Origin: a virus
Taxonomy: Duplodnaviria > Heunggongvirae > Uroviricota > Caudoviricetes
Length of the DNA: 64,000 bases
Reading direction: 5' to 3' (one strand)
IMG/VR virus record: IMGVR_UViG_3300009784_000001
Span: 54,418-118,417 of that record
Of the stretch, positions 1 to 64,000 are shown piece by piece. The notes under the pieces were generated by a model. The model was not told the DNA's origin and did no database searches. It saw only the letters and a list, made by a program, of their open reading frames with translations. The translations under genes and the position numbers were made by a program. Each line of letters opens with the position of its first letter. Within the stretch, counting starts at the first letter, position 1.

Positions 1-41
1 AATTGGCATACCTACAATTAATAAGGTGAAAATCCTTATCC

Positions 42-689
42 CTATCCAATATTTTCTTTTAATGATTTTTTTAACGTTTTTTCATCCAATGTTTCAGGCA
101 ATTTATCTAATGAATAACACCCAACAATTTTAACAGGTTTATATTCATTATCAAAAGCCACAGGTTCATTATTTTGTAAATAATAAAACCTATCTTTTTC
201 AGTTAATTTTCGTTTGTTAAATCCTTTATAGATTTCAAAAACATTCTTATCCAAATCAATTACATAAGCCCATTCACAAAATAAACTATCACCAAAAAAC
301 TTTTCGTCATTCAATAACCCTTCAATTTCAAAACCACCTTTCTTAAATTCATAAGGTTCACCTGTTTTTTCATTATATCTTGTTTCAATAAACCATCCAT
401 CATTGTAAATATAATTCAAAACATCAGAATCACACAAAAGATAATCATATTTTGCTCTATTTAATGTTTTATTTTTATCATTTATTTCCTTATTAATTTC
501 TTCTTTTCTTTTATCAGATAACCAACTAGGAAGATTATTAATCTTTTCAGAGAATTTTTGAATATCAATATTTTTCAAAAAATTCATAACACCTTCTCCT
601 ACCCCTGTAGGATAACCATCAAATTGACAATATTGAGCAACCTTAAATTCGCCATTCTTAACAACTCCAACACAACTTCTTGTACTCAT
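42..689 (-). CDS. hypothetical protein (215 aa)
   Basis: Track ORF with an ATG start (cat at 687-689). No recognisable motif. Confidence 0.5.
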   Translation of the reverse strand: MSTRSCVGVVKNGEFKVAQYCQFDGYPTGVGEGVMNFLKNIDIQKFSEKINNLPSWLSDKRKEEINKEINDKNKTLNRAKYDYLLCDSDVLNYIYNDGWFIETRYNEKTGEPYEFKKGGFEIEGLLNDEKFFGDSLFCEWAYVIDLDKNVFEIYKGFNKRKLTEKDRFYYLQNNEPVAFDNEYKPVKIVGCYSLDKLPETLDEKTLKKSLKENIG

Positions 690-766
690 TGATTATTATT
701 TTTAATTTGTTATTAATTTATAAAACAAAGATAAGGTAATTTTTTCAAACTACCTAATCTTTTATA

Positions 767-1123
767 TTAAAAATTGTTAAATAAAGGAATTACTTTACAA
801 TTTAACATTTCTTCCACTGCCTCCTTATCCCTACGATCTTCCCAATAAATTGAAAAATCTAACTCCTGGTCAATATCAATATTATATTTATCAGCTTCTT
901 TCCAATCCCAAAAGCAAAGGGCTTGCCCTGTTTCTTCATTTTCCAAAGTCCATTCAACCCTTACTTTCATATCAGTATCCTTTGTAGTTATTTCACCACT
1001 ATTCAAGGCTTCAGGAAGGTTAAACTGTTCCTTACCAAAAACTTCTCTCATTTTCCTAACAGTAGAGGTTACAGTTCCCATTTTGTGGGAAGAAACAAAC
1101 TTGCTATTTTTAATGTATTTCAT
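767..1123 (-). CDS. hypothetical protein (118 aa)
   Basis: Track ORF with an ATG start, packed against its neighbours. Confidence 0.5.
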   Translation of the reverse strand: MKYIKNSKFVSSHKMGTVTSTVRKMREVFGKEQFNLPEALNSGEITTKDTDMKVRVEWTLENEETGQALCFWDWKEADKYNIDIDQELDFSIYWEDRRDKEAVEEMLNCKVIPLFNNF

Positions 1124-1126
1124 TTT

Positions 1127-1480
1127 TTAATCCCCCTTATAATTTTCCAAATATTTAATAGCTTCATCCACATTGACAAATTCCAAATCATGGTAATTTT
1201 GATACAAGGGAATATCAATATTATATTTTTTAATGTATCTTACCACATCAATATCTTCTTTGAACAATTTTTGCTCTTCTCCCCAGAAAAATTTCTTAAA
1301 ACCATTTGCAAATCTTTTATTTGCTTTTTCAAACTCAGGAGTGAAATAAAACATTTTACGAATATGCCCAAATTTCAAATGAATATAGGAATTATTATCC
1401 CCATAAAAATCAATGGTAGGTTCTTTCTTATAATGAATGTCTGTACCATTTTCCAATGTTTCTACTACTACATTTTCCAT
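1127..1480 (-). CDS. hypothetical protein (117 aa)
   Basis: Track ORF. Early promoter box at 1512-1568 lies upstream. Confidence 0.5.
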   Translation of the reverse strand: MENVVVETLENGTDIHYKKEPTIDFYGDNNSYIHLKFGHIRKMFYFTPEFEKANKRFANGFKKFFWGEEQKLFKEDIDVVRYIKKYNIDIPLYQNYHDLEFVNVDEAIKYLENYKGD

Positions 1481-1511
1481 TTTATTTAATTTTTTGTTAT
1501 TAATATTGTAT

Positions 1512-1568
1512 TACAAAGATAAAAATTTATTCTGATATAACCAAAGAATAAATGTTAATAATTCTTAA
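1512..1568 (-). promoter_or_regulatory. Bacteroidota-type early promoter (-7 TATCTTTGTA, -33 TTTG, upstream TTAACAATTATTAAC-like box)
   Basis: Plus strand shows tacaaagata at 1512-1521 and atgttaataattcttaa at 1552-1568, so the minus strand reads TAnnTTTG. The same arrangement recurs before about 28 genes. Confidence 0.6.
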
Positions 1569-1822
1569 ATTACAACTTTTTTTCTATCATTATAAATTGA
1601 TTCTATCCAACTATTAGTAGAAGAATAATTAAGCCCTTTAACTACTACTTTCAAAGCCCATTCAAAAGCATTATTCAATTGTTCTTCTGTTTTGCAGGAA
1701 TAAAGTACATCAATTATTTTCTCATTCCTTGTTTGTGTATCTATTAATTGAGGAGCAATTCTTTTTTTAATAGCACCTGGCAAAAATACAGTTAATATTT
1801 TTATTTTATTATCTTTTTTCAT
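1565..1822 (-). CDS. hypothetical protein (85 aa)
   Basis: Track ORF with an ATG start. Confidence 0.45.
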   Translation of the reverse strand: MKKDNKIKILTVFLPGAIKKRIAPQLIDTQTRNEKIIDVLYSCKTEEQLNNAFEWALKVVVKGLNYSSTNSWIESIYNDRKKVVI

Positions 1823-1826
1823 TCCT

Positions 1827-2114
1827 TTAATTTTTCAAAGTTCCTACAATTTCAGTTCCTAAATCATACAAGGTATCAATACATAAAGTATCAACATATA
1901 TTTCTTCTCCTTCACTTGTAATTACAGCAGGATAAGGATCATCAAAAATTACATTTACTATTTGAAAAACTTTATCTTCACTCAACTTTTTGCCCTTTAC
2001 CTTCAAGGTAATATTTTTCTTTTCCTTTATTACTTCTTCAATACTTGATAACAATTCCATTTGTAAATCATCAAGTGCTTCAAGTTTATTATTTAATACA
2101 TTTATCTTATTCAT
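1827..2114 (-). CDS. hypothetical protein (95 aa)
   Basis: Track ORF with an ATG start. Confidence 0.45.
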   Translation of the reverse strand: MNKINVLNNKLEALDDLQMELLSSIEEVIKEKKNITLKVKGKKLSEDKVFQIVNVIFDDPYPAVITSEGEEIYVDTLCIDTLYDLGTEIVGTLKN

Positions 2115-2229
2115 TTTACTTAATTTTTATTTTATTGTAAAAATATAAAAAATAGGGATTTTGTGGGTCTTCTTTTTAATCTTTCCTGCTTGGCAGCCCA
2201 CAGCACTGAAAGTTCCCTAATGTTTTTTT

Positions 2230-2493
2230 TTAATCTATGGAAGGGAATTTATTGATACCATTCCTATCACATATTTCTTCCAAAATATCTTCAAATGCAC
2301 CTTTATGAAAACGATTTTTTCTGTCCCCACCATCCAAATAATTCAAATGTTTCCCTGTAGTAGTTCCCCACCGATTTTCAGATACATATAACTTTCCATT
2401 TTCCATTACTGCAACAATGGTAGAATAAGAAAACCAAAATCCTATTCTATTCACCTCAATCTTTCTAAAATTCACTCTTGAAATACCACTCAT
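2230..2493 (-). CDS. hypothetical protein, start corrected to Met20 of the track ORF
   Basis: The track start at 2550 is TTG, and the N-terminus IIPYLCIE is the translated promoter box. The first ATG is at 2493. Confidence 0.45.
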   Translation of the reverse strand: MSGISRVNFRKIEVNRIGFWFSYSTIVAVMENGKLYVSENRWGTTTGKHLNYLDGGDRKNRFHKGAFEDILEEICDRNGINKFPSID

Positions 2494-2525
2494 TTTATTT
2501 AATTTTTTATTTGTTTTAACTTCAA

Positions 2526-2583
2526 TACAAAGATAAGGAATTATTACCAATCTACCAAACTTTCTAAGTTAATAAATGTTAAT
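2526..2583 (-). promoter_or_regulatory. early promoter (same class)
   Basis: Plus strand shows tacaaagata at 2526-2535 and gttaataaatgttaat at 2568-2583. Confidence 0.6.
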
Positions 2584-2768
2584 TATTCAGCAATTCTACC
2601 AAAATATTTTATTAAACAATTTATATATTCTAATTTTTCATTCCAATAATTGACTTGCCCTTTACAAGGCTTTACCTTCTTAACATCCATTGTACGCAAA
2701 AAATCTAATGTTTTACATAAAGATCCTTCAAATTCAAGTATTATAATATTTTGTTCTTCGTTTGTCAT
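2583..2768 (-). CDS. hypothetical protein (61 aa)
   Basis: Track ORF. Confidence 0.4.
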   Translation of the reverse strand: MTNEEQNIIILEFEGSLCKTLDFLRTMDVKKVKPCKGQVNYWNEKLEYINCLIKYFGRIAE

Positions 2769-2938
2769 ATTATAATATTTTATTTAATATTTTTTGTGCT
2801 ACCCATATCATTGAAAGTAGAAATAATGTTACCCATATTCCTAAAGAATATATTGCCCATATTACTATCCCAATAAAGAAAAAAGTTATTAACAATAATA
2901 AAACATCATATCTAAACCACAACCACCAATTTTTCATA

Positions 2939-3427
2939 TTACCAATCTTTTAATAAACCTTTCAAATTATCTTTTGTTTCAATTATTTCAATTTCAATAT
3001 TCCCATTTTTTGATACCTTATTCAATTCTTCTTTGAGTTTATCTATAAATTCTCCACCCTTACCAATTAAAATTCCAGGACGAGCAGTAAATATATAAAC
3101 TGTATTCCCTACACATTTAACACCATCCACTGAATTATAAATGTAAGCAGTTTCCAGTCCATAAAAATCTTCTTCCAATTTCTTAATTACATCCATTACA
3201 GAAACAACAATTTCAGGGTACATAGTTTCACATGCCATTCCAATAGCCGTATCCAACATTTCTTTTTGCAAATTCTTTGAAAACTCCTTCTGTTCAAAAT
3301 CTGTTAAATGTTCCTGTATTACTTTTATAGTATATTCCATTCCTTTATTATAACCAATCAGAACAGCAGCTTGGATAATTTCTCCAATCCTATCAGGATT
3401 CAATATCATTATATCATTTATTTTCAT
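2939..3427 (-). CDS. KH-domain-like RNA-binding protein (putative)
   Basis: [11 protein letters not shown] matches the GxxG loop of a KH fold. The track start at 3433 is TTG; the ATG is at 3427. Confidence 0.45.
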
Positions 3428-3440
3428 ACTCAATTGCGTA

Positions 3441-3857
3441 TTATATATTATAATTTTGTCCGTTCACTGTTAAAATTTCTGAATAACCCCTTATACCATC
3501 TGTATCAGTTCTTATACAATCATCAAATAAACATAATACAGTTCCCTCTTTTTCTTCATTACAAAAATAACCAACTTTGTCACCTTGTTTAATGCCATAC
3601 TGTTTCGATAATTCTATTTGTTCATCATCCACAACCCAACACCTTACAACTTCAAGGAAAAATCCATCAATCAAATAAGATATACCAAATTTGGTAGCAT
3701 AGCTTAAAGAAGAAAGTTTATCAGAATAAACTCCTTTTATTTCACCTAATTTGTATTCCCATAATTGAGTTTCTTTATTAAAACAAGGATATACAGCTTG
3801 TTTCCCTATATTTTGTAAATATACTCTATTTTTACTGTTTTTTGCTAATTTTCTCAT
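3441..3857 (-). CDS. hypothetical protein (138 aa)
   Basis: Track ORF. Confidence 0.5.
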
Positions 3858-4156
3858 GCTTCAATTGCTTCATAAAGATTAACCAATTCATCCAAACTCA
3901 ATTCAATTACCAAGTATTCATCCACTGTTGTTTCACTATAAACAAGTTCGCCATTATCATTGAAATATACATAATTTGGATATATAAATTCATTTCCTTC
4001 ATTTTCAATTACATAATTTTGAATATTTCCATTCAAACGCAAGAAACAATCATCCCCACTACCCATTCGATGCAATATCATTGAAATATCCCTTACTATC
4101 TCATCATGCATCTTTTCCATTTCTTTCTTAATGTCTGTTAAATCTACTGTTTTCAT
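3854..4156 (-). CDS. hypothetical acidic protein (100 aa)
   Basis: Track ORF whose stop overlaps the next gene's start by 4 nt. Confidence 0.5.
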   Translation of the reverse strand: MKTVDLTDIKKEMEKMHDEIVRDISMILHRMGSGDDCFLRLNGNIQNYVIENEGNEFIYPNYVYFNDNGELVYSETTVDEYLVIELSLDELVNLYEAIEA

Positions 4157-4227
4157 TTTATTATTATTTGATATTACAAAAGTACAAAAATTCTACTAAT
4201 CTACAAAATAATTAAAGTTAATAAATC

Positions 4228-4476
4228 TTAATTTTTTTGATATTTAGGAGGTAACTGACTTATATAAGTATAAGCAATTTTACTAATATGTTTTCTATTA
4301 ATTTCAAGATGCTTATTATCCGTCCCTAACAAATTGCTAATTGAATCATCTTTGAAACGACTTTGTTTTCTAAAACAATTCATATACATATTAGGTAAAG
4401 TAGAATAACATATATTCAATAAAATTAAACCATCATTGTTTAACCTTTTTATCTTTTCAAATTCTTTCTTTGTCAT
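4228..4476 (-). CDS. hypothetical protein (82 aa)
   Basis: Track ORF. Confidence 0.4.
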   Translation of the reverse strand: MTKKEFEKIKRLNNDGLILLNICYSTLPNMYMNCFRKQSRFKDDSISNLLGTDNKHLEINRKHISKIAYTYISQLPPKYQKN

Positions 4477-4488
4477 TGTTATATTCTA

Positions 4489-4713
4489 TTAAGCTAAAAC
4501 ACAATTATCATCATTTAACCATTGAATAAAGTCTGTTTTCTTCTCTAAATATTTAATGAAAGCTGCCCTTGCAAAAGCCTCTCCCCTATAATATTCAATT
4601 TTATCACATAAGAAATCAATAATTGCATCTTTTTCATCATCTTTTCTTATCTGTGCTTTTATACCTCCAACCATCGTAGAAGCAAAATTTCTTGCTATAT
4701 CACCATTTGTCAT
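4489..4713 (-). CDS. hypothetical protein (74 aa)
   Basis: Track ORF. Promoter at 4738-4794 lies upstream. Confidence 0.45.
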   Translation of the reverse strand: MTNGDIARNFASTMVGGIKAQIRKDDEKDAIIDFLCDKIEYYRGEAFARAAFIKYLEKKTDFIQWLNDDNCVLA

Positions 4714-4737
4714 ATTTTATCTTATTTTTAATTTCAA

Positions 4738-4794
4738 TACAAAGATAAGAAATTATTCCCAGACTACCAAAAATGAAAAGTTAATAATTGTTAA
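4738..4794 (-). promoter_or_regulatory. early promoter (same class)
   Basis: Plus strand shows tacaaagata at 4738-4747 and gttaataattgttaa at 4780-4794. Confidence 0.6.
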
Positions 4795-4871
4795 AATTTA
4801 TATCTTGTCTAATCTTAAATTATATAATAATCAATAAAACTATTTTAACTTGTCTAAAATATGTTAAAAAA

Positions 4872-4899
4872 AGATAGGTAGCTACTTCATTCTACCTAT
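4872..4899 (-). terminator. intrinsic terminator hairpin (GATAGGTAG / CTACCTATC)
   Basis: A 9-bp perfect stem is followed on the minus strand by UUUUUUUAACAU. It forms part of the repeated intergenic cassette. Confidence 0.55.
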
Positions 4900-4933
4900 C
4901 TTCCCATCAAACAAACAAAATTAAATAAGATTA

Positions 4934-5311
4934 TTAAATAGTATTTTTAATCATTTCAATTGCATTACCTAAACTTTTTGCACAATCTTCCCAATAATTC
5001 ATTGCCAAGACTGGCTCAAAAATAATTTTACCTTTCCCATTGCTATATGAACGTTTACTAATGATGCTTTTCATTACTTTCATATTGAAAATTTTATCTC
5101 CTTCTTTTACAATAAGAGGATTAAAACTATTAATACCTACAGAAGTCCCATTAATACCTTTTCCTTCTTCTGTTAAAACATAATCATCACTTACCGATGT
5201 GGCAACAATTTCATTTTCATTGCTTTCTTTGAATTTCTGTTCAAACATTTCTTTCCTTTGTTGCATATCTTGCAAAACTTCTTCCCAATTAACTTTTGAT
5301 GAATCTTCCAT
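4934..5311 (-). CDS. hypothetical protein (125 aa)
   Basis: Track ORF. Confidence 0.5.
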   Translation of the reverse strand: MEDSSKVNWEEVLQDMQQRKEMFEQKFKESNENEIVATSVSDDYVLTEEGKGINGTSVGINSFNPLIVKEGDKIFNMKVMKSIISKRSYSNGKGKIIFEPVLAMNYWEDCAKSLGNAIEMIKNTI

Positions 5312-5375
5312 ATTGTTTATTTTTTTTTATACTATAAAGATAAGAAATCTATTTCAATTTTCCAAAGAAATAATG

Positions 5376-5672
5376 TTAAAATTTATCAAAGTTTGCAAAT
5401 CTATTCAAATAATCTAATCCTGCTGCCAATTTATTGAAATCCCCTTTGAAAATAATATTCCCAAAATTATCCTGGATTTCAATTAATCCTTCATTTTCAC
5501 GCCGTTTATAAGTATCCCCAAATCCCTCAAATACATCAAAGGTAAATTGTACATTCCTTCCATTATTGTCATTTGTTAAATTTACTCTTACTCTGCCTAC
5601 ATTACTCCTTATATTTTCATTTACTTTCCCTTTAACTCCCTGAACTGCTACACTTAATCTATTTGTTGCCAT
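5376..5672 (-). CDS. hypothetical protein (98 aa)
   Basis: Track ORF. Promoter at 5700-5756 lies upstream. Confidence 0.45.
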   Translation of the reverse strand: MATNRLSVAVQGVKGKVNENIRSNVGRVRVNLTNDNNGRNVQFTFDVFEGFGDTYKRRENEGLIEIQDNFGNIIFKGDFNKLAAGLDYLNRFANFDKF

Positions 5673-5699
5673 GTTATCTAATATTTAATTATTTGTTAT

Positions 5700-5756
5700 C
5701 ACAAAGATATGAAAAATTATCTAATCTATAAAGAAAAAAATGTTAATTAATCTTAA
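5700..5756 (-). promoter_or_regulatory. early promoter (same class)
   Basis: Plus strand shows cacaaagata at 5700-5709 and atgttaattaatcttaa at 5740-5756. Confidence 0.6.
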
Positions 5757-5766
5757 TATTATTTTG

Positions 5767-5780
5767 TACTCATTTGAGTA
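5767..5780. repeat. TACTCA-TT-TGAGTA inverted repeat, copy 1 of 6
   Basis: Exact 14-mer found 6 nt 3' of the stop codon of gene 5787-6029. Confidence 0.7.
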
Positions 5781-5786
5781 TATATA

Positions 5787-6029
5787 TTAAAATTCTTTTA
5801 CATCAAAACTGTCAATTACAACAATCTCCCCTATTTTATAAGGCTTCAAATAATTATCCCTGTAAGACTTCCAATAGGAATTGTTAAATTTATTTAAAGC
5901 CTTATCCATCCTTATTTGTTTATTTCTGTTGGATGGATAGTATTTTAACAACTTCCCTACCCTTGTGCAAATAACTGCAAAGTCCTCTTTGAAATATAAA
6001 ATTGTTGCTTTTTGTCCTATGTATTCCAT
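5787..6029 (-). CDS. hypothetical protein (80 aa)
   Basis: Track ORF. Confidence 0.45.
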   Translation of the reverse strand: MEYIGQKATILYFKEDFAVICTRVGKLLKYYPSNRNKQIRMDKALNKFNNSYWKSYRDNYLKPYKIGEIVVIDSFDVKEF

Positions 6030-6517
6030 TATTCTTTAATTTGAAATAGACAATCTATATATAATTTGCTTTCTTCTGCTGTATAAACTCCCATATCTAC
6101 CAAACATTGTGTAGAATAAGCTGCAAATACTATTCCACTCCAATCAAAATCTACACAATGAATGCCATCTTGTACTGTTAAAAATTGATATTTTTTAAGA
6201 AATTCCCAATAGGACAATTTTTTTGCTTTCTCATATTCAGCCCATCTCTTTTGTCTTTCATCCCATAGAAGATTATCATATCCCCCTCTTTTGATAAGAA
6301 AATTATAAGCCTGGTCATCAGCATAGGAAGACCAAAAATCAGTTTTAACACTTACTCGGCTACCTTGAAAACTATACAATTTATTGATAGCTCTTTTACA
6401 TTGATTAAGAAAACCATCCCAACCTTCAACACTTTGAGAATGGGTCGTGTAAATGTCCCTTTTCTCAAAATCTTTCATAAATTGTTTGCATTCCTTATCT
6501 GTCATATTGGCTATCAT
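6029..6517 (-). CDS. hypothetical protein (162 aa)
   Basis: Track ORF. Promoter at 6527-6583 lies upstream. Confidence 0.5.
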   Translation of the reverse strand: MIANMTDKECKQFMKDFEKRDIYTTHSQSVEGWDGFLNQCKRAINKLYSFQGSRVSVKTDFWSSYADDQAYNFLIKRGGYDNLLWDERQKRWAEYEKAKKLSYWEFLKKYQFLTVQDGIHCVDFDWSGIVFAAYSTQCLVDMGVYTAEESKLYIDCLFQIKE

Positions 6518-6526
6518 CTTTAATAT

Positions 6527-6583
6527 TACAAAGGTAAGAAAAAATTCCTACCTTTGCAAATATTTAATGTTAAATAATCTTAA
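6527..6583 (-). promoter_or_regulatory. early promoter (same class, TACCTTTG variant)
   Basis: Plus strand shows tacaaaggta at 6527-6536 and atgttaaataatcttaa at 6567-6583. Confidence 0.6.
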
Positions 6584-7152
6584 TCTTCAAAACAAAATGA
6601 GCTATCCTTAAAATATTCCCATTCATTAATTTCACTCATTTCAATAAAATTTTCTTCACTGAAATAATAATCATAATCCGCTTGAATAGCTTTTTGCCCA
6701 CTCTGGTAACATTCTCTAACAAGTTCCCCATAAGTCAAAGGACTATTTTTATAATCATTTAACCACTCCCAAAAAGGATCTAAAAAGACATCATCCATGC
6801 AGTATCCTGTCAATGGACAACTATATCTTTTTACATTGCTATTTTTATTTGTATATTCCTCTCCTTTGGTAAACTTTGAAATAACATCATTTACTTTCAA
6901 AAAGCTGTACAACTCTTCTCCTGTCAATTCTTCAATTTCTGTCAAGTTATAAACTCCATAAGTTACTGCAATTTCATCCCTTCTTAACCATATATAAGGT
7001 AAAGCATCTATGAAGGCTTTTATTGTTGCTTCATTATCCCTATTATCATAACTTTCATCTTTTTGAAAATTATAATGTGCCTTTTCAAAAGCCTTTGGAA
7101 ATAATTCCTTTAATTCTTTTGCTGTGTAAGCTGTTTTTTCTATTATTCTCAT
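6580..7152 (-). CDS. hypothetical protein (190 aa)
   Basis: Track ORF. Promoter at 7183-7239 lies upstream. Confidence 0.5.
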   Translation of the reverse strand: MRIIEKTAYTAKELKELFPKAFEKAHYNFQKDESYDNRDNEATIKAFIDALPYIWLRRDEIAVTYGVYNLTEIEELTGEELYSFLKVNDVISKFTKGEEYTNKNSNVKRYSCPLTGYCMDDVFLDPFWEWLNDYKNSPLTYGELVRECYQSGQKAIQADYDYYFSEENFIEMSEINEWEYFKDSSFCFED

Positions 7153-7182
7153 CTTATCTAATATTTAATTGTTGTTTGATAA

Positions 7183-7239
7183 AACAAAGGTACAAAATTA
7201 TATTGATACTACAAAAAAATTAATGTTAATAATTGTTAA
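7183..7239 (-). promoter_or_regulatory. early promoter (same class)
   Basis: Plus strand shows aacaaaggta at 7183-7192 and gttaataattgttaa at 7225-7239. Confidence 0.6.
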
Positions 7240-7598
7240 TTCGTTTTGCTTCTGATTCTATCAAATTCAACAATTTCATTAAAATTATTACCATCAATAT
7301 GTGGATATTTTATTTTTAAAACATCAATATCAACCATCAAATTATTCATTTCTTCATCAGAAAAGGAAGAAATTAATGCCAAATGTTTACTATCCCATTT
7401 CTTATAAAATTCATAAGCAGCACTATTTTTTGGCAATAACCTTTCCTGTGCCTGACCTCCCCCTGCATAATCAGTCCTTCTGTAATTTAATTGATTAGCA
7501 ACTGTGGAAAAATATTCGTCACTATTTTTTCTGTAAGACTGCCCTCCTACTTCCACTTCAAAAAATATCCTTTTCTTTACTCTAAAACTTACTGTCAT
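7236..7598 (-). CDS. hypothetical protein (120 aa)
   Basis: Track ORF. Promoter at 7635-7695 lies upstream. Confidence 0.5.
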   Translation of the reverse strand: MTVSFRVKKRIFFEVEVGGQSYRKNSDEYFSTVANQLNYRRTDYAGGGQAQERLLPKNSAAYEFYKKWDSKHLALISSFSDEEMNNLMVDIDVLKIKYPHIDGNNFNEIVEFDRIRSKTN

Positions 7599-7634
7599 AT
7601 TACCTAATTTTTATTTGTTTATTTTGTTAAGCAA

Positions 7635-7695
7635 TACAAAGATACAAAATCTTTTCCAATCCACAAAAGAAATAAAGTTAATAAAAGTTAAAAAT
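7635..7695 (-). promoter_or_regulatory. early promoter (same class)
   Basis: Plus strand shows tacaaagata at 7635-7644 and aagttaataaaagttaaaaa at 7676-7695. Confidence 0.6.
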
Positions 7696-7767
7696 TTTTC
7701 ATATTATATAATATTAAAATTTATTCAAAATTTATTATAGATATTTTAACATTCTTAAGAACTACAT

Positions 7768-7808
7768 AAAAAAACCGACCAAAAATAAACATTTCGATCG
7801 GCGGTTTT
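7768..7808 (-). terminator. putative intrinsic terminator
   Basis: On the minus-strand RNA, CCGAUC...GGUCGG forms a 6-bp stem followed by UUUUUUU (the plus-strand A-run at 7768-7775). It closes the ORF-free region. Confidence 0.45.
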
Positions 7809-8312
7809 ATCCTTTTATGATATAACTTTGCCTTCTACTACCTCATTATACTGGCAACAAAATTATAGTGCGACTCATAAAAGTTTCTTGGAATAAAACA
7901 GGAGGTTTATTATCTTTTCTTATCCCTCAAATTGCAGACGTTTCTTTATGATCCCGCCAAAAACACTTCACTTAATTTGCAATTACCTAATCAAATGATG
8001 GTTGTCAATTTCTTTTAATTGTTATGGATATTAATCATTATCATATGTGCCAAACTTTCAATACCCAATTAAAATTTCCCTTAATCTTCAACCAAATTCA
8101 AACACTGCCATCAGGTAGGCAACTAACAACCTTTGAACTTACAAGGCGTTCCAACTCTTTTATTTCACGACTTGGACTAATCGTGCCTTATCCAAATTAA
8201 TAACCCATTTTGTAAAACCCTAAAAACAACCAATGGAAATTTCAAATTATGGACTAACCACTTGGAGTTTTTGTTAAAATAACTTTGAATAAATTTTTTG
8301 CGCTGGTGTAAA
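7776..8312 (-). ncRNA. candidate non-coding RNA of about 530 nt, class unknown
   Basis: No ORF longer than 14 codons on the minus strand. A canonical early promoter (8320-8376) points into the region and a terminator sits at its far end. GC content is visibly higher than in the flanks, and there are local hairpins such as CACGAUUAGUCCAAGUCGUG. Confidence 0.35.
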
Positions 8313-8319
8313 ATCGTAA

Positions 8320-8376
8320 TACAAAGATATAATTTTATTTTTATATAACCAAACCTTTTATGTTAAAAATTCTTAC
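8320..8376 (-). promoter_or_regulatory. early-type promoter driving the ORF-free region
   Basis: Plus strand shows tacaaagata at 8320-8329 and tatgttaaaaattcttac at 8359-8376. The downstream side has no ORF. Confidence 0.55.
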
Positions 8377-8582
8377 TCCATTACCCATATAACCCCTTTT
8401 TCACTCCCTCTAAAAACATTTGAACAGGCAATAGGTTTATTTTCTATCTTATCAGAAAAATAACATCCACTTGCATCTGCTCTCAAAAAACAACAACCTT
8501 TACAAATGTTGCTTTCTGTTTCTATTGCTTTAACTTTTCCTGCAATAAACATTGTATTCTCATCAATTTTAATTACTTCCAT
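8373..8582 (-). CDS. small Cys-rich protein (69 aa)
   Basis: Track ORF carrying CKGCC and CS motifs. Confidence 0.45.
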   Translation of the reverse strand: MEVIKIDENTMFIAGKVKAIETESNICKGCCFLRADASGCYFSDKIENKPIACSNVFRGSEKGVIWVME

Positions 8583-8601
8583 ACATATAAACTATTTTAA
8601 T

Positions 8602-8615
8602 ACTCATTTGAGTAT
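8602..8615. repeat. TACTCA-TT-TGAGTA inverted repeat, copy 2
   Basis: Exact 14-mer found 6 nt 3' of the stop of gene 8621-8824. Confidence 0.7.
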
Positions 8616-8620
8616 GTTTG

Positions 8621-8824
8621 TTAAACTTTATAATATTCATCAGTTTTCAAAAATTGATTCCAATCATTTTGTGCCCAGAAACAGACCGCTCCTGCAAATT
8701 CTTGTTTTGAAAAAGGCAATGTCCTGTATTTCCATTCTGTTTTACCATTATATTGGACATATATTGTGAATGTTCTATTCCGCTTGTTTGAAGAAATTTT
8801 CAATATTTTACCTTTTACTTTCAT
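8621..8824 (-). CDS. small protein, family A (paralog of 14627-14833)
   Basis: The NRTFTI...YKYRT.PFS...DW..F....D.YY pattern is shared with the protein at 14627-14833. Confidence 0.5.
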   Translation of the reverse strand: MKVKGKILKISSNKRNRTFTIYVQYNGKTEWKYRTLPFSKQEFAGAVCFWAQNDWNQFLKTDEYYKV

Positions 8825-8827
8825 AAA

Positions 8828-9025
8828 TTAAAAAAATTTGCTTCTATCACCCAAAATATCAATTATTTCTTTATGACTTTTTCCATAAATGTTAATAGTT
8901 TTAACATCTGCATCTCCACCATTTCCATATCTATCAATTATATCCATTTCAAATTCATTCCAATTCAAAATGTCATAATCACTTTTCCTTTCAATATATG
9001 CTATTGCTAAATTATCTAATTTCAT
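8828..9025 (-). CDS. hypothetical protein (65 aa)
   Basis: Track ORF. Confidence 0.4.
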   Translation of the reverse strand: MKLDNLAIAYIERKSDYDILNWNEFEMDIIDRYGNGGDADVKTINIYGKSHKEIIDILGDRSKFF

Positions 9026-9027
9026 AA

Positions 9028-9237
9028 TTATCTTGTATATGGATATTTGTTTCTTATCAATTCTTTGAACATTCTTTTAGCTTCTGCAACACTATAACCA
9101 ATATATCTTTCTGTTACAGTAGTCCCAAACATAGTGTCCCAGCTTAAACTAAAACCATCAACCCTATGTAAGATTAAATAAATAGGACTTCCTTTCCAAT
9201 TCTTTTCAATGTTGTTATAACCAAATGTAAGTTTCAT
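9028..9237 (-). CDS. hypothetical protein (69 aa)
   Basis: Track ORF. Promoter box at about 9267-9324 lies upstream. Confidence 0.45.
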   Translation of the reverse strand: MKLTFGYNNIEKNWKGSPIYLILHRVDGFSLSWDTMFGTTVTERYIGYSVAEAKRMFKELIRNKYPYTR

Positions 9238-9325
9238 ATTATATAAGTTTTATTGTTTGTTTGTACTACAAAGGTAAGGAAAAAACTCCAGACTACAAAA
9301 TTTCTGGAGTTAATAAATGTTATTT

Positions 9326-9517
9326 TTACTTATAACCTATAACTCTCAATAATTTAGAAATTTCTTTATCTTCCAGAAGAAGGTAGTTTTCTTCTTTTAA
9401 TCTTAATTTTATAAAATCAAAATTACTTTTAATCCCTAATCTATTTAATGTTTCACTGTTACAATGATTACATTCATCTTGAAATTCTTTAATTTTTTCC
9501 CAGCTTGCTTTTTTCAT
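9326..9517 (-). CDS. hypothetical protein (63 aa)
   Basis: Track ORF. Confidence 0.4.
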   Translation of the reverse strand: MKKASWEKIKEFQDECNHCNSETLNRLGIKSNFDFIKLRLKEENYLLLEDKEISKLLRVIGYK

Positions 9518-9529
9518 ATTATCTAATAT

Positions 9530-9958
9530 TTAATATTTCAAATTTCTACATATCGGACCCATCCCTAATTCAATACTTTCAGGATCAGTTAATTCTCTAT
9601 CACATTTTGAACACCTACCACTGTGAAATAAACTCATTTCACTGTGAGGACTATATCTGTTAATGTATCTGTCAATAATAAATTGAAATGTTTTATAAGA
9701 TACTGCATCTTTTCCTACCCTGCTTTTTGCAGTTAAAATCAACTCCCATTTACCAAAATATTTTTTTAATATACCAATGTAAAGAAAAGTATCAGAAGAA
9801 TTTTTAACAGAAATAAAATAACTATTCTTATTATTGCTTGTTTCCTTTACCTTATAAGTAAAATGTTTTCCAGAACGCTCTGACCTTACTGTTAAAATGG
9901 CTCGCCCACCCAAAATAAAGTCCTTTTCAAACCCTTTCTTTAATTGATGCTGTTCCAT
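9530..9958 (-). CDS. hypothetical protein with C-terminal zinc ribbon
   Basis: CSKCD...GPIC motif. Promoter at about 9979-10038 lies upstream. Confidence 0.5.
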   Translation of the reverse strand: MEQHQLKKGFEKDFILGGRAILTVRSERSGKHFTYKVKETSNNKNSYFISVKNSSDTFLYIGILKKYFGKWELILTAKSRVGKDAVSYKTFQFIIDRYINRYSPHSEMSLFHSGRCSKCDRELTDPESIELGMGPICRNLKY

Positions 9959-10155
9959 TACTTATCTATTATTTATATTGCAAAGATACAAAAAATTATC
10001 TAATCTAAAAAATATATTTTGCTAATAAATGTTAAAAATTTGATAACCAGATATTGTTAAATCTTATTGAAAGTTATTACAAATATTTTAACTTATCTAA
10101 TTTTTGTTAAAAAAATTGTGTGCTACTTTTATAACACACAATTCATTTATGTTAA

Positions 10156-10401
10156 TTACCGTTTCGATACTGTGATAACATTATGACCACAATGCACAGA
10201 ATTATCAAAATATCTGTCCTTTAATATCACAATTCCTAAATCAATCTGATCTTCCAGAGAAGGCACTCTTTGCTCATTTGTTAATCGGAAATTCATATCC
10301 TTTACCCTGTTCCTGAAAAAATTGTAAGATATAATTTCAGGCTCTTGTAAAATTCTCATTATCCCTTCTTGCTCCAATAAACTAAAATACTTCGTTTTCA
10401 T
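10156..10401 (-). CDS. hypothetical protein (81 aa)
   Basis: Track ORF. Promoter at about 10438-10496. Confidence 0.4.
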   Translation of the reverse strand: MKTKYFSLLEQEGIMRILQEPEIISYNFFRNRVKDMNFRLTNEQRVPSLEDQIDLGIVILKDRYFDNSVHCGHNVITVSKR

Positions 10402-10490
10402 TTTATATAAGTTTTATTTGTTTGTATATAATCACATAACAAAGATAGTAAATATTATCTAATCTGCAAAATTATTTGTGTTAAAAAATG

Positions 10491-10721
10491 TTACATTTCA
10501 GAAATATATTGTTCAACTCCACAATCACTAAAATCTAATGTAATAGGATCCCCTGCACCTACAACATCAAACCAATATATATCCATAGGGACTAATTCTA
10601 AACCATTTCTACCAAGTTCCATTTTTGTTTCTTTCCTAAGAAATTTTACTGTCAAGGGAAAATCATCATACCCATCAAAATAATCATATTCTTTCCCTAT
10701 TATTAAATCTTTTGTTTTCAT
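10491..10721 (-). CDS. hypothetical protein (76 aa)
   Basis: Track ORF. Confidence 0.4.
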   Translation of the reverse strand: MKTKDLIIGKEYDYFDGYDDFPLTVKFLRKETKMELGRNGLELVPMDIYWFDVVGAGDPITLDFSDCGVEQYISEM

Positions 10722-10755
10722 TTTTCCTATTTGTTTATAATGTAAAAATAATAAA

Positions 10756-10989
10756 CTATTTAGTTATACTCTTTTGAGTGTTTCTCTTCCCTTTCTTACT
10801 CTTACGTTTTCCCTTTGAATTATATTTTATTATTTCCCCTTGCTTTGTTAATTCTCTTTTCTTTTCAGGTATGTAATTCCCCTTTGAAATATTCGCTTTC
10901 CTTTCTCCTGCCATGTAATATTCATTATCACCATTCAAAATTCCTGCACAATGCAATTGCATCATATATTGAGCCAATAACCCATCCAT
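10756..10989 (-). CDS. hypothetical Lys-rich protein (77 aa)
   Basis: Track ORF. A variant inverted repeat TACTCTTTTGAGTG lies inside its 3' end at 10767-10780. Confidence 0.35.
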   Translation of the reverse strand: MDGLLAQYMMQLHCAGILNGDNEYYMAGERKANISKGNYIPEKKRELTKQGEIIKYNSKGKRKSKKGKRNTQKSITK

Positions 10990-11009
10990 ATTTATAATGT
11001 TAATAAAAA

Positions 11010-11246
11010 TTAAATATCACTTAAAGTCCTTTCACCCATCGGAACACTTTCCATCTTATTAATTTCTTCAATCGTTAAACCATTAATAAATTGCTTTGTA
11101 CCTTTCAAATTACTGAAAAACATTGCATATTTATCATACCTTTTTGTTTCCTTATTCCAAAACTTTATCCCAGAAACAATCCCTGCTTTATAACTAATCA
11201 CTTCATAATTCCCTACTATACGTTTCATATTATATAAAATTAACAA
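11010..11246 (-). CDS. hypothetical protein (78 aa)
   Basis: Track ORF. Confidence 0.4.
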   Translation of the reverse strand: MLILYNMKRIVGNYEVISYKAGIVSGIKFWNKETKRYDKYAMFFSNLKGTKQFINGLTIEEINKMESVPMGERTLSDI

Positions 11247-11497
11247 GTATATATAATAAAATGTTGTTTCCTTTTATCCATATCAAAATATTTCTTCAAA
11301 TCATTCCACGCCCCTGGCGTCCCATATGCTACTTTTGAAAATAAAGTATCTTTATCCATTATTGTTATATTGAAAATCCCTGCCTCTCCTTTTGATAACA
11401 TTCCATAAATATCTTTTTCCCATAAGTACATACTATTGTTATCCATTTGACAACCAGCCTTCTCAAACATTTGCTTTACTTCTAAAATCTTATCCAT
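11240..11497 (-). CDS. hypothetical protein, start corrected
   Basis: The track start at 11524 is TTG (MYII is the translated promoter box). The first ATG is at 11497, and the promoter box is at 11520-11529. Confidence 0.45.
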   Translation of the reverse strand: MDKILEVKQMFEKAGCQMDNNSMYLWEKDIYGMLSKGEAGIFNITIMDKDTLFSKVAYGTPGAWNDLKKYFDMDKRKQHFIIYTC

Positions 11498-11656
11498 CTT
11501 GTTTTCTTGTTTAATTATATACAAAGATACAAAAAATAATTTATATAATAATAAAAAACCATCTTAATAAAAATTAAAAAATGTTAAAATTTTCCCCCTG
11601 AATATATCTTAAATTATATAATCAATTAATATACATATTTTAACTTTATTAATAAG

Positions 11657-11682
11657 TATTAAAAAAAGGGACTTATGCCCCT
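11657..11682 (-). terminator. intrinsic terminator
   Basis: The minus-strand RNA reads AAAAGGGGCAUAAGUCCCUUUUUU, a stem followed by a U-run, at the stop of gene 11673-12098. Confidence 0.5.
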
Positions 11683-12098
11683 TTTAATATTAAGTGTGTT
11701 TTTAATCGCTTCATTTGCCGCTCCATATCATGGATGTTTTTTAATTCATTCCAATTTGGCTCATGTACTAAACGGAATTTAACTATCCCTGTATCAATAT
11801 TCCATTTGTAATCAATCATATCACTCAAATTTGCAAAATCATACCCCATTTCATTCAATATACCAAGCTCAAAACCAATCCCAACAAAATGTTGCCATAA
11901 GATAAAATTATAAGCTGAGTCCAATGTAGGCTCAATTTCATTATCATTTATAGCTTCACCAAGCAAAAACCAATCCAAATCAAATCGCTCTGCAAATTTA
12001 AGAAAAGATGTAATTTTATAGGAGGCAAAACCCCCAACTCCAAAATATCCCTCTAATAAATAATTAATATTACTCCTTTTCATATCATTTCCTCCCAT
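11673..12098 (-). CDS. hypothetical protein (141 aa)
   Basis: Track ORF. Confidence 0.5.
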   Translation of the reverse strand: MGGNDMKRSNINYLLEGYFGVGGFASYKITSFLKFAERFDLDWFLLGEAINDNEIEPTLDSAYNFILWQHFVGIGFELGILNEMGYDFANLSDMIDYKWNIDTGIVKFRLVHEPNWNELKNIHDMERQMKRLKTHLILKGA

Positions 12099-12241
12099 CT
12101 GTTTTTTCTGTTATATGCCTTTTTGCTTTTATGTACCCTGTTATAAGACTTAAAGCTACCACCAAATTCTTCAATCTCCATTTCCCTTGAGATTCGTTTG
12201 TTCATTAACATTATTTGCTCCTTTGTAATCCTTGCTTTCAT
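12080..12241 (-). CDS. small basic protein (53 aa), not in the ORF track
   Basis: Read here as ATG at 12241-12239 through to TGA at 12082-12080, giving MKARITKEQIMLMNKRISREMEIEEFGGSFKSYNRVHKSKKAYNRKNRWEEMI. A canonical promoter box (caaaggta) sits at about 12272-12320, and the ORF overlaps the next gene's start. Confidence 0.35.
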   Translation of the reverse strand: MKARITKEQIMLMNKRISREMEIEEFGGSFKSYNRVHKSKKAYNRKNRWEEMI

Positions 12242-12323
12242 TGCTTTAATCTTTGTTTATTTGTTTGTAGTGCAAAGGTAATGAAATTAATTGATATATA
12301 CAAATTATTAATGTTAATAAAAC

Positions 12324-12512
12324 TTAAATTTTTGAATATACCCATCCAATTAAATCCAATATCCCTATAACAAATTCTCTTATTGTTTCTGTATCTGTAA
12401 AATAATAATATACTGTTACTTTATTATTTACTACTGAATAAGATGAAATTTCAATACTGTTATCAATTAAATTTTCTCTTATGTAATCTATTAATAATTT
12501 TTCACTAAACAT
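12324..12512 (-). CDS. hypothetical protein (62 aa)
   Basis: Track ORF. Confidence 0.35.
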   Translation of the reverse strand: MFSEKLLIDYIRENLIDNSIEISSYSVVNNKVTVYYYFTDTETIREFVIGILDLIGWVYSKI

Positions 12513-12519
12513 ATCTTTC

Positions 12520-12696
12520 TTAATTATAAAGTGTAACGTTCTTTTCTTCTTTATTGCTATTTAATTGCTCAATTTTGCTAATCCTTATTGCAAAAGGTAA
12601 AACATATTCCTTCGCTTTTTCCTTTGTTTCTGCTGTTACTATCTGCCACGACTTCCTTCGCTCCTCATCAATATATGTAATAAAATAATCATTCAT
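12520..12696 (-). CDS. hypothetical protein, start corrected
   Basis: The track start at 12729 is TTG inside the promoter box. The ATG is at 12696. Confidence 0.4.
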   Translation of the reverse strand: MNDYFITYIDEERRKSWQIVTAETKEKAKEYVLPFAIRISKIEQLNSNKEEKNVTLYN

Positions 12697-12976
12697 ATTG
12701 TATAAGTTTTTATTATTTTTATATAACAAAGATAATATTTTTTATTGAATCTGCAAAATTTCTGAAGTTAATAAAAATTAATAAATGTTAAAACTTGAAA
12801 TCGTTCTTTTATGTTAATTTAATTCCTTTTAGAAAAAATTGAATTGATTTTCAATGAATTTTGTATGTTACTGAAAATGAGGGGCAAAAAATTTCAAATC
12901 ATTAAGTTTATTTTTTTGAAATCTTGTCCCTCTATTTTTCAAAATTGTTGTATGTGTAAAAAATTTTTCAAAAAAA

Positions 12977-12990
12977 TACTCATTTGAGTA
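12977..12990. repeat. TACTCA-TT-TGAGTA inverted repeat, copy 3
   Basis: Exact 14-mer about 40 nt 3' of the stop of gene 13029-13337. Confidence 0.7.
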
Positions 12991-13028
12991 TTCTTATCAA
13001 TAATTGATACAACAACAATAATTGATAA

Positions 13029-13337
13029 TCAATAAGTTTCTTCACAATACCATTTCACAATTTGTGGAAGGTCATCAATATTGTCAAATTCTGTATAAGG
13101 TAAAGTTGCTGTGTAAAGTGTAAATCCCATTTTGGGAAAATTATTTTCCTGTGAAAAAGGAATAAAATAAAATCTGTTATTAAGTTTTTGAATAAAATAT
13201 CCATCCCAATCCCCAGCGGAGGAAGATGTATTTGTTAATTCAACTTTTACTACTGACTTGTAACCTTTCAAAAGTTTTTCAGCACCATACCAATTATCTT
13301 TAACCTTTAATTCTTTGTTTGTTAATAAATTTTTCAT
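13029..13337 (-). CDS. hypothetical protein (102 aa)
   Basis: Track ORF. Confidence 0.5.
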   Translation of the reverse strand: MKNLLTNKELKVKDNWYGAEKLLKGYKSVVKVELTNTSSSAGDWDGYFIQKLNNRFYFIPFSQENNFPKMGFTLYTATLPYTEFDNIDDLPQIVKWYCEETY

Positions 13338-13351
13338 ATTTTTTTATTTTA

Positions 13352-13630
13352 TTAAAATTCAATTTTACAATTATATTCGCTTATTAATTTAGTAATTAAT
13401 TTATTATAATCCCAATCATATAGATTTTCGGATATAGTTATTTTTATTTTTTGATATTCCACTATTTGAAAATGAAGGTAGCCATATTGAACACCTTGCA
13501 AATATCCATAGCCATGTTCCTTTTGTAAATGTAGGATAGGAAACATTTTTGTTTCACTATATATTCTATCCATTAATTGAGAAATAGTATTTTTACCATT
13601 GTAATAAACTACATAATATTTTGTTTCCAT
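13352..13630 (-). CDS. hypothetical protein (92 aa)
   Basis: Track ORF. Promoter at about 13645-13700. Confidence 0.45.
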   Translation of the reverse strand: METKYYVVYYNGKNTISQLMDRIYSETKMFPILHLQKEHGYGYLQGVQYGYLHFQIVEYQKIKITISENLYDWDYNKLITKLISEYNCKIEF

Positions 13631-13904
13631 AACTTAATTATTTATAGAACAAAGATACAAATTTATTTTCATGTAACAACAAAGAATAAAGTTAATAATT
13701 ATTAAAATATGTTAATTTTTTTGGGATTATTGAAATATTAAAATAACATTATAAATCAATAAAACTATTTTAACTTTGTTAATTTTTTAACAAAATGATA
13801 GTAAGAAAAAAAAATTCCCATAGGAAAAAAATTATAATATGATTTTTACCTATTAAAATGATAATATTAAATATTAAAGATATTTTAACATTTCATTTAA
13901 TAAT

Positions 13905-13938
13905 AAAGAAAAAGGTCATTTTCACAAACAACCTTTTC
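13905..13938 (-). terminator. intrinsic terminator
   Basis: Stem AAAAGGT/ACCTTTT. On the minus strand it is followed by a U-run, 3' of gene 13958-14350. Confidence 0.45.
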
Positions 13939-13957
13939 CTAATTATTTGTAGTGATA

Positions 13958-14350
13958 TTAATTTATTTCCTGTAATTGTTCCAAACAGTCCCCAAACAAT
14001 CTCTCTACTGCTTTCCATTCTTTGCAGACTGCAAGGTACACTTTATAATCAGAACGGCTATCCATACAGTAACCAAAGTTATCACAAAAGGTTTCAAAGT
14101 CTTCTGGATCGTAGTGTGTTAATCCTGCAAGGATATCATACATTGTTGGGGACGTGTTTCCTTTTGCAAGGCATTGCCCAAATTTGAAACGATATTTTTC
14201 TCTGTTCCGTTCCAAAGTACAATTAAAAACATATCTGTATGTACCATCTTCTTTATCATCTTTGAAAAAGGAGGCATAGATAGATTTTCCTATTTTCAAA
14301 GTAACATTAAATTTCTTTGCAAATTTTTCTGCCTGTTTTTGATAATTCAT
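13958..14350 (-). CDS. hypothetical protein (130 aa)
   Basis: Track ORF. Confidence 0.5.
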   Translation of the reverse strand: MNYQKQAEKFAKKFNVTLKIGKSIYASFFKDDKEDGTYRYVFNCTLERNREKYRFKFGQCLAKGNTSPTMYDILAGLTHYDPEDFETFCDNFGYCMDSRSDYKVYLAVCKEWKAVERLFGDCLEQLQEIN

Positions 14351-14352
14351 TT

Positions 14353-14538
14353 TTATTTCAAATTAAATTGTTTAACAACATGATCCAAAGCGTTATTATA
14401 TATGCCACTTTCAATAAGATAAGCTCCAATTTCATTTCCAATTTCTTCCATTTTATTATCTGAAATGGAATTTGCATTTACTCCCAGTTCTTCTAAATCT
14501 ATCCTTTGTAAGGCAATTGTCCAAAAACATCTTTTCAT
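14353..14538 (-). CDS. hypothetical protein (61 aa)
   Basis: Track ORF. Confidence 0.4.
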   Translation of the reverse strand: MKRCFWTIALQRIDLEELGVNANSISDNKMEEIGNEIGAYLIESGIYNNALDHVVKQFNLK

Positions 14539-14626
14539 ATTATTTAATTTTTATTATTTGTTTGATAACACAAAGATAAGAAATTAATTTGATATTACCT
14601 AATTTATAATGTTAATAATTGTTAAA

Positions 14627-14833
14627 TTAAATTGGATAATAATCATCTGTATAACGCATAAAATCTACCCAATCATCACTTAACCAATTTTGAGCCTCTT
14701 CAAAATTACTTTGGGAAAAAGGCACTGTTCTATATTTATAAGTTTCTTGACCCTTTTGCATAGAAACAATTGTAAATGTTCTATTTTTCTTATTTGAATA
14801 AATTCTCCAATACAAACCATCAAAAACTTTCAT
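14627..14833 (-). CDS. small protein, family A (paralog of 8621-8824)
   Basis: Carries the shared NRTFTI/YKYRTVPFS/DW..F motifs. Confidence 0.5.
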   Translation of the reverse strand: MKVFDGLYWRIYSNKKNRTFTIVSMQKGQETYKYRTVPFSQSNFEEAQNWLSDDWVDFMRYTDDYYPI

Positions 14834-15011
14834 ATTATATAAGTTTAATTATTTACATAACAAAGATACAATTTTTATTTCATATAATTTAATTTATAAA
14901 GTTAATAATTTTTAATAAATGTTAAAAATAAAATTATATAATATCTTAAATTATATAATCAATTAATATATATATTTTAACTTATTTAATTTATGTTAAA
15001 AAAATGATGAT

Positions 15012-15038
15012 AACCTTTTTCACAAAAAGTTATCACCC
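15012..15038 (-). terminator. intrinsic terminator (12-bp perfect stem)
   Basis: Hairpin GATAACCTTTTT-CAC-AAAAAGGTTATC, followed on the minus strand by AUCAUCAUUUUUUU. Confidence 0.55.
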
Positions 15039-15264
15039 CACTATAAAATAATTAACTTACACGACTTATATTTTTTCAGCATATCGGCAACTGTGCTACT
15101 TACACCATAAATCAGGCTGTAATCTGAACCTGTTCCGCATCTGCTCTGTTTCTTTATATAAAAACTTAAAGGAATATAACATCATTCTTTTTACTTATCC
15201 CTGCCCATTTTAACAGCGTTAAAATTGATGTTTGCACTTGATAAAACCTTTAAATTATTTTGTT

Positions 15265-15504
15265 TTATAAATTGAAATATATATCAGGGTTATTTGACAC
15301 ATTATAGATATAAGAACCTTTCTTAATCAACAATGCACCTTTCCCATAGAATTGTTTCTTCATTCCTTTAACACTTCCAGACTTATCAAAATTTGGAAAT
15401 TCACTTAAATCTATTTGAGAAAAAGTAGGTAATATTTTAACAGGAAAATTCTGTGCGTCCCTTGCAAAAGGGTTATAAGGTATATTAATTGTTTTCATAT
15501 TCAT
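15265..15504 (-). CDS. hypothetical protein (79 aa)
   Basis: Track ORF. Confidence 0.4.
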   Translation of the reverse strand: MNMKTINIPYNPFARDAQNFPVKILPTFSQIDLSEFPNFDKSGSVKGMKKQFYGKGALLIKKGSYIYNVSNNPDIYFNL

Positions 15505-15667
15505 AATATTTACATTTATCTACTACTGTATTTTTTTCTATTGAAGAAGAACCCTTTTTATCTCTTTTAACAATGCAAAAACAATTAGTTGGCTCTGAAA
15601 AAATTGAATAAGTCATTCCCAATCTAAAATTTTTACATTCAATACATTTTATTTTTGTTATACTCAT
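15485..15667 (-). CDS. small Cys-containing protein (60 aa)
   Basis: Track ORF. Its ATG lies inside inverted-repeat copy 4. Confidence 0.4.
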   Translation of the reverse strand: MSITKIKCIECKNFRLGMTYSIFSEPTNCFCIVKRDKKGSSSIEKNTVVDKCKYYEYENN

Positions 15668-15674
15668 TTGAGTA
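15661..15674. repeat. TACTCA-TT-TGAGTA inverted repeat, copy 4
   Basis: Exact 14-mer directly 3' of the stop of gene 15680-15913. Confidence 0.7.
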
Positions 15675-15679
15675 TATTA

Positions 15680-15913
15680 TTAAAATGTTATTCTATTTTC
15701 TCTAAAGTACTTTTTGAAATTCGCCTTTACTTCTAACATAGTTACATGCTCCATATAAAACTTTCTACATAATTCTGTTTTTCCTCTCAAAGCTATATAA
15801 CCAATTACACTTTGTTCGTCCGTTCTGTACATTTCCAAATCAAACATTTTTTTATTTGGAATATCAACATCAAACACTTCAACTTTTTTAACAAAATTTT
15901 TTAAGTTAGGCAT
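15680..15913 (-). CDS. hypothetical protein (77 aa)
   Basis: Track ORF. Confidence 0.45.
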   Translation of the reverse strand: MPNLKNFVKKVEVFDVDIPNKKMFDLEMYRTDEQSVIGYIALRGKTELCRKFYMEHVTMLEVKANFKKYFRENRITF

Positions 15914-15920
15914 AATTGTA

Positions 15921-16166
15921 TTACTTTAATAAATCAGTTAATTTTGCTTCAAATTCTTTTTTTGTTACTTCTTCACCATTTACTTTATAGCTTTTCCAGG
16001 GTGATGGATTAGCATGTCTGTAATAATGTTTTGCAGTTTTGTATTCAAATTCATTTTCCTGTAAATTCAGGGTATATTTTGTCCCTGCACTCCCAGCGAA
16101 ACCCCAAGCGTTTGTGCTGTCAAACTTTTCTTTTGTTGCTAATTCTTTGAATCGTATCCAGTTCAT
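15921..16166 (-). CDS. hypothetical protein (81 aa)
   Basis: Track ORF. Confidence 0.45.
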   Translation of the reverse strand: MNWIRFKELATKEKFDSTNAWGFAGSAGTKYTLNLQENEFEYKTAKHYYRHANPSPWKSYKVNGEEVTKKEFEAKLTDLLK

Positions 16167-16251
16167 ATTCGTTTTATTTAATCAGTTAATTATTATAATA
16201 CAAAAGTAAGAAAAAATTATGTAATATCAAAATATTTCAAGTTAATAATTG

Positions 16252-16572
16252 TTAAAACCACTTTTTCAAATCTTTCTTTTTGCAATTTTGAGTAATTTGT
16301 GTATCTACTTTAATGTAATAACCAAAATTGTTATAAATGTTTTTGAAAGTATTAAAACCATCAAAATTCACGTTCAATTGTTTTGCTATTTCTCTAATTG
16401 CATCATATTCCGCTTGATTTCCATACCCATAGCGGAAATCCATATAGAATTCTTCTGCATTGTCCATTCCAAAATTTAACATTACTCTTGCAGCGTAATA
16501 GGTATTGCCATAAGTCTTATCACGCCATTCCCTACTTGAAATTATTACTGATCTTAATTCATTTGCTTTCAT
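16252..16572 (-). CDS. hypothetical protein (106 aa)
   Basis: Track ORF. Confidence 0.5.
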   Translation of the reverse strand: MKANELRSVIISSREWRDKTYGNTYYAARVMLNFGMDNAEEFYMDFRYGYGNQAEYDAIREIAKQLNVNFDGFNTFKNIYNNFGYYIKVDTQITQNCKKKDLKKWF

Positions 16573-16771
16573 TTTATTTACTTATTAATTATTTTATACA
16601 ACAAAGATACAAAAAATATTTTATATAACAATAAAGAATTATGTTAATAATTGTTAAAAAACTATGCAATTTAGTAATCTTAAAAAATATAATAAATGAT
16701 ATAGATATTTTAACTTTTCTAAAAAATGTTAAAAAAAGAGAACTTTCTCGTTCCCTCTTTTCAATATAAAT

Positions 16772-17296
16772 TTATTTTGTCATATAAAATTCCCACAAAT
16801 CCAGGTATTCTGTTCCCACTTCCTTTGCATCCGCTTCATTTTGCAAGTGTAGGCGAGAGGCGCAACCCGCATACGTACACGCATCCTGATAACCCGCATC
16901 ACAGAACCGAAAAGGAGAATCCAGAAAAAACCAAGGATACCATTTTCTTTCATCTTCGTCCTCCCAATTTGGGAACCATCCTTCATTCTTCGCTTCTACA
17001 ACTATTTCTAAAGCCCTTAGTACTGTTGCCCTATTGAGAGCCAAAACTTCAATTTGGTATTCAATATCATTCAAATAATTTTCTCCTTGAGCATCCTTTA
17101 ACATTTGCAAACGTTTTTCATAAAAATTCATAAACTTGCTAAAGCTCCTGCCCAATTTCTCAAAAGCCCATTTTGTTTTGATTAAACAAGGCAATTCTGA
17201 CAGTACCAAATCAGGAAAATTTTGTTCCAAAAATAACTTAAAATCCCCTACTGCTGTAGGATAAAATTTCTTTGCTTGTTCTAATGTAAAATTCAT
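16772..17296 (-). CDS. hypothetical protein, start corrected
   Basis: The track start at 17323 is TTG (MYII is the translated promoter box). The ATG is at 17296. Confidence 0.5.
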   Translation of the reverse strand: MNFTLEQAKKFYPTAVGDFKLFLEQNFPDLVLSELPCLIKTKWAFEKLGRSFSKFMNFYEKRLQMLKDAQGENYLNDIEYQIEVLALNRATVLRALEIVVEAKNEGWFPNWEDEDERKWYPWFFLDSPFRFCDAGYQDACTYAGCASRLHLQNEADAKEVGTEYLDLWEFYMTK

Positions 17297-17361
17297 ATTA
17301 TTTAATTTATTTATGATATACAAAGATAAGATAATTTATTGATATATACAAATTATATAAG

Positions 17362-17583
17362 TTAAAAATTGTTAATATTTTTATTTATATAAGCAATAAC
17401 TTTATACACAGGACGCAAGGATAATAGAAACAAGCCAAATACTGTAACAGCAGTCCAAATTGCAATGTATAAAACGTTCCATTCACAGATATTGACTAAT
17501 ACAGCCAATAAACCTATAATAATCATTCCTATTGAAATAATTGCACCTATCCATGCAAATATACTAAAACCTTTGAATTTCAT
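17362..17583 (-). CDS. small membrane protein (73 aa)
   Basis: Hydrophobic throughout. Confidence 0.45.
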   Translation of the reverse strand: MKFKGFSIFAWIGAIISIGMIIIGLLAVLVNICEWNVLYIAIWTAVTVFGLFLLSLRPVYKVIAYINKNINNF

Positions 17584-17598
17584 ATTTTATATAATTTT

Positions 17599-17874
17599 TT
17601 ATTTTAAATATTGCACACTATATTTATTACAACAAGCTAAAGGATTATTCAAAGTACCACGTATATGCTTTGCAGGAGCACTACAGCTTGCAGCTTTATA
17701 TATATTGCCTTCAAAATCTATAAAAGCATAAACAGACTTGGAGCCCCACATGTTTAAATATATTTTGAAATATTTTTTTCCTTTTTCAAATCCATAGTAG
17801 AAATTATCACCTTCCCCAAATTTTTTATTCAAAAGATTTTTTAACTCTACAATTTTCAAATTTATATTTTCCAT
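17599..17874 (-). CDS. hypothetical protein (91 aa)
   Basis: Track ORF. Confidence 0.45.
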   Translation of the reverse strand: MENINLKIVELKNLLNKKFGEGDNFYYGFEKGKKYFKIYLNMWGSKSVYAFIDFEGNIYKAASCSAPAKHIRGTLNNPLACCNKYSVQYLK

Positions 17875-18033
17875 ACTGTAATTATTTTATATAACAAAGA
17901 TACAAAAAAGTTTTTATATTATCTAATTTATAAAGTTAATAATTGTTAAATATTTTTACTGAAATTAAGAAAGTTAAAATACTTATATTATTAATAGAAT
18001 ATATTTTAACTTTTCACATTACATAAAAAAATT

Positions 18034-18097
18034 AAGGTAGTTCCGAAGCGAATTCCCCAATCTATTATGGGACTTGTATCAAGCGCAGAACTACCTT
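18034..18097 (-). terminator. intrinsic terminator (AAGGTAGTTC / GAACTACCTT stem)
   Basis: A 10-bp stem encloses a loop of about 44 nt, with a plus-strand A-run at 18025-18030 giving the U-run on the minus strand. It lies 3' of gene 18254-18601. Confidence 0.45.
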
Positions 18098-18253
18098 GTT
18101 ATTATTTAATATTATTATATTTTATCAAAATTATTATTGCGGAGGAAATCTTATTCTTTTCATATTTTATTCAATCTATTATATTATTAAATTATTTTTT
18201 ATATAAATTATTTATCGGCTGTCCCCTTATTTTTATCATATTTTCATTCAATT

Positions 18254-18601
18254 TCAAAGTAAAACTCCTGTATTTTGTTCCCAGCTTTGAGTACCTTCAG
18301 AATCTTTATTTATAATCTTTTCGATTTTCAACAAAGCATTTTTGAATAATTCACCCTTTGTAAAATTGCCCCTTGCTTTTTCTCCATTGTGTTTAATACC
18401 ACTTCTCACACCTCCACCCATGTAGTTTCTATACGCCCCAAACTTTGCCACAGGATAACCTAAAATATTGCCACAAATACCCAGTGACCAATTTCTACTA
18501 CCATCAAAGAAGACTGAGCCTTCAGGAACATTTAATTTGTTTTCAAGTGTTTCGATTACTTCTTCAATACTGTTTTCTCTTTTGAATCTGTAAGTTTTCA
18601 T
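18254..18601 (-). CDS. hypothetical protein (115 aa)
   Basis: Track ORF. Confidence 0.5.
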   Translation of the reverse strand: MKTYRFKRENSIEEVIETLENKLNVPEGSVFFDGSRNWSLGICGNILGYPVAKFGAYRNYMGGGVRSGIKHNGEKARGNFTKGELFKNALLKIEKIINKDSEGTQSWEQNTGVLL

Positions 18602-18687
18602 TTTATCTAATCTTTAATATTTGTTTTATTGTATTACAAAGGTAAGAAATTAATTTGAATTACACAATTTTTCAATGTTAATAATTG

Positions 18688-18849
18688 TTAATTTTCAAAT
18701 GTTACATCATCACTCCAATATTCACCTGCTCCATAAGGGCAAGCATTTGCTTCTTCTTGTGCTTCTGTTTCATCACCATATACCCCTCTAAAATTCCAAT
18801 TATTTTCAGGGTCATTATAACCAACTATATAAACTGTTCTTTGTATCAT
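18688..18849 (-). CDS. small acidic protein (53 aa), not in the ORF track
   Basis: Read as ATG at 18849 through to TAA, giving MIQRTVYIVGYNDPENNWNFRGVYGDETEAQEEANACPYGAGEYWSDDVTFEN. A promoter box lies at about 18880-18940. The plus-strand track ORF 18685-18891 is judged spurious. Confidence 0.4.
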   Translation of the reverse strand: MIQRTVYIVGYNDPENNWNFRGVYGDETEAQEEANACPYGAGEYWSDDVTFEN

Positions 18850-19080
18850 ATAATTTTATCTTATTTAATTTATATAATAATACAAAGATAAACATTTTAT
18901 TCCAGATAATCATACATAATGATGTTAATAATTGTTAAAATTTATACATAATATAATCTTAAAAAATATCTTATTTATTAAATATATTTTAACATTTAAC
19001 AATTGTATATAAAAAAAAATAGCTTTCAATACTTTCACTCTGTCCAGCATTAAAAACTATATTTGATTTTATTTAATATG

Positions 19081-19094
19081 TACTCATTTGAGTA
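19081..19094. repeat. TACTCA-TT-TGAGTA inverted repeat, copy 5
   Basis: Exact 14-mer about 58 nt 3' of the stop of gene 19152-19760. Confidence 0.7.
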
Positions 19095-19151
19095 TGCTGT
19101 AAGTATCCTTTCAAAGGTATGACACAAACATACTTTCATAAGTACAAAGTA

Positions 19152-19760
19152 TCAATCCATTCTATAACTTACATTTACATTTTTTATTCCATTTTGCCTG
19201 CAAAAATCAGCCACAAGATGCCAATAACAAAATTGCATTGATAGATCCTGCATCCATATTGCTCCAAAACCAGCACCCATTTTTGTTAATTTATTAATTA
19301 ATTCCGTTCCAAGTTTTTTTGCAACCATGTCTCTCACTTTGGTATCATTTTTGTTTGCAATGGAATTAATTTCAGATGCTTTTTTTGAATTTTTATTATA
19401 TATCATCCACACTTGAGCGCATCCATAACCAAAAAATACATATCTTTTACCATCATCTTTAACAAGTTTTGTATCATTTCCAATAACACTTTTTACCTTA
19501 TAAACTTCAGTATAAAAAGTATCTACAAATTTATCAAGGTTATCTTTCATGTATTGCATAAATTCACTTTCAATTCCTTTGTTTGCTTTTGGCTCTTTTT
19601 TAACAATTACCTTTGTTGTAACTGTTTTATTTTTATTAATACTTTTTCTAATAAGGATGGAGGCTTTTTTCTTTGTAATTCCATCATTAGAATAATCAAC
19701 ACCAGTGTGTTGCAGTAAAACTCTCAATTGTGCCTCTGTAGCAAAATCATTAATATACAT
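19152..19760 (-). CDS. hypothetical protein (202 aa)
   Basis: Track ORF with an ATG start. Confidence 0.5.
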   Translation of the reverse strand: MYINDFATEAQLRVLLQHTGVDYSNDGITKKKASILIRKSINKNKTVTTKVIVKKEPKANKGIESEFMQYMKDNLDKFVDTFYTEVYKVKSVIGNDTKLVKDDGKRYVFFGYGCAQVWMIYNKNSKKASEINSIANKNDTKVRDMVAKKLGTELINKLTKMGAGFGAIWMQDLSMQFCYWHLVADFCRQNGIKNVNVSYRMD

Positions 19761-19971
19761 ATTATTCGTGTTTCAATTATCTTATAGAACAAAGATACAA
19801 AATTATATTAATATACCAAAGAACATGATGTTAATAAAAATTAAAAAATATTAAAAAAATTATATAATTTGTAATATTAAAATATATCTATTATTTATTA
19901 TAACTATTTTAACTTATTTAAAATATGTTAAAAAAATGTAGTCATCTTTTGAATAACTACACTTTCATTTT

Positions 19972-20382
19972 TTATTTTCCATTATTTGGAAGGTTCGCAG
20001 GATACAAATAAAATGTAAGGTTCGCATCCACAAATTCATTCAAAAAATCAAGTTCTTCACAATTCAAAGTGCCAGCACTACTCATCAAAACATATTCATT
20101 TTCGCAAACAAATTCGCATCCTTCTTCAATAGCTTTTATTTGCTTTTTTGTAACCCAGGCAGAGCCAACCAGAGCATCATCACTATCATGCCCCTCATCC
20201 CTACAACTGTTTACCCAAGGAGCTAAAATACTTTCATAATGACTTTCAAAGTTTCCAATAGTTTCATTTACATCATCCCAATTCACTTCACATTCATTTG
20301 CCTCAGCATTTGCTTCAATAATATCTGAGCTACTTGTGGATAACGCCCATCCAATCTGATATAACTTCGGTTCCTTTTTCAT
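19972..20382 (-). CDS. hypothetical acidic protein (136 aa)
   Basis: Track ORF. Confidence 0.5.
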   Translation of the reverse strand: MKKEPKLYQIGWALSTSSSDIIEANAEANECEVNWDDVNETIGNFESHYESILAPWVNSCRDEGHDSDDALVGSAWVTKKQIKAIEEGCEFVCENEYVLMSSAGTLNCEELDFLNEFVDANLTFYLYPANLPNNGK

Positions 20383-20465
20383 ATTATATAATTTTTATTA
20401 TTACAAAGGTATAAAATTTTTTTGATATATAGAAGAAAATTATGTTAATAATTGTTAATTCGCTA

Positions 20466-20479
20466 TACTCATTTGAGTA
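20466..20479. repeat. TACTCA-TT-TGAGTA inverted repeat, copy 6
   Basis: Exact 14-mer overlapping the stop codon of gene 20469-20762. Confidence 0.7.
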
Positions 20480-20762
20480 CATTTTCCTTATTCAATAGTT
20501 CAACCATTCCCTTACTATCTATTCCATGAGTACATCCAATTTTACGAGGAAATAAAATAGTATAATTTAATAGATCTTCAACCTTCCAATTCATTCGCTT
20601 TATAAAGTCCATCCACACTTTCCTTGAGCAAATGTTATTTTCTATTTTATAAACTTTACCTTCTGTTTCCGCTTTTATAGAATCCTCCATAGACAATTTA
20701 TTGAAGGTATCATTGTCCATTTTTATGACTAATATTTTACAAAATTTGCTTGGATATTTCAT
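20469..20762 (-). CDS. hypothetical protein (97 aa)
   Basis: Track ORF. Confidence 0.45.
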   Translation of the reverse strand: MKYPSKFCKILVIKMDNDTFNKLSMEDSIKAETEGKVYKIENNICSRKVWMDFIKRMNWKVEDLLNYTILFPRKIGCTHGIDSKGMVELLNKENVLK

Positions 20763-20763
20763 A

Positions 20764-20997
20764 TTATTTATGCAATTTATTCATTATACTATTGTATATA
20801 AGTTTCTTCGATCCCCATTTACAAGTCCTATTAAACTTTGGACTATCACGTTTCAACAAGGCACAAAAAACCTCAAAAGTAAACTCATTTCGAGCATCCA
20901 AATTGCATAAGTTTACAAAGCCATACATTTCAATAAACGTATCTGAAAAATTTATATTATTCATATCTGTAAGTTTATATATCATTTTATAATACAC
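20764..20997 (-). CDS. hypothetical protein (77 aa)
   Basis: Track ORF. This is the last early promoter, at about 21000-21060. Confidence 0.4.
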   Translation of the reverse strand: MYYKMIYKLTDMNNINFSDTFIEMYGFVNLCNLDARNEFTFEVFCALLKRDSPKFNRTCKWGSKKLIYNSIMNKLHK

Positions 20998-21129
20998 AAA
21001 GATAATGTTTTATTTTGATATAACAACTAAAAATAATGTTAAAAAAATATAATTTTTTATCAATTAATTGTTAAAATATCTTTATTCAAAATTAAATATT
21101 TTTAACAATTCATTAACATTATTTAACTT

Positions 21130-21170
21130 AATAAATCTTAGATAATCCAAATTTTTTTCGTACCTTTGTT
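21130..21170 (+). promoter_or_regulatory. plus-strand host-type promoter (TACCTTTG at 21161-21168)
   Basis: The -7 box reads in plus orientation about 30 nt before the ATG at 21200. A GTTAAAATA box in plus orientation sits at 21070-21078, making this a divergent promoter region. Confidence 0.5.
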
Positions 21171-21199
21171 ATATCAAAATAACATTAATACATAATAAA

Positions 21200-21517
21200 A
21201 TGAATACAATTAATTTCAACACAGGAAAATTTGAGTTTGCAGGATATAGTTTCGATGCAGATCGTAGGGTCTTAACAAGCGAAAGCAAAGTAAATAAACT
21301 AACTACAAAGGAGGCAAACCTTCTTCAGGCACTTGTGGAACGTAAAAATGATGTGCTTACAAGGGACGAAGCCCTACTAGCAATTTGGGGTGATAATAAT
21401 TTTTTCAATTCTAGAAGCATGGACGTTTATGTTTGCAAGCTCAAAAAATTATTTGAAGGTAGTAAAGTGATGATTCTAAATATTCATGGGACAGGATACA
21501 AAATGATGGCAGACTAA
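21200..21517 (+). CDS. winged-helix transcriptional regulator (OmpR/PhoB C-terminal DNA-binding domain only)
   Basis: LTTKEANLLQALVERKNDVLTRDEALLAIWG...MDVYVCKLKKLF...GTGYKM matches the trans_reg_C pattern. It is the only early-region gene on the plus strand. Confidence 0.65.
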   Translation: MNTINFNTGKFEFAGYSFDADRRVLTSESKVNKLTTKEANLLQALVERKNDVLTRDEALLAIWGDNNFFNSRSMDVYVCKLKKLFEGSKVMILNIHGTGYKMMAD

Positions 21518-21730
21518 CTGCCATTATGTCAGGGGTGAGCTACACATCCCCCCTCAAGGGGGAGGGGGGAGGAGAGGGGTAGCCTTTAGAGGCAAACGCT
21601 TCATTAAATATATCCCTTTAAAAATTCTAGAAAAATAAAAATTGATTTTTCAAAAAATGACTTCTCCAAAAATAAAAAACTATGCCAAAAAAATTCCAGA
21701 AAAAAATTTATCCTTTTTCAAAAACTGGTT

Positions 21731-21952
21731 TCACATCTCTGGATACAATATTCTTATCAAACTTTTGATTATTCCAAAAATTGGCATAAGTAATATACTA
21801 ATTATGCAGATAGTTACAATAATCATACCAATATTATATTCAATATCTTTCACTTTTCCAAAGATAGTAGATAAATCTTGTATAAACAATATAAGTAATC
21901 TAATACCAGCTATTATCAATATAATTCCAACAATATAGAAAATAATATTCAT
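21731..21952 (-). CDS. small membrane protein (73 aa)
   Basis: Hydrophobic. The 4-nt overlap with 21949-22146 favours the minus strand over track ORF 21642-21938 on the plus strand. Confidence 0.4.
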   Translation of the reverse strand: MNIIFYIVGIILIIAGIRLLILFIQDLSTIFGKVKDIEYNIGMIIVTICIISILLMPIFGIIKSLIRILYPEM

Positions 21953-22146
21953 AATTCATTATTTAATTTTTTAATGGCATTATATTCTCTTTTTCCACAA
22001 GTAAAAATAACTCGTTCACCAACACTATATTGTTTATGATCTTCATCCCAATCAATCACATCACTTATAGCAAAAAGAATATCTTTTAACACTGACCATT
22101 CAGTATAAGTAAAATCTTTTGTGATATTTCTACTTTTTGATTTCAT
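21949..22146 (-). CDS. hypothetical protein (65 aa)
   Basis: Track ORF. Confidence 0.4.
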   Translation of the reverse strand: MKSKSRNITKDFTYTEWSVLKDILFAISDVIDWDEDHKQYSVGERVIFTCGKREYNAIKKLNNEL

Positions 22147-22261
22147 ATTGTTTAATTTTTAATTCATAATATAATTCCAGATATAATATAAACAAATAAA
22201 AATCATAAACAAGTAAGCGCCAATCTCAAGATAATATTTTGTTTGATACCAGATATAACTT

Positions 22262-22615
22262 TCAAATTTCATTTTCATTTAATTTTAATGATTTAAAGAA
22301 ATCTTCTTTTGTTCCAATATTGAATTTAATTCTTTCTTCATTTGTTAATGATCTAATATCTCCACATATTTTGCATTCCATATGGGCAAATTCTCTTGGA
22401 TATACTTGTTGCAATTCATATTGATGATCTGATTCATCATTTAAGCAGGGAGCTTTGAAAACATCATAATAAAAACATATTGTGGTTTCATAGATAAAGG
22501 TTTTACCACAATTTTCACATTCTTGGTTGTGTTTTTCATCTTCTGTATAACCTTGACCATCATCATGGTTTATATTTTGTTCAAATCCACAGTAGGGACA
22601 TTCAATATCTTTCAT
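22262..22615 (-). CDS. zinc-finger protein (117 aa)
   Basis: CPYCG...CENCG...CKICG motifs. Confidence 0.5.
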   Translation of the reverse strand: MKDIECPYCGFEQNINHDDGQGYTEDEKHNQECENCGKTFIYETTICFYYDVFKAPCLNDESDHQYELQQVYPREFAHMECKICGDIRSLTNEERIKFNIGTKEDFFKSLKLNENEI

Positions 22616-22657
22616 ATTTTTTTAATTATTATATATTTATACTTAAATAAATTAATT

Positions 22658-22954
22658 ATGGAAAACATATTTCAATTTTTCAATATGGGTCTGATGATCT
22701 CAATTATTATTGTTACCTATGCTGTATTTAAAATCCTTGAATCTTTTAATATATCATGGAAAACTTGGATCAAAAGAATTATTACTATCGTTATTTCTTT
22801 ATTACTTAGTGTATTCTATTATTGTATCCTTCATTTGAAACTGGATGAAATAATTCCTACTTATTTAATAAGCGTTGTACTGTATGATTATTTGATAAAG
22901 GAAATATTAAGCAAGATAAAGGGGGGTAGTGAAGAAAAAGAGATAGATGCTTAA
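22658..22954 (+). CDS. membrane protein (about 98 aa), start moved to an internal ATG
   Basis: Hydrophobic ORF in the same frame as track ORF 22523-22954. The upstream part overlaps gene 22262-22615, so the ATG at 22658 is preferred. Confidence 0.4.
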   Translation: MENIFQFFNMGLMISIIIVTYAVFKILESFNISWKTWIKRIITIVISLLLSVFYYCILHLKLDEIIPTYLISVVLYDYLIKEILSKIKGGSEEKEIDA

Positions 22955-23307
22955 TTTATCATTGAATTTATTATTTCATATCCACATTTCACTACGTTCA
23001 TAAAATCTTTAAAATCATCTACATTTAATTGGAGTGGTCTATCACTGCACCATTCGAGTTGGCAATCTTCTTTTCCAATATTAAAATGAGCAATTAAGAG
23101 AGAATTTTCAAGTTTTTCAAAACAGGAAGAATGGATAGAAACACAACTATCTATATTTGATTTATAGAAATCATTATTAACTTTAACAAATTCAGACTGT
23201 TTATTATACAGTTCATTTGGAAAATATTGAAGGATTTCATATCTTTCTTGAAGATATTTTATTCCGATGTTATTAATTCTTATTTCAAATTTATTTATTT
23301 CATTCAT
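22951..23307 (-). CDS. hypothetical protein (118 aa)
   Basis: Track ORF. Confidence 0.45.
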   Translation of the reverse strand: MNEINKFEIRINNIGIKYLQERYEILQYFPNELYNKQSEFVKVNNDFYKSNIDSCVSIHSSCFEKLENSLLIAHFNIGKEDCQLEWCSDRPLQLNVDDFKDFMNVVKCGYEIINSMIN

Positions 23308-23548
23308 AATTTAGAGTAGATTTTACATTATTTATTGGGATTGTATCTATTTTTATTTCTGTTGGGGAATATATTATTGTTTTAATTACTTTATATTTTT
23401 TTGTTTTTTCCATTTGTATTTGGTAATTAATAGTTTTAGGTGGAATTTGGGGTATAATTGGGGAAGACAAGGAAATTAGCCATGTCATTCCAAGTATAAA
23501 GATAAATAAGCCAATCACTATAAAAAACAAGTATTTTTGAGATTTCAT
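23300..23548 (-). CDS. membrane-anchored protein (82 aa)
   Basis: N-terminal transmembrane segment. Confidence 0.4.
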   Translation of the reverse strand: MKSQKYLFFIVIGLFIFILGMTWLISLSSPIIPQIPPKTINYQIQMEKTKKYKVIKTIIYSPTEIKIDTIPINNVKSTLNYE

Positions 23549-23561
23549 ATTACATAATTTT

Positions 23562-24050
23562 TTAATAATTTTTCCAATTAGGAATTATTTCATTTAATTT
23601 TTTGTCCCATGGTTTGTCAATAAGAAATTCAGATTTCCATGTTGATTTATTATTTTGATCGGTCCATTCCCATTGACATTCAGCTTCCACAATATCAGGG
23701 CAGTTACGTTCATAGTTTTTATAATAATATAAGTACCACAGCATTTGTTCCCAGTAATCATCGTCCAGCATATTATTTCCTATTGGATTTGATAGCCATA
23801 TAAATAATTGCCAGTTACCAAAGAGTATTAGATTGAAAGCTGGGGCAAACTCAAATCTTGGGGTATCATATTTATCTTTCCAATAGAGGTCATAATGATA
23901 AATTTTAATAAAACATTTTGATTTATAGACAGGGAGTCCTGTTGCCCATTTTCCGAAATAGACATTTACTTTTGGCTTTTTGAATACATTTCTTGCGAGC
24001 CAATAAGTTTTATACATATTTGGTATATACCAAGGAATTTTATTTTTCAT
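23562..24050 (-). CDS. hypothetical protein (162 aa)
   Basis: Trp- and Tyr-rich ORF. Confidence 0.5.
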   Translation of the reverse strand: MKNKIPWYIPNMYKTYWLARNVFKKPKVNVYFGKWATGLPVYKSKCFIKIYHYDLYWKDKYDTPRFEFAPAFNLILFGNWQLFIWLSNPIGNNMLDDDYWEQMLWYLYYYKNYERNCPDIVEAECQWEWTDQNNKSTWKSEFLIDKPWDKKLNEIIPNWKNY

Positions 24051-24289
24051 GAAAGTATATGTTCTTTAATATGTTCGATTGCATCATCTGTTGTTTTAAA
24101 AATATACTTTTCTTCCACATTGCTTACTATATGAGAAGAATTACCAAATCTATATTCCAAATTATATGAAACAAAAGTGGTACGGCATTCTATTCTAACA
24201 TTTGTACTATAAATTCTATAAGGAGTTATATGATGATCAATAACAGAATATACTTTATCATCATAATTAAATTTAGTTTCAATTATCAT
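24047..24289 (-). CDS. small protein, family B (tandem paralog)
   Basis: MIIETKFNYDDKVYSVI compared with MTIETKFNKGDTIYTII in the next gene. Confidence 0.45.
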   Translation of the reverse strand: MIIETKFNYDDKVYSVIDHHITPYRIYSTNVRIECRTTFVSYNLEYRFGNSSHIVSNVEEKYIFKTTDDAIEHIKEHILS

Positions 24290-24528
24290 ATTTTTTGATT
24301 TATTAAAGATTGGATTAAATTATCTTTTGTTTTGAACAATCTTTCTTCTTTTATATTTTTGAAAGGGGTATCAATATCATCTTCTACTAAATTATAGAAA
24401 ATATTAGGTAATTTATCATCTTTATTAAATTCAATACTTATTCCAGTGATTTTACCTTTGAATAATTCTGAATTAGCTATGATTGTATAGATAGTATCTC
24501 CCTTATTAAATTTAGTTTCTATTGTCAT
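24286..24528 (-). CDS. small protein, family B (tandem paralog)
   Basis: See the previous entry. Confidence 0.45.
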   Translation of the reverse strand: MTIETKFNKGDTIYTIIANSELFKGKITGISIEFNKDDKLPNIFYNLVEDDIDTPFKNIKEERLFKTKDNLIQSLINQKI

Positions 24529-24868
24529 TTTTATAATATTCTATTTTTGTTTTTTGTATTTTTGTTGGTAAGAATTTAGAATTTAATGACCAGCGAAAGC
24601 ATCTCCAATGATAACAATGTTCTTCCACTTCATAATCAGGGTTAAATTGTTTTGTATTTGAAGTTAATTCAAAATTTGTTAAAATAGCAAAAGTTCGTGC
24701 CTGCCCTTTTACTTCATATACACAAGGTATTTTTGTATGAATAATTGTTAATATATCCCCTATTTTTAAGTTATAAGATTCACTACCTTGGTAGGGTTCA
24801 ATATAACTTATATTTTGTTCAGTTACTTTAATTGTAGGTAATTGTTTTCTATAATCTTCAAAATTCAT
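24512..24868 (-). CDS. hypothetical protein (118 aa)
   Basis: Track ORF. Confidence 0.45.
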   Translation of the reverse strand: MNFEDYRKQLPTIKVTEQNISYIEPYQGSESYNLKIGDILTIIHTKIPCVYEVKGQARTFAILTNFELTSNTKQFNPDYEVEEHCYHWRCFRWSLNSKFLPTKIQKTKIEYYKNDNRN

Positions 24869-24873
24869 ATTAT

Positions 24874-25137
24874 TTAATTTATTATATTAGAAAATAAAGA
24901 AGGGAAATTTTCTTTAGTATATTTTTCTGTACATTCTTTTGAAATGTTATGCAGATAGTTTTCAGCCTCTTCTGCTGTTTCAAAATGCCCATTAAAATCG
25001 AGCATAAGTTTATGTATAGCTCCATTTCTTGTCATATACATTAGTCCTCCATATAAATCATTTTCATCTTTAAATGATTGTATTAAGATATTATTTGGAT
25101 AATTTCCTGCAATTTCCAATGCTGTTAATAGTGTCAT
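24874..25137 (-). CDS. hypothetical protein (87 aa)
   Basis: Track ORF. Confidence 0.4.
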   Translation of the reverse strand: MTLLTALEIAGNYPNNILIQSFKDENDLYGGLMYMTRNGAIHKLMLDFNGHFETAEEAENYLHNISKECTEKYTKENFPSLFSNIIN

Positions 25138-25824
25138 TTATTTTAAGAACATATTTAAATTTTTATATATTACGCATTGTCTTTTATCAGATAGAATACC
25201 AAGATTAATTTTATCCATTATTTTAATGATATTATTATCTTTCATATATTGTTCAGAGAATGTTTGTTTTTCTGGATTACAGCATGGGTTAGTATATAAA
25301 TAATACCAATAGGGATACCAAGTATCTACTTCTTCCAAGTTGACATGAGCGTGAACGCAAGTTATATTAACTGGTTTTGAATTTATTGTTTCATAATCTC
25401 CCCAGTCAATTAGATTTATATCATCCAATATTGTATCTTGGAATTTCTTTTTAATTGGGATAATTCCTCTTATTGGTCTATTTGAAAATTTTTCCAACCA
25501 TTTATTAAATTTATCAATATTAAGAGCTGGATCAATAGATACATTATTTGTTTTGGATAGGAAAGCGAATATAGCTGCTGTTCTTGTATAGCCACCATCT
25601 CCGATATGTAACCAATTAAAATTACTGATTTGGCATATTTTCTTCATACAAGAAAAAGCAGCATAAGATTCTGTAATTTCTTTTGAAGGAGATTCAGCAT
25701 CTTTAAAACGCCACATTAGTTCTTCATATGAATTACTTCTTAATATTTTATCAAGATATTTTGTATGTGGCAAATTTATGATTGCATGATTTGAAGTATA
25801 TTCTGTTGTTATATTATTATTCAT
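25138..25824 (-). CDS. hypothetical protein (228 aa)
   Basis: Track ORF. Confidence 0.5.
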   Translation of the reverse strand: MNNNITTEYTSNHAIINLPHTKYLDKILRSNSYEELMWRFKDAESPSKEITESYAAFSCMKKICQISNFNWLHIGDGGYTRTAAIFAFLSKTNNVSIDPALNIDKFNKWLEKFSNRPIRGIIPIKKKFQDTILDDINLIDWGDYETINSKPVNITCVHAHVNLEEVDTWYPYWYYLYTNPCCNPEKQTFSEQYMKDNNIIKIMDKINLGILSDKRQCVIYKNLNMFLK

Positions 25825-26054
25825 AATTGTTGATATACTACTGTTTCTTTAATCATTTTATTTCCACCTTGAAAATAAACAAGATTATTCATTGCTTCTT
25901 CAAAAGTAGAAAATGAATCTATGCAAGCTGCTCCATCCCAACTATTAATCCATGCATCAACCCACCACCATCTAAATAAGAAATGTTTTTGTTGAATAGT
26001 ATATGATTTTGTTCCTGATGGATTTATTTTTTCTACAATTCTATATTTTGTCAT
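25821..26054 (-). CDS. hypothetical protein (77 aa)
   Basis: Track ORF. Confidence 0.4.
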   Translation of the reverse strand: MTKYRIVEKINPSGTKSYTIQQKHFLFRWWWVDAWINSWDGAACIDSFSTFEEAMNNLVYFQGGNKMIKETVVYQQL

Positions 26055-26061
26055 ATAATAT

Positions 26062-26259
26062 TTAATGATTTAATAAAATAGTTATGATTATTCCACCACT
26101 AAAACTTGTTAGTATAATAAGCAATATACTAAGCATTAAAATAATATCAAAAGTATGTTGTTTCATTTTATGAATAAATGGAAAAAAAGATAAAGCAAAG
26201 AGTACTGATAATATTATATTAAGTAAGAACATAAAGAATATAGCTTCAATAAATAACAT
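26062..26259 (-). CDS. small membrane protein (65 aa)
   Basis: Two hydrophobic segments, as in a holin-like protein. Confidence 0.35.
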   Translation of the reverse strand: MLFIEAIFFMFLLNIILSVLFALSFFPFIHKMKQHTFDIILMLSILLIILTSFSGGIIITILLNH

Positions 26260-26284
26260 ATTATATATTAATTAAAAATTTTTA

Positions 26285-26518
26285 TTAGTCAAATCCTTCT
26301 TTTTTATTTTCTATATAATCACTTATTAGTCCAAAGATTATTATAAGTACTATTCCTATCAAAACGGAAAGAAATCCATATAGGATAAAAGAATGTGCTT
26401 CTTTTATTGTATTAGCTGTAAATACAAATATTAATAAACCACCTGCAAGAAAAGATAATCCTCCACAGATAAGTAGCATTACAAGTCCATCTACAAGTTT
26501 ATCAATAATTTCTGGCAT
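26285..26518 (-). CDS. small membrane protein (77 aa)
   Basis: Two transmembrane segments. Confidence 0.4.
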   Translation of the reverse strand: MPEIIDKLVDGLVMLLICGGLSFLAGGLLIFVFTANTIKEAHSFILYGFLSVLIGIVLIIIFGLISDYIENKKEGFD

Positions 26519-26520
26519 TT

Positions 26521-26988
26521 TTAATTATCTATATAGGGTTTATATTCCCTTGGTAAAGGAGTAGTAGTACCTTGTGGAAGTGTTCCTATATTACAGAATC
26601 TATAATTAAATTTAGCCATATTTGCATTATATTGAGAAGCTAAATCATTATAACTTGCTTTTACTCCCAGATATTCAGACTGCCATATATTATATTGTTC
26701 TGTATCTGATCTTGACCATTGTTGTCCATTAGAATATCTCTTTTCAATAGATTTAAATCTTTGTTCATAAGCTCCAAGTGTAGCTATTTTTGAATCCAAG
26801 GATGCAGAAGCATCTTTGAACCATTCATATTTTTGTAAGAGGACAGAGGGACTGTATTGTTCTTCAACAGTTTTAGCTGCATCATCAGCCATGTGATTAG
26901 CAACTCCACAAGCTCTAAATCCTATTCCAACAAGGAATAATAGCACTAATGCTACTATTCCCAAGGCTATCCAACCTACTATTTTCAT
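26521..26988 (-). CDS. N-terminally membrane-anchored protein (155 aa)
   Basis: One transmembrane segment followed by a soluble domain. Its stop overlaps the start of 26988-27521. Confidence 0.45.
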   Translation of the reverse strand: MKIVGWIALGIVALVLLFLVGIGFRACGVANHMADDAAKTVEEQYSPSVLLQKYEWFKDASASLDSKIATLGAYEQRFKSIEKRYSNGQQWSRSDTEQYNIWQSEYLGVKASYNDLASQYNANMAKFNYRFCNIGTLPQGTTTPLPREYKPYIDN

Positions 26989-27521
26989 TATTTATTTTCC
27001 TCCATATTTAATACTATGGACTTAACAGCCAATGGTTCAGAAGATATATGAAGAATCATTCCACCAGTTACATATTGTTGATGATACACGCCTTTAGAAT
27101 CCCACCAATATAGATAGTCCATTGAAGTTCCATAAGTACCATCATCTTGTATTACATCAGGGTAGTACCATTGATAATCAGATTGACCACCACTTCTTGC
27201 TCTCATTGTAGGGGTTAATCTTTTACCAGAACTTGTTACTTTTCCTTTTACAGTTGAATAAATCAACACTTGACCTGAATAAGCACTGATGATATACAAA
27301 TGTTTAATTGAACCTGGTTCATTATCTGCTTTTAATCTTGCAGCGATATTATTTTGTTCAACTGTTCTACCGTTCATATCAGTAGGAACTGATGCTTGCA
27401 CTTCTTGGACACCTGATTTAGAAGTTTGTTCTTTTACAGCACCACTATCATCACATTCACCTGAGCTTAATGTTATAAATAAGAACATTAAACCAAAACT
27501 TAACCATAGAAATCTTTTCAT
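26988..27521 (-). CDS. secreted protein with signal peptide (177 aa)
   Basis: N-terminus MKRFLWLSFGLMFLFITLSSGEC. Confidence 0.45.
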   Translation of the reverse strand: MKRFLWLSFGLMFLFITLSSGECDDSGAVKEQTSKSGVQEVQASVPTDMNGRTVEQNNIAARLKADNEPGSIKHLYIISAYSGQVLIYSTVKGKVTSSGKRLTPTMRARSGGQSDYQWYYPDVIQDDGTYGTSMDYLYWWDSKGVYHQQYVTGGMILHISSEPLAVKSIVLNMEENK

Positions 27522-27616
27522 TTTTTTTTATTTATTAAATTAATTTTTTTATTGTAACACAAAGATAAAATTTATTTTTTATATAACAAAATTTTTTATA
27601 TTAAAAAAATTTAAAT

Positions 27617-28513
27617 TCAATTGAATAAAGAAAGATTTTCTTTAAATACAGGGTATTCTTCTGCTGTGGGGGAATATATTAATGTTTTAAATTCTTTACC
27701 AGCAATATATGCGTTCCATGCTTTGATAAGAAGGGCATGTTTAAGTCTGAATGTTTCACTATATTTTTTATTAAGAGAATGATAATTAAGCCTTTCTCTT
27801 AATACATCTATCATAGAATTATTATTTTCTTCTTCCAAAAATAATTTTTTAAAGAAGTCAATAACAAAATCTTTAGAATATTTTTTATTTTTTATAAGAT
27901 AAATTATATCTCCACCTATATCACTTTTATTAAATAATTTATTTTTTTTATAATAGTAGCTAGCAAGAGCAGTAACTTCATTATACAGATCAGGGGTTGT
28001 ATAATATTCATCTAAAGCATCTCTTCTTAAGATTTTTCGTTTATTAAAGTTATTTACTCTATCAATATAATGGTTAACAATAGAGGAAGCAGCAGAATAG
28101 TTTGGAATGTTAGCTACAGCAAAAACATCTCTGGTACTTCTATTTTTTCCTGTATCAAAGGTATCAAATGTACTTTTATCAATATTATACATTACAGACA
28201 TTTCAATAGGAATATTAGCATCTATTATTGCATTTAATCTTGTAAAGCCATTAAGTAGTTCTTTTTCTTTTGAAAACTGTATAGCTTCTCCATTAATTAC
28301 CCATTTTCCATTTCTCATAGCATCACTATATATTTTCACATATTTACGTGAAACTGGCCTGTTGATATATCTACCATTACCTCTTTCTTTTTCTCTTGCT
28401 AAAATAAATTTAGCATTTTCTGGTGTAATTTTCATTACTTTGTGCTTGACATCTGTTTTGACTTCTTGTCCTTCTTTATACTCTTCCATATTATTAATTA
28501 TTATTATTTTCAA
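27617..28513 (-). CDS. ParB/Srx-like nuclease-domain protein (putative)
   Basis: The N-terminal stretch KITPENAKFIL...YSDAMRNGKW...NGFTRLNAI resembles a ParB N-terminal fold. The match is weak. Confidence 0.35.
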   Translation of the reverse strand: MKIIIINNMEEYKEGQEVKTDVKHKVMKITPENAKFILAREKERGNGRYINRPVSRKYVKIYSDAMRNGKWVINGEAIQFSKEKELLNGFTRLNAIIDANIPIEMSVMYNIDKSTFDTFDTGKNRSTRDVFAVANIPNYSAASSIVNHYIDRVNNFNKRKILRRDALDEYYTTPDLYNEVTALASYYYKKNKLFNKSDIGGDIIYLIKNKKYSKDFVIDFFKKLFLEEENNNSMIDVLRERLNYHSLNKKYSETFRLKHALLIKAWNAYIAGKEFKTLIYSPTAEEYPVFKENLSLFN

Positions 28514-28892
28514 TTAAGTTCTCATCATTAATATTTTTTTCATTGGATTGATTAATTTTTTTCATCCAAGTAATAAAGATATATTCGCCAGTAATTTTTT
28601 CGTTCAATTCATTATTTAGCAAGAGTACGTTATAGCCAAGATTTTCAAAATATTGAATTATATTTTCGATTAGCACATTTTCATCTTCCAAATCATGAAT
28701 TAAGGAATATTTTTTTATTTGAGTTTTGAAGTGAATTGTTTTATTAATATCACTGATTACTCTTTTAGTATTTTTATTTATATTTTCATTACTTCCAAAT
28801 TTAGAGGAAGTATATGCATCATTAGCAGAAATAACATTTTTACTGATTAATTTTTCCCACCAGCTAAATACAAGTTCATTAATTTTTTTCAT
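28494..28892 (-). CDS. hypothetical protein (132 aa)
   Basis: Track ORF. Confidence 0.45.
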   Translation of the reverse strand: MKKINELVFSWWEKLISKNVISANDAYTSSKFGSNENINKNTKRVISDINKTIHFKTQIKKYSLIHDLEDENVLIENIIQYFENLGYNVLLLNNELNEKITGEYIFITWMKKINQSNEKNINDENLIENNNN

Positions 28893-29046
28893 TTTTGTTA
28901 TTTAAATTATTAGAATGTTCTATAAATTTTTCAGCAAAATAAAAAGAGAGATTGACTGCTTCTTGTTTACCATATTCTTGCAAGAGATATGGATTTTGCA
29001 ATACGCTTTGTAGCAATTGAAATGCTATTTTATTAACATCATACAT
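28879..29046 (-). CDS. small protein (55 aa), not in the ORF track
   Basis: Read as ATG at 29046 through to TAA at 28879, giving MYDVNKIAFQLLQSVLQNPYLLQEYGKQEAVNLSFYFAEKFIEHSNNLNNKNEKN. A promoter box lies at about 29071-29120, and the ORF overlaps the next gene's start. Confidence 0.35.
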   Translation of the reverse strand: MYDVNKIAFQLLQSVLQNPYLLQEYGKQEAVNLSFYFAEKFIEHSNNLNNKNEKN

Positions 29047-29105
29047 ATTATTTTATTTTTTAATTTATGATACAAAGATAATAATAATTTTTGTAACAAA
29101 AAAAC

Positions 29106-29390
29106 TTATAATGTTAAAAAATCTAAACATTTTTGTATTACTTCAATTTTATTGTCATCTACTTCTTTTTCCCATATAACTAAAATATCATATCCTCTTT
29201 CTCTAATAGCCTCATGTTTTAATTTATCTTTTTTTCTAATTTCATTTATACTTAATTTATTATGAGGATTAATCCAATTTTCATTATATATCTCTGGATT
29301 TCCATGCCAATAATTTCCATTATATTCAATACATTTTTTATTCAAAGTATCTACAAAGTCATAAGAATATAAAATTTTATCTTTAGACAT
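29106..29390 (-). CDS. Vsr-like (very-short-patch-repair family, PD-(D/E)xK fold) endonuclease homolog
   Basis: IEYNGNYWHGNP...SINEIRKKDKLKHEAIRERGYDILVIWE aligns with Vsr FVDGCFWHGH...RDRRD...GWRVLIVWE. The same frame stays open upstream as far as 29525. Confidence 0.6.
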   Translation of the reverse strand: MSKDKILYSYDFVDTLNKKCIEYNGNYWHGNPEIYNENWINPHNKLSINEIRKKDKLKHEAIRERGYDILVIWEKEVDDNKIEVIQKCLDFLTL

Positions 29391-29517
29391 TACACAAAAT
29401 TCTTTTGTTAAAGGAGAAAAATATAAATGTTCTTTTCTATTTAATTGTTCATATAATTCTTTAAAAAAAATATTAGCTTTATTAGAAGCATAGGGAAAAT
29501 GTTTGGTGATGGTTAGA

Positions 29518-30744
29518 TTATTTTTTTAACTCTATCAAATATTTCATATCACATTGGTTTATATTATATACAACATATTCTGAATTAATTAAATCTGCTC
29601 CACCATGTGCATATACAGAATGAAAAGGTTTAATATTATTTTCATTAAAATTATAACATTCAGAAGTGTGTTTATATATATGCTTTTGATTTCCAAGGTT
29701 AACTCTAAACAAAGCCATATATGCCTTATTATCATTTCCATTTACCCAATATGAACCAGATAATGATGTATAACCAATTGATTTTCTTGCTTTATCAGCA
29801 AAATAAATCCCTTGTGAGCCAAACATTCCACCTGTTATAATAGCACCTGCTGGCCTAATAAGTAAACCACTTTGTAATAATGAAAACCAGTTTTGATTAC
29901 GACTACCATGAAAAAATAGTAATTCATTTTTAATATCCATTGAATTGAATTTTTCATCATATCTTTTTTGGGTTTGTTTATTGATTACTTTAAATATGTT
30001 CCCCATAAGATTGGATGAATCTCCCATTAAAGTTTTGATTGATTGAAGTATTTTTTTATCTTCAATATATTCAACAGTTAATCCTAATTGTTCCAACAAA
30101 TTTTGTTTATTGTTATTATTTTCATTTGTTTTTTCAACTTGAATTGTTGTAACTTGACCTGCTAATGTATCAAGCAATTTTTGTTCGTTATCAATTATCT
30201 TTTCTATTTCAGTTTTATTATTTGATTGAAATAAAAAATCTCGAACATCCCCCATTCTTCTTGGGATAGTTGTATATATTTCAAGTAATAATTTATTTAG
30301 TTCATTATAATTTACTTGATGCTTATAAGCAGATGTTAATTTATCAATTAGTTCTTGAGCAGTATCAATCATTTTTTGAGTTACACTGTTGGCTGATACT
30401 TTGTAGTTTTTTTGGATTGTTTTCTTTGCCCAAGATTGAAGTTCAGAGATAAGATTTTTAACTTTGATATTATCTGATATAAAAATATCTTTATTATTAT
30501 CTGATATAATAGGTTCTTCAACAGCAATTAAATCAGTAATATCTTTATATCCTTTTCGTATTTTTTCTTTATATTTTGATTCCCATTCATGGATGGGATA
30601 GGAGGTATATTGTTTGGAAGAATCCACTCTACCATATTCAACATCAATTTGATTAGTAGAAGTATTTTCAGTCATTTTGTAATATTTATTATGATTCCCC
30701 TTAATTCCTTCAACCAATACTAAATAAGCATATTTACTACTCAT
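29518..30744 (-). CDS. poly(ADP-ribose) polymerase-like ADP-ribosyltransferase (WGR domain plus PARP catalytic domain)
   Basis: The catalytic region FFHGSRNQNWFSLLQSGLLIRP...GGMFGSQGIYFADKARKS...YVVYNINQCDMKYLIELK aligns with PARP1 [22 protein letters not shown]...GYMFGKGIYFAD..SKS...EYIVYDIAQVNLKYLLKLK, including the H-Y-E triad. The N-terminus is WGR-like. Confidence 0.8.
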   Translation of the reverse strand: MSSKYAYLVLVEGIKGNHNKYYKMTENTSTNQIDVEYGRVDSSKQYTSYPIHEWESKYKEKIRKGYKDITDLIAVEEPIISDNNKDIFISDNIKVKNLISELQSWAKKTIQKNYKVSANSVTQKMIDTAQELIDKLTSAYKHQVNYNELNKLLLEIYTTIPRRMGDVRDFLFQSNNKTEIEKIIDNEQKLLDTLAGQVTTIQVEKTNENNNNKQNLLEQLGLTVEYIEDKKILQSIKTLMGDSSNLMGNIFKVINKQTQKRYDEKFNSMDIKNELLFFHGSRNQNWFSLLQSGLLIRPAGAIITGGMFGSQGIYFADKARKSIGYTSLSGSYWVNGNDNKAYMALFRVNLGNQKHIYKHTSECYNFNENNIKPFHSVYAHGGADLINSEYVVYNINQCDMKYLIELKK

Positions 30745-30827
30745 AATTCTTTTATTTTTAGCCCATTAAATGATTTGTTTAATTTCATATTATAAAGTAA
30801 AACACGATATGTTATATTATATTTTTA

Positions 30828-31004
30828 TTAATAAACATTAAAATCTGTTCTTTCGCTTCTATGATCCATTATTTTTCCTTTTGCATAAACACAACGAGTT
30901 TGGCAATTATTACAACTATCTTCTTTTATAAATGCTTGCATCCATCTGCAATAATATTTATATTGTAGTGCATTTTTTCTTCTTTCATCCCAATAATCAT
31001 CCAT
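30828..31004 (-). CDS. small Cys-rich protein (58 aa), not in the ORF track
   Basis: The ATG at 31004 abuts the Nudix stop. Sequence MDDYWDERRKNALQYKYYCRWMQAFIKEDSCNNCQTRCVYAKGKIMDHRSERTDFNVY has a C..C...C..C spacing. Confidence 0.35.
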   Translation of the reverse strand: MDDYWDERRKNALQYKYYCRWMQAFIKEDSCNNCQTRCVYAKGKIMDHRSERTDFNVY

Positions 31005-31571
31005 TTAAGAAAATGTTTTAATTAAATCATCATGGTTAAAAGCCCATTCTCGATTATCTATATTTGAATAATCATAATCAAATTCATGACCCATAAGAAT
31101 TAAAGGGATTTCTATCCATTCAACTTTTTCTATTTCTTTTCCTTCATTTTCAGGAAATTTAGTTCTTGTTAATCTTGGATCATCTTTTGAATTAATTTCA
31201 TTATATTCTCCACGAAAAGCATTATAAGAACTAGGGCTATAAGTAAATAATAAAGAAACATTTTGTCTATTTGAAGAAGGGTTTGAATCTATTCTTGCTA
31301 ATTCCCATTTATTTGAATCAGTTTTAATACCAGTTTCTTCATCTACTTCTCTTGTAATAGCTTCTTCAACAGTTTCATTAAAATCAAGATAGCCACAAGG
31401 TAAACTCCATTTTCCAGCTTCATCTTGACCATCATTTCCTCTTTTAACTGCCAGAAGAAAAAGTGAACTTGTTTTTTCTTCAATGAATGAAAAGATACCC
31501 ACGACCGCTACTGATCGTGAGTACCATAATGTTTCTCCTGTTTTAGGATGTTTAAATGAAAAATTATTCAT
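31005..31571 (-). CDS. Nudix hydrolase
   Basis: Nudix box GKWSLPCGYLDFNETVEEAITREVDEETGI, matching GX5EX7REUXEEXGU. Confidence 0.8.
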   Translation of the reverse strand: MNNFSFKHPKTGETLWYSRSVAVVGIFSFIEEKTSSLFLLAVKRGNDGQDEAGKWSLPCGYLDFNETVEEAITREVDEETGIKTDSNKWELARIDSNPSSNRQNVSLLFTYSPSSYNAFRGEYNEINSKDDPRLTRTKFPENEGKEIEKVEWIEIPLILMGHEFDYDYSNIDNREWAFNHDDLIKTFS

Positions 31572-31574
31572 GAT

Positions 31575-32417
31575 TTATTTTTTTAGAGACCAAATAGGAG
31601 AAACATTAGCATTTTGTCCGCCAATTAAGAAGTCAATATTAAAGTTACCATTTTTAGCTTTAGCCATTTCAATTAACTCTTTGTTGATTTCAAGTGAACG
31701 TAATTGAATAAATTCTTTTACTGTTAGGTTTAGATTGACCATATATGCTTTATCAGCTAATGCACGAGATTTTTCTGCACCTTGTCTTGAATCTTCACTT
31801 TCTTTACGTCTATCTTGGGTTTGTTTAGCTTGGATGGCTGCTCCTGTTTTGTTCATTTCTTCTATTACATCCGCATTAGGAATTGCTCTACTTGTTATTA
31901 CTTCTGCTAATTTAACTGGTAAGCCTTTTTCCTTTAATAAAGCTGTTATATTTGTAAAAATATTATTATTAATAGTATCATAAACTTGTCTATCAGAAGT
32001 TAAACGAAACATATCATATTTGCATACTTCATTTCTAATTTCTTGACGAGCTGGTTGTTGAACGTTATTTGCATACCAATTAGGACCAAAGTGTAATACG
32101 ATTTGAGGAGATTGCCCTTTTTCCATTTGTAAAATTAAGAAACAATCAAGACTGATTGGAGTATTATTACTTGTGATCATATCTTCAAAAGACTCTTTGT
32201 ATTGAACAGGAGAAGTTTTGAAAACGTCCAAATGAGTTGACCATGCATAATATTCACTTCCTTGTGTCATAGGAGAGGTATCTACACCCCCTGTACCAAA
32301 AATATAAGGTTGTTTTGTAAACACGCCTTCCTCATCCCCTTTCAAAGTGGCACGACTACAGCCGCTTAATAGAACAATGGATATAAAAATCCACATAAAT
32401 TTAATTACATTTTTCAT
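31575..32417 (-). CDS. lipoprotein with an SPFH/band-7-like C-terminal region (putative)
   Basis: Lipobox LLSGCS after the signal peptide. The C-terminal half is coiled-coil, rich in Ala, Glu and Gln. Confidence 0.45.
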   Translation of the reverse strand: MKNVIKFMWIFISIVLLSGCSRATLKGDEEGVFTKQPYIFGTGGVDTSPMTQGSEYYAWSTHLDVFKTSPVQYKESFEDMITSNNTPISLDCFLILQMEKGQSPQIVLHFGPNWYANNVQQPARQEIRNEVCKYDMFRLTSDRQVYDTINNNIFTNITALLKEKGLPVKLAEVITSRAIPNADVIEEMNKTGAAIQAKQTQDRRKESEDSRQGAEKSRALADKAYMVNLNLTVKEFIQLRSLEINKELIEMAKAKNGNFNIDFLIGGQNANVSPIWSLKK

Positions 32418-32439
32418 TTTTTTTTAATTTAATATTATT

Positions 32440-32931
32440 TTATAACTCAAAAGCTGAATCATCTTCTCCAAGTAATATTTTTAATGCTTCCATATATTTT
32501 GTAGTCCTTACTAAATCTTCCATTGTTAATTCTTTTGGTTTCATTCTAGTAAGATTTGCATTATCCATAATATCTGCTATTTTCACTCTGATAGCAATGC
32601 TATTTGTACTTTCTTTTATATGTTTAATATATTCACCATAATAAGCATTATCTTTTGTCAAAATCCTTATAGCATCTATACATTCATCAGGAATACCTTC
32701 ATTTTTCAAATCCAATAAAGTAACATTACATTCTTCTATCACATCATGTAATAGAGCAACTATTTTTTCATTGTCATTATCTAATGACATTGCTACTCTT
32801 AATGGATGTTGATAATAATCTATACCATTTTTATCTGTTTGCCCATCATGATATTTTTTAGATAACTCAAGGGACAAACAGACTAATGGATTAGTAGTAT
32901 TTAATAATATTTCACAATTATCATTTCCCAT
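32440..32931 (-). CDS. RelA/SpoT-family HD-domain hydrolase (small alarmone hydrolase-like)
   Basis: Diagnostic motifs are YYQHPLRVA, IVALLHDVIEE and KIADIMDNANLTRM. Confidence 0.7.
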   Translation of the reverse strand: MGNDNCEILLNTTNPLVCLSLELSKKYHDGQTDKNGIDYYQHPLRVAMSLDNDNEKIVALLHDVIEECNVTLLDLKNEGIPDECIDAIRILTKDNAYYGEYIKHIKESTNSIAIRVKIADIMDNANLTRMKPKELTMEDLVRTTKYMEALKILLGEDDSAFEL

Positions 32932-32942
32932 TTTTATTTTTT

Positions 32943-33455
32943 TTAGAAAGCTAAACCAAGACTTAAACCTAAACCTATTTTATTGATATTCATTTGTTCA
33001 AAGGTACGTTCCCAATAAACACAAGGTTCAACAAAAATATCTTTTGTTACAAACAAAGTGTAGCCACAATCAATTCTTAAACCATTTTCATAAGAAGTAT
33101 TTTTAGCAGTAAAACCTTCATACCATGCTCCTAAAAACCAGGAGACATTGGGGAAATACTGCCTAATTCCTACAGTATAGTTAAATGTGTTATAAGTATC
33201 ATTATTGTCAGCTTTTTCTAACCCCCACCCTAATCCTGCATTAAGGCAAAAATCATTAAAAAGAAAATAATAACCACTAAATCCAAGATCAAGAGAATTA
33301 ATTTTATAATTACCAAGACCTGTTGATAAATCAAAATTACTAAAATTTGCTACAATTCCCTTTGCACCTTGTGGGCAACATTTGGTACATTCTTGAGCAG
33401 ATATTGTCCAGCTCAACATTAATAAACTAAGTACTACTAAAACCTTTTTTCTCAT
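32943..33455 (-). CDS. outer-membrane beta-barrel protein (putative)
   Basis: Signal peptide MRKKVLVVLSLLMLSWTISAQ, alternating aromatic beta-strands, and a C-terminal LGLSLGLAF ending in Phe. Confidence 0.45.
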   Translation of the reverse strand: MRKKVLVVLSLLMLSWTISAQECTKCCPQGAKGIVANFSNFDLSTGLGNYKINSLDLGFSGYYFLFNDFCLNAGLGWGLEKADNNDTYNTFNYTVGIRQYFPNVSWFLGAWYEGFTAKNTSYENGLRIDCGYTLFVTKDIFVEPCVYWERTFEQMNINKIGLGLSLGLAF

Positions 33456-33460
33456 TTTTT

Positions 33461-34114
33461 TTAATTTATAATTTTTGTATCAAAATATTTCAAGTTTTCC
33501 GAATTTGGATGATCACCAAATTCAGTTTCTACACGCCAGACATAATATCGAGCTTGATTAGGAGTTAAATCCTTTTTTTCTAAATCTGCGCCACCTATAA
33601 CATATACTTTTTCTTCATTTCCCAAATCGCAAGATACAGTATATAGCATATCATCAAGTTGATCAAGAGTACTAACTGTTAATAATATTTCTTCTCCTGA
33701 TTTATCTACTATTACTTCAAACATATCAGAGCTTATTTGAGTGATATCAACAACTTTTCCTTTAACTGATTTATTGAAGAATGTATTTTTTACATTACTA
33801 TTATTTAATAAAAAGTCTTGTGCTGCTGAAGGGCAAGCTCTTGGTCTATCAAGAATACCACCATCATCAATTTCAATATCTATTGAATAATTGAAATATA
33901 CAAAATGGTCATCTTCAAATCTTCTATGTGTATTGGAATTCCATTCTAAATAATTTTCTCTGATAATGGTAGAAACTTCTTTCTGGGTAACCCAGAAACC
34001 TTGGTCTCTTAATTCTTCTTTTACTTCTAAAGTAGTTGTTTCTTCATTGGTATCAAGCAATGATTCAAACACTTCTTTAACATCATACTCTGTAACATAG
34101 TTTCTTTTTTCCAT
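33461..34114 (-). CDS. hypothetical protein (217 aa)
   Basis: Track ORF. A promoter box lies at about 34150. Confidence 0.5.
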   Translation of the reverse strand: MEKRNYVTEYDVKEVFESLLDTNEETTTLEVKEELRDQGFWVTQKEVSTIIRENYLEWNSNTHRRFEDDHFVYFNYSIDIEIDDGGILDRPRACPSAAQDFLLNNSNVKNTFFNKSVKGKVVDITQISSDMFEVIVDKSGEEILLTVSTLDQLDDMLYTVSCDLGNEEKVYVIGGADLEKKDLTPNQARYYVWRVETEFGDHPNSENLKYFDTKIIN

Positions 34115-34199
34115 ATTATTTATTTTTTAATATTTTATTTAATTCAAAAACAAAGGTAAGAATAATATTTAATATAGCCAAATTATTTTATGTTAAAAA

Positions 34200-34733
34200 T
34201 TAAAAACTATCAGTAACTTGACCATACATATCTGAATTGTAATATCCTTTTCCTCCCATAACAGGTTTAATTTTAGGGCTTTTAATGTTTCTTACAGGAT
34301 TTTTTAATTGTAGCCTTAAATCTTCAATTGTAGCATTTGCTTTTTCAAGTTTTTCTGTAAGCATGATAATTACTTTTTTATCTGTTTCTTCATCTTTAAC
34401 TTCTTCTCTTGATAAAATTGGAACTACTGTAACTGGTTTTACAGTTTCAGGATTTTCTATTTCATTTTCAACAAGTTTTACTTTATCATAACCTTCTATT
34501 TCTATAGAAAAAGAGGGTTGAGTTTCATCCCACACATCTATATTATATAATTCTTTTAATAATCCAAAAAATAAATCTTTTTTCCTAAATTCATCTGACT
34601 TTAAGACAATTTCATTTTCTTCATTTATATCTGTGTCAAATGTTCCAGTTCTTTCTATAATTTCAGAAGTGTTTTCTAATTCAGCATCCATAGCTTCTCT
34701 TATTTCTTTATCAATTCTTGTTTTCTTTGCCAT
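34200..34733 (-). CDS. hypothetical acidic protein (177 aa)
   Basis: Track ORF. Confidence 0.5.
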   Translation of the reverse strand: MAKKTRIDKEIREAMDAELENTSEIIERTGTFDTDINEENEIVLKSDEFRKKDLFFGLLKELYNIDVWDETQPSFSIEIEGYDKVKLVENEIENPETVKPVTVVPILSREEVKDEETDKKVIIMLTEKLEKANATIEDLRLQLKNPVRNIKSPKIKPVMGGKGYYNSDMYGQVTDSF

Positions 34734-34751
34734 ATATTTTTTATTTAATTT

Positions 34752-35105
34752 TTATTTATAATCATAATAATCATCATAACGATCTCCATTTATAACATTC
34801 TTATATCCTATTACATCATAAAACTTGTTTGCTAATTCAATTCTAAAATTTGTATTTAATATATTAAAATCTGTTTTATCAAATATTTTGAAAGGTATAT
34901 TTTCATCACCACATATCTTTCTAATCATATATAATAAATTTCTTCCTCTTTGTTTATCAGAAAAAAATATAATATTTATATCATTTTTAAATGAATCCAA
35001 TTGAGCAAAACCTATCAATAGATAAACAAAATAGGTTGTTCTTCCACTTCCTTTTCTTAAACTGTTGTTGTGATGATGAGTATGTAGTCTATCTAAATCA
35101 AGCAT
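34752..35105 (-). CDS. hypothetical protein (117 aa)
   Basis: Track ORF. Confidence 0.4.
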   Translation of the reverse strand: MLDLDRLHTHHHNNSLRKGSGRTTYFVYLLIGFAQLDSFKNDINIIFFSDKQRGRNLLYMIRKICGDENIPFKIFDKTDFNILNTNFRIELANKFYDVIGYKNVINGDRYDDYYDYK

Positions 35106-35919
35106 TTTCTGATAAGAATTTAAGTTCTTTCATTATATTTTTAACTTTGATAATTAAATCTTCAATCGTACCATCATTTTCAATAATATAGTCAAATCCA
35201 TTATAATCATCCAATGCAACTTCTGATTCATGAGAACCACCATTCATACCAGGTCTATTAATTCTAATAATTAGTCCACCCTTATCTTTTATCCCTTTAA
35301 CCTCGTTTGGAAATCTAACATCACTTATTAACCAATAATCTCCTTCTTTATAATCACTCAATGTACTAATTACCCAAGTATTAGGATTAACTAAATTTCT
35401 AAAACAATCTGTCCCAATGACTTGTAACATTTCACGATAAGTAGGAATATATTTTTCTATAATAGAAGTATATCCCATCATTGAAAGAAACATTTCGCCA
35501 TTATAATAATGTTTATCTACATATTCATCAATATTCATTAACTTATAAGTTCTATCTTCTTTTATAAGTTTAGTAACAGCCCATTCTTCTGGAAGTTTAC
35601 TTGATTTAAATTCATTATTTTCCAAATCAGAAAGTTTACAGCCAGTTATCAATGCAACAACTTCTTTTAATTTTCTAGCAAATAATCTTTTTTCCCATTT
35701 TGTTATGGAATTAATATTTGTATTTCCTGTTAAAAAATCATCCAAACTTTCTTTTTCTAAATAATGTTTGACAAAATTAACATCATTTGTTATATTATGT
35801 TTTGCCAATCCATCTTTGTTTGGAGATTGTAAGATATTATTATATATGTCTAATAATTTCCATATTTTAACAACTGAATCTTTTCCACTTTGCAATTTTC
35901 CAGAAATTCCCAGTATCAT
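35098..35919 (-). CDS. deoxynucleoside monophosphate kinase (T4 gp1-like)
   Basis: P-loop ILGISGKLQSGKDS. LQVIGTDCFRNLVNPNTWV, IRINRPG and ENDGTIEDLIIKVKNI parallel T4 gp1 LMQALGTDLIVNNFDRMYWV, IHVVRPG and TNDGSLEELFSKIKNT. Confidence 0.8.
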   Translation of the reverse strand: MILGISGKLQSGKDSVVKIWKLLDIYNNILQSPNKDGLAKHNITNDVNFVKHYLEKESLDDFLTGNTNINSITKWEKRLFARKLKEVVALITGCKLSDLENNEFKSSKLPEEWAVTKLIKEDRTYKLMNIDEYVDKHYYNGEMFLSMMGYTSIIEKYIPTYREMLQVIGTDCFRNLVNPNTWVISTLSDYKEGDYWLISDVRFPNEVKGIKDKGGLIIRINRPGMNGGSHESEVALDDYNGFDYIIENDGTIEDLIIKVKNIMKELKFLSENA

Positions 35920-36158
35920 ACTAAATTCATTTTAACTAATAATTTATGTTTACTTTCTATTTCAAGAATATATTCTATAATAGTTTCAGCACTTGTAAGC
36001 ATACCATTGATAATATAATATATTTCATTTTTATTATATTTATCAACAAGTACTTTTTGTAAACCTTGTTCATCTCTACCATAGGCAGCAACAACAAGTT
36101 TTTCAAAAGTATCTGAATCCTCATTATACAATTTCAGTAGTTTCTTTTTCATTAACAA
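35916..36158 (-). CDS. hypothetical protein (80 aa)
   Basis: Track ORF with overlapping start and stop. Confidence 0.4.
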   Translation of the reverse strand: MLMKKKLLKLYNEDSDTFEKLVVAAYGRDEQGLQKVLVDKYNKNEIYYIINGMLTSAETIIEYILEIESKHKLLVKMNLV

Positions 36159-36411
36159 ATTCTTTTAATTTATTTTCGCTGATAAATCCTACATGTCGTT
36201 TTAATTCATTATCATTTTCATCAACCAGTAGAATGGTAGGAACTCCTCTTATATTATATTTTTCAGCTATTTCAAAGTTATCATCAACATCTACTTGTTC
36301 AAATGTTAGATTTTCAGAAGTTAATTCATTAGCAACTTTTTCAAAAATAGGTGCTAACATTCCACAAGGGGAACACCATTGTGCTCCAAACTTAATGATC
36401 GTTTTTTTCAT
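36124..36411 (-). CDS. trxA: thioredoxin
   Basis: Active site WCSPC, the cis-Pro motif VPT, and a size of 95 aa. Confidence 0.85.
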   Translation of the reverse strand: MKKTIIKFGAQWCSPCGMLAPIFEKVANELTSENLTFEQVDVDDNFEIAEKYNIRGVPTILLVDENDNELKRHVGFISENKLKEFVNEKETTEIV

Positions 36412-36491
36412 ATTTTACTTTATTTAATATTTTATTCATTTCTTCTTCTACATTATCATTAAATATAATAGTAAATAAAAACTAACACTAT

Positions 36492-37082
36492 TCAGCATTT
36501 ATTTTTATAATTTCCTATTGTATTTTTATATTTTTCAGGATTAAAAAAATACTTTACATTCATCGTAAATATATACCATTTGTACCATATTTTAGATTCA
36601 TACCATTTCTTCAATTTATCATACAATTCATTTAATTTCAAACAAAATCTTATGAATTTATTTACTTTTACTGAATCATATATTTCTTCCCAATTATCAG
36701 GATAGTATCCCTGTTCAATTGCACATTTTTTACAAATTGTTCTTATCCAGCCATAAGGGTTATTAATATCTTTTTTTCCTACATTAAAAGGAGAACCACA
36801 GTATTCACAAATGTGCTTACTTGCTTTTTCTCTCATTTTAATATCTTCATCAAATTCTTCAGGTAATCCAGTTGTATAGATATTCAGATATCCCCATTTT
36901 TCTTTAATTTGAGTAATTTTTAACTTTTCTTCTTCTGATTTATCTTTATTAAAATCATTTATTTTATGTAAAAATACTCTTACTAAACCAGCCCAACCAG
37001 AGTTATCTGATAAACCCTCTGTTCCGAATAAAGAGGCAGGATGACCAGGTAATGTTCTTATATTTTCAAATTTTTCTTCCAT
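36492..37082 (-). CDS. hypothetical protein with zinc ribbon (196 aa)
   Basis: CEYCG...CKKC motif. Confidence 0.5.
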   Translation of the reverse strand: MEEKFENIRTLPGHPASLFGTEGLSDNSGWAGLVRVFLHKINDFNKDKSEEEKLKITQIKEKWGYLNIYTTGLPEEFDEDIKMREKASKHICEYCGSPFNVGKKDINNPYGWIRTICKKCAIEQGYYPDNWEEIYDSVKVNKFIRFCLKLNELYDKLKKWYESKIWYKWYIFTMNVKYFFNPEKYKNTIGNYKNKC

Positions 37083-37339
37083 ACTCTATCATAAAAAAAG
37101 TCTTTTATTATAAAAACTATGAAAATAATTGCAGCAACAATAGTTGTTATCCACCATAAAATCATATTTTTAGGAAAAACAAAATCTGATATTACGATCA
37201 AAAAAAGTAGTATCATAACTGCTCCCCATTCTGTTAAATTATTGTTTTCCATAATTATTTTCGTGTTATAAAGCAAAATAATGAAGTGAAGAATGTTATA
37301 AACATTATCCATAATGCTGGGCAAAATATGTGACACCAT
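37058..37339 (-). CDS. membrane protein (93 aa)
   Basis: Hydrophobic. Confidence 0.35.
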   Translation of the reverse strand: MVSHILPSIMDNVYNILHFIILLYNTKIIMENNNLTEWGAVMILLFLIVISDFVFPKNMILWWITTIVAAIIFIVFIIKDFFYDRVWKKNLKI

Positions 37340-37430
37340 TTATAAGCTACTGCAAACATACATATAAATATAGAAATTAAACATATTATTGTACTAGGAA
37401 CATATACCCAAAACCAGTCAAATTTTTTCA

Positions 37431-37616
37431 TTATTTTTCTATCATTTGAAAATATTTATATTCTCCAACGCCAGGGAATCCTCCCAATGTTTCACATATT
37501 GCATTATCACAAAGATAATATAATGAGCAAGATATACACATTCTATCTTTTTCTTCAGAAGGAATAGGAAGTAGTTTATGTGTTATATTATTTATAGTTA
37601 TTTCAACATCTTTCAT
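37431..37616 (-). CDS. small Cys-rich protein (61 aa)
   Basis: Track ORF. Confidence 0.35.
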   Translation of the reverse strand: MKDVEITINNITHKLLPIPSEEKDRMCISCSLYYLCDNAICETLGGFPGVGEYKYFQMIEK

Positions 37617-37945
37617 ATTTTACCAAATAAAAACATTTTATCCATACTGAATGTATTCTTATCATCAGGAACAAGAGGTACAATAGGAACTCTGATTTTA
37701 TTGAAATAATTTTTCATTTCTTCATCTGTCATATATTCTCCATTATCCTTTATAATTCCACATTTTGGATTATCATAATTAAGCATCATAACACATTCAT
37801 TAATACCATTTTCATGATAATGATAAGTAATAAAATCAACATCATGGTTTGCCCATTTTCCTGTATCTGTATTATATGATTCAACAAACACAGGAATATT
37901 TTGTGGCATTTTCTTTAACTTATTGATTAGTTCCTTTGTGGTCAT
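37613..37945 (-). CDS. hypothetical protein (110 aa)
   Basis: Track ORF. Confidence 0.45.
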   Translation of the reverse strand: MTTKELINKLKKMPQNIPVFVESYNTDTGKWANHDVDFITYHYHENGINECVMMLNYDNPKCGIIKDNGEYMTDEEMKNYFNKIRVPIVPLVPDDKNTFSMDKMFLFGKI

Positions 37946-38274
37946 TCTCCAGTTACTTCAATTTTTTGATAATATTTTGCATTAACTTCTTTATTTAATA
38001 CATCTTTATTTTTAACATCAACAATAGGAGTACTATTTTCTATAATAATAGGAACAGAAACATAATTTTTATTATTATTTTTCCAATCATCAATTTGTTT
38101 AATTTCTTGTCTTAACCATTTTTCAATATCAGTATCTTCTACAAAAAATATATCTCCTTGAACATATTTCAAGATATAGTTATCTAATAATTGAAGAAAT
38201 CTTTGATCTGGATAATATTTCCAAAGTACTTTAATCAAATCTAATATTTTTTCTATTCTTCCTGGATTTCTCAT
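37942..38274 (-). CDS. hypothetical protein (110 aa)
   Basis: Track ORF. Confidence 0.45.
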   Translation of the reverse strand: MRNPGRIEKILDLIKVLWKYYPDQRFLQLLDNYILKYVQGDIFFVEDTDIEKWLRQEIKQIDDWKNNNKNYVSVPIIIENSTPIVDVKNKDVLNKEVNAKYYQKIEVTGE

Positions 38275-38359
38275 TTTAATAATTTTTTTCTATTATTCCA
38301 AAGAAACAACAAAAAAAGTATAAATAAAATTGTCAATATAGTATATGCAATCATTTTAA

Positions 38360-38569
38360 TTATAAATTATTAAATTCTTTTTGTGTTTCTATTAATTCAG
38401 TCTCTAATTTCACTTTTAATTTAGCTTTTATATCAAGAGGCATACAATAATCATAATTTAATCCTGCTATCTTATATATAACTTTTTCATTGAATAGATT
38501 TAACTGTTCTTTCAAACAACGAATATTTCCAGCTAATTCATGAGCTTTATTTAATTTTTCTTCTGTCAC
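38360..38569 (-). CDS. hypothetical coiled-coil protein (69 aa)
   Basis: Track ORF. Confidence 0.4.
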   Translation of the reverse strand: MTEEKLNKAHELAGNIRCLKEQLNLFNEKVIYKIAGLNYDYCMPLDIKAKLKVKLETELIETQKEFNNL

Positions 38570-38571
38570 TT

Positions 38572-39534
38572 TTACTTGTTTAATGGAATTAAATTCAACA
38601 TATATTTTTTTCCTTCTTCACTGTTCATCAGTGGAGCATCATCAATAATCCATTTATTTCTAATAATATCTTCTTTTTGATAATCAAAAAATGTTTCTAT
38701 CAATGGTGTCTTAATAACTGTAGAATATGGTAATAACACTGAATACTGATTATTTATAGTTTGAAAATCTGTATGAATTTCTTTGCCATTAACAAATTTC
38801 TTTTTTGTAATTAATCTACCTCTTTTTTGACCAATAGGATAATCATTCCAATTGATATTTTTCTCTTGAAATAGTAATTCTTGCATTTGATCAGTATTTT
38901 TCTTATGTAATTCTTTTGGTGAAAAATAAGTTTGAGCAGCCATTGAAATGCTATTTCTTACACAATCTAACTGGCGAAATAAGAACCAGGAAAAAGCATC
39001 ATTTTGTGTGGGTACAACAAATGCCCTACAATCAAACTCAGCTAACTTGAAATCTCTGATTTGATCATAAATTGTTAAATCCTTATCAACTTCAACACCA
39101 TCTATTGTTTGTTTATATTGTTCTCCAAACTCATCACAAAATCCTTCACATTTTTGATTTTCCAATTTTCTAACCATTCTTAATTGATTGAATTTGGAAG
39201 CTGCCATTGAAGCTGCAAGAGAGTTAATCTTACATAATCTGTAATCAAACCATGCTTGTTTTTCTCTTGTATCATAATCACAAACAAAAATACTTATTTC
39301 ATCAGATTGAACAAATGCAAATAATGCTCCTGAAATATTGGAACATAGATATTTTGCAGTTTCATTCATATCTTCGATGAAACCTGTATCAAATGGTTTT
39401 TCAAGTTTATTCTTAAATTGATGGGAAAAGGAACGACCATCTAACACCATAATAACATATGATTTTACTGGTAGTTTATAATCACATAAACCTCTATAGT
39501 ATAACATTCTATCTTCTAATTTATTCCATTTCAT
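38572..39534 (-). CDS. Thg1-like protein (tRNA-His guanylyltransferase / 3'-5' nucleotidyltransferase family)
   Basis: LPVKSYVIMVLDGRSFSHQF...EKPFD...SDEISIFV aligns with yeast Thg1 LPQCYIVVRIDGKKFHEF...AKPNDE...ESDEYSFIL. There is a C-terminal extension of about 80 aa. Confidence 0.8.
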   Translation of the reverse strand: MKWNKLEDRMLYYRGLCDYKLPVKSYVIMVLDGRSFSHQFKNKLEKPFDTGFIEDMNETAKYLCSNISGALFAFVQSDEISIFVCDYDTREKQAWFDYRLCKINSLAASMAASKFNQLRMVRKLENQKCEGFCDEFGEQYKQTIDGVEVDKDLTIYDQIRDFKLAEFDCRAFVVPTQNDAFSWFLFRQLDCVRNSISMAAQTYFSPKELHKKNTDQMQELLFQEKNINWNDYPIGQKRGRLITKKKFVNGKEIHTDFQTINNQYSVLLPYSTVIKTPLIETFFDYQKEDIIRNKWIIDDAPLMNSEEGKKYMLNLIPLNK

Positions 39535-40474
39535 ATTTTGTCCAACCTCTATACTTTTTAATCTTATTATTTTTTAATTTTAACAAATAATCATATCCCA
39601 AATCATTTTCCTTTGCAAAGCCCTTCAAATCCAAAATGTGATGAATTTTTTCATCAGGAGATTTTAAATCACATTCACCTCTATTTTTTTTTACATATAT
39701 ACCATTCTTTTTACAATAGTACAAAACTAATCCACTATCCAAATTTAATTTTAAACCTATATTATTTACATTTTCACCATCCTTGTGCATTTCTAATATA
39801 GTTGGGATTAAATATTTATGATCTTTGAAACCATTTTTTTCAATATTTTTATTTTTATATGGATATACAACCCATTTATGCTTATAATCTTCAAAAGGAC
39901 ATTTGCCAATATCTTTTAAAAATTTTTCAACATTTCTTCTTGGAATATTAATAATAGGTTTTTTTTCATTAAATCCTATTTTTGCTTCATATTCTTTTAA
40001 TTGTTTAATTAATATGTTTTCTATCTCTTCACAACAAAAAGAATTTGTTGATAATTTTATATTATTTGTTACACATTCATTTTCTCTATTATCTATTGAA
40101 CCATCTCCTAGATACCATATCAAATTACATAATTTATCAAGTTTTAAATCTAAGGGAACCATTTTTTTATCATTAGGATACCATTTTTCTTTCAATTCAT
40201 ACCAGAATAAATTTGATTTTGCTGATAATCTAAATTCTTTATAAATTTTATTTGTTCTTTTATCATAATATTCATAACTTTGAGGATGATTATCACACCA
40301 TACATATTCTGGTAATAATTTTTTGATAAACATTATAAATTCTAAAGAAGAACTGTTTAAGAAAAAATTAAAACTTTTTTTATTAATTCCTCCATCACTT
40401 AATAATAAACCATTTATAACTGACATTTCTTTTTCATTAAAAGAAAATTTTTCATATTTCCATTTTTTATTCAT
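39521..40474 (-). CDS. LAGLIDADG homing endonuclease (double-motif, free-standing)
   Basis: Motif 1 INGLLLSDGGI and motif 2 LIWYLGDGSI sit about 100 aa apart. The ORF overlaps the Thg1-like start by 14 nt. Confidence 0.7.
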   Translation of the reverse strand: MNKKWKYEKFSFNEKEMSVINGLLLSDGGINKKSFNFFLNSSSLEFIMFIKKLLPEYVWCDNHPQSYEYYDKRTNKIYKEFRLSAKSNLFWYELKEKWYPNDKKMVPLDLKLDKLCNLIWYLGDGSIDNRENECVTNNIKLSTNSFCCEEIENILIKQLKEYEAKIGFNEKKPIINIPRRNVEKFLKDIGKCPFEDYKHKWVVYPYKNKNIEKNGFKDHKYLIPTILEMHKDGENVNNIGLKLNLDSGLVLYYCKKNGIYVKKNRGECDLKSPDEKIHHILDLKGFAKENDLGYDYLLKLKNNKIKKYRGWTKYEME

Positions 40475-40522
40475 ATTCTTTTTATTATAAATATTCTGGA
40501 AATGAGATAATTTTCTAATAAA

Positions 40523-40690
40523 TTAATCTTCATTAGTTTTTTTAGTTCTTGATAAAAATACCCAAGCTAATGCTGGAGCAAATAATATAGATGAAATTAT
40601 TAAATTAACTTCATTTTCAGGATATATTATAGCTATAAGCCAATATATAAACACCAATACAAGTGCTATAATACTTAATTTTTTATTCAT
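40523..40690 (-). CDS. small membrane protein (55 aa), not in the ORF track
   Basis: ATG at 40690 and a promoter box at about 40700-40740. Sequence MNKKLSIIALVLVFIYWLIAIIYPENEVNLIISSILFAPALAWVFLSRTKKTNED. Confidence 0.35.
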   Translation of the reverse strand: MNKKLSIIALVLVFIYWLIAIIYPENEVNLIISSILFAPALAWVFLSRTKKTNED

Positions 40691-40742
40691 TTTTCTTTAT
40701 TTTTATAAAACAAAGATACAAAACATTTTTTAATTTTCAAAA

Positions 40743-40925
40743 TTAATACAACAATAATTCTTCTTCAGTTAGTTCTTCAACATAAGTATTATTTTTTGTT
40801 GAAGTAGAAGTATTTTCCTCATCTACAAAGTCATTATGCAAAAATCTTACATTTTCTTTGAGATAAACCACTTTTCCAACTTTTCTAATAATATCTTCAT
40901 CTTTCAATTTATCAGATAATTTCAT
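40743..40925 (-). CDS. hypothetical acidic protein (60 aa)
   Basis: Track ORF. Confidence 0.35.
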   Translation of the reverse strand: MKLSDKLKDEDIIRKVGKVVYLKENVRFLHNDFVDEENTSTSTKNNTYVEELTEEELLLY

Positions 40926-40953
40926 ATAATTTATAATTTTTACATTATAAATA

Positions 40954-41166
40954 TCAGAATGGAGTGATAGGAGAATTATCAGCCTCTAATTTATTTGTTT
41001 TTGTATTAAAAACTATCCCTGTATTATGTGAAATGGCTTCATTTGGATGTTTGGAAGCATATCTTAAAGCCTTAATATTATAATAAGTTTCACCAAGTTT
41101 ACCAATCGCCCAACAAAGAAGAATTGTAACTATTATTGTTACTACTAATACTATAATAATTTTCAT
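40954..41166 (-). CDS. small membrane protein (70 aa)
   Basis: N-terminal transmembrane segment. Overlaps the ClpX-like stop. Confidence 0.4.
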   Translation of the reverse strand: MKIIIVLVVTIIVTILLCWAIGKLGETYYNIKALRYASKHPNEAISHNTGIVFNTKTNKLEADNSPITPF

Positions 41167-42266
41167 ATTATTTGATTTTTACTTATTACATATTCTTTGG
41201 TTACATTTACTTTTTTAATTCCTTTTTCTGGAATTTCAAAAGCATAATCCTGTAATATTTTTTCAAGAATATTTCTTAAACTTCTTGCCCCTGTCTTTAA
41301 GTTTATAGCTATTTTAGCTATTTCGGTAAGTGCATCTTCATCAAATGAAAGAGAACAATCATCCATTGAAAATAATTGTTTGAATTGCTTTATAATAGCG
41401 TTCTTTGGTTTAATTAAAATATTAACAAGCATTTCTTCTGTTAATGGATTTGTATTTGTCATAATTGGAAATCTACCAATTAATTCAGGAATTAAACCAA
41501 ATGATCTTAAATCATCTGGAATTGCATATTTAAGAATTTCATTTTCATTGATATTTTTCCTTTCATTAGAAACATTAAATCCTACTTTATTAACATTTAA
41601 TCGTTTTTTTATTTTTTTATCAATACCTTCAAATGCTCCCATTCCAATGAACAGCACATTTTTTGTATTAAATGAAATTGTAGGTTTATCAGGATGTTTT
41701 CTTTGACCATCTGTTTGAATTTCTACTATACTATCTTCCAATAATTTTAATAATCCTTGTTGAACTCCTTCACCAGAAACATCACGAGTGACTGATGGAT
41801 TTTCAGATTTTCTTCCTATCTTATCAATTTCATCTAAGCATATTATGGACATTTCAGCTTGTTTAAGATTACCATTTGCAGCTTTTAATGCACCAACCAA
41901 AACAGTTTCAATATCTGATCCAACATAACCACTTTCAGTTAATGTTGTGCAATCAGCAATATAACAGGGAACATTTAAGAATTTAGCAATTGTTTTTACT
42001 ATATAACTTTTTCCTGTTCCAGTTTCCCCTAAAATAATCACATTTGATTTATCAATTTCAATAGTATCATTTTCCATATCATTATTATTGATAATTCTTT
42101 TATAATGATTATAAACTGCTGTACATAGTACTCGTTTTGTTTCTTCTTGCCCAATGACATATTGATCAAGATATTCTTTTAATTGATGTGGTTTAATTGC
42201 ATTTAATATTGGGACATTATTATCAATCAAATCCTTATATATATCTATTCTATTTAAATTATTCAT
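41163..42266 (-). CDS. ClpX-like AAA+ ATPase (no N-terminal zinc-binding domain)
   Basis: YVIGQEETKRVLCTAVYNHYKRI, the Walker A motif GETGTGKS, TLTESGYVGSD, an IGF-like VGF loop and the sensor LIGRFP all parallel E. coli ClpX. Confidence 0.8.
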   Translation of the reverse strand: MNNLNRIDIYKDLIDNNVPILNAIKPHQLKEYLDQYVIGQEETKRVLCTAVYNHYKRIINNNDMENDTIEIDKSNVIILGETGTGKSYIVKTIAKFLNVPCYIADCTTLTESGYVGSDIETVLVGALKAANGNLKQAEMSIICLDEIDKIGRKSENPSVTRDVSGEGVQQGLLKLLEDSIVEIQTDGQRKHPDKPTISFNTKNVLFIGMGAFEGIDKKIKKRLNVNKVGFNVSNERKNINENEILKYAIPDDLRSFGLIPELIGRFPIMTNTNPLTEEMLVNILIKPKNAIIKQFKQLFSMDDCSLSFDEDALTEIAKIAINLKTGARSLRNILEKILQDYAFEIPEKGIKKVNVTKEYVISKNQII

Positions 42267-42463
42267 ATTGTAGTCATTATTAATAAATTATTAATAAAAA
42301 TAAACAAAAATATTATAAATAACAATATCATAGCTATATTAAATAATTTATTTCTTAATTTTTCATTTTTTATAAAAAAAGAAATAGCATAAAGTAAAGT
42401 ACTTAATATTGTTGAAATTAATGTTATTAATAATATTTTATCCATATATGTTATATTATTCAA
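42263..42463 (-). CDS. small membrane protein (66 aa)
   Basis: Hydrophobic. Confidence 0.35.
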   Translation of the reverse strand: MNNITYMDKILLITLISTILSTLLYAISFFIKNEKLRNKLFNIAMILLFIIFLFIFINNLLIMTTI

Positions 42464-43217
42464 ATTGATATTTCATTCCGCCACCGAAACAGTGTGTGGT
42501 TTTATCACAAGCAATAATCTTATTTTTATGAAAAACATATCCTCTTGCACAAACATTTATAACTTCTGCACTTCCTATCAGCCCATCTTTATCAATATAT
42601 TTTTGGATATTGCATCTATTTGACCAGGAGGGAGAACCATCTTCATTGAAGAAACCATATAAATCTCTTCTATCTTCTCCACCACAATCAAATTGATATT
42701 TAATTTCTTCAAATAGATTTGAAAATAAACTGATAGCAATTCTTTTATCATCTTCTGTATTATCAAATGGGACTTGACCAAGAATATGATATAAACATCC
42801 CAATGTTTTTAATTTATCCAATGCTGACATTGTATTTCCAAACAATATATAATCAACATTATTTTGTGTAAGATTTTTTATGATTTTACTTCCTAAAGAA
42901 AAGGGGGGATTATCAAATACCAATGTTTTATTTGATGTAACTTTATTATAAAATTCTTTATCTTTTTTCCATTGAAAGAAATCATTCAGGTCTAATTCTT
43001 TATTATAACAACTATGAGGAGTAAGAAGAATTTTATCTTTTCCATATTTACCTGCTATTGATTGATAAATGGGAGTTTCATAAATTACATTAAATGGTAG
43101 CCATATATAATCATATTGAGAAAATATATATTCATATCTATCTCTGAGTTTATCACAAGTTATTTTTCTTGTGTAAATTTCATCTCCACTTCTATTTTTT
43201 ATTGAAGGTTTTTGCAT
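42456..43217 (-). CDS. putative adenine-specific methyltransferase (NPPF motif)
   Basis: VFDNPPFSLG resembles a motif IV NPPF/Y. No clear motif I was found, so the call is tentative. Confidence 0.4.
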   Translation of the reverse strand: MQKPSIKNRSGDEIYTRKITCDKLRDRYEYIFSQYDYIWLPFNVIYETPIYQSIAGKYGKDKILLTPHSCYNKELDLNDFFQWKKDKEFYNKVTSNKTLVFDNPPFSLGSKIIKNLTQNNVDYILFGNTMSALDKLKTLGCLYHILGQVPFDNTEDDKRIAISLFSNLFEEIKYQFDCGGEDRRDLYGFFNEDGSPSWSNRCNIQKYIDKDGLIGSAEVINVCARGYVFHKNKIIACDKTTHCFGGGMKYQFE

Positions 43218-43220
43218 ATT

Positions 43221-44210
43221 TTAATAAATTATATATTTTTTATCTGATAACAATCCTGGATTAATATTAATTACGCTTTCATTTTTATTTTCTCTTTTTT
43301 CATCATAGTAATATCCAGCAGTTTTACCTATTCTATGAATATAATCATTAACTAATTTATGCCCCATTCTTAAATAAGTTTCTCTAAAAGTATTTAAATC
43401 TGTTATTTCATTAAAAGGCTTTGTTAAATAGGGAATAAATTTTTGCCACTTTCCAATTTCTAATTTAGATAATTCTCCTAAAGAAGAAAGGGCTTGTTCA
43501 TATTTTTTATAAGCAGTTGTTTCTTTTATATCTTTATTAAAGTTTTGCTGTTGCGAATTCATACCTCTTAATTGTCCATAAACAGAAGCTACATGAGCAT
43601 TTTTTTCACTTCTAATGAATAACAAATAACTTACAAAACAAAAGTGAACAATATCCATATCATTGGAATTTATACCTTGATTGATTGCTGCTGTATTAAA
43701 TTCTTTATGACTTTGAAAAAATGTTGAAACTTGTTTATTATTAGATGGATCTGAATTTTTCTTTAAACGAATATATGTTTCATATAAATGTGTTAATTCA
43801 TGATATAGGACTGAATAAAATTGTTCTTTAATTAATCCTCCATTGTAAGAAGTTGTATTTACATTTATTATTCCTGCATTTAATTTACCATTATTATCAA
43901 TTATCTGTTTATTACCACTTAGATGATCACCCGTTCCAACCATTCCTGGTTTAGTATTAATAAAATCATAAACTTTTACTGTTAATTGTAAAGTTTCTAT
44001 AAATTGAATTCCTTTTAATAAATCAAAAGGAATGAGTATTTCGTAAAAATTACCTACTGTTTTATTACCATCACCAAATTGCTTTGGCACTTGCCTTTTC
44101 ATTTGATTTTGTACATAAGTAAAAAGAGTAGATATTAAATTATTATATTTCAATATTTCATTTGGTATTCCTCTATTTTCAACTAATTTTATTACACTTT
44201 CTTTTGACAT
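43221..44210 (-). CDS. hypothetical protein with an HExxH motif (possible metallopeptidase)
   Basis: LYHELTHLYE. Confidence 0.4.
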   Translation of the reverse strand: MSKESVIKLVENRGIPNEILKYNNLISTLFTYVQNQMKRQVPKQFGDGNKTVGNFYEILIPFDLLKGIQFIETLQLTVKVYDFINTKPGMVGTGDHLSGNKQIIDNNGKLNAGIINVNTTSYNGGLIKEQFYSVLYHELTHLYETYIRLKKNSDPSNNKQVSTFFQSHKEFNTAAINQGINSNDMDIVHFCFVSYLLFIRSEKNAHVASVYGQLRGMNSQQQNFNKDIKETTAYKKYEQALSSLGELSKLEIGKWQKFIPYLTKPFNEITDLNTFRETYLRMGHKLVNDYIHRIGKTAGYYYDEKRENKNESVININPGLLSDKKYIIY

Positions 44211-44224
44211 ACTTTATTTTTGTA

Positions 44225-44659
44225 TTATAATAATTTTAATTCTTTTGTAAACTCATCAATATCTTCATTCCACCAGGGCCCTATACCAACACAAGTTTTG
44301 GTTTTAATTCCATGAAATTCTGTTAATCCAGCATCTTCAATCATAACACAAGGTATTTCAGGTTTTTCAGAAGTTATTTTATTATATAGATTTACTAATT
44401 CTTCTTCTGATTCTACATATAAACATATTTTAGTAAATATACCATTTAACCATTTATCTAATACTCCATCTTTTTCAAATCTTGTTTCGTAGCAAGTCAT
44501 TACAGGAGCTTTGGTAAAATTAGGGGTATAATCATATTTATTAAATAACTGTAATAAGGCTCCTAAACTCGCATGAGAACCTTGGGCAATTAATTTGCCT
44601 TTCCTCATATTGAGGTCTTTTCTAACTACTATAACTTGTTTAACATTTTCCATATTCAT
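44225..44659 (-). CDS. peptidyl-tRNA hydrolase, PTH2 family
   Basis: VVRKDLNMRKGKLIAQGSHASLGA compares with archaeal and eukaryotic PTH2 VVRTDLKMGKGKIAAQCSHA. Confidence 0.8.
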   Translation of the reverse strand: MNMENVKQVIVVRKDLNMRKGKLIAQGSHASLGALLQLFNKYDYTPNFTKAPVMTCYETRFEKDGVLDKWLNGIFTKICLYVESEEELVNLYNKITSEKPEIPCVMIEDAGLTEFHGIKTKTCVGIGPWWNEDIDEFTKELKLL

Positions 44660-44816
44660 TTAATTTATTGATTTATAAGATGAACATCTATCAACACGAT
44701 AAAAAAAAAGTCTTTCTATGCCATGAATTCTACAATATTTACAGTTTTCTTTATTTACATATACGCCAAAATTTATATATTCGCCTGCAAACATACAATC
44801 TAAACATAATATTTTT

Positions 44817-45569
44817 TTATTCTCTTTTGTATTCATTTATTCTTTTTTCTGCAATACAAAAATAATCATAATCCATTTCAATTCCAATAAAATCTCTATT
44901 TAATTCTTTACAAGCTACCCCTGTCGTCCCTGAACCCATACAAAAATCCAAAACAGTATCCCCTTCATTAGTGAACAAAGATACAATTCTTTCCATTAAT
45001 TTCAAAGGTTTTTGTGTTGGATGAGCAACTTTTTCTTTTGAATTATGTGGTAAAGCAGGAATATCCATCCAAACATCGGATAAAGTAATCCCCTCTTTCA
45101 AAATACCTTCGGTATATTCTTTTCTGTCTGTTTCGGGTTTTATTTTTATATTATTAAAAACAGGATTATCTCCTCTTGAATAATAACAAATTGGTTCATA
45201 TCCAGAAGCTAATGCTTTTCCTCTTGTATTATTAAATCCTCTTTTTCTTGCCCATATAATAATACGTTTTTCATCAAAATACTCATCCAGTCTTTTACAT
45301 ATATATTTATTATATTGTCTTGAAGTAAATAAAATAATATTTGCATTATCTTTTAACAATTGAGGAAAACATCTAATAATTAGAGTTATCCAATCAAGAT
45401 AAGATTCCAAATTTGCCCATTGGTTATCCCATTTATTTTTTATTACTTCAAAATATGGTAAATCTGCAATAATACAATCAATAGAATTTGGTATTATTAA
45501 TTTTCCATCAAATTTATCATTTATAAGAACATCAAAAATATCTTCATTATATAATTCAATTTTACTCAT
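44817..45569 (-). CDS. DNA methyltransferase, beta-class (N4-cytosine or N6-adenine)
   Basis: N-terminal DLPYFE (a DPPY-like motif IV) and C-terminal motif I VLDFCMGSGTTGVACKELNRDFIGIE. Confidence 0.75.
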   Translation of the reverse strand: MSKIELYNEDIFDVLINDKFDGKLIIPNSIDCIIADLPYFEVIKNKWDNQWANLESYLDWITLIIRCFPQLLKDNANIILFTSRQYNKYICKRLDEYFDEKRIIIWARKRGFNNTRGKALASGYEPICYYSRGDNPVFNNIKIKPETDRKEYTEGILKEGITLSDVWMDIPALPHNSKEKVAHPTQKPLKLMERIVSLFTNEGDTVLDFCMGSGTTGVACKELNRDFIGIEMDYDYFCIAEKRINEYKRE

Positions 45570-45954
45570 TTCTTATCAAACATTTATTTAAATTAAGTTT
45601 TGGCTTAATATTAGTATTATAATAATCTATCATTTCTTCATCAGATAAAAAGTATATTTCTTTTGCATCTTTCCCATCAGAAAAATATAAATAAATTACT
45701 GGTTTTTCATATATTTTTGTTTTATCTTCTGGATCAATCATATATTTTCCATGAGAATAAGTGTTAATTTTTTCAGGCTCAACATGTGCAAATCCTAATT
45801 CCCATTTATCATTAAAATAAGAATTACTCCATCTCTTTTTTTTAAAGAAAATACCAGTTATTATGAGTTCTTTTTCAACATATTCAAATCTATCTACATA
45901 TTCTCTTTTAAAAAGAAAAATCCTTGTTACTTGTTCTAAATTATATATTTTCAT
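45562..45954 (-). CDS. hypothetical protein (130 aa)
   Basis: Track ORF. Confidence 0.45.
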   Translation of the reverse strand: MKIYNLEQVTRIFLFKREYVDRFEYVEKELIITGIFFKKKRWSNSYFNDKWELGFAHVEPEKINTYSHGKYMIDPEDKTKIYEKPVIYLYFSDGKDAKEIYFLSDEEMIDYYNTNIKPKLNLNKCLIRNE

Positions 45955-46016
45955 GTTTATTCTACTTTAATATTACATAATTACCACATAAAGGTAACTA
46001 AACATTTTTTAGGTAA

Positions 46017-46346
46017 TTATTTTATCAATTTACATAAATCCACAACTAATTCTTCTTCATAACCAAAATATCCACTTTCATCTCGTTTCATCATAGATAT
46101 TGCAATGTGAATCATCTCATGTTTTATATAATCATTCAAATTACATAACTCCCCTCTAACCACCATATTATACTTTCCAATATATGCTATTTTTAGTTCT
46201 GGATATATTAAACATTCTGATTCCAATCCATCTTCTTTATATTGTATATCCCAATCTTTTAATATTGTATATTTGGATTGCCAGTATTCTATTAAATCAC
46301 CAATTTCATTCATCATCTTCATTATTATAAAAATGTTCTTCAGCAT
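46017..46346 (-). CDS. hypothetical protein (109 aa)
   Basis: Track ORF. Confidence 0.4.
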   Translation of the reverse strand: MLKNIFIIMKMMNEIGDLIEYWQSKYTILKDWDIQYKEDGLESECLIYPELKIAYIGKYNMVVRGELCNLNDYIKHEMIHIAISMMKRDESGYFGYEEELVVDLCKLIK

Positions 46347-46480
46347 AATTTTTTAAAAAATCTTCTCCTTTATTCAAAGTTTCTAATTCAATTAATGCTG
46401 ATAATAGATTCTTATCTCCTTTTGATTCTTTATATAACTCTGCCCCTCTATAAAGAATATTTCTAAAAGCATTCATATAT

Positions 46481-46915
46481 TTAATTAATTTTATATTGTA
46501 AAATAAGTGTCACAAAGATACCATTTTTTCCTTTATTATCAAAATCTTTCCAATATCCAATAGATATTTCAAACATGCTTTTTTCGTTAAAAGAGAAATC
46601 TTTTCCCCAATAAACAGTAGAAGTTTTAATAAAATCATAATCAATTCCAATAAAAGAATTGTTTTTATACCAATTTTTATCTATTTCTATTTTACTTACA
46701 TTATCACTTCTTATCATATATTGAAACGTAAATGTTTTATAATTAATAGCAGAAGCTAAAAAAGCATATTTGGATAATGTATTATTATTTAAATTTTTAT
46801 ATTCCAAATTATAATCTGTTCCAACTCCAATAAAGAAATCAGCTTTCATTTTATCTTGAGCATGAATTATTTCAAAACATAAAGATAATAATATAAGTAA
46901 TATACTTCTTTTCAT
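46481..46915 (-). CDS. secreted protein (144 aa)
   Basis: Signal peptide MKRSILLILLSLCFEIIHAQ. A promoter box (gatacaaagata) lies at 46929-46940. Confidence 0.45.
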   Translation of the reverse strand: MKRSILLILLSLCFEIIHAQDKMKADFFIGVGTDYNLEYKNLNNNTLSKYAFLASAINYKTFTFQYMIRSDNVSKIEIDKNWYKNNSFIGIDYDFIKTSTVYWGKDFSFNEKSMFEISIGYWKDFDNKGKNGIFVTLILQYKIN

Positions 46916-47009
46916 TTAATTTTATTAAAAATGATACAAAGATATGAAAAAAAAATGAATATACAAAATTTTTTATTTTACTATATATTTATGAGTAAAT
47001 ATTATTATA

Positions 47010-48548
47010 ATGAATATACCAACAAATTTAAAAGTTATACAAAGTGGCAATATGCCCAATTCTACTACTTTAACCTCTGGACAAATAGCATTTGGAAAAA
47101 TAGGGGGGGGGGGTAATATAAGATTGTTTATGAATGATGGTTCTGCTATAACAGAACTATCAGATATTTTTGTTCCTTATGGAAATAAATTAAGTTCTTC
47201 TTCTCCTTTACCTATTGGCCCTAATAGTACTGTTAATGGCTTTGGAGGAATTGCAATAGGTTATAACTCAAGTGCAGCAGGAGGTTTATTAAGTACTGGC
47301 CCAATTGCAATAGGTTTTAATGCAGTTTCATCTATTAATTCAATAGCAATAGGGTACTTTGCTAATGCAGCAGCAAATACTTCAGTTGTTATAGGTTTTA
47401 ATGCAAGTCAAGATGCTACAAGTCAACCAGGAAATTCAGTTATAATTGGAAGTGGAGCACATGGCTATGCCACTCTTTATAATTCTGGAAATAGTAGTTT
47501 TAGTGGGCAGGGAGTTATAATAGGATCTAATGCAAGTGGAACATGGAAAAATGTAACAGTTATTGGCTATGGAGCGAAAGCTGATCCTACTGCAAATACA
47601 AGTTTACCAATTATTAATGCAAATGGAGCAGATTATGCTCTTTCTATTGGCGCTTGGACAAATGCTTTAGCTAGTGGAGCGATAGCTGTTGGTGGAACTG
47701 CTAATGCAGATGGCAGTATATGTATTGGAAGTGCATGTGATGAAGTTAATGGAATTGCAATAGGAAATTCCTCTCGTGTTATGTCAGGTGCAAATAGTGG
47801 AATTTCAATAGGATATTATTCAAATGCAATTTCACCTAATACAGTGGCAATAGGAAGTTTTGCAATTGCTGGACTAAACGCTTCTTATGGAATAGCTATT
47901 GGAAGAGGAGCACTTCTTCAAAATAGTAATTCAGGAATAGCTATTGGGCTAAATAGTGGTGCAGTTAATTCATCTGCACTTGTTTTAGGTACTCAAAGTA
48001 GTGCTAATGGATTACAAGCATTAGCTATTGGTACAGGTACACAAGCTATTGGTTTAAATACAATAGCAATAGGAACTAGTGTAGTAGCAAATAATACAGG
48101 ATGTATTGCGATAGGAGCAGGAGCAGTTGTGTCCAGTGCAAATACAATGCAGTTAGGAAGTTCAGCTCTTGTAACTGTTTATCGAGGAGCAGGAACAGCT
48201 ACAGCATTTAATACAACATCAGATGAACGTATCAAAGAAAACATAGTTGAAGCAAACACAACAATATGTTTAAGTGATGCCAACAGGTTAAAAGTCAAAC
48301 GATTTTCATATAAAGATTTTGTAAATAGTACTGGTGATAAAACTGTAACTGGGTTTATAGCGCAGGATTTTAGGGAGGTATTTCCAAAGCAAGTAAGTGA
48401 GGTGAAGAAAGTGTATCAAGTTGAAGGAAAAGAAGATGTTGTATTTGAAGATTTGTTAAGCATTGATACATCGCAGGTTATTTATACATTGGTAGGAGCT
48501 ATTCAGGAACTGACGAAACGGATAGAACAATTAGAAAACAAATCATAA
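47010..48548 (+). CDS. tail fibre protein with Gly/Ala/Ser-rich IAIG repeats and a C-terminal intramolecular-chaperone (peptidase S74-like) domain
   Basis: Repeats are of the AIGxN/SIAIGY type. The C-terminal TSDERIKENIVE matches the S...DxRxK autoprocessing signature. The gene is on the plus strand and contains a G11 tract at 47103-47113. Confidence 0.7.
   Translation: MNIPTNLKVIQSGNMPNSTTLTSGQIAFGKIGGGGNIRLFMNDGSAITELSDIFVPYGNKLSSSSPLPIGPNSTVNGFGGIAIGYNSSAAGGLLSTGPIAIGFNAVSSINSIAIGYFANAAANTSVVIGFNASQDATSQPGNSVIIGSGAHGYATLYNSGNSSFSGQGVIIGSNASGTWKNVTVIGYGAKADPTANTSLPIINANGADYALSIGAWTNALASGAIAVGGTANADGSICIGSACDEVNGIAIGNSSRVMSGANSGISIGYYSNAISPNTVAIGSFAIAGLNASYGIAIGRGALLQNSNSGIAIGLNSGAVNSSALVLGTQSSANGLQALAIGTGTQAIGLNTIAIGTSVVANNTGCIAIGAGAVVSSANTMQLGSSALVTVYRGAGTATAFNTTSDERIKENIVEANTTICLSDANRLKVKRFSYKDFVNSTGDKTVTGFIAQDFREVFPKQVSEVKKVYQVEGKEDVVFEDLLSIDTSQVIYTLVGAIQELTKRIEQLENKS
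47103..47113 (+). repeat. G11 homopolymeric tract inside the tail-fibre ORF (encodes GGGG)
   Basis: Eleven consecutive G in a very AT-rich genome, 94 nt into the ORF. The upstream alternative-frame ORF 46931-47116 ends in this tract. Confidence 0.9.
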
Positions 48549-48557
48549 TTAATAAAA

Positions 48558-48598
48558 AAATCCCAATCTTTCGGTTGGGATTTTCTATTATATTTTTT
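48558..48598 (+). terminator. bidirectional intrinsic terminator
   Basis: Stem AATCCCAA/TTGGGATT with T-runs on both sides, directly after the tail-fibre stop. Confidence 0.6.
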
Positions 48599-48889
48599 TT
48601 TATTTTTATGAGGTCTATCATAAGATATAAAGCCAATATGAGTTTCAAGTTCTATTTCTCTTGAAACTTTTTTGTTCATTTTCAATATGTCTTGTTTTGT
48701 AATTTTCATATTATATTTTTAATATATTGTCTAATTTTATGATTTAAACTTCCACGAGATACTGTTGTGTTCATTTCTTCCCACCAGTTAATATGTCCCT
48801 CTTTCTTCAATCTACCATGTATGTAATCTTGTTTAGAAGGAAAATTAATTTTTTTAACACGCCCAAACGGTTTCATATTTATTTATTTG

Positions 48890-49120
48890 TTAAAAATTAT
48901 CACTACCATCACCACCATCACAAAATATTCCAAAAACTGTGTCAAATTCATCATTATTCCAAGTATCATTAATTCTTAAAGATAAACTACCAGAAGCACC
49001 AAATAAACTTATTCTACCTTGTTTATCAGCATATTTTTCAAGCCTTTTCAATGCTTTATAATATAACTCTTCATTATAAGTTAATTCAAATTCTTCTCCT
49101 CTGTTTGTTTTTACTACCAT
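48890..49120 (-). CDS. hypothetical protein (76 aa)
   Basis: Track ORF. Confidence 0.4.
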   Translation of the reverse strand: MVVKTNRGEEFELTYNEELYYKALKRLEKYADKQGRISLFGASGSLSLRINDTWNNDEFDTVFGIFCDGGDGSDNF

Positions 49121-49452
49121 AAATCTTCTGATGTTAATCTACCTCCCAATAAAGGTTTAGTAAGTTGTCCATTTTTAATAACTAATTCAAGTGCTTCTTT
49201 TCTATTTAAGAATCTATTTTTGTTGGTTATGAATCCATCTTCCCACTTTGATTTCATATACTTTTCTACTGTTTCTCTCCCAAAAATTTCCCATATACAA
49301 TGATGTCTCCATCCAGAAACTACATAACCTGTGTTAATATTAAATGGTTTATATTGATAGGTTTTTTCATCATCAATATAAATAGCAGCAGCCATTACAT
49401 ATTCCCTTTCACCATTATTCAAATGAGCTTCTAATCTTTCTTTATCAATCAT
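49114..49452 (-). CDS. hypothetical protein (112 aa)
   Basis: Track ORF. Confidence 0.45.
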   Translation of the reverse strand: MIDKERLEAHLNNGEREYVMAAAIYIDDEKTYQYKPFNINTGYVVSGWRHHCIWEIFGRETVEKYMKSKWEDGFITNKNRFLNRKEALELVIKNGQLTKPLLGGRLTSEDLW

Positions 49453-49718
49453 TCTGTAATATAAATTATATCCTTTTCATCAACTTCAATTAGAAATAGA
49501 AAACCTAATTCATCACGCAATTTAGAAAAAGGGTATTCTTCTAATAATTGTTTTTCTTTTTCATGAGTCAATTTAATAGGAACAGCATTTTCCACATCTC
49601 TATACCACCAGAAAGTAACAGGAAATAATCTATCTGGTTTTTCACTTTTAATATAATGCCATGGTTTTTCTAAAAAAACTTCTCTCCTATCAGGAGTCCA
49701 TGCATACCAAACTTTCAT
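49449..49718 (-). CDS. hypothetical protein (89 aa)
   Basis: Track ORF. Confidence 0.45.
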   Translation of the reverse strand: MKVWYAWTPDRREVFLEKPWHYIKSEKPDRLFPVTFWWYRDVENAVPIKLTHEKEKQLLEEYPFSKLRDELGFLFLIEVDEKDIIYITE

Positions 49719-49936
49719 TCTTCTTCAATTTTATTATTTTTTCTTCTTTGACTTGCATTGAAATACAATAATCTTTTCAATTTTGATTCATGTTCTTTTA
49801 ATGCAAATCCATGATAACTCCAAGCATTTTTTTCTTTCTTTTTCTTGTTTTGTGCGCTCATTTTTTTTTAATTTAATAATGATTACAAAGATACAAAATA
49901 AATTTTACATTAGAAAATAAATAATGTTAAAAAATC

Positions 49937-50491
49937 TTATAAATCAATAGAGGTAGCAGTAGAAAAAGATTTATCAAATAATGTATTTAATCTATTTGTT
50001 ACTTTTTCATCATTAAAACAACATTTCGCTTTAAAAGGATAATTTATATCATATTCTATTCTATAGATATTATCATCTCCTGTTGAAAAATTTATTTCAT
50101 ATCTTAATTTTGGTTCTCCATATTCCAATGTTGCTTTTTCATCTGTTTTTTTAATTTCATATTTTTTTTTATCTATTGAACGTAACGTTTTGAATATTTC
50201 CTTTTCATTTAATTCTTTACTATTAGGTATTGTTTTAAGCAAAAATTTTACATATCCTTTTTTAAGAAAATATTTTAAGGCTTTAATATATTCATCAGAA
50301 TTTGATAAATCATCACATAAATTATAAGTAAAAATACGAATTAACCCATAACTTGATTTTTCAAACATAGCTTTAAAGAAAGCAAGTGCATGGCTTCCAG
50401 CAGAATTTTCAAAAGATTTGAGAGATTGAATTGTGACAAGATATTTTACAGCATCATAAAATTCTGAATCTATTTTGAATGGTTTGTTCAT
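49937..50491 (-). CDS. hypothetical protein (184 aa)
   Basis: Track ORF. Confidence 0.45.
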   Translation of the reverse strand: MNKPFKIDSEFYDAVKYLVTIQSLKSFENSAGSHALAFFKAMFEKSSYGLIRIFTYNLCDDLSNSDEYIKALKYFLKKGYVKFLLKTIPNSKELNEKEIFKTLRSIDKKKYEIKKTDEKATLEYGEPKLRYEINFSTGDDNIYRIEYDINYPFKAKCCFNDEKVTNRLNTLFDKSFSTATSIDL

Positions 50492-50494
50492 AAC

Positions 50495-50998
50495 TTATCT
50501 ATCTGTACATGTATATTTTAATACAACTCTATTATAAGTATAATTACCTCTTGCGACATTTGTTGTAGTTGTGATTTGTTGCCTTCCAACATATATTCTT
50601 ATACCAATATCGTTACTAGCTACATTTGAAACTGTTGAACTAGGCAAAGGTAAAGTATTATTAGTACTTGGATTAAAAGAAAATGCTCTATATATCCATA
50701 TTTTATCTACATTTGGAATGTTATGATTATAATTATTAGTGGCTGTTGTAGAAAAAGCATTAGTAGGCAATTGTATCATTTGTTTATAAATTTTGTGATA
50801 TTGATTATCATCTATATCAAAAAAATCTACACCTGTATACTTTTCAGTAAGTATAAAATCTGGAAGCGCACATAATTCTTTATCTCCTAAATACATTACA
50901 TTTTCATCAGTAGTTATATAAAGAGTGTTTTCATCTTTATTAAAAATACTATCATAAGTTGCTTTTAATCCTTTTAAAAATTTTAACACAGGAAACAT
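50495..50998 (-). CDS. family C protein (tandem paralog, 167 aa)
   Basis: Shares the LKFLKGLKA.YD.I..KD.N..YITTDE...YLGDK and C-terminal RYTCTDR patterns with 51012-51515. Confidence 0.5.
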   Translation of the reverse strand: MFPVLKFLKGLKATYDSIFNKDENTLYITTDENVMYLGDKELCALPDFILTEKYTGVDFFDIDDNQYHKIYKQMIQLPTNAFSTTATNNYNHNIPNVDKIWIYRAFSFNPSTNNTLPLPSSTVSNVASNDIGIRIYVGRQQITTTTNVARGNYTYNRVVLKYTCTDR

Positions 50999-51011
50999 AC
51001 ATATTTAAATT

Positions 51012-51515
51012 TTATCTATCTGTACAAGTATATCTTAGTACAATCATATTATAATTATTATCTACTCTTATACTTCCACTTTGGGTTACTATATTTGTTA
51101 AATTTACTTGGACAGTAATACCATTTGCAAGAGTAGCTGCTTGAAATGGTAAAGGTAATGATTGACCTGCATTGGCAGGAGTTGCTCCACCAGTAAGTTG
51201 TATAGTAAATCCTTCATGAACCCATACTTTATTTATATTTGATATATTATGAGGTGTTGAAAGAGCAGCAATAGCAGCAAATGCAGTACTTGGTAATTGT
51301 ACCATTTTCTGATATATTTTATGTAATTGCCCATCATCTGTATCATAGAAATAAAAACCAGTAAATTCTTCATTTAATGTGTAATTTGGAGAACGACCTA
51401 TTTTTTTATCCCCTAGATAAATTAAGCCTTCATCAGTAGTTATATAAATAGAATTAGGATCTTTTGAAACAATAGCATCATAAGCAGCCTTTAATCCTTT
51501 AAAAAATTTTAACAT
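51012..51515 (-). CDS. family C protein (tandem paralog, 167 aa)
   Basis: See the previous entry. Confidence 0.5.
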   Translation of the reverse strand: MLKFFKGLKAAYDAIVSKDPNSIYITTDEGLIYLGDKKIGRSPNYTLNEEFTGFYFYDTDDGQLHKIYQKMVQLPSTAFAAIAALSTPHNISNINKVWVHEGFTIQLTGGATPANAGQSLPLPFQAATLANGITVQVNLTNIVTQSGSIRVDNNYNMIVLRYTCTDR

Positions 51516-51551
51516 AAATCAAAAATATTTTCTTATAAATATTTATAAATC

Positions 51552-52781
51552 TTATTTTATGTAATTTATTAATTCATTAACATCAAAAAATACATTTTCT
51601 TTTTGATATATATTACTAAATAAGGGATTGTTATAATATTCATCTTTAAATTCATTTCTATTAACAAAATATAATAAATGGATATTATTTTCTTTGGATA
51701 AATTATACTTTTCAATATCTCTTTTTATCACTTCATTTAATTTATTTCCAAAATAATTTATTTTGTAAAGATGTTGTCCACCTTGACATTCAATTAATAT
51801 ATTTTTTCGAGGTAAATAAAAATCAAATTTAAACCTTTTGGCAAAACAAAGTATTTTTTTATTGCATTCTTCAATATATTCTATTTTATTTTGTTCTAAT
51901 TCTATTCTAATTTTTGTTTGTAATTTTGATGTTTTACATTTTAAACATCCATGATAATTTAAATGTCCTCTTGGAACTTGCCAAAATTCCCCATGTTCTG
52001 GGCAAATTATGCAAACAGGAGTAGAATCATTAATATAATTAACTTTGGAATAATTATACCTATCTCCATGAATTTTTTTAGCATCCTGTATAAATTGTTC
52101 AGTTGTTTTTCTTTTTTCTATCCCTCTATAAATAGATTCAATTTGTCTTGGTATTCTGCCTTTATAATGATGACTTGCAAATTCCCAAAATTCACCAAAT
52201 TCTTTTCCTGTATTTGGATTTATAGTATGATCAATAATACATATTTTTTTATCACTTCCTTTATATATTAATTTACTATAATCAAAACGATTTTTATGAA
52301 TTTCATTACATTTTTTAATAAATTCTTTTTGAGCTATACGTTTATTTATTCCTCTTTTTATATAAGAGCTTTTTTCATTTTCACTTCCACGTAAATGACT
52401 ATTAGGAGTTTGCCAAAATTCGCCAAATTCTTTTCCTGTATTTGGATTTATAGTATGATCAATAATACATATTTTAGTAGATGCGCTAATATATTCTATT
52501 TTGGAATAATCATACCTATCTCCATGAATTTTTTTAGCATCTTGTATAAATTGTTCAGTTGTTTTTCTTTGTTTATTATGTTTTATATCATTCATACATT
52601 TTAAACAATTCCTTCCTTCTAAATGACGGGAAGGAGTTTGCCAAAATTCTCCATGTTGGGAACAAATAATACAAACTTTTGTTTTATTATTTATGTATTC
52701 AACTTTACTATAATTATACTTATCCCCATGTATTTGTTTAGCCTTTTGAATAAATTGTTCTGTTGTTAAAGATTTAGACAT
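51552..52781 (-). CDS. repeat-containing putative endonuclease (4 zinc-binding repeats of about 65 aa plus a C-terminal PD-(D/E)xK-like domain)
   Basis: Four repeats of TTEQFIQ.AK.IHGD.Y.YSK..Y......K.CIIC..HGEFWQ.P..HL.G..C.KC. The C-terminus FDFYLPRKNILIECQGGQH resembles a DUF559/Vsr-like nuclease core. Confidence 0.45.
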   Translation of the reverse strand: MSKSLTTEQFIQKAKQIHGDKYNYSKVEYINNKTKVCIICSQHGEFWQTPSRHLEGRNCLKCMNDIKHNKQRKTTEQFIQDAKKIHGDRYDYSKIEYISASTKICIIDHTINPNTGKEFGEFWQTPNSHLRGSENEKSSYIKRGINKRIAQKEFIKKCNEIHKNRFDYSKLIYKGSDKKICIIDHTINPNTGKEFGEFWEFASHHYKGRIPRQIESIYRGIEKRKTTEQFIQDAKKIHGDRYNYSKVNYINDSTPVCIICPEHGEFWQVPRGHLNYHGCLKCKTSKLQTKIRIELEQNKIEYIEECNKKILCFAKRFKFDFYLPRKNILIECQGGQHLYKINYFGNKLNEVIKRDIEKYNLSKENNIHLLYFVNRNEFKDEYYNNPLFSNIYQKENVFFDVNELINYIK

Positions 52782-52864
52782 ACTTATAATTTAAATATAA
52801 ATAGTATGATTATTATAAAAATAACATTTAGACTAAACAGAAAATAAACAATTAAAACACCACC

Positions 52865-55800
52865 TTATGAACAAGCTGACCATCCGCAATTAGTACATTT
52901 TTTACATCCATTTTCATATATAATAGAATTTGTTAATCCACATTCAGGACAAGTTTCATTAATATTACCTTCTTTTTTCTCTAAATATCTATTTAAGATT
53001 CTTGCACAAACACTGCTGAATGAAGTAATACTATCATCATACTTTTTGAAGGTTTTAATAATATATTCAAGTCCTATTCCATGCCTTAATTCTAATGAAG
53101 TACGAGTACAATGCCTTTTTTCTTCTTCACTGTTAAATTCTGTTAAGTTAGGAATTGTGATAAATTCTGAATCAAATTTATATAAGTTCTTTTTTATTTT
53201 TGTTATTGTACCTCTATGTTCTTTTATTTTATTAAAGGAGGTTTTTAATTCAATATTTTCAAGTGTTGGGATGAAACAAAATAATTCATAAGGCATTTCG
53301 CAATATAAACCAATGATAATAATATAATTTTGACCTTTATATTTTATTTTATAAAAATCACTAGTTAATGTTTTTGGACGTTTAGGAGCATTATGTGTTG
53401 CAAAGTCTTTACAAGGATCGTCATTTTTTTTATCTGTTGCCACTAAAACACCACTTCGAGAACCTTCTCTATATATTGTACAACCTTTTAAGTTATATTT
53501 GAATACATTTTTATAAATTTCATCTACTTCTTTAATAGTTACATTTTGAGGAAGATTAATTGTAGATGAAATGGAAGAAGTTATAAATTCTTGTATTAAT
53601 CCTTGTATTTTAACTCTTTCAACCCAATTAATATCATTTGCAGTTTGTTTATAGTATGGTGATTCTTCATAAACTCTTTGCCAATCTGTATTTTCCCACC
53701 CATTATATTCATTTAAACCTCTACTAGCAAGAAAATATTCTTTTAATTTTGGATGAACAACAACAAATTCCTTAAATCCTTTACCATTTTCATCAATGTA
53801 ATCGGCAGTTTCTCCTGGGGTTAATACTCTTCTTCTTACATAAAATGGTAAAAATAATGGTTCAATACCAGAAGTAGTTTGAGTCATTACTGATACTGTG
53901 CCAGTTGGGGCTAATGTACTAATTCCCGAATTTCTTCTTCCATATTTTAGCATTCTTATAGTTTGAGAAGGAAATTCATCAATAATAAATTGATACCATT
54001 CATTATTTCCTATTAAATCAATATATGTATTTTCACTATCTGAAACTTCATGAAACTCTTTATTTTTATCCCATAATGGAAATGTACCTTTCAAAATAGC
54101 TAAATCAATAGAAGCATCCAATTCATTTTCAAGTTTTAATTTCATCACCTTTTGAAGTATGTCAAAATCTCCATAAGGCTTATTTAACGCTGCAAACATA
54201 TCACCTAAAGCTGTGTAACCAGTTCCTGTTCTTCTACCTAAAGAACCTATATTTTTTATTTCTTCCCACAATTTAATTTCAAGTTTTTTACTCTTTGAAC
54301 TTTTTGATAAAAGTAATAAAATTCTATCAACTGCTTCAATTTCTAAGTCAACAATTAAATCAGTCATAACTTGAATTTCATAAAAAATCTCTTTCATCAA
54401 ATCCTTGTCAATAGAACTATTTTCTGTAAAGGGGGAAGATACCATTGAGTAAAGATTAGTAGCCATTAAACGACATGAATCTTTTGGAGCCAAACTTAAT
54501 TCACCACATGGATTTGTAGATACGGCTTTGAGTTCTTTATATATTGATGTGGGGTCATAATTTATCATTCTATCCCAATTTAAAAATCCTGGTTCGGCAT
54601 GATTTCTATTGGAATAAACAAATTCATCCCATATTTCTTTTGCTTTTACCATTTTTATATAACCTTTATGAGTACCATCAATATTAACCAGATTGTATAA
54701 GTGATTATATAAAAAGTAATCTTTTTTAATATGTTCTATATTATATTTCAAAACTTCTTCATCAATTTTTAAATCACAAGGAAATCTCAATATATAATCT
54801 TCATCATTTTCAAGTGCTTGCATAAATTCATCATTAAATTTAATAGATATGTTAGCATTTGTTATAGCATTTGTATTTTGTTTACATTTAATAAAATCTA
54901 ATATATCAGGATGATTGATATCCATTGAAATCATCATAGCCATTTTACGACTTGATTGCCCTATAATTTTGCCTATTACATCATATATTTGCATCCAATC
55001 AACAGGACCAGAAGAAATTTTTGCTGAATTATTAACAGCAGCATTATTGGGTCTTAAATTTGAAATGTCAATACCACAATTATGAATGTTAACAAACCCA
55101 AAATTACTACCACAATAATAATTATTATTATCTTCAACAACTATATCTATATATTTATATTTTATATTATTATCTTCTATTATAGATTTTACTTGAGTTC
55201 TCGATAGTATTTCAAATAATTTAGAATTATTAATTAAACCAATTTTATTAAACAAATATAATGCAGCTTTTCCACATGATCTTTCTTTATTTAAATTAAT
55301 TCTGTTAGCTTTAAATAAATTATATTCTCTTTTATTAAGTCCCAAAGAAGATATTTTTACATTATTTATTAATTCTATCTCTTCATTAAGAAGTTTTATT
55401 TTCCCAGATTGATGCCTATAACTTCTTTCTTTCATCCTATTTAATTTATCTGGATGAATTACATAATTCATTATTTCAGTATATATATCAGAATCTTTAT
55501 AGATATGTAATCTATATAAATTATTTTCATTATTTTTTTTAGGATATCTAATATTTACACTATATCTTTGACCAATTGAAGATAAATAAAATGATATATC
55601 ATCAATAGCATTTTTTGAAGTTATATCAATATCAATTTTACCTTCCTTTCTAATATGACCATCAGAATCAATTAAGCCAGCAAGAAATGGTATCCACAAA
55701 TTATTTTTATTTATAAAATTTGGAACACTCCAAGTATATGTTTTTTTATTAATTTGATTATCTAAAAAATTATCTATAATATAAACACCATCTATACTTG

Positions 55801-56851
55801 AAACTCTAAATTCCCAACATTCGCTTTTATAAGATTTTCTTTTAACTTTTGTAACTAATGATATATTTTCATTATTAATCATTTTTGAAAAAATACTCCT
55901 ATATTTTTCAATAATCTCTTTATTGTTTCCAATAATACTAAAAACACCAGCATAATATCCATATTGTTTTGGAATAGTTAGTCTAGCTGAACCATCACCC
56001 ATATGACAACCAATCCACCAACCAATTTCATCATAATTATTTAAAATATGCTTATATGATTTACCAGAAATAGTTTTATTAAATGTTTTGTCTAATAAAC
56101 CGCTATTATAATTTTCATATCCATATTCCTTTTCTTTTAATACTAATAATGGATGTTTTTTTGATGTTTTTAAATTAATACCATTATTATATTGTATATC
56201 TATTTGTTCATTTTGTAAAACTTCTGTATAAAATTTATCTGTAATTTTTTTCCATTCATCAATTTTAGCATTAATATTAAAACTTAAAACCATATCACCA
56301 ATATTTACATCTTTTATTGGTATAATACCTTTATCTTTCACTAAAATTTTTGAATTTTCTTCAACACAACCCCCACGGCGTTTTCCTACTTGCCCCATTT
56401 CCATAACAGAAATTAGAATATCCTCAATAGAATCTTCTACTGCATCAACTACAAAACAATTGGAAATTGAAGTAGGAGAATTTGTTCCTAAGTTTTCCAT
56501 TATTGAACCACCTGGAATTATATATCTATATCCTTTCAAATAAAAATAAAAATGTTCCTCTAATTCTTCTAATGTTGCATTTTTTAATTTATCAAAACGT
56601 TTTTTTCCAGTATCAGATAATAATTCATATTTGGTTTTATCTATTTTTTGAAAATAATTAAATTCTATTCTTGCAAATTCTTTAGCATATCTTCTATGAC
56701 TATCATCAGGAGTTAATTCACATAAATTTTTATTTTCATCTTTTAAACAATACTTTTTAATCCATGTAGTTGTAGCTAATTCATCATTGTTAAAGTACTT
56801 GAGGGTGGCATTGTAAACCTCATCATAACTATAATTTTTATTTTCGATCAT
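52865..56851 (-). CDS. ribonucleotide reductase large subunit, class II-like, interrupted by an intein
   Basis: Active-site STNPCGELSL, finger loop SGPVDWM and a C-terminal Cys cluster. There is no ATP cone. The track start at 56857 is TTG; the ATG is at 56851. Confidence 0.85.
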   Translation of the reverse strand: MIENKNYSYDEVYNATLKYFNNDELATTTWIKKYCLKDENKNLCELTPDDSHRRYAKEFARIEFNYFQKIDKTKYELLSDTGKKRFDKLKNATLEELEEHFYFYLKGYRYIIPGGSIMENLGTNSPTSISNCFVVDAVEDSIEDILISVMEMGQVGKRRGGCVEENSKILVKDKGIIPIKDVNIGDMVLSFNINAKIDEWKKITDKFYTEVLQNEQIDIQYNNGINLKTSKKHPLLVLKEKEYGYENYNSGLLDKTFNKTISGKSYKHILNNYDEIGWWIGCHMGDGSARLTIPKQYGYYAGVFSIIGNNKEIIEKYRSIFSKMINNENISLVTKVKRKSYKSECWEFRVSSIDGVYIIDNFLDNQINKKTYTWSVPNFINKNNLWIPFLAGLIDSDGHIRKEGKIDIDITSKNAIDDISFYLSSIGQRYSVNIRYPKKNNENNLYRLHIYKDSDIYTEIMNYVIHPDKLNRMKERSYRHQSGKIKLLNEEIELINNVKISSLGLNKREYNLFKANRINLNKERSCGKAALYLFNKIGLINNSKLFEILSRTQVKSIIEDNNIKYKYIDIVVEDNNNYYCGSNFGFVNIHNCGIDISNLRPNNAAVNNSAKISSGPVDWMQIYDVIGKIIGQSSRKMAMMISMDINHPDILDFIKCKQNTNAITNANISIKFNDEFMQALENDEDYILRFPCDLKIDEEVLKYNIEHIKKDYFLYNHLYNLVNIDGTHKGYIKMVKAKEIWDEFVYSNRNHAEPGFLNWDRMINYDPTSIYKELKAVSTNPCGELSLAPKDSCRLMATNLYSMVSSPFTENSSIDKDLMKEIFYEIQVMTDLIVDLEIEAVDRILLLLSKSSKSKKLEIKLWEEIKNIGSLGRRTGTGYTALGDMFAALNKPYGDFDILQKVMKLKLENELDASIDLAILKGTFPLWDKNKEFHEVSDSENTYIDLIGNNEWYQFIIDEFPSQTIRMLKYGRRNSGISTLAPTGTVSVMTQTTSGIEPLFLPFYVRRRVLTPGETADYIDENGKGFKEFVVVHPKLKEYFLASRGLNEYNGWENTDWQRVYEESPYYKQTANDINWVERVKIQGLIQEFITSSISSTINLPQNVTIKEVDEIYKNVFKYNLKGCTIYREGSRSGVLVATDKKNDDPCKDFATHNAPKRPKTLTSDFYKIKYKGQNYIIIIGLYCEMPYELFCFIPTLENIELKTSFNKIKEHRGTITKIKKNLYKFDSEFITIPNLTEFNSEEEKRHCTRTSLELRHGIGLEYIIKTFKKYDDSITSFSSVCARILNRYLEKKEGNINETCPECGLTNSIIYENGCKKCTNCGWSACS
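55079..56368 (-). mobile_element. intein (430 aa) with a double-motif LAGLIDADG homing endonuclease, inside the RNR gene
   Basis: Begins CVEENSKILVKDKG and ends VNIHN followed by a +1 Cys. HE motifs are GWWIGCHMGDGS and FLAGLIDSDGHI. Codons at both junctions were checked on the sequence: Cys is tgt at 56368-56366 and Asn is aat at 55081-55079. Confidence 0.85.
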
Positions 56852-56985
56852 AAACAATATTTGTAAATTTTATTTTTTGGTAAGAAATAAATACTATCAA
56901 ATGTACCAAAATAATCTGATTTTTTTTAATTTTATTTTAAAACTCTGTTAAACAAAAGTATATTTTTTAAAATAAAAACACAACA

Positions 56986-57369
56986 TTATATTACTAAATT
57001 TTTGGAAAGATTTCCCTGTAAAGTAATTTTATTGTTATACCAATCCATGATTAGCTGTTTAAGAAAAGCATCACGTTTTTCTCCTTTATCAATTTTATCT
57101 TTAACCTTTGGCTCCAATCTATAAAATAAATCTTGTGGAGTTATATTTGTAACTATTACATCTTTTCCATCATCACCTTTGGATTTTACTCCAATTACTT
57201 TTTTATTTGTAAATTTACCATCAGGAGTTATTTCAGTCTGTTCTCCTTTTTCATAATGCTGGTCAAGAAAATTTTTCAAATCAAGAACAATATCTAATTG
57301 AGTTTGCTCCACAATCATATAAGATATGAGTTTTTTAGATTGATTTTCTGTAAGTATAATAGTTTTCAC
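56986..57369 (-). CDS. hypothetical protein (127 aa)
   Basis: Track ORF. Confidence 0.45.
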   Translation of the reverse strand: MKTIILTENQSKKLISYMIVEQTQLDIVLDLKNFLDQHYEKGEQTEITPDGKFTNKKVIGVKSKGDDGKDVIVTNITPQDLFYRLEPKVKDKIDKGEKRDAFLKQLIMDWYNNKITLQGNLSKNLVI

Positions 57370-57380
57370 TTAATTCATAT

Positions 57381-57412
57381 TTTGATATAAATATCTTTTT
57401 CTATATCTTTGT
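57381..57412 (+). promoter_or_regulatory. plus-strand Bacteroidota-type promoter for the Dam methylase gene
   Basis: TTTG at 57381-57384, a 20-nt spacer, then TATCTTTG at 57405-57412. The ATG follows 21 nt downstream. Confidence 0.55.
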
Positions 57413-57432
57413 ATCAACAAATATATAAAAAT

Positions 57433-58326
57433 ATGAGCAAATTTCAAAATCCAATAAAGTGGTCAGGTTCAAAATCATCCTTATCAAAACAAATAGTGGA
57501 ACAAATTCCATATAGTGTAAATGGAACTTATTATGAACCATTTTGTGGTAGTTGCAGCGTCTTATTTGAAATATTAACAAATCTCAAACAAGGATATTTA
57601 AGAAATAGAATAACAAAATATCAATGTTCTGATATAAATAAAGATTTAATTGATTTATGGAATGCTATAAAAGAAAAACCATTATATTTACATCATTGGT
57701 ATTCAAGTTTTTGGGATAACTTCAATTATAATTATAGTTCTATTCCATTGCCTACAGATAAATTATATCAAAATAGAAAAGACAATTTTAATGTTGTAAG
57801 AGGTTTATATAATAGAATAGATGGAGATTGGAGTGAACAGAAATATGTTTTATTATTATTTCTCACTAGAACGGCATTTAATGGTTTATTACGATTTAAT
57901 AATAAAGGTGAATATAATAGCACTTGTCATTTTTCAAGGCCAGGTATTCATCCTGATAAAATGAAAGAAATACTTTTTAATGCTTCTGATATATTAAATG
58001 CTTTTAATGTAGAATTTAAACATATAAATTATGTTGATATTAAGCCAGAAGAAAATGATTTTGTATTTCTTGACCCTCCTTATTCAGACAGTGATAAAAA
58101 GAAAATGTATTATGGCACAATTGATGAGAGAGAATTAATTGATTACTGCAATAATTTACCTTGTAGTTATGGTTTAACTTACAATGGTGATAGAGGAAAT
58201 AACAAAGGAAAAAGATTAGCATTAAATGATACCAAAGAAGTACTTTTAGAAGCTAAAAACAGCAGTTACAGTAAAATGAATGGTGAAATAATTAAAGTTA
58301 AAGAAATTTTATATATTAAAGATTAA
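57433..58326 (+). CDS. dam: DNA adenine methyltransferase, Dam family (D12 class)
   Basis: KWSGSK (Dam KWAGGK), EPFCGSCSV (EPFVGAGSV), LFLTRTAFNGLLRFN and DPPY (FLDPPYSD). The track start at 57409 is TTG inside the promoter box; the ATG is at 57433. Confidence 0.85.
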   Translation: MSKFQNPIKWSGSKSSLSKQIVEQIPYSVNGTYYEPFCGSCSVLFEILTNLKQGYLRNRITKYQCSDINKDLIDLWNAIKEKPLYLHHWYSSFWDNFNYNYSSIPLPTDKLYQNRKDNFNVVRGLYNRIDGDWSEQKYVLLLFLTRTAFNGLLRFNNKGEYNSTCHFSRPGIHPDKMKEILFNASDILNAFNVEFKHINYVDIKPEENDFVFLDPPYSDSDKKKMYYGTIDERELIDYCNNLPCSYGLTYNGDRGNNKGKRLALNDTKEVLLEAKNSSYSKMNGEIIKVKEILYIKD

Positions 58327-58331
58327 AAAAC

Positions 58332-58661
58332 ATGAAAGAAAAAGTAATTACAAAAGAAAAATTGATTTCTAAATTAAGAAGTAAACTCAACAGAAGAGGT
58401 GGTGGATGGTTTTATTCCAAAAAACAAGATTTATTTTTAGAATCTCCTGATAATCATCAACGTTCTAATGATTGGGGTAAACAAAGAGTTATTGGATGTC
58501 ATTATTATGGTGATAGCATTTTAGTTTATTTAGGAAATTGTGATGGAGAAATGTCAGCATATAATAAAACATCACCAACAGAAGAATTAATGACAGCAAA
58601 TAAAATTGGTATACATAGATTTTCCAAAGATGCTGTACAGAAAATTTATGACAATATTTAA
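58332..58661 (+). CDS. hypothetical protein (109 aa)
   Basis: Track ORF co-oriented with dam and followed by a terminator. Confidence 0.45.
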   Translation: MKEKVITKEKLISKLRSKLNRRGGGWFYSKKQDLFLESPDNHQRSNDWGKQRVIGCHYYGDSILVYLGNCDGEMSAYNKTSPTEELMTANKIGIHRFSKDAVQKIYDNI

Positions 58662-58667
58662 AATAGA

Positions 58668-58696
58668 AAAGCCTCCTAAAAAGAGGCTTTTATTTT
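58668..58696 (+). terminator. intrinsic terminator
   Basis: AAAGCCTCCTAAAAAGAGGCTTTTATTTTG: an 8-bp stem followed by a T-run. Confidence 0.65.
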
Positions 58697-58882
58697 GCAA
58701 TATCATTTGTTTTTAAGGAATATTTTATTCCATAATAAGGAACAAAGCAAATTATAAAATTTTTTATTGTAAAATTAACTTGCCTATACATTTGTATGGC
58801 TGTTGATATAATGAAATTAAAAACTATTAATAATAACAATATTTTTAACATAACTTAATAATTTGATAATAAATATTCTTAT

Positions 58883-59419
58883 TTATATTTTACCCCACAC
58901 TTCAAAACTATATGGAATTTCTGTATCATTATCAATATATACAGGAGGCTCTATTGGTTCAAATCCTGTTTCAGGAAACTTAAAGAAAGCATCTGCTTCA
59001 AATGTTGAATGTATTTTTGTTAAATAAATTCTATCTACATAAGGTAAAAATAAATTATAAATTTGTTCTCCACCAATTACCCACACATCTTTCATATTAT
59101 TAATAAGAGGTCTATTAATTCCTAATCTATAAGAAAATATCAATCCATCAAAATCTGTTGGGAAAGAATTTTTATCTAAATAGCCCAAAAAATTACCATC
59201 TTCTTCGTAAATTGATGTTCCTGAATTAGATAAAACAATATTTCTTCTATTAGGTAATGGTTTTTTAGGTAAACTATCCCAAGTTTTTCTTCCCATTATT
59301 ACAACTCCATTAGTTGTTAATTCTTTGAATCTCTTCAAATCGGCTTTTATTGGATATAAAAGATTACCTTTATATCCAATTCCTGAATTTAAATCTGTTG
59401 CTACTATTAAGTTAATCAT
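58883..59419 (-). CDS. folA: dihydrofolate reductase
   Basis: MINLIVATDLNSGIGYKGNLLY..ADLKRFKELT.GVVIMGRKTWDSLP...LPNRRNIVLS and the VIGG..IY motif. Confidence 0.9.
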   Translation of the reverse strand: MINLIVATDLNSGIGYKGNLLYPIKADLKRFKELTTNGVVIMGRKTWDSLPKKPLPNRRNIVLSNSGTSIYEEDGNFLGYLDKNSFPTDFDGLIFSYRLGINRPLINNMKDVWVIGGEQIYNLFLPYVDRIYLTKIHSTFEADAFFKFPETGFEPIEPPVYIDNDTEIPYSFEVWGKI

Positions 59420-59612
59420 CTTTGAATTTATCTTTTAATATTTGACAATTATCACATTCATCATAAGTTACTCCTCTTTTATGGATTGCACACCATGTAT
59501 CACCACATACATCAGAACTCCAATTATCAAAGCCACAAAGAGGCATTGAGCCATCTTTACTCCAACCCTTTTCACCTCTCCTTGTTTTAATTTGTATTGT
59601 TTCTATGTGCAT
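59412..59612 (-). CDS. small Cys-rich protein (66 aa)
   Basis: Track ORF lying between the DHFR and VWA genes. Confidence 0.35.
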   Translation of the reverse strand: MHIETIQIKTRRGEKGWSKDGSMPLCGFDNWSSDVCGDTWCAIHKRGVTYDECDNCQILKDKFKDD

Positions 59613-59617
59613 ATATT

Positions 59618-60247
59618 TTAACCAACATTTTCAAGTGATTGTTCCATAAATGAATCAGCATCAGCCATACTTGCAGAGCATCTGTATTTTGTTGCAACAT
59701 CACAAACATAATGTAATGTTGAGCTAGTATTACTACCATAAGCTGCCATGTGTCTAATACCCATATCAACTCCATCAGTACATTTTGATAAATCATCACC
59801 AAGATAAATAAATGACCAGTTATATACAGTTTCTTGATGTTCAATCATTTCTTTTATTTGTGATAATGAAAACTCAGAAGAAGAATTTTCTTCTCCATCA
59901 GTAATTATAACAACAAGTACTTTTGAAGGTCTATTTTCTTCATTGATTTTAGATAATTCTTCACCTGTTTCATTAATAGCTTTTCCTATTGCATCAAAAA
60001 GTGCCGTTCCACCAGCAGGATTATAATCTCTTTCAGTTATAGTTTTTAATTCATCTTTAGGCTGATTAACCCATATTCTTCTAACATCATTGCTGAATGT
60101 ATATAAAGATGCCATTATATCTCCATCAGGCAAATTCTTTTGAGCTTCTACAAACTCGTTAAAACTACCAATAACATCTTTTTTTCGTGGAGACATTGAA
60201 CCACTTTCATCTATTACAAATGTAATTGCACAAAACTTTTCTTTCAT
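59618..60247 (-). CDS. von Willebrand factor A (VWA) domain protein
   Basis: MIDAS motif VIDESGSM at the start of a Rossmann-like alpha/beta pattern. Confidence 0.6.
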   Translation of the reverse strand: MKEKFCAITFVIDESGSMSPRKKDVIGSFNEFVEAQKNLPDGDIMASLYTFSNDVRRIWVNQPKDELKTITERDYNPAGGTALFDAIGKAINETGEELSKINEENRPSKVLVVIITDGEENSSSEFSLSQIKEMIEHQETVYNWSFIYLGDDLSKCTDGVDMGIRHMAAYGSNTSSTLHYVCDVATKYRCSASMADADSFMEQSLENVG

Positions 60248-60253
60248 ATTATT

Positions 60254-61933
60254 TTAATTTAATTTTAATTCTTCAAATGTTGTTGTTATTTCAGGCTTAT
60301 TTAATCCTGTTGATAATGGAAATTTAATTGTTGGATAAGGATTATAATCATTAATTAAAAATGATTTTGAAGATAATAAAGTAAATAACTCTGTTAATTC
60401 TTCACTCTCATATATTTTTTTATCTTTAAGTTTATTTTCAACAATTTCTAAAAATTTATTTGTATTCTTATCTCCATAATTCCAATCTAACCAAGGTAAT
60501 TTTCTTGGTTCTCTTTGTAATTGTTCTAAACATCCTTCAATTTGATTTTCATATAGATGACAAGAATTACCATGCCATTTAAATTTACCTGGCTTATAGC
60601 CTGTAATTTTAGCTAATATATGTAGTAAAAAGGCGTAACTTGCTATATTAAATGGCAACCCTAAAGCCCAATCTACGCTGCGTTGTACCATTAATAAATC
60701 TAAAAATTCTCCTTTTCTAATATTGGTAGAAAATAAAATATGACAAGGAGGTAAACAAACTTCATTATTTTCTAAAACCATTGGATCCCAGGACAAAACT
60801 TGTTGGTATCTAGAATTTGGATTTGATAATATCAAATTAATTAAATTTTTAATTTGATCAATACCATTATCTATATTTTTTCTAACTAATGTAAATCCTT
60901 TATATGATTTATCATTACCACTTAACAAACTATAAAAAGAATCTTCGTTCAAATTATTTTTTTTAACAAATAAAGGAACATTATCTATTAAATATTCAAA
61001 GCCATCTTTATTTTTAATAATATATTTTTTATGTTGAGTAGATATATTTTCCATTTTAGTGGCAAATTTACATGTTGTTTTAGAATACAATAAACCATTT
61101 CCATTAATATCTTTATCTAATTCATATAATTTCCATTGTTTTATTTTTAATTCATAGTTTGGTATATCTTTAATATCCTCCAAAAAATATTCAAAACATT
61201 TCCATCTATTGGATACTCTTACTCCTCTTCCCCCATAATTTTTATATCCAATATTATTTTCATTATAACATCTATCAATCATATGTTCCCATATTTTTTT
61301 AAATTTTATTGTCAAAATATCTTTTTTATTATATATACCAGTACAAGCCACATTTAAATATTTTGGAAAATAAGGATCATAAATACTTCTATCTTTTATA
61401 TGTTCTTCTCTAATAGCTGTTTTATATCCAGTATTTAAAAAATAAATTTCAAATATTTTATGCCTATTTTCTAAATAACATAAATTAGATCTTACAAAAT
61501 CTCCATAATTTTTACTATGGTATATTTCCAAATTCATATTTTCTGGAATGTCATTCAATTTAATAGTAAATGGTTTTTTATCAGGATAACCTATTATTTT
61601 TTTTGCACCAAAACTGCGCCAAAAATAGGGATAAGATTTCCCTAAAATAGTTGCACTTTCTTTATCCCATCTTTTAACATCATCATCCCATATATGACAA
61701 TTATTTTCATGTAAATATTCTAATGTTACTTTCCCTTTTAGAAAAAAAATTAATTCACTAATTATGCCTTTTGTATACATTTTTTTTGTTGTAAGTAAAG
61801 GAAATCCATCATTCATATCAAATTCTAAATCCAAAACAAAAAGTTCACGTGTTCTTGGCATGTTTTCTCTAGCTGGATCTTTAATATCGCCATTTACCAG
61901 AATTTCTTTCATTAAATCTAAATATTGTTTCAT
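60254..61933 (-). CDS. thyA: thymidylate synthase (ThyA family) with a large in-frame insertion
   Basis: N-terminus MKQYLDLMKEIL...FPLLTTKK and C-terminal LPPCHILF...QRSVDWALGLPFNIASYAFLLH...REPRKLP. A conserved Asn in PFN indicates uracil specificity. The protein is 559 aa against about 264 aa for the E. coli enzyme. Confidence 0.85.
   Translation of the reverse strand: MKQYLDLMKEILVNGDIKDPARENMPRTRELFVLDLEFDMNDGFPLLTTKKMYTKGIISELIFFLKGKVTLEYLHENNCHIWDDDVKRWDKESATILGKSYPYFWRSFGAKKIIGYPDKKPFTIKLNDIPENMNLEIYHSKNYGDFVRSNLCYLENRHKIFEIYFLNTGYKTAIREEHIKDRSIYDPYFPKYLNVACTGIYNKKDILTIKFKKIWEHMIDRCYNENNIGYKNYGGRGVRVSNRWKCFEYFLEDIKDIPNYELKIKQWKLYELDKDINGNGLLYSKTTCKFATKMENISTQHKKYIIKNKDGFEYLIDNVPLFVKKNNLNEDSFYSLLSGNDKSYKGFTLVRKNIDNGIDQIKNLINLILSNPNSRYQQVLSWDPMVLENNEVCLPPCHILFSTNIRKGEFLDLLMVQRSVDWALGLPFNIASYAFLLHILAKITGYKPGKFKWHGNSCHLYENQIEGCLEQLQREPRKLPWLDWNYGDKNTNKFLEIVENKLKDKKIYESEELTELFTLLSSKSFLINDYNPYPTIKFPLSTGLNKPEITTTFEELKLN
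60863..61603 (-). other. in-frame inserted domain of about 247 aa within thyA carrying an HNH-family homing-endonuclease-like module
   Basis: WEHMIDRCYNENNIGYKNYGGRGVRVSNRW ... ELDKDINGNGLLYSKTTCKFATKMEN matches the W..M..RC.N...Y.NYGGRGI.V / LDRID..G.Y..NC.W pattern of phage HNH-type endonucleases. It sits in the ThyA small-domain variable loop, after YPYFWRSFGA. There are no intein splice motifs. Confidence 0.55.
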
Positions 61934-62026
61934 AATTTATCTAATTTTTCTTTTATTTCTTTAATTAGTATCCACAAACCTACTATACAATCAAGTATAA
62001 TAGGAATAATTATAATTTTCATTTTT

Positions 62027-62221
62027 TTAATTTAAATTAGTTATTGTTACATAAAAAGCATCTCCCATTTCATCAATTTCTTTTTGTGGATAACCATTGG
62101 CAACACAAAATTGTGTTATATCTTCTCCCCATTCACCTGGATAAAATTCTTTGGGAAAACCATATAAGTATCCGCTAGGAGGATCTACTAAAAATCTGTC
62201 ATTATTTTTTTCTCTTGCCAT
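62027..62221 (-). CDS. hypothetical protein (64 aa)
   Basis: Track ORF. Confidence 0.4.
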   Translation of the reverse strand: MAREKNNDRFLVDPPSGYLYGFPKEFYPGEWGEDITQFCVANGYPQKEIDEMGDAFYVTITNLN

Positions 62222-62224
62222 TTT

Positions 62225-62734
62225 TTAATCATTTAGTGTTTTCAAATACTCATTTTCTTTAATGATTGCTTTATCAAATATTTCTTTTCCATATTTTTCA
62301 ACCAATTCAATATCAGTAATATTTCCATTAATCATAAGATTGAAACAATCATTTACCTTTTCTTCATCTGTTAATTTAGCAATTTTTTCAGATTCATCCA
62401 ATTTCATAAATTGTATTTTCTGTTCTTGCAATTTATTCAAATCAGTATCATCAAGTTTAGTTGCAGGATAATTTTTTATATATCTATGAAATGCTTTCCC
62501 ATTAGATTTTTCCAATAAATTCTCACCTAAGATTGCATTCTTAAAATTAACATAATCATTAACATCAACATTATCATATCGGTAGGTTCTTCCTTTACCA
62601 AAAACAATTGTTAATGTTTTTAATCTATTATTAGGATGGTCCTCACACATACTATATTCAATATTACTACTTTGGTAATATACATGGTCATAACCAATAC
62701 CATCTTTCTGAATGTATTTTTTATAAATTATCAT
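62225..62734 (-). CDS. hypothetical protein (169 aa)
   Basis: Track ORF. Confidence 0.45.
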   Translation of the reverse strand: MIIYKKYIQKDGIGYDHVYYQSSNIEYSMCEDHPNNRLKTLTIVFGKGRTYRYDNVDVNDYVNFKNAILGENLLEKSNGKAFHRYIKNYPATKLDDTDLNKLQEQKIQFMKLDESEKIAKLTDEEKVNDCFNLMINGNITDIELVEKYGKEIFDKAIIKENEYLKTLND

Positions 62735-62753
62735 ATACTTTTTTTTATTCTTT

Positions 62754-62954
62754 TTATGTAAATTGCCTGTTAATTTTAGGAAACATTATTACTAATTTCA
62801 TTTTACCTTTTTTTTCAAGTTTATCAACAATTTTCTTTTGTTTATCATTGCATCTATACAACCAGTTTCCAAATAACATTTTTCCTTCTGAAATTTGTTC
62901 CAAAAATTCTTTTTCTGTATATGGCGAATAATGTTGTCCTATTAAATTTATCAT
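62754..62954 (-). CDS. hypothetical protein (66 aa)
   Basis: Track ORF. Confidence 0.4.
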   Translation of the reverse strand: MINLIGQHYSPYTEKEFLEQISEGKMLFGNWLYRCNDKQKKIVDKLEKKGKMKLVIMFPKINRQFT

Positions 62955-62955
62955 T

Positions 62956-63708
62956 TTATTTAATCAATTTTTCTTCTGTTAAAAATTTATTTATCATTTC
63001 ATTAGCTCCTTTAACATCCAATTTAGTATCATTACACCATAGCAAATAATCAAGATCAACATTTTTTACTTCCTGTAATGTTTTACCTTTATATTTCCCA
63101 AATGTCATTGTTAATGTTTCTGTTTTTGGAACAGTTTTATTATATTCTTCTTCTGTAAATTTATATTCAAAACATTTTTGGGCAGCGAGATAATCACATA
63201 TATGCAATAATTTTTCTGCTTCTGTTTTAGGTAATCTTTCTCCCCATTGTCCCATATGAGTTTCAACAGAAAATAACAAGTATCTTTCTATGTCAGTTGT
63301 GGTATCATATTCATATGGTATATCTAATTCATCCAAACATTTTTTAAGAAATCTGACAGCAAATTGTGGGTGATCATCTACTGTATGACCAGTTTTATTA
63401 TCTCCCTTTTTAATCATATCATGTGCAATAGCAGCAATCAATAATAAATCTTTTTCACTATCAGTGAAATCAAACATTTTAAGATTGGATAACATAATCA
63501 TTATTTTTGCTACTACCTTTGTATGTCTAATCAATCCACCTGGTCCTAAACTTAAAGGGGGATGATATTTACCAGATGTTGAAGCAGGCATATCAAAAAA
63601 ATATGTAGGGGCTTCTTCCAAGATTTTTTCTAATAATAATTTATATTCTGGATTTTTAATTAAACTTAATTCTTCACTGAAAATATTCAGTCTTTCATTT
63701 TTATTCAT
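62956..63708 (-). CDS. HD-domain phosphohydrolase
   Basis: H...LIRHTKVVAKIM and IAAIAHDMIKK form the HD motif. The C-terminus carries FGKYKGKTLQEV..DYLLWC. Confidence 0.6.
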   Translation of the reverse strand: MNKNERLNIFSEELSLIKNPEYKLLLEKILEEAPTYFFDMPASTSGKYHPPLSLGPGGLIRHTKVVAKIMIMLSNLKMFDFTDSEKDLLLIAAIAHDMIKKGDNKTGHTVDDHPQFAVRFLKKCLDELDIPYEYDTTTDIERYLLFSVETHMGQWGERLPKTEAEKLLHICDYLAAQKCFEYKFTEEEYNKTVPKTETLTMTFGKYKGKTLQEVKNVDLDYLLWCNDTKLDVKGANEMINKFLTEEKLIK

Positions 63709-63887
63709 TTTCTTATTTTATATTTTTTATTTAATTTATTTTCTGCATAATGTTTTGCTCCCCTCTGATTCATTCCATTATTCATAGCTTCTTTATAATA
63801 GATTATATATTGTATTAACATTATAATATTTAATATAAAAAATGCAAGAAGCAGTACTAATACTACAAAAAATATTATTTTAATCAT
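63705..63887 (-). CDS. small membrane protein (60 aa)
   Basis: Hydrophobic N-terminus. Confidence 0.35.
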   Translation of the reverse strand: MIKIIFFVVLVLLLAFFILNIIMLIQYIIYYKEAMNNGMNQRGAKHYAENKLNKKYKIRK

Positions 63888-64000
63888 AACATATAATCTA
63901 AAATTGGATATTTTATAAGTAATTCTGAATGTAATCCTCTATAATATATAGGAGAAAACACTATTAAACAAGCAACAATTATTCCAGTACAATGTAGGAA

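Follow-up and report, generated by a model that had tools for sequence, protein, structure and literature searches.

A repeated terminator-promoter cassette of a giant Bacteroidota phage carries an invariant box that may bind a phage regulator

In the early gene array of an uncultured giant phage of Bacteroidota, an intergenic module of ~75 bp that lies between an intrinsic terminator and the next host-type promoter recurs with an invariant GTTAAAATA box. The 64-kb stretch of DNA that was analysed (the window) holds 12 copies of the box in this module, 11 of them minus-strand and one plus-strand. A 13th module copy lies just beyond it, at L002:11003, and the sequence covered amounts to 74 kb of the 360-kb genome. 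Judging from sequence, we put at about 40% the probability that a phage-specific protein binds here in a sequence-specific manner, with the box as the core of a site confined to this lineage.

The box is far more frequent than expected. In the window, TATTTTAAC/GTTAAAATA has 20 exact matches compared to 4.6 +/- 2.4 expected, a count attained in 0 of 100 shuffles, and the composite pattern T6-N14-20-GTTAAAATA-N21-23-TTTAA has 9 matches compared to 0.02 expected, showing that the recurring cassette described in the original prediction is real. Matches at 5941, 15433, 35863, 53606 and 59614, inside ORFs or at ORF ends, look like chance occurrences. All 13 module copies have a box identical at 9/9 positions, a figure to be read with the selection bias that copies were chosen by the 9-mer. 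The 12-mer AAGTTAAAATAT has 14 matches with 0-1 mismatch, including the 11 minus-strand cassette boxes and one partner box (in the cassette at 18002), and its matches with two mismatches are at chance level (102 in total versus 88.5 expected); degenerate copies are absent, and the box is present in full or not at all. The conserved stretch spans ~20 bp (TTAR-N5-TTAAAATA-t-n-T-n-TA), while around the invariant box the hairpin stems are all different and the flanks are ~60-75% identical. Only one paralogous pair was found among 62 early ORFs, and the genes beside cassettes are not paralogues. The box is thus a distinct, sharply conserved element of a fixed-geometry cassette, as had been proposed, with conservation known only between copies of one genome because no related phage with the module was found.

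The module runs in the order terminator hairpin, T7, often AACAT, TTAR, (A)AGTTAAAATA(T), 21-23 nt, TTTAAkAT, ~25 nt and promoter. A second block, TTTAA[G/T/C]AT (box2), begins 21-23 nt past the box in 13/13 copies, the rearranged plus-strand copy included, and the distance from the box to this TTTAAkAT unit is always 31 +/- 1 bp, or three helical turns. This unit repeats the box in inverted, degenerate form and is similar to the TTAA units of the promoter itself. It is the conserved downstream block, instead of ATTATATAAT, which had been described as frequent there and occurs in only ~4 copies. TTAR lies 9 nt upstream of the box in 9/13 copies. The TTTTTTTAACAT assigned to the position after the stem-loop is present, as itself or a near variant, in 6/11 copies, and the gap of 6-8 nt proposed ahead of the box was an underestimate, with AACAT to AAGTTAAAATA measuring 9 nt. 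The end of the T-run is 16 nt from the box in six copies, 14-19 nt in four and 31 nt in one. The first promoter TTAA unit begins 55-61 nt from the box start and the -7 box 102-108 or 113-117 nt from it, the longer class having a third TTAA unit; helical phasing between box and -7 element shows no significant conservation (Rayleigh-type test, p about 0.1).

Ten type-B cassettes lie on the minus strand. Cassette 1 (4740..4903) has its hairpin at 4903-4870, T7 at 4872-4866, box at 4849-4841 and box2 at 4819-4815, followed by a promoter with TTAAC-N5-TTAAC at 4794-4780 and the -7 box TATCTTTG at 4747-4740. Cassette 2 (7637..7812: hairpin 7812-7774, T7, box 7750-7742, box2 7718-7714, TTAA units 7691-7677, -7 box 7644-7637) has ATGTAG, not AACAT, after its T-run, and in cassette 3 (9981..10144) the hairpin at 10144-10113 is followed by T7AACAA, box 10092-10084, box2 as TTTAAC at 10061-10057, TTAA units at ~10035-10021 and the -7 box at 9988-9981. 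Three TTAA units are present in cassette 4 (11522..11684: hairpin 11684-11665, T7AATAC, box 11644-11636, box2 11613-11609, TTAA units 11587-11563, -7 box 11529-11522), cassette 5 (13650..13859: weak hairpin, T9 13814-13806, box 13774-13766, box2 13742-13738, TTAA units 13715-13691, -7 box 13657-13650), cassette 6 (14861..15037: hairpin 15037-15006, T7AACAT, box 14981-14973, box2 14950-14946, TTAA units 14925-14901, -7 box 14868-14861) and cassette 10 (19790..19964: hairpin 19964-19934, T7AACAT, box 19913-19905, box2 19881-19877, TTAA units 19854-19830, -7 box 19797-19790). Directly upstream of cassette 5, an extra copy of terminator, box (13889-13881) and box2 has no promoter of its own (13853..13955, minus strand). 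Cassette 7 (16602..16764) comprises a hairpin at 16764-16729, T7AACAT, box 16714-16706, box2 16684-16680, TTAAC-N5-TTAAC 16657-16643 and -7 box 16609-16602. Cassette 8 (17895..18063) has a composite hairpin, T7, box 18010-18002, TTAA units 17949-17935 and -7 box 17902-17895, and its box2 matches the box perfectly in inverted orientation (minus-strand TATTTTAAC, 17981-17973). Cassette 9 (18883..19060: hairpin 19060-19019, T9, box 18993-18985, box2 18963-18959, TTAA units 18938-18924, -7 box 18890-18883) carries a second GTTAAAT ahead of the box. The plus-strand copy (21070..21168), in a divergent control region, has its box at 21070-21078, TTAA units at +22/+32/+43/+53 and the -7 box TACCTTTG at 21161-21168; here the module is shortened and the upstream terminator hairpin is absent, but the box is kept. 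Every site named in the original prediction is real, including the opposite-orientation copies at 17973-17981 and 21070-21078. Eight of its ten core positions were exact and two were off by one base (7742-7750 and 18002-18010 are correct), and its list missed the copy at 13881-13889 as well as L002:11003, which is outside the window.

The strong stem-loop predicted at each site was found at most of them. Cassette hairpins have dG of ~-8 to -16 kcal/mol, with z of -2.8 to -6 in 9 of the 10 folded, the exceptions to a strong fold being the copy at 18002 (z -0.4) and the one at 13766, where the hairpin is only weak and the box follows a T9 run at a distance of 31 nt. A T-run of 5-9 follows each folded hairpin, T7 in most. 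No significant hairpin was detected at the boxes at 21070(+) and L002:11003, and a control intrinsic terminator at ~12990 (12960..13010, minus strand; GAAUACUCAAAUGAGUAUUU + U7) has no GTTAAAATA box after it. Boxes thus occur without a hairpin (two) and terminators without a box (at least one), and the stems differ while the box is invariant, so the box is more than the 3' flanking sequence of a recurring terminator; had it been no more, the original prediction would have stood refuted.

The cassette promoter (TTAAC-N5-TTAAC, 32 nt, TAnnTTTG) is a host-type Bacteroidota promoter, read by the Bacteroidota host RNA polymerase. Its TTAAC-N5-TTAAC is assigned to the host because it is phylum-wide: the pattern TTAAS-N5-TTAAC-N31-33-TAYYTTTG occurs in >118 phage stretches in IMG/VR and in 120 stretches in species-representative genomes, with titled records nearly all from Bacteroidota. 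Within 130 nt upstream of such promoters elsewhere, GTTAAAATA was found in 0/118 and 0/121 (0/239), which marks the box as peculiar to this phage, an addition to a phylum-wide promoter. Although copies were chosen by the 9-mer, the box is present at 11/12 terminator-then-promoter junctions of the early array and directly upstream of 0/14 promoters that abut an upstream ORF; it is confined to intergenic spacers where a terminator has ended one unit and the next begins, invariably faces the same way as the gene downstream, and was found upstream of no non-early gene at 22-64 kb.

A phage-encoded binding factor, as originally suggested, appears to be the reading that fits best. The candidate, encoded at 21200..21517 (+), is a 105-aa stand-alone OmpR/PhoB-type winged-helix effector domain without a receiver domain (Pfam PF00486, E 1.5e-16, 60.6 bits versus a cutoff of 26.2), and over residues 12-104 it matches PhoB, ArlR and other DNA-binding domains in the PDB at E 1e-8 to 1e-7; no relative at >60% identity was found among 1.84e9 representatives. 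It is the only recognisable DNA-binding regulator among the ~50 window proteins scanned, and its gene is placed divergently at the head of the early array with the box in its own promoter, the plus-strand copy. We infer that a phage-encoded regulator, most likely this receiver-less winged-helix protein, would bind the box and its partner units and modulate the first promoter of each terminator-delimited early unit, by activation or by later shut-off, and the box ahead of its own gene would allow autoregulation. The OmpR/PhoB family binds phased ~10-11 bp repeats upstream of or overlapping promoters, such as pho boxes, the OmpR F1-F4 sites and the YTTAAK-N5-YTTAAK boxes of PmrA. Like those operators, the cassettes have several sites per promoter region, built of short A/T-rich units with a TTAA-type core that repeat at ~9-10 bp intervals upstream of the promoter, and an effector domain of the family is encoded beside the array. 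Unlike those systems, the candidate lacks a receiver domain and the unit with the strongest conservation occurs singly and in the opposite orientation to its neighbours. Against this binder, the TTAR-to-TTAA spacing of 9 bp falls below the 10-11 bp typical of OmpR/PhoB sites, and the putative site, ~105-115 bp upstream of the -7 element, is far for a simple activator or repressor. The phage also encodes several homing endonucleases.

It is doubtful that the module is instead a second promoter of another class, in tandem with the first. The box would then stand at -35 and TAnnnTTTAAkAT, 16-18 nt downstream, at -10/-7. It would be read by host RNA polymerase with a phage activator at the box (compare PhoB at pho boxes and T4 MotA at Mot boxes), or else through a sigma factor or RNA polymerase of the phage itself, and transcripts would begin ~65-75 nt ahead of the start site used by the early promoter. 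This would account for a bipartite motif with a tightly fixed spacer (TA-nnn-TTTAA lies 16-18 nt past the box in 9/13 copies) and for TTAAC/TTAR units 10-20 nt upstream of the box, as for an UP-like element; a sigma-70-type scan picks out 4848-4819 (TTAAAA-N18-TATAAT) and 16713-16686 (TTAAAA-N16-TATATT), and the OmpR/PhoB domain is encoded next door. Presence of the module only at the starts of terminator-delimited units also agrees, because read-through could reach internal genes and a later-class promoter would be needed only there. However, no host-type -7 element (TAnnTTTG) lies at the proper distance after the box, and box2 (TTTAAG, TTTAAT, TTTAAC) lacks the G of that motif. Its sequence equals the TTAAGAT variant of the upstream unit in the promoter (~5/14 type-A promoters, and other phages), which makes box2 look more like such a unit than a core element. 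The early-promoter profile aligns to the module at single TTAAC units only (E-values 0.3-1.5), scans of the window proteins recognised neither a sigma factor nor an RNA polymerase, the motif is lacking upstream of every non-early gene at 22-64 kb, and the 13881 copy would yield just a ~40-nt transcript before a T9 terminator-like site. The binder could also be a host factor, because the conserved units all share a TTAA core with host-recognised promoter units, but an architectural far-upstream element of this kind, an inverted copy of the host-recognised TTTTAAC unit, seems unlikely. The box would join T7AAC, TTAR and TTAAGAT units in a long UP-like or bent-DNA array, to which host RNA polymerase (alpha C-terminal domains) or a host nucleoid protein would be recruited, boosting promoters that restart transcription after a terminator. 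The box and flanks, in reverse complement ATATTTTAACTT, do closely resemble the promoter's second unit, (A/T)TT(A/T)TTAAC(A/T)T, to which T7AACAT also aligns in the promoter profile (not significantly), the TTAAC-N5-TTAAC element is shared throughout the phylum, and TTAAC is 2.5-fold enriched on the sense strand of the early array. Similar far-upstream units would then be expected in other Bacteroidota promoters, yet besides the 0/239 count for GTTAAAATA, GTTAAAA occurs in 5/118 and TTTTAAC in 8/118, without positional preference, and other phages have terminators 14-50 nt from the same kind of promoter without such a module. The box is also conserved more strictly (9/9 in 13/13) than bona fide promoter units, and a position of -105 to -125 exceeds the reach that alpha C-terminal domains usually have in E. 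coli.

That the box has no function of its own, its identity reflecting gene conversion or recent spread of mobile or recombining cassettes like the promoter-early stem-loops (PeSLs) rather than selection, is quite improbable. Cassettes do show mosaic relationships (those at 11636 and 14973 share ~30 nt after the box, those at 4841 and 13766 share 20 nt, and those at 7742 and L002:11003 are ~85% alike), flanking genes are unrelated, as in the modules of PeSLs and ORFans (PMC2839356), and homing endonucleases are at hand. Gene conversion, however, would homogenise whole tracts, not one 9-12-bp block between unrelated stems and divergent flanks, and the box persists in the rearranged plus-strand copy. 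Least credible, at very long odds, is that the box acts with the terminator or at the RNA level, by adjusting termination or anti-termination or by marking read-through transcripts for processing. The recurrent 16-nt distance from the T-run fits it, and in 6-7 copies GUUAAAA is complementary to UUUUAAC (inverted repeat of 7 nt, spacer of 13 nt), but the possible stem is 7 A-U-rich pairs and very weak; the box lies downstream of the termination point and is therefore transcribed only after the termination decision. The independence of box and hairpin argues against it too, and the 21070 copy, placed in a divergent promoter region, has no gene upstream on the same strand.

The original prediction likened the box to a T4 late element, and this likeness failed: GTTAAAATA is not TATAAATA, an 8-mer that occurs at chance level here (36 versus 31.5). 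The cassettes share with the tandem middle (MotA/Mot box) and late (gp55, TATAAATA) promoters of T4 the idea of a short phage-specific box giving early genes a second expression mode. Unlike in T4, the box is not followed by a recognisable host-type -7/-10 core and is absent from other gene classes, and no MotA, AsiA or gp55 homologue was identified in the window. crAss-like phages have tripartite promoters for host RNAP, such as the phi14:2 middle promoters (Drobysheva et al., bioRxiv 10.1101/2020.03.07.982082). These likewise use a Bacteroidota host RNA polymerase and have a third conserved upstream block besides -35-like and -10-like blocks; the likeness is to the cassette's downstream promoter, not to the GTTAAAATA box, and the third block is compared to TTAAC-N5-TTAAC by description, not sequence.

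The nearest structural parallel is with PeSLs, composite terminator/promoter cassettes of T4-like phages (Arbiol et al. 2010, PMC2839356; Comeau et al. 2014, PMC4122927), whose defining behaviour is recombination, indels and mini-circles; in the T4-like phage nt-1, stem-loop cassettes on middle promoters are termed PmSLs (PMC4122927). PeSLs differ in having sigma-70-type promoters rather than the Bacteroidota type (TTAAC repeats, TTTG, TAnnTTTG), and none is described with an invariant phage-specific box and partner box, which here occupy a stem-loop-to-promoter spacer of ~110 bp. In the two systems alike, a terminator stem-loop, an AT-rich region and a strong early promoter of the host type make up an intergenic cassette that recurs chiefly within arrays of small orphan early genes; the stems vary from copy to copy, and the copies show mosaic relationships.

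The order of stem-loop, box and early promoter that the original prediction described on the minus strand recurs in 11 intergenic copies, with the invariant 9-mer GTTAAAATA (the box) at 4841, 7742, 10084, 11636, 13766, 13881, 14973, 16706, 18002, 18985 and 19905. Two of the coordinates first reported needed a one-base correction and the copy at 13881 had been missed; the rest of the listed copies stood. A further copy, at 21070 on the plus strand, precedes the sole plus-strand gene nearby, and another is located just outside the window (L002:11003). GTTAAAATA occurred 20 times in the window compared to 4.6 expected, and the composite T6-N14-20-GTTAAAATA-N21-23-TTTAA occurred 9 times compared to 0.02 expected. 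The motif is all or none, since 12 of the 14 matches to the 12-mer AAGTTAAAATAT at 0-1 mismatch were located in cassettes and the 2-mismatch count was at chance.

Aligned and indexed copies gave a consistent module order on the sense strand. A hairpin is followed by T7 and then AACAT or a near variant (6 of 11 copies), TTA(A/G) 9 nt ahead of the box TTAA (9 of 13 copies), and (A)AGTTAAAATA continuing into t-n-T-n-T-A. After a gap of 21-23 nt comes the partner element box2, TTTAA(G/T/C)AT, which was present in 13 of 13 copies; a gap of ~25 nt then leads to two or three TTAA(C) units repeating every 10 nt, and a gap of 32 nt to TA(T/C)CTTTG. Box2 is an inverted, degenerate version of the box, perfect in the cassette at 18002 (GTTAAAATA-N20-TATTTTAAC), and is the same as TTAAGAT, a variant form of the first unit upstream in the promoter. 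Every copy has 55-61 nt between the box and the first promoter unit, with third-unit promoters merely 10 nt farther away, and the distance from box to host-type promoter is 102-117 nt. The box and the -7 element showed no significant helical phasing (p about 0.1).

The hairpins ahead of the box are predicted to be good intrinsic terminators, in line with the strong stem-loops originally described, with dG between about -8 and -16 kcal/mol and, in 9 of 10 folded, z between -2.8 and -6; a T-run of 5-9, mostly T7, comes after each. Their stem sequences differ in every copy. The box was present at 11 of 12 terminator-then-promoter junctions, the exception being a terminator at ~12990 (z -2.6, U7) that precedes the promoter at 12734 with no box, and the boxes at 21070(+) and L002:11003 had no significant upstream hairpin (z -0.6 and 0.1). 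Because box and terminator each occur alone, the box is neither an obligatory terminator flank nor hairpin-dependent, which argues against the alternative raised earlier that it is just the 3' flank of a repeated terminator.

Two other features were seen around the 3' ends and gaps of the early region. Another repeated motif, TACTCAAATGAGTA, was found in six exact copies compared to 0.03 expected, on the minus (sense) strand at 5767-5780, 8601-8614, 12977-12990, 15661-15674, 19081-19094 and 20466-20479. These sit at, or just past, the 3' ends of early ORFs, can fold as a 5-bp hairpin (UACUC-AAAU-GAGUA), and may serve as an RNA stability or processing signal or as an attenuator hairpin; the copy at 12977 is followed by U7, giving the predicted terminator without a GTTAAAATA box. 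In addition, ~530 nt at 7775-8318 (minus strand), bounded by a host-type promoter and the cassette 2 terminator, are free of ORFs and include CTCCAAGTGGTTAGTCCA, a sequence seen again in an ORF-free gap just outside the window (L002:10650-11000) and at L380:3577-4104, on a phage contig ~58% related by protein identity. These stretches may represent a phage non-coding RNA family; Rfam gave no match in the window at gathering thresholds and none at E <= 1 in 7700-8400.

The source of the window is a 359,962-bp metagenome contig (ENA ERZ27257292:k141_1583612) with two sibling contigs encoding identical proteins, and our analysis covered 74 kb of the 360 kb. GC content in the window is 26% with strong strand skew, and the minus strand carries nearly all genes. 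Searched at near-identity DNA level against 50,697 deposited phage records, the early region had no match, and crAss-like and large Bacteroides phages have ribonucleotide reductases ~42% identical to the one here. The window is a piece of a giant phage with a Bacteroidota host, because, among other context data, start codons lack a Shine-Dalgarno sequence and the TA(T/C)CTTTG of its promoters fits the Bacteroidota -7 motif TAnnTTTG. All window cassettes sit in an array of small orphan ORFs at 1-21 kb that runs on at least 10 kb past the window start; these ORFs are 50-215 aa, mostly without family matches. Only one paralogous pair was found among 62 early ORFs, ruling out tandem gene duplication as the source of the repeats. 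The region from 22 to 64 kb holds nucleotide-metabolism genes, methyltransferases, homing endonucleases and similar.

About 30 promoters of the TTAAC-repeat/TA(T/C)CTTTG type were found in 1-21 kb, including 14 (type A) that abut the preceding ORF directly, with no terminator and no box just upstream, and 11 (type B) that follow a terminator and carry the module. The cassette's early promoter (TATCTTTG) is TTAAC-N5-TTAAC-N32-TA(T/C)CTTTG with fixed 32-nt spacing, and so has the TAnnTTTG and upstream TTAAC-N5-TTAAC at 32 nt of a Bacteroidota primary-sigma promoter; sigma-70-like matches in the window were at chance (145 compared to 148 expected). Scanning with TTAAS-WWTTW-TTAAC-N31-33-TAYYTTTG (window examples at 20404-20458, 18637-18691 and 2528-2582; outside examples at loci L123-L240 and L384-L503) matched at least 118 stretches of IMG/VR phage contigs with GC of 19%-52%, several contigs having many matches, and the listed phage matches lay ~10-50 nt upstream of ATG. 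At least 120 stretches matched in species-representative genomes, and the titled records among the matches listed were nearly all Bacteroidota (among them Bacteroidales, Prevotella/Segatella, Flavobacterium, Cellulophaga, Chryseobacterium and Cytophagales). Because it is common to Bacteroidota genomes and many phage contigs, TTAAC-N5-TTAAC is evidently read by host machinery.

The literature searched yielded no description of a TTAA(C/G)-N5-TTAAC element 32 nt before TAnnTTTG, and no usable description of a Bacteroidota UP-like element or of the phage promoter P_BfP1E6. The crAss-like phage phi14:2 is reported to have host RNA polymerase promoters with an 'extended tripartite motif' (bioRxiv 10.1101/2020.03.07.982082), which is consistent with the TTAAC-repeat promoter, although the third block's sequence is not stated in the accessible part of that text. 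Whatever the box does, the early promoter element could be a practical marker by which phage contigs are linked to their hosts and strong promoters are located.

GTTAAAATA occurred within 130 nt upstream of 0/118 comparable promoters in other phages and 0/121 in bacterial genomes, and in other phages terminators stand 14-50 nt from the same promoter type with no module between. Strict cassette patterns had zero matches in IMG/VR. Looser box patterns searched in IMG/VR and metagenome contigs gave, among the matches listed, only single, random-looking ones with the promoter absent, and the metagenome pattern was unspecific. Relatives were also reached through a 228-aa protein of unassigned function (25138-25824) with 68 homologues at 36-62% identity, and loci L378-L383, obtained in this way, had neither TTAAC-repeat promoters nor the module. 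Judged from copies in one genome, the box thus appears confined to this phage. The original prediction had proposed looking for the motif elsewhere in the genome, and in the visible part the box was absent at gene starts in 22-64 kb. Some homologues of the 228-aa protein are on contigs of 135-368 kb and several come from assemblies with neighbouring ENA accessions (ERZ272572xx and ERZ27257300); by its homologues this protein is evidently a marker for a clade of related large phages.

The sole recognisable regulator nearby is wHTH, a 105-aa OmpR/PhoB-type winged-helix protein (21200-21517, plus strand) that matches PF00486 at 60.6 bits (cutoff 26.2), lacks a receiver domain, and has PDB matches to the DNA-binding domains of PhoB and ArlR. 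Its gene is positioned divergently at the array head and its own promoter carries the box. Among 1.84 billion representative proteins there was no relative above 60% identity, the best matches being 49-60%; a word-based search found only wHTH itself, and no IMG/VR locus encoded a close relative. In OmpR/PhoB-type operators, direct repeats stand in tandem at a period of 10-11 bp. Ahead of the box, 9 of 13 copies have TTAR at 9 bp from its TTAA, and in 6-7 of 13 T7-TTAAC stands another 10 bp back from TTAR; the box itself reads as an inverted unit. wHTH as the reader of the TTAAC-N5-TTAAC repeats (-60/-50) was rejected, since host genomes across the phylum, and unrelated phages too, carry that element.

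Our leading but tentative reading, to which we give a probability of roughly 0.4 on the basis of sequence comparison, is that the box is an operator/enhancer-type binding site for wHTH or another phage protein. Selection on a sequence-specific interaction is suggested because a 9-12-bp block stays invariant amid diverged, non-paralogous surroundings, and also because the box keeps a fixed three-turn spacing to its inverted partner and is restricted to this phage. wHTH or another phage protein would bind the box and thereby modulate each early unit's first promoter, and the box at the wHTH gene would let wHTH regulate itself. The site DNA TTAGACAAGTTAAAATAG could be paired with wHTH in complex modelling, and TTTAAGAT is a target for mutagenesis beside GTTAAAATA and the TTAAC repeats. 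A regulator site, or a second promoter, would open a first way into the temporal control of genes in giant Bacteroidota phages, which are uncultured and for which the literature searched described no regulatory circuit. The pairing of a 9-12-bp operator with a DNA-binding protein that is small and portable would also be a possible orthogonal switch for engineering Bacteroides.

It is unlikely, by comparison, that the module is itself a second promoter dependent on a phage factor. We kept this possibility because TA-nnn-TTTAA lies 16-18 nt after the box in 9 of 13 copies, a promoter-like geometry, and because the module is restricted to the starts of terminator-delimited units, as would suit a later-class promoter. 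However, in Bacteroidota primary-sigma promoters a TTTG -33 element is followed at 19-21 nt by the TAnnTTTG -7 element, and no TAnnTTTG was found at host spacing after the box, where box2 reads TTTAA[G/T/C]. An nhmmer profile built from the 14 type A promoters aligned to the module at single TTAAC units only, at non-significant E of 0.3-1.5, which also rejects the module as a degenerate duplicate of the whole early promoter. The lack of the box at gene starts in 22-64 kb counts against a second promoter as well, as does the scan of ~50 window proteins (74 of 360 kb visible), which recognised no gp55-like or other sigma factor and no RNA polymerase. T4 late promoters have TATAAATA at -10 upstream of late genes and use a gp55-like late sigma factor. 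The resemblance to a T4-late element originally proposed did not hold, because the box is GTTAAAATA rather than TATAAATA, the latter 8-mer was at chance level (36 compared to 31.5 expected), and genes in 22-64 kb have no box upstream. It is quite unlikely that a receiver-less OmpR/PhoB domain at GTTAAAATA redirects host RNA polymerase to a factor-dependent second promoter at every terminator-delimited early unit and at the regulator gene. Such a wHTH-driven promoter would amount to a MotA/PhoB-like 'middle mode' within mobile terminator-promoter cassettes, and we know of no temporal switch of this kind described for Bacteroidota phages.

Three further explanations were considered. An architectural element read by the host is rather improbable, the strongest counterpoint being the absence of the box at the 239 comparable promoters elsewhere. 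Gene conversion alone is a very improbable cause of box conservation, as it would homogenise whole tracts and not a single block within diverged flanks. A terminator-associated or RNA-level signal is highly improbable, given that box and terminator are each found without the other and that the box is positioned past the termination point. If the box were a mere architectural or recombination remnant, the cassette would be an ordinary Bacteroidota counterpart of T4-type terminator-promoter cassettes.

Known cassettes of this kind are the PeSLs of T4-like phages, repeated units in which a stem-loop and an AT-rich region lead into a strong early promoter of host type, interspersed with small orphan genes in a plastic part of the genome. 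What defines them is recombination, which shows up as mini-circles or, when close relatives are compared, as indels or replacements (PMC2839356, PMC4122927). The cassette described here likewise joins a stem-loop terminator and a host-type early promoter in one repeated intergenic motif, in 11 minus-strand copies concentrated among small orphan genes (1-21 kb). In contrast to the sigma-70 promoter of PeSLs (TTGACA-N17-TATAAT), its promoter is of Bacteroidota type, and its spacer is much longer and holds a phage-specific box pair. In architecture, as known here from one genome's copies, the cassette is evidently the Bacteroidota counterpart of PeSLs.

Selfish elements are abundant in the window (52865-56857, 60254-61933, 39521-40474 and 51552-52781). 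The 1330-aa ribonucleotide reductase, with its LAGLIDADG/Hom_end domains, appears intein-like; the match of the 559-aa thymidylate synthase homologue falls into two separate stretches, and free-standing LAGLIDADG and HNH endonuclease genes are also present. At 50495-51515 and 50750-52767, two adjoining 167-aa ORFs and the direct repeats of families D9 and D12 (148-239 nt long, 65-74% identical) point to tandem paralogues beside the HNH endonuclease gene. Cargo genes of unusual content at 29518-30744, 38572-39534 and 41163-42266 encode a PARP catalytic domain protein (ADP-ribosyltransferase), a homologue of Thg1-like tRNA-His guanylyltransferase, and a ClpX-like AAA+ ATPase ~50% identical to copies on many IMG/VR contigs, several of 250-550 kb. 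Directly 3' of the wHTH gene, at the border of two gene blocks, a G/C-rich island (CCCCCCTCAAGGGGGAGGGGGGAGGAGAGGGG, 21536-21600) stands out in the 26% GC genome and may be a strong bidirectional terminator or insulator.

Follow-up and report, generated by a model that had tools for sequence, protein, structure and literature searches.

The locus and its transcription signals

The window (the whole stretch of DNA that was analysed, 64,000 nucleotides) contains on its minus strand, between 8316 and 7767, a region without a gene that is preceded by an early-type promoter and closed by an intrinsic-terminator-like hairpin (Table 1). The promoter elements at 8369-8322 are of the Bacteroidota type and could be read directly off the sequence, and from the customary Bacteroidota promoter spacing the transcription start is presumed to lie at about 8317-8313. 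The early-promoter motif is over-represented in the window. A regular-expression census with a strict architecture over the 64 kb gave 13 copies, and in 12 of these an ATG-initiated open reading frame (ORF) of at least 30 amino acids begins 22-38 nt past the -7 box. The sole exception is the copy with its -7 box at 8329-8322, from which the next ATG-ORF is 723 nt away. The first-pass annotation had placed a promoter copy near 8320-8376 pointing into gene-free DNA and had stated that all other early promoters soon reach an ATG; the UP, -33 and -7 elements found here agree with the former, and the latter holds for the 12 other strict copies.

The closing hairpin with U-run described in the same annotation was recovered by a terminator scan. 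When compared with L080, a related phage with syntenic gene order, the hairpin has three compensatory pairs and the U-run is conserved. The next gene downstream, encoding 120 amino acids, has its own promoter, and the RNA is thus not the leader of that gene. Judged from these signals, 8316-7767 (minus strand) is most likely a separate early transcription unit of this roughly 360-kb metagenome phage, the promoter and terminator being consensus matches.

The intergenic motif AATGTTAAAATATCTATAATA follows the terminator and is present in six copies in the window when 0.35 would be expected. It is also found 3' of the short paralogue described below and of both copies in L080. The motif is complementary to the 5' leader of the RNA, and RNAalifold predicts an outer stem between the leader and the post-terminator region with one compensatory pair. 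This stem was not counted as RNA structure because its 3' partner recurs six times in intergenic regions of the window; since the motif recurs genome-wide, it is read as a DNA-level element of promoter regions.

Table 1. Positions of the predicted features, listed in the direction of transcription
Feature	Position	Strand	Details
Early-type promoter	8322..8369	-	UP element TTTTTAAC 8369-8362; -33 TTTG 8353-8350; -7 box TATCTTTG (TAtcTTTG) 8329-8322
Predicted ncRNA transcript, long form, ~550 nt	7767..8316	-	Between promoter and terminator; no minus-strand ORF
Pseudoknot 5' strand (AA)AACUCCAA	8262..8271	-	Pairs with 8223-8214
P1 hairpin GUGG-UUAGU-CCAU	8249..8261	-	Family signature; within motif CCAAGTGGTTAGTCCA 8265-8250
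Hairpin H	8191..8245	-	Loop holds pseudoknot 3' strand UUUUAGGGUU(UU) 8223-8214
Domain 2 hairpin (AUAAGGC...GCCUUGU)	8141..8191	-	Contains second UUAGUCCAAGUCGUG motif
Domain 3 hairpin AAGUUCAAAG...UUGCC-loop-GGCAG...UUUGAAUUU	8094..8140	-	RNAalifold pairs 178-188/214-224 and 196-200/209-213
Central variable region	7927..8093	-	Several helices, including 7998-7990/7976-7968 and 7958-7955/7940-7937
M3 hairpin	7890..7926	-	9-bp stem; 19-nt nearly invariant loop AAAGAUAAUAAACCUCCUG (7917-7899)
3' domain	7812..7883	-	Closing helix CUUUUAUGA/UCAUAAAAG; inner helix 7867-7856/7832-7821
Intrinsic-terminator-like hairpin with U7	7767..7804	-	Stem 7802-7774 (11 bp); U7 7773-7767; terminator scan
Flanking motif AATGTTAAAATATCTATAATA	7733..7753	-	3' of the terminator; probably outside the RNA
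-7 box of next early promoter	7637..7644	-	Drives the 120-aa gene 7598-7236

Coding potential and composition

The longest ATG-ORF on the minus strand of the gene-free region has 10 codons, or 22 codons if any start codon is allowed. Recoding of TAG or TGA as sense codons was ruled out as an explanation: each of the three minus-strand frames has frequent TAA stops, and recoding therefore cannot restore a gene. The plus strand holds an ATG-ORF of 58 codons (8024-8200) as well as ORFs of 27-28 codons from alternative starts. The 58-codon ORF was rejected as an antisense gene; ORFs of at least 58 codons arise in 19% of shuffled sequences, and indels break this one in L080. The earlier statement that no ORF exceeds 14 codons on either strand thus fails for the plus strand, where the 58-codon ORF is of chance size, and stands as regards the lack of a gene on the minus strand. 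No ORF is conserved on either strand in the alignment of the target region with L080, and a conserved small peptide gene, named beforehand as an outcome that would speak against a non-coding RNA, is thus absent from the region in this comparison. With a GC content of 0.322, compared with 0.262 on average in the window, the region falls in the top 4.3% of 537-nt windows, in agreement with the earlier remark that it is richer in GC than its surroundings. Internal repeats, iterons and tandem repeats of note were not found in the region.

Comparison of the whole region with a syntenic phage

The target region and L080 are 74-79% identical over about 600 nt, and no other nucleotide-level match between these syntenic phages is as long. 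RNAalifold folds the pair into a consensus with 144 shared pairs, of which 21 are compensatory, raw counts that are optimistic because the program retains compatible pairs only. In column shuffles, which do not preserve dinucleotides, the number of compensatory pairs is 6.2 ± 2.6, and the consensus energy of -106 compares with -47 ± 5.6 (z about -10.7). The signal is strand-specific, with a consensus fold of -93.9 kcal/mol on the promoter strand and -33.9 on the opposite strand. The single sequence, on the other hand, folds no better than its shuffles (z-score of the minimum free energy -0.39). The local stems that the first-pass annotation had seen are therefore not evident from the sequence by itself and emerge only through comparison with relatives.

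Four long forms are known (target, L080, L026 and L035), and the structure of the long form leans mainly on the one pairwise comparison between the target and L080. Downstream of the core, the RNAalifold pairs of domain 2 (127-133/171-177 and 142-149/161-168) are almost invariant between these two, and the domain 2 motif UCCAAGUCGUG..AAGAGUU is found in L035 too. Domain 3 has one double change in relation to L080, from C-G to G.U. The central region differs from L080 by indels of 15, 4 and 5 nt and has compensatory pairs in two helices, three in 360-363/378-381 and one in 320-328/342-350. The 3' domain has four compensatory pairs in its closing helix, which in L080 reads CUUUGUGAA/UUCACAAAG, and two in the inner helix; by eye, a helix in the corresponding position of L026 closes the domain in an analogous way.

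The M3 hairpin is common to all four long forms. In the target the loop pattern AAAGAYAAYAMACCNNCUG lies within 7926-7890 and is followed by CAAGAAAC (7890-7883). Both sides are changed in six of the nine stem pairs when the four forms are compared. Of the M3 cells, 91.7% are paired, compared with at most 58% when the strands are slid against each other, and the covariation score was reached in 0 of 500 shuffles. Searches of IMG/VR with the M3-loop pattern returned only the known long forms and chance matches in coding sequence.

A conserved core with a pseudoknot

The 5' part of the RNA holds a core in a fixed order: an A-rich linker, the pseudoknot 5' strand AANNCCAA, the hairpin GUGR-UUAGN-YCAY (P1) and a variable hairpin with the loop UUWGGNUU (H). 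The pseudoknot joins the 8 nt before the P1 hairpin to the loop of the following hairpin, and in the target AACUCCAA (8269-8262) is complementary to UUAGGGUU (8223-8216) with C-G at N3. A covariance model (CM) of the core, R1, matches the target at 8199-8277 with 42.2 bits (E = 4e-7). Spliced anchor alignments and CM alignments were used because MAFFT aligned the variable hairpin H inconsistently.

The N3-N3' pair (8267 with 8218) is found in all four Watson-Crick combinations, with G-C in 9 sequences, C-G in 4, A-U in 2 and U-A in 2 in the spliced alignment, and G-C in 11, C-G in 5, U-A in 3 and A-U in 2 in a CM alignment whose model leaves the pseudoknot out. In the spliced alignment 98% of the pseudoknot cells pair, compared with at most 57% when the strands are slid. 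The pseudoknot-blind CM alignment has 92.8% of the pseudoknot helix paired, and its overall pairing is 86.3% against 68.1% when shuffled, a level reached in 0 of 500 shuffles.

In the target, the P1 pattern follows CCAA (8265-8249), and the motif is present in a single copy in the window at up to three mismatches. All P1 cells are paired in 28 sequences, with the fourth pair G-C in 20 and A-U in 8 and the closing pair G-C in 16 and G-U in 12, an invariance which is partly an effect of ascertainment because members were found by exact-pattern seeding. Searches for P1 variants with other pairs at the fourth position gave only chance matches in coding sequence. A constrained fold lets the H stem enclose the loop motif. 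This stem covaries between the target and L080 (CCAUU/AAUGG versus ACUUU/AAAGU), and across the family every one of its pairs has changes on both sides. Several nucleotides of the core are both invariant and unpaired: the UUAG loop, the CA after P1, a conserved C.A mismatch and the A-rich linker. The covariation analysis against related phages proposed in the first-pass annotation thus gave a positive result at both levels, in the comparison of the whole region with L080 and in the pseudoknot across the family.

Distribution of the family

About 35 distinct non-coding loci, from uncultivated phages that are mostly large, share the P1 hairpin and the pseudoknot. The exact 18-mer CCAAGTGGTTAGTCCAYA was found in 31 metagenome stretches, most of which share the downstream architecture, and relaxed patterns together with the CM added further members. 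Many large phages have short forms of about 100-250 nt, usually inside or beside tRNA arrays or tmRNA, and long forms add helices and the second hairpin with its invariant 19-nt loop. The target phage and L080 each carry a long form and a short paralogue. The orthologous short copies (region B and 8109-8180 of L080) have compensatory differences in the pseudoknot, P1 and the outer stem.

In most lineages tRNAs or tmRNA are located on the same strand, 0-2 kb from the element. A tRNA follows immediately downstream of members L069/L084 and L129, two tRNA-Ser genes flank L127/L130, and gut-phage members sit among suppressor tRNAs and tmRNA. No tRNA or tmRNA was found in the 64-kb window, nor in L001, so the target copy is not situated in a tRNA array and the association with tRNAs is a frequent and not a defining property of the family. 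No neighbouring protein is common to different lineages. The 120-aa neighbour protein has a single distant relative (49% identity), whose locus has no similar RNA.

Searches of the isolate phages in INPHARED at near and distant sensitivity gave no similarity to the target region, and a 32-nt core query had no match among 50,697 phage records. Three matches were obtained in the bacterial and archaeal species-representative genomes of GTDB, none of them convincing, and the scan therefore gives no evidence for prophage copies in these genomes.

Interpretation and alternative explanations

The region 8316-7767 (minus strand) is probably a gene for a structured ncRNA of a new family. The proposal of a structured ncRNA bracketed by promoter and terminator is supported, at the level of sequence, by conservation in L080, compensatory pairs, strand specificity and a covarying core in about 35 loci. 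The RNA is most likely the long form of a family absent from Rfam 15, and the predicted transcript is most likely highly structured, about 550 nt long and non-coding.

That there is no RNA gene at all, and that the region is a decayed protein gene, a spacer or a DNA-level element such as an origin, an array of protein-binding sites or a mobile cassette, is scarcely credible. The flanks do carry recurrent DNA motifs (UP elements and the post-terminator motif, six in the window), the 5' leader is complementary to the latter, and the folding energy of the single sequence is unremarkable. The compensatory substitutions, however, include many G.U pairs that are workable on one strand only, and the consensus collapses on the opposite strand. 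No reading frame is conserved, internal iterons and tandem repeats are absent, and the two syntenic phages share no DNA that is better conserved than this region; the controls on pseudoknot covariation, shuffling, strand and CM alignment largely refute this explanation. A cis-regulatory leader, a riboswitch or attenuator of a downstream gene with the hairpin and U-run as expression platform, would account for the short forms of one lineage, where a terminal hairpin and U-run precede a YqeY-family gene by about 30 nt (L059, L061, L062, L081, L067, L118 and L121), which is the customary layout of terminator-type riboswitches. It is nevertheless very unlikely, as the terminator and the next gene in the target are separated by a complete early promoter (-7 box 7644-7637), downstream genes are unrelated between lineages, many copies are followed by tRNAs and not by mRNAs, and about 550 nt with more than 12 helices far exceeds known leaders.

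Compact pseudoknotted cores with invariant unpaired nucleotides are typical of small ribozymes, and the core of about 75 nt is of this kind, with many such nucleotides. It might thus be a small self-cleaving or RNA-processing ribozyme that trims polycistronic tRNA or ncRNA transcripts, the long form bearing it at the 5' end. Some copies abut tRNA genes (L069/L084, L129 and L127/L130), and theta ribozymes beside phage tRNAs are a precedent (PMC10879173). This explanation is unlikely given that none of the Rfam ribozyme families gives a match even at E <= 10, that the strand order (PK5'-hairpin-H5'-PK3'-H3') is unlike the HDV-like order, that the distance to the nearest tRNA ranges from 5 nt to more than 2 kb with no tRNA in the window, and that no cleavage site can be named. 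A divergent member of ROOL or GOLLD missed by the Rfam models is highly improbable. Such an RNA would likewise be phage-encoded, often near tRNA islands and without an associated protein, and the length of about 550 nt and the joining of a conserved part to variable parts would fit (PMC12286853); neither the window (gathering threshold and E <= 10) nor 30 related loci have a match to these families in Rfam 15, however, and the core motif string is not present in the literature searched.

If the locus is a structured ncRNA gene, the RNA would be expected to build up as a stable molecule acting in trans. Its invariant hairpin and pseudoknot may be recognised by a conserved host component or by an RNA of translation or tRNA maturation; alternatively, the RNA may self-assemble as ROOL and GOLLD do. 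It could then serve phage translation or counter host defence directed at tRNA. This functional step, recognition by the host or translation apparatus or self-assembly in the service of phage translation or anti-defence, is less likely than not. More speculative, and doubtful, is the idea that large phages have in their tRNA islands a new class of functional RNA with the hairpin-pseudoknot module as its active centre, acting either as a self-cleaving or tRNA-processing ribozyme or as a binder that reprograms a universal host component of translation or tRNA maturation. In that case the long form would represent an elaborate early version with expression of its own, and it might self-assemble in the manner of ROOL and GOLLD.

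Large structured RNAs without protein partners are rare, and the phage tRNA-island RNAs ROOL and GOLLD are RNA-only assemblies whose function is still unknown. Another family in this niche, a third one with no relation to them, would offer an independent handle on why phages need such RNAs. The invariant core of about 75 nt would offer a small defined target for probing, cleavage assays and pull-downs, and the family offers both short and long forms, in the target jumbo phage with an early promoter of its own. It would also annotate a blank gap of 0.8 kb as well as similar gaps in dozens of metagenomic phage genomes.

Comparison with known RNA families

No family in Rfam 15 matches the target RNA, either in the window at the gathering threshold or in 7600-8500 at E <= 10, so that the Rfam/Infernal scan suggested by the first-pass annotation revealed no known element. 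In the window and 30 loci, matches at the gathering threshold were limited to tRNA, tmRNA and one group I intron elsewhere, and E-value mode gave only junk matches far under the gathering scores for the target and the short forms. No tRNA, tmRNA or tRNA-like domain was detected by ARAGORN and Rfam. A 6S-like RNA, one of the candidates named earlier, receives no Rfam match, and the consensus fold has several domains with a 5' pseudoknot, unlike 6S RNA with its one long irregular hairpin and central bubble resembling an open promoter. A riboswitch or leader does not fit the arrangement of the target, where the terminator (7802-7767) and a promoter (-7 box 7644-7637) precede the next gene. In the literature searched the core motif string is absent, and the only new tRNA-island RNAs are ROOL, GOLLD and theta ribozymes; an earlier entry without a name may exist in the supplements of the 2023 catalogue of phage csRNAs (PMC10690425), which lie outside that search.

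The commonest pseudoknot, AAGUCC/GGCUU after an A-rich linker, resembles P4 of bacterial RNase P (CR-I/CR-V in E. coli M1 RNA), which the tRNA context of the family would suit. Unlike in P4, the strands are about 40 nt and not about 290 nt apart, and the central pair is G-C, C-G, A-U or U-A; no comparable variation is known at the corresponding position of RNase P. The RNase P models gave no match. The resemblance was dropped because the pair covaries freely and no model matches, and it is treated as a coincidence. Look-alikes of 23S and of the tRNA D-loop were dropped on the same grounds.

Theta ribozymes are HDV-like, pseudoknotted RNAs of gut phages that are found inside phage tRNA clusters, including those of phages with suppressor tRNAs (PMC10879173). 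Unlike these, the present elements have another pseudoknot strand order and are not as a rule within ±5 nt of tRNA ends; the target copy has no adjacent tRNA and no match to an HDV-type model in Rfam. The HDV-like fold is a nested double pseudoknot with the strand order P1-P2-P3-P3'-P1'-P4-P2'. The stable RNAs C and D of phage T4 (species 1 and 2) are small, have no known function and are co-located and co-transcribed with phage tRNAs. The short forms of the present family are similar in that they sit between tRNAs. No sequence relationship to the T4 RNAs was found (32-nt core query against 50,697 phage records), and the target copy, unlike those, has its own promoter and terminator with no tRNA nearby.

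ROOL is encoded by phages and prophages, often near tRNA islands. It is roughly 550-650 nt long and rich in helices and pseudoknots; it lacks a dedicated protein partner, and its function is not known (PMC12286853). The target RNA is similar with about 550 nt, at least 12 helices and one supported pseudoknot. Unlike in ROOL, its conserved core is a small module (about 75 nt) which the short forms of 100-250 nt carry on its own, and the ROOL model of Rfam 15 had no match at the gathering threshold or at E <= 10 on 7600-8500. GOLLD is associated with phages, lies beside or interleaved with tRNA genes and has a conserved domain coupled to a variable domain or linker (PMC12286853). The present family likewise joins an invariant core to lineage-specific insertions, whereas the RNA falls far short of GOLLD in size (800 nt or more) and the motifs are unrelated; the GOLLD model, including its conserved 3' domain, matched neither the target nor the 30 related loci. 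ROOL and GOLLD form homo-oligomeric RNA-only nanocages. The suggestion in the first-pass annotation of a large RNA of the ROOL or GOLLD kind does not hold as membership of either family by the Rfam models, but it remains the best analogy in size, phage origin and association with tRNA islands, and by this analogy the present family is ecologically like ROOL and GOLLD.

Predicted transcription unit and coding potential

Comparison with related loci shows that the gap between two small phage genes specifies a predicted RNA of about 550 nt (the target RNA) that is conserved, strand-specific and built of several helices around an invariant core of hairpin and pseudoknot. Its signals show a putative autonomous early transcription unit. 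The strict promoter census of the window gave 13 near-identical copies of the layout TTTTTAAC(N5)TTATTAAC, TTTG, about 20 nt and TAtcTTTG, each driving a short cassette of small genes with unassigned function; in 12 of the 13, an ATG-ORF of 30 aa or more starts 22-38 nt downstream. The target promoter is the sole exception with 723 nt to the next ATG-ORF, and the first-pass annotation was right that it points into a gene-free stretch. The hairpin and U-run that it placed at the end of the unit form an 11-bp stem with seven U's, the better of two such sites in 3.5 kb, and the higher GC content that it noted is also found (0.322 vs 0.262 in the window, top 4.3% of equal-sized windows).

The absence of ORFs above 14 codons was claimed for both strands. 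It holds for the minus strand, where the longest ATG ORF has 10 codons, but not for the plus strand, where an ATG ORF of 58 codons lies antisense to the RNA. As a conserved gene this ORF was rejected: about one fifth of shuffles contain one as long, and indels break it in the closest relative, L080 (LSPZ01000080.1). No conserved small peptide gene was found in the region. A minus-strand gene rescued by recoding of TAG or TGA is ruled out because there are TAA stops in every frame.

Conserved core and short forms

The core has the same order in every member: an A-rich run, AANNCCAA, the P1 hairpin GUGR-UUAGN-YCAY, 1-3 nt and hairpin H. Hairpin H is very variable in sequence and length, with UUWGGNUU in its loop, to which the 8 nt preceding P1 are complementary. 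This pseudoknot was tested in 18 distinct sequences with the loop anchored on T[TA][AT]GG, blind to the variable base. The central pair was GC in nine, CG in four, AU in two and UA in two sequences, with one exception; 98% of cells were paired vs at most 57% with the 3' strand slid, and the covariation score was matched by none of 500 shuffles. In the exceptional sequence, L067, CGGAUU slightly further along is a better partner, and four later-found relatives agree.

In a second test, 28 distinct matches were aligned with a covariance model made from eight short forms with nested helices only. The pseudoknot, absent from the model and therefore counted without its lean, was paired in 92.8% (central pair GC:11, CG:5, UA:3, AU:2), and its three failures are rows visibly misaligned. 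P1 was paired in 100% (fourth pair GC:20, AU:8), and all H-stem pairs change on both sides, in counts that lean to the model structure. For the whole core 86.3% were paired vs 68.1% when shuffled (0/500) and at most 48% when slid. Pairs of U.G and G.U are common and would become A.C mismatches if read from the opposite strand; one pseudoknot position has U.G in 16-18 sequences.

The P1-loop pentamer UUAGU occurs twice more inside the target RNA (GAUUAGUCCAAGUCGUG and GUUGUUAGUUGCC), and CCAAG-like motifs recur three times. These repeated motifs may be recognition sites.

The same genome has a second copy in short form (region B), with GUGAACGAAAG, a 22-bp outer stem around linker, core and H, and then U7. 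Its core has GUGA/UCAC in P1 and a U-A pseudoknot pair. The orthologue in L080 lacks the exact seed motif and was found by the covariance model; there the pseudoknot pair is C-G, P1 is GUGG/CCAU, and the outer stem has changed from U-A to C-G and from U.G to G.U. Other short forms follow the same plan, with an outer stem and upstream AACGAAAG or an AGAAWGRUAACAC hairpin. The upstream motif AGAAAGAUAACAAC resembles the M3 loop, which is located downstream in long forms.

Full-length RNA and long forms

L080 derives from a related phage (29.5% GC) whose homologous genes are collinear with those here except for an indel of about 4 kb. No nucleotide-level match between the two phages is longer than the RNA (615 nt), and its upstream neighbour genes are unrelated. 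RNAalifold on the pair gives 144 common pairs, 21 of them changed on both sides, with the per-helix counts against L080 listed in the table; controls were added because the program retains compatible pairs only. The consensus energy is -106.4 kcal/mol vs -46.7 ± 5.6 after shuffling columns within conservation classes, a z of about -10.7 that is generous because the shuffle loses dinucleotides. The 21 compensatory pairs compare with 6.2 ± 2.6 in shuffles (maximum 16), and the opposite strand reaches -33.9 vs -93.9 kcal/mol. That the predicted full-length fold is better than shuffles is not in doubt as to direction. The local stems described at first are not evident from the single-sequence folding energy, which is ordinary (z = -0.39), but from compensatory pairs against relatives, in the core, M3, the 3' domain and the terminator.

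Two long forms at greater distance, L026/L070 (170 kb) and L035/L071, have in common with the target the core, the UCCAAGUCGUG..AAGAGUU block and the M3 hairpin. Across four sequences the 9-bp stem of M3 has six compensatory pairs, and its 19-nt loop is almost invariant. By eye, ACCNN in this loop can pair with NNGGU of another loop, with covarying partners (UC/GA in the target, AA/UU in L026); this putative loop-loop pairing is a lead only.

Features of the target RNA, its relatives and the window (window coordinates unless a locus is named)
Feature	Position	Strand	Remark
Upstream 69-aa gene	ends 8373	minus-strand reading	
Target early-type promoter	UP TTTTTAAC 8369-8362; -33 TTTG 8353-8350; -7 TATCTTTG 8329-8322	minus	
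P1-loop UUAGU	8257-8253	minus	
UUAGU recurrences	8180-8171; 8128-8124	minus	
58-codon ORF	8024-8200	plus	
Helix	7958-7955 / 7940-7937		3 compensatory pairs
ACCNN / NNGGU	7906-7902 / 7844-7840		
3'-domain closing helix	7883-7875 / 7820-7812		4 compensatory pairs
3'-domain inner helix			2 compensatory pairs
M3 stem, target vs L080			2 compensatory pairs
Terminator hairpin	7802-7774		3 compensatory pairs
Downstream 120-aa gene	starts 7598		own promoter copy, -7 box 7644-7637
Early promoter -7 boxes, ends	4740, 7637, 8322, 9981, 10440, 12727, 16201, 17321, 19790, 27560, 29073, 34151, 49886	minus	
Motif AATGTTAAAATATCTWTAATA	7733-7753, 11627-11647, 13872-13892, 16697-16717, 18976-18996	minus	
Motif AATGTTAAAATATCTWTAATA, sixth copy	21067-21087	plus	
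408-aa protein	29518-30744	minus	PARP catalytic domain
Thg1-like protein and LAGLIDADG endonuclease	38572-39534, 39521-40474	minus	adjoining
Ribonucleotide reductase large subunit	52865-56857	minus	1330 aa
Thymidylate synthase	60254-61933	minus	559 aa
Region B	L001 ~17,690-17,900	minus	~90-300 nt beyond window position 1
Region B orthologue	L080 8109-8180		
L031, L039, L064, L076 (and L073, contig of L031)	27-240 nt after tmRNA, directly before tRNA-Cys		amid suppressor tRNAs; L031 9270-9780, L039 7531-7805
L058, L074	directly before tRNA-Cys		related to gut-phage set; tmRNA not detected
L063, L077	~30 nt after tRNA-Pro, before tRNA-Cys		tmRNA not detected
L069/L084, L129	abuts 5' end of tRNA		
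L127/L128/L130	fills gap between two tRNA-Ser genes		
L054/L065	~100 nt upstream of tRNA-Met		
L115/L125	~100 nt upstream of tRNA-Tyr		
L117, L124/L132	upstream of non-coding run into tRNA arrays		arrays 1.5-2 kb downstream
L118/L135	before YqeY-like gene		tRNA arrays 1.5-2 kb downstream
L121	before YqeY-like gene		single tRNA, ~5 kb upstream
L059, L061, L062, L081, L067	before YqeY-family gene		no tRNA in these short loci

Relatives and genomic context

Flanking proteins were nearly useless as a route to relatives: a search of 5.8 billion sequences gave a single distant homologue of the 120-aa protein, and the homologue's locus has no DNA similar to the target region. Self-comparison revealed a second gap in this genome, shortly beyond the window (L001 17557-18049), which has the 16-mer CCAAGTGRTTAGTYCA and post-terminator sequence in common with the target region. 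In IMG/VR this 16-mer gave mostly chance coding matches and five non-coding matches on contigs between 27.6 and 176 kb long, four of which measure 148-176 kb; one of the five, L026, aligns to 420 nt of the target (nhmmer, E = 3.9e-5). The 18-mer CCAAGTGGTTAGTCCAYA was found in 31 metagenome stretches, most of which are non-coding and carry the same hairpin downstream; they include L080, a close homologue of the entire target. A relaxed pattern and the covariance model added about 12 distinct IMG/VR loci, mostly on contigs of 45-385 kb, in which the fifth P1-loop base varies. The 185,579 representative genomes of bacteria and archaea gave only three unconvincing matches, and the isolate phages gave no core match.

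Many members lie in tRNA or tmRNA clusters. In L031, L039, L064 and L076, from human-gut phage contigs (those of known size are about 170 kb), the element spans the tmRNA-to-tRNA-Cys gap; the permuted tmRNA model is matched by some of these tmRNAs as well, and L031 has a group I intron at 7859-8062. Suppressor tRNAs with a CTA anticodon occur in these arrays and in those of L058, L074 and L073, with none in L063/L077. The target and L080 copies are exceptions with their own promoter and terminator, and no tRNA is found near them within the available sequence (64-kb window; L080 locus). The YqeY-family gene was confirmed by Pfam in L061 (47-451, minus; PF09424, GatB-like, E = 5.9e-17). In this lineage (L059, L061, L062, L081, L067, L118, L121) the short form ends in a hairpin and U-run about 30 nt upstream of the gene, and the same fold may have a cis-regulatory use. 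No protein family within ±5 kb of the element is common to the lineages.

The phage

At 26% GC, the window carries dozens of small genes on the same strand behind TAnnTTTG-type promoters, together with ribonucleotide reductase, thymidylate synthase, an S74-chaperone tail-fibre protein, a Thg1-like enzyme and Dam methylase as phage hallmarks. The proteins flanking the target RNA are on ENA metagenome contig ERZ27257292:k141_1583612 (359,962 bp), and no close relative was found among 50,697 deposited phage genomes. The phage is read as a jumbo phage with a Bacteroidota-like host, the host solely from the promoter type, which we take to be Bacteroidota-type.

The intergenic motif AATGTTAAAATATCTWTAATA is the promoter UP element ATATTTTAAC in reverse complement. 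It occurs six times (0.35 expected), downstream of terminators and ahead of early promoters, and may be a regulator binding site or a second promoter class. The Thg1-like protein (tRNA-His guanylyltransferase family) adjoins a free-standing homing endonuclease, and this tRNA-repair-type enzyme coexists with an RNA of tRNA-island type. A LAGLIDADG/Hom_end domain interrupts the reductase in an intein-like manner, and family matches in two stretches of thymidylate synthase suggest another insertion. The PARP domain (E = 3.5e-24) is unusual for a phage; the protein is possibly an ADP-ribosyltransferase with host or defence targets.

Discussion

The finding holds up as real, with good support from the comparative evidence, the RNA itself being predicted. 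The first-pass annotation listed among its candidates a 6S-like RNA and a large ornate RNA of the ROOL/GOLLD kind; Rfam 15 gave no match at any threshold tried for the target and 30 related loci, which excludes membership of 6S, ROOL and GOLLD as well as of tmRNA, RNase P and the small ribozyme families as currently modelled. A leader of the downstream 120-aa gene is rejected, as that gene has its own promoter. A decayed gene or inert spacer is rejected because the substitutions are compensatory and strand-specific. The predicted pairing of the 5' leader with the post-terminator AATGTTAAAATATCTWTAATA is probably not RNA structure, because the motif recurs in intergenic regions of the window.

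The target RNA would be a stable molecule acting in trans. P1 and the M3 loop are near-invariant across phages from contigs of very different GC and gene content and no phage protein co-occurs, which suggests as partner either a universal host component or the RNA itself. Its recurrent location in tRNA/tmRNA clusters, and once beside YqeY, points to a possible role in translation, in tRNA maturation or in countering tRNA-targeting immunity. Among three options a binding or decoy role is rated most likely, yet only tentatively; processing as a ribozyme would come below it, as would self-assembly of the ROOL/GOLLD kind.

The core is a compact target for experiments. Its motif string does not occur in the searchable literature, although an unnamed earlier entry is possible among the 10,006 phage candidate RNAs catalogued in 2023. 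Literature searches for tRNA-island RNAs gave only ROOL, GOLLD and theta ribozymes, and the RNA is classified as a new family among the large structured phage RNAs of tRNA islands.

Follow-up and report, generated by a model that had tools for sequence, protein, structure and literature searches.

What a PARP does in a phage, and whether it acts together with the genes that lie beside it, is the question raised by a locus on a 64,000-nucleotide stretch of viral DNA (the window). Here a 408-aa PARP-like ORF lies close to three other ORFs, and a first-pass annotation, made from the sequence alone, had joined a Vsr-like nuclease, the PARP and a Nudix hydrolase into a "previously undescribed NAD+/ADP-ribose module". 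An ORF listing of the window places all four ORFs where that annotation had put them, on the minus strand. The overall explanation judged probable is a PARP of a known family with WGR, helical and ART domains, carried by a jumbo phage, regulated by DNA breaks and serving a repair-type role, with a winged-helix-like partner, a remnant nuclease nearby and a Nudix hydrolase that is not coupled to it. The PARP gene and its domains are laid out as follows:

29518..30744, minus strand: PARP gene, 408 aa, arranged as WGR, linker, helical regulatory domain and ART catalytic domain
30526..30744, minus strand: WGR domain, aa 1-73, with N19-K20-x-Y22, Y37-G38-R39 and K64-G65-Y66; four strands and a helix in the model
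30088..30468, minus strand: predicted helical (PARP_reg/HD-like) domain, aa 93-219, all-helical in the model and preceded by a disordered linker, aa 74-92
29521..30081, minus strand: ART catalytic domain, aa 222-408, with H279-G-S, G312-I-Y314-F-A-D, K321-S-x-x-Y325 and E389-Y-V-V-Y; motif columns invariant, aligning to PARP1/PARP2

Evidence that the 408-aa ORF is a genuine PARP came from sequence profiles, a family alignment and a structural model. The Pfam PARP model PF00644 matches residues 245-407 at 85.9 bits, well above its cutoff of 26.7, and matches all 31 family members in a family-wide Pfam scan, while PHROG 23333 matches the protein over its full length (E = 5.6e-57). In an alignment of the 31 members, which are diverse, mostly viral and 45-64% identical, the His-Tyr-Glu triad (H279, Y314 and E389) is unvarying, as are K321, S322 and Y325. 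PARP1/2 are the PDB matches of the family profile (E ~1e-23, with the PARP2 alignment starting at profile position 13), and in HMMER alignments their HGS, GIYFAD, KSxxY and EYIVY motifs line up with the catalytic residues of the window PARP. The AlphaFold (AF2) model is confident (pLDDT 84.9), and Foldseek returned the WGR-CAT region of PARP1/2 as its best structural match (E = 1e-20); the top 12 matches are all WGR-containing PARP1/2 chains, 11 of them in complexes with DNA breaks or DNA oligonucleotides. These data confirm the PARP catalytic core with an intact His-Tyr-Glu triad that had been read from the sequence, and the ORF is a member of the known bacterial and phage family of PARPs with WGR, helical and ART domains. 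Its domain architecture and family membership, the integrity of its H-Y-E and NAD+-binding residues and its gene neighbourhoods are established.

The proposed N-terminal WGR-like module also stands, in a divergent form. The window PARP alone scores 11.3 bits against the Pfam WGR model, below the cutoff of 22, and neither WGR nor PARP_reg is called by single-sequence Pfam or NCBIfam searches, so that detection took scans of the whole family and a profile of the N-terminus alone. The Pfam WGR model matches 24 of the 31 relatives (best E = 1.6e-4), and a profile of the N-terminal ~74 residues alone, searched against 177,635 PDB sequences, has the WGR domains of PARP3 and PARP2 as its sole matches (E = 0.005-0.4, with 2eoc at E = 0.005). 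Foldseek agrees, aligning ~470 columns for WGR-containing chains versus ~365 for catalytic-only chains. In the window PARP, Tyr stands in place of the Trp of "WGR" ("YGR"); across the family, position 37 is Tyr, Phe or Trp, followed by a constant G38-R39. For the region between WGR and ART, the Pfam PARP_reg model PF02877 gives weak matches to 3 of the 31 members, the best at E = 0.058; a helical domain that Pfam does not match is likewise reported for bacterial PARPs (PMC5966428). Despite the weak PF02877 matches, a helical regulatory domain is predicted both by the model, in which linker residues 76-84 fall below pLDDT 50, and by the family profile, which from position ~113 aligns to residues ~37-250 of PARP1 catalytic fragments, starting inside their helical domain.

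This architecture is minimal and PARP2/PARP3-like, as in the Herpetosiphon and C. difficile PARPs. Bacterial PARPs (from Herpetosiphon aurantiacus, Clostridioides difficile CD160, Fibrella, Fibrisoma, Spirosoma and Microscilla) share with the window PARP the WGR, helical and ART domains, the H-Y-E triad and the lack of zinc fingers and BRCT; the window copy differs from them in being phage-encoded, in reading "YGR" for "WGR", and in having no PARG or macrodomain seen within the 64-kb window. Human PARP2/PARP3 and the WGR-CAT core of PARP1 are the best sequence and fold matches, with NNKxY, xGR, HGS, GIYFAD, KSxxY and EY(I/V)VY all aligning, but the window PARP is only ~22% identical to them, its WGR is far shorter (~73 aa), and an N-terminal extension, zinc finger, BRCT and any context of HPF1 or histones are all missing. 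An H-Y-E triad is no guarantee of polymer synthesis, since PARP3 is a mono-transferase. DNA-break-dependent activation and ADP-ribose synthesis have been demonstrated for the Herpetosiphon and C. difficile homologs only (PMC8120803); the Herpetosiphon PARP, which is built from the same domains, depends on DNA and synthesises long PAR chains (PMC4245714, PMC8120803). No biochemistry of any phage PARP was found in the literature searched.

In the mechanism that this architecture suggests, the WGR would bind DNA nicks or ends, and DNA binding would release autoinhibition by the helical domain. The ART domain would then move ADP-ribose from NAD+ onto the PARP itself and onto DNA-associated proteins, or possibly onto DNA termini, and may build ADP-ribose polymers; PARP1-3 are reported to ADP-ribosylate DNA termini that carry a phosphate. 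The most likely role would be in phage DNA replication, repair and end-processing.

That the PARP is encoded by a phage, as first proposed, is borne out by tail-fibre and Peptidase_S74 matches in the window and by its closest relatives, which are IMG/VR contigs of 220-380 kb. A cellular contig was considered, one homolog being labelled "Candidatus Dojkabacteria", and was rejected on this evidence together with the phage-typical nucleotide-metabolism genes and the dense single-stranded gene array. The carrier is probably a jumbo phage of ~360 kb with a host among the Bacteroidota. Megablast with 24 kb of the window matched none of 50,697 phage records, indicating that there is no close reference genome, and no tRNA or Rfam family was detected in the window. 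Promoter and terminator scans around the locus stayed at or below shuffle expectation, with a lone terminator-like site inside the Nudix coding region. The surroundings of the PARP gene are an early-type region of auxiliary and nucleotide-metabolism genes, and adjacency of genes in a long same-strand phage array is weak evidence in either direction.

Both the distribution of the family and published lists contradict the view of PARPs as a great rarity among bacteria and phages. In total, 2,943 homologs of the window PARP were found; the family occurs in 255 IMG/VR viral contigs, in 16 GenBank phage records (several annotated as PARP) among the 50,697, and in 96 stretches of species-representative genomes, mostly of Bacteroidota and including cultured Spirosoma, Fibrella, Larkinella and Fibrisoma. 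Phage PARPs were listed already in papers of 2014, 2021 and 2022 (PMC4245714, PMC7824862, PMC9503650), and the literature on the family also includes PMC8120803. Full-length homologs that are 24-31% identical to the window PARP and belong to PHROG 23333 are found in Cellulophaga phage phi4:1 (gp031), Xanthomonas phage XacN1 (ORF414, BBA65562.1), Xoo-sp13 and Klebsiella phage 05F01; annotated phage PARPs of this kind are cited in PMC4245714 and PMC7824862. The family is catalogued in Pfam, PHROGs and several reviews, and the window gene is one further member, sitting in a separate clade (53-63% identity) that carries the winged-helix-like partner.

Bacteroidota PARPs are common and are full-length homologs of the window PARP at 35-44% identity, and Perina et al. 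suggested that viral PARPs were gained from hosts (PMC4245714). These observations would fit an inactive passenger, newly taken from a Bacteroidota host and without a role in the phage. Such a passenger is extremely improbable given that the catalytic and WGR residues are invariant across the 31 aligned members at their level of divergence, indicating purifying selection, that the gene recurs on so many viral contigs, and that the partner gene has been co-inherited.

The proposed module draws on the genes on either side of the PARP:

29106..29492, minus strand: homing-endonuclease-like 3' remnant, comprising a 94-aa ORF (29106-29390) and 34 homologous upstream codons without a start codon
30828..31004, minus strand: Cys-rich ORF, 58 aa with four Cys, no family match; its start codon abuts the Nudix stop codon
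31005..31571, minus strand: Nudix hydrolase, 188 aa, with Nudix box G60-I82 and X-loop proline P98

According to the module model, the Vsr-like nuclease would nick DNA, the PARP would sense the breaks and make ADP-ribose or PAR, and the Nudix enzyme would hydrolyse ADP-ribose, the three forming one NAD+/ADPr unit. The genes do lie near each other on the same strand. If they formed a unit, the components should recur together, and they do not: within ±5-6 kb of PARP, a Nudix-box ORF is absent from all of 80 viral loci and all of 80 genome loci, and the four annotated relatives that are closest, as well as three cultured phages, have none near PARP either. No record among the 50,697 phage records holds both families, and homologs of the Nudix family are found in Lak megaphages that lack PARP. 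A homolog of the nuclease lies beside PARP in just one other phage, represented by L004 and L005, and the nuclease, the Cys-rich ORF and the Nudix gene are all absent in the closest relatives and the cultured phages. The Cys-rich ORF is an orphan, with no Pfam, PHROG or NCBIfam match and no homolog in 80 related loci or beside Nudix homologs.

The nuclease itself proved to be different from what had been proposed. The 94-aa ORF scores 21.4 bits against the Vsr model TIGR00632 (cutoff 97.85), matching profile positions 46-119 only, and 16.7 against DUF559 (cutoff 20.6); Vsr-family membership was rejected on these scores and on the truncation of the gene. The region aligns to a 333-aa ORF at L004:7321-8322 with 55% identity over 126 aa (L004 residues 202-327), and frame translation revealed 34 homologous codons upstream of the first start codon, with ~200 N-terminal codons missing. 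An intact free-standing homing endonuclease with a Vsr-like domain was likewise rejected: the C-terminal domain is there, but the absence of the N-terminal ~200 residues and the homologous codons ahead of the first start mark the ORF as a remnant. Its PHROG matches fall on the C-terminal parts of longer homing endonucleases (PHROG 22677 / 3339 / 12131 type). The likeness to Vsr lies in the core motif, "YDF…IEYNGNYWHGN" in the 94-aa ORF and "PD…FVDGCFWHGH" in Vsr, and the ORF lacks the N-terminal third of Vsr. The catalytic domain of I-Bth0305I-type homing endonucleases (PDB 3r3p) shares this motif as "IEVNGVYW"; compared with both enzymes, the ORF is the C-terminal domain of a homing-endonuclease-like protein of ~333 aa whose 5' part is deleted here. 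A phmmer search of the 94-aa ORF against the PDB returned nothing significant (best, the I-Bth0305I mobile-intron protein at E = 1.3), an AlphaFold model made without an alignment was unusable (pLDDT 50.7), and no paralog was found among the window's own homing endonucleases. Judged from its sequence, the ORF is a decayed homing-endonuclease gene, and its product is expected to have no nicking activity or a non-specific one.

Identification of the Nudix hydrolase was correct: Pfam NUDIX PF00293 scores 49.2 bits (cutoff 21.1), and the Nudix box, G60-YLDFN-E66-TVEEAIT-REVDEETGI82, is a perfect fit to GX5EX7REUXEEXGU. P98, 16 residues past the box, is kept in three homologs, and an X-loop proline ~16-17 residues after the box is a motif of ADP-ribose diphosphatase (ADP-ribose pyrophosphatase) Nudix enzymes (PMC5389931). 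The NCBIfam equivalogs (including MutT, RppH, NudC, NudE and NadM-Nudix) are all far under their cutoffs, with weak similarity to the Nudix domain of NadM-type enzymes. The enzyme may hydrolyse ADP-ribose-type nucleotides, with no specific coupling to the PARP, and its gene is an independently distributed one of a kind common in jumbo phages. The conserved X-loop proline and the remnant's retained "D…IEYNGNYWHG" core motif and internal ATG are features that speak for a nuclease–PARP–Nudix unit. Set against them are the loss of the 5' part of the nuclease gene, the orphan Cys-rich ORF, the location of the Nudix gene inside a block interposed between a conserved gene pair, and the distribution described above. 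The module model fails because its components are not conserved across relatives; it is largely refuted, and a functional unit of this kind is very improbable. The nuclease and Nudix genes are chance neighbours of the PARP.

The conserved pair consists of the PARP and a gene further upstream, with the interposed genes between them:

33461..34114, minus strand: PARP-partner protein, 217 aa, the N-terminal ~65 aa forming a conserved winged-helix-like domain with "TTTLEVKxxLR"
31575-32417, minus strand: SPFH/Band_7 lipoprotein, with Pfam and PHROG matches
32440-32931, minus strand: HD_4 RelA/SpoT-like hydrolase, with Pfam and PHROG matches
32943-33455, minus strand: OMP-like 170-aa ORF, the last of the interposed genes at 31575..33455

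The partner protein was recognised by an HMM built from bacterial PARP-adjacent ORFs (55.7 bits) and by an HMM of the A3 alignment (77 bits). Its domain adjoins PARP in 58 of 80 bacterial genome loci; among seven close phage relatives, it is directly upstream of PARP in six and one gene away in the seventh. In P0231 it is fused to a standalone WGR. The domain is weakly similar to the N-terminal winged helix of ArgR, and the similarities behind the winged-helix call are all below threshold. The window PARP and the partner gene do not adjoin; they are five genes apart, with a block of ~2.7 kb, including the Nudix gene, in between. An SPFH gene lies downstream of PARP in the relatives L002, L003, L017 and L082, and the window HD_4 protein showed no detectable orthology to the HD_4 gene product found repeatedly near PARP in a different clade (BLASTP E = 0.013). 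These data suggest that the functional partner of the PARP would most likely be the small winged-helix-like protein and not the adjacent genes.

Other phage clades have different neighbourhoods. Among 80 viral loci, an RNA ligase lies near PARP in 42, an ATP-dependent DNA ligase in 36 and RlaP in 22. The PARP neighbours in annotated phages are unlike those of the window: a CCA-adding enzyme and a DNA ligase, the latter one gene from PARP, in the cultured phi4:1; VWA in XacN1; and radical SAM and NrdD in 05F01. The 64-kb window of the 360-kb genome turned up no ligase for DNA or RNA, no macrodomain, no PARG and no ARH, so that nothing in the window points to a repair context or to reversible PAR turnover. 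A bolder and rather doubtful proposal is that the PARP and the 33461-34114 protein form an undescribed two-gene, DNA-break-responsive ADP-ribosylation system common to Bacteroidota and the jumbo phages that infect them, in which the partner would be a DNA-targeting cofactor or the main substrate, and that other phage clades instead couple this PARP to genes for end repair (DNA ligase, RNA ligase and RlaP). If true, this system would represent the equivalent, in prokaryotes and viruses, of the PARP-dependent break repair of eukaryotes.

A different function is suggested by T4 Alt, ModA and ModB, which are phage-encoded NAD+-dependent ARTs, as is the window PARP. The T4 enzymes differ: they are mono-ARTs of the R-S-E clade with neither a WGR nor a helical domain, and they act on RNA polymerase and translation factors of the host (PMC9503650). 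A host-takeover transferase of this type would modify RNA polymerase or translation factors without needing DNA breaks. Iyer et al. proposed such a role for phage PARPs (PMC7824862), host macromolecules are regarded as the targets of viral ARTs from many families (PMC9503650), and the early-type surroundings of the PARP gene are consistent with it. Host takeover is nevertheless unlikely: the WGR and helical domains are strictly kept in phage and cellular members, which argues for nucleic-acid-dependent regulation; free-living Bacteroidota carry this family, together with its partner, on their chromosomes, and takeover makes no sense in such cells; other phage clades have ligase and repair neighbourhoods; and no fusion or linkage of PARP to virion or packaging genes was seen in the compared loci.

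Nudix, Macro and NADAR domains of phages have also been argued to act against soluble ADPr signals (PMC9503650). By extension, the PARP and the Nudix enzyme might separately blunt NAD-depleting or ADPr-signalling immunity, for example by modifying defence proteins or degrading signals, and the ADPRase-like features and NadM-type likeness of the Nudix protein would be compatible with this. Counter-defence is quite improbable, given that a PARP uses up NAD+ and would make depletion worse, that no NAD-salvage genes were found in the 64-kb window, that PARP and Nudix do not co-occur elsewhere, and that the cellular homologs, which have the same partner, point to a role of a housekeeping or repair type.

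For the break-regulated, repair-type PARP favoured here, attention moves from accidental neighbours, the Nudix gene and the decayed nuclease, to two recurring associations. The first is with the winged-helix-like partner, which is conserved in free-living Bacteroidota and jumbo phages alike; the second is with DNA and RNA ligase neighbourhoods in other phage clades, including the genetically accessible phi4:1. Both lead to testable hypotheses on ADP-ribosylation in prokaryotic and viral DNA transactions. In 50 of the 80 viral loci, PARP is also abutted by a 237-aa ORF that has no Pfam match and no PDB sequence match; its sole match is PHROG 3668, "hydrolase".

The four ORFs on which the first-pass annotation rested are all present on the minus strand (ORF listing):

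29106-29390, minus strand, 94-aa ORF
29518-30744, minus strand, 408-aa ORF (PARP)
30828-31004, minus strand, 58-aa ORF with four Cys
31005-31571, minus strand, 188-aa ORF (Nudix)

The reading of the 408-aa protein as a WGR-plus-catalytic PARP with an intact triad was correct, on catalytic-domain, WGR and structural evidence. Its catalytic domain reaches 85.9 bits on Pfam PF00644, for which the cutoff is 26.7. A single-sequence phmmer search of the PDB matched PARP2 and PARP1 at E ~1e-14, strengthened to E ~1e-23 with a 31-sequence family profile; in that alignment H279 (HGS), Y314 (GIYFAD), K321-S322, Y325 and E389 (EYVVY) are invariant. Single-sequence evidence for the WGR domain of the window protein is weak (Pfam WGR, 11.3 bits, E = 0.38). 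Pfam WGR is matched by 24 of 31 relatives (best E = 1.6e-4), and the family profile aligns with PARP2 WGR-CAT constructs from profile position 13 onward. Used as a profile, the first ~74 residues found eight PDB sequences at E ≤ 1, all of them PARP3 or PARP2 WGR domains (best match 2eoc, E = 0.005). Across the family the motif reads [Y/F/W]-G-R; the window protein has Tyr. An AlphaFold2 model built on the alignment (pLDDT 84.9) has a β-sheet-plus-helix WGR at residues 1-73 and an ART fold at 222-408; between them lie a linker with partial disorder (pLDDT <50 for residues 76-84) and a domain made entirely of helices (93-219). The best 12 Foldseek matches are WGR-containing PARP1/PARP2 chains (E down to 1.4e-20, ~470 aligned columns), 11 of them in complexes with DNA breaks or DNA oligonucleotides; chains of the catalytic fragment only rank lower (~365 aligned columns). 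These data establish the architecture, the conservation of catalytic and WGR residues, and a fold match to DNA-break-bound PARP1/2. By analogy with the established biology of PARP1-3 and the Herpetosiphon aurantiacus PARP (HaPARP), the WGR would bind nicks or ends and relieve autoinhibition by the helical domain, after which the ART domain would move ADP-ribose from NAD+. Judged by sequence, the product could be either polymer or monomer.

The window PARP is a further member of an already known family, and is neither rare nor new. It aligns with PHROG 23333 over its full length (E = 5.6e-57), and homologs are encoded by 16 GenBank phage records, with those of the Cellulophaga phi4:1 group, XacN1 and Xoo-sp13 annotated as poly(ADP-ribose) polymerase and a Klebsiella phage record annotated "ADP-ribosylation". 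The claim that PARP homologs are very rare in bacteria and phages is contradicted by 2,943 homologs at E ≤ 1e-5 in a 5.8-billion-protein collection, by 255 confirmed IMG/VR contigs, and by full-length relatives in 96 stretches of species-representative genomes, the majority from Bacteroidota (Saprospiraceae, Cytophagales; cultured genera Spirosoma, Fibrella, Larkinella, Fibrisoma and Flexithrix). It is also contradicted by earlier papers: Perina et al. 2014 (PMC4245714) catalogued the phi4:1 and Bacteroidetes PARPs, Iyer et al. 2021 (PMC7824862) reported PARPs in jumbo phages, and Iyer et al. 2022 (PMC9503650) listed PART/PARP with the commonest viral ART families. Bacterial WGR + helical + ART PARPs have been reviewed (PMC8120803, PMC5966428), including the DNA-dependent, PAR-making Herpetosiphon enzyme. 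No biochemical study of a phage PARP was found in the literature searched.

The three-gene nuclease–PARP–Nudix module proposed in the first-pass annotation is not supported, because the Nudix gene does not recur near PARP and the 94-aa ORF is a gene remnant. The neighbourhood comparison drew on 80 loci from viruses (±6 kb) and 80 from genomes (±5 kb), together with four contigs from the closest relatives (53-61% identity) that carry Pfam annotation, and three cultured phages. By tblastn, none of the 80 viral loci has a homolog of the Nudix, Cys-rich or HD protein, and a regular expression for the Nudix box found an ORF near PARP in 0/80 viral and 0/80 genome loci; the window alone has one. Gene order is ClpP–VWA–DUF5856–x–PARP, without Nudix, in the closest relatives, CCA-adding enzyme–PARP–x–DNA ligase in phi4:1, PARP–VWA in XacN1, and PARP–radical SAM–NrdD in Klebsiella phage 05F01. 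Full-length Nudix relatives come from 15 records of Prevotella Lak megaphages, one of a human-faecal phage, and one huge uncultured phage, and the PARP matches include none of these; no other window neighbour recurs in the flanks of three Nudix homologs. The Nudix box is perfect and the X-loop proline, of a kind associated with ADP-ribose diphosphatases (PMC5389931), is conserved, which makes an ADPr-type substrate plausible; no Nudix subfamily model came near threshold. Among jumbo phages, ~45% carry Nudix genes (PMC9503650).

The supposed Vsr-family endonuclease scores far under the thresholds of the Vsr and DUF559 profiles and is instead a truncated homing-endonuclease-like gene:

29106-29492, minus strand, homing-endonuclease-like gene remnant (homology to L004/L005:7321-8322)

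Its PHROG matches fall in the C-terminal parts of 350-600-aa homing endonucleases. In a 501-kb relative (loci L004/L005), a 333-aa ORF (7321-8322) directly downstream of PARP ends in the same domain, and its N-terminal region also matches homing-endonuclease PHROGs. Residues 202-327 of this protein are 55% identical to the window over 126 residues, with homology starting at 29492, 34 codons upstream of the 94-aa ORF's ATG. This 34-codon stretch has no ATG, GTG or TTG, and the frame is closed at 29526-29528, within the PARP 3' end. The 94-aa ORF is therefore the remaining 3' part of a longer gene, with ~200 N-terminal codons gone. Two phages, with PARPs at only 51% identity, have a homing-endonuclease-like gene directly downstream of PARP: the 501-kb phage keeps it whole (333 aa), and the window keeps only the C-terminal Vsr-like domain. 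Taken as a whole, the first-pass observation largely stands, with its protein identification; the rarity claim and the module do not.

A different neighbour is conserved. When ORFs were clustered without bias, 58 of the 80 genome loci (Bacteroidota) proved to have a same-strand ORF of ~90-104 aa directly downstream of PARP. Within the window, its HMM matches a single protein, encoded by the 217-aa ORF at 33461-34114 (minus strand), over residues 3-64; the score is 55.7 bits, and 77 bits when the refined HMM of the A3 domain is used. All seven available contexts of the window's own clade carry this partner domain: in L002, L003, L017, L082, L084 and L085 it forms the start of the next ORF upstream of PARP, and in L083 it lies one gene away. 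It is also found in L039, L046, L047, L063 and L070. Examples of ORFs with the domain are L102:6219-6479, L136:6157-6462, L017:5386-5985 and L082:4409-4996. The domain, of ~75 aa with consensus V..AA..L...NG.TTTLEVK..LR..GY.A.Q.DVS, is the most conserved neighbour of the PARP family. All 307 family members carry the annotation "hypothetical" and lack any Pfam domain. Their sole, weak similarity is to the ArgR N-terminal winged helix: ArgR supplies the best four of ten weak PDB matches (E = 0.06-0.3), and PF01316 matches 4 of 28 members under cutoff. One member (P0231) fuses the domain to a standalone WGR. No description of such a partner beside PARP was found in the literature searched, and this putative winged-helix-like protein appears to be a modestly novel by-product of the analysis.

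In the window, ~2.7 kb separates partner from PARP, an interval holding an OMP-like ORF, an HD_4 hydrolase, an SPFH lipoprotein, the Nudix gene and the Cys-rich ORF. Two genes syntenic with PARP in relatives are displaced:

31575-32417, minus strand, SPFH/Band_7 lipoprotein
59618-60247, minus strand, VWA-domain protein

SPFH lies downstream of PARP, on the other side, in L002, L003, L017 and L082. In L082-L085 VWA lies ~1 kb upstream of PARP, in XacN1 it is the next gene, and in the window it is 26 kb away. These displacements indicate local rearrangement, which makes the block with the Nudix gene look like a rearrangement of, or insertion into, the conserved partner–PARP pair. The HD_4 / RelA-SpoT-like protein (32440-32931, minus strand, 163 aa, PHROG 990) recalls small alarmone hydrolases. 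In one close relative (173-kb contig), an IS605 OrfB/TnpB (Cas12f-like) gene (L084:8946-10094) is present ~3 kb downstream of PARP.

A second synteny pattern was seen in the larger IMG/VR PARP clade, at ~43-45% identity (80 viral loci, L002-L081).

Genes syntenic with PARP in the larger clade
Rnl2-type RNA ligase, 42/80 loci
ATP-dependent DNA ligase, 36/80 loci
RlaP RNA-repair nucleotidyltransferase, 22/80 loci
HD_4 hydrolase ~4 kb upstream of PARP, 16/80 loci
Weak macrodomain directly upstream of PARP, 12/80 loci
237-aa ORF of PHROG 3668 ("hydrolase"), abutting the stop codon of PARP, 50/80 loci

Example neighbours are L025:4009-5049, L012:69-1466, L023:10091-11266 and L009:7284-7997. The PHROG 3668 ORF has no Pfam or PDB match, and orthology between the window HD_4 protein and the recurring viral one was not detectable (BLASTP E = 0.013). 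In cultured phage phi4:1 (L166, Cellulophaga phage phi4:1_13), PARP adjoins a CCA-adding enzyme gene and has a DNA ligase one gene away. PARP–ligase neighbourhoods were not described in the literature searched and likewise seem modestly novel. Because a DNA-binding-like partner recurs and ligases and end-repair enzymes occur in sister clades, we favour a role in DNA or nucleic-acid-end transactions rather than pure host takeover; ligase and eraser genes are both absent from the 64-kb window itself.

The G+C content of the window is ~26%, and its genes lie almost entirely on the minus strand. It has strongly negative GC skew throughout (1-64000), and no tRNA genes or Rfam matches in its 64 kb. 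The source is best read as a jumbo phage, because the parent contig is 359,962 bp and the closest PARP relatives lie on IMG/VR viral contigs of 220-380 kb. Signal peptides, the distribution of homologs and the presence of relatives of the Nudix in Prevotella phages point to a Bacteroidota host. Nucleotide-metabolism genes comprise RNR large subunit, thymidylate synthase, DHFR and dNMP kinase; the RNR gene (52865-56857, minus strand, 1,330 aa) has a LAGLIDADG/Hom_end intein-type insertion at residues ~390-458. The window also encodes several DNA methyltransferases, homing endonucleases, AAA/ClpB-like and VWA proteins, and tail-fibre and Peptidase_S74 proteins. A Thg1-like tRNA-His guanylyltransferase (3'-5' polymerase family; 38572-39534, minus strand) adjoins a LAGLIDADG_2 endonuclease (39521-40474, minus strand), and a PTH2 peptidyl-tRNA hydrolase is also encoded; Thg1 and PTH2 together suggest that the phage may maintain tRNA and translation functions.
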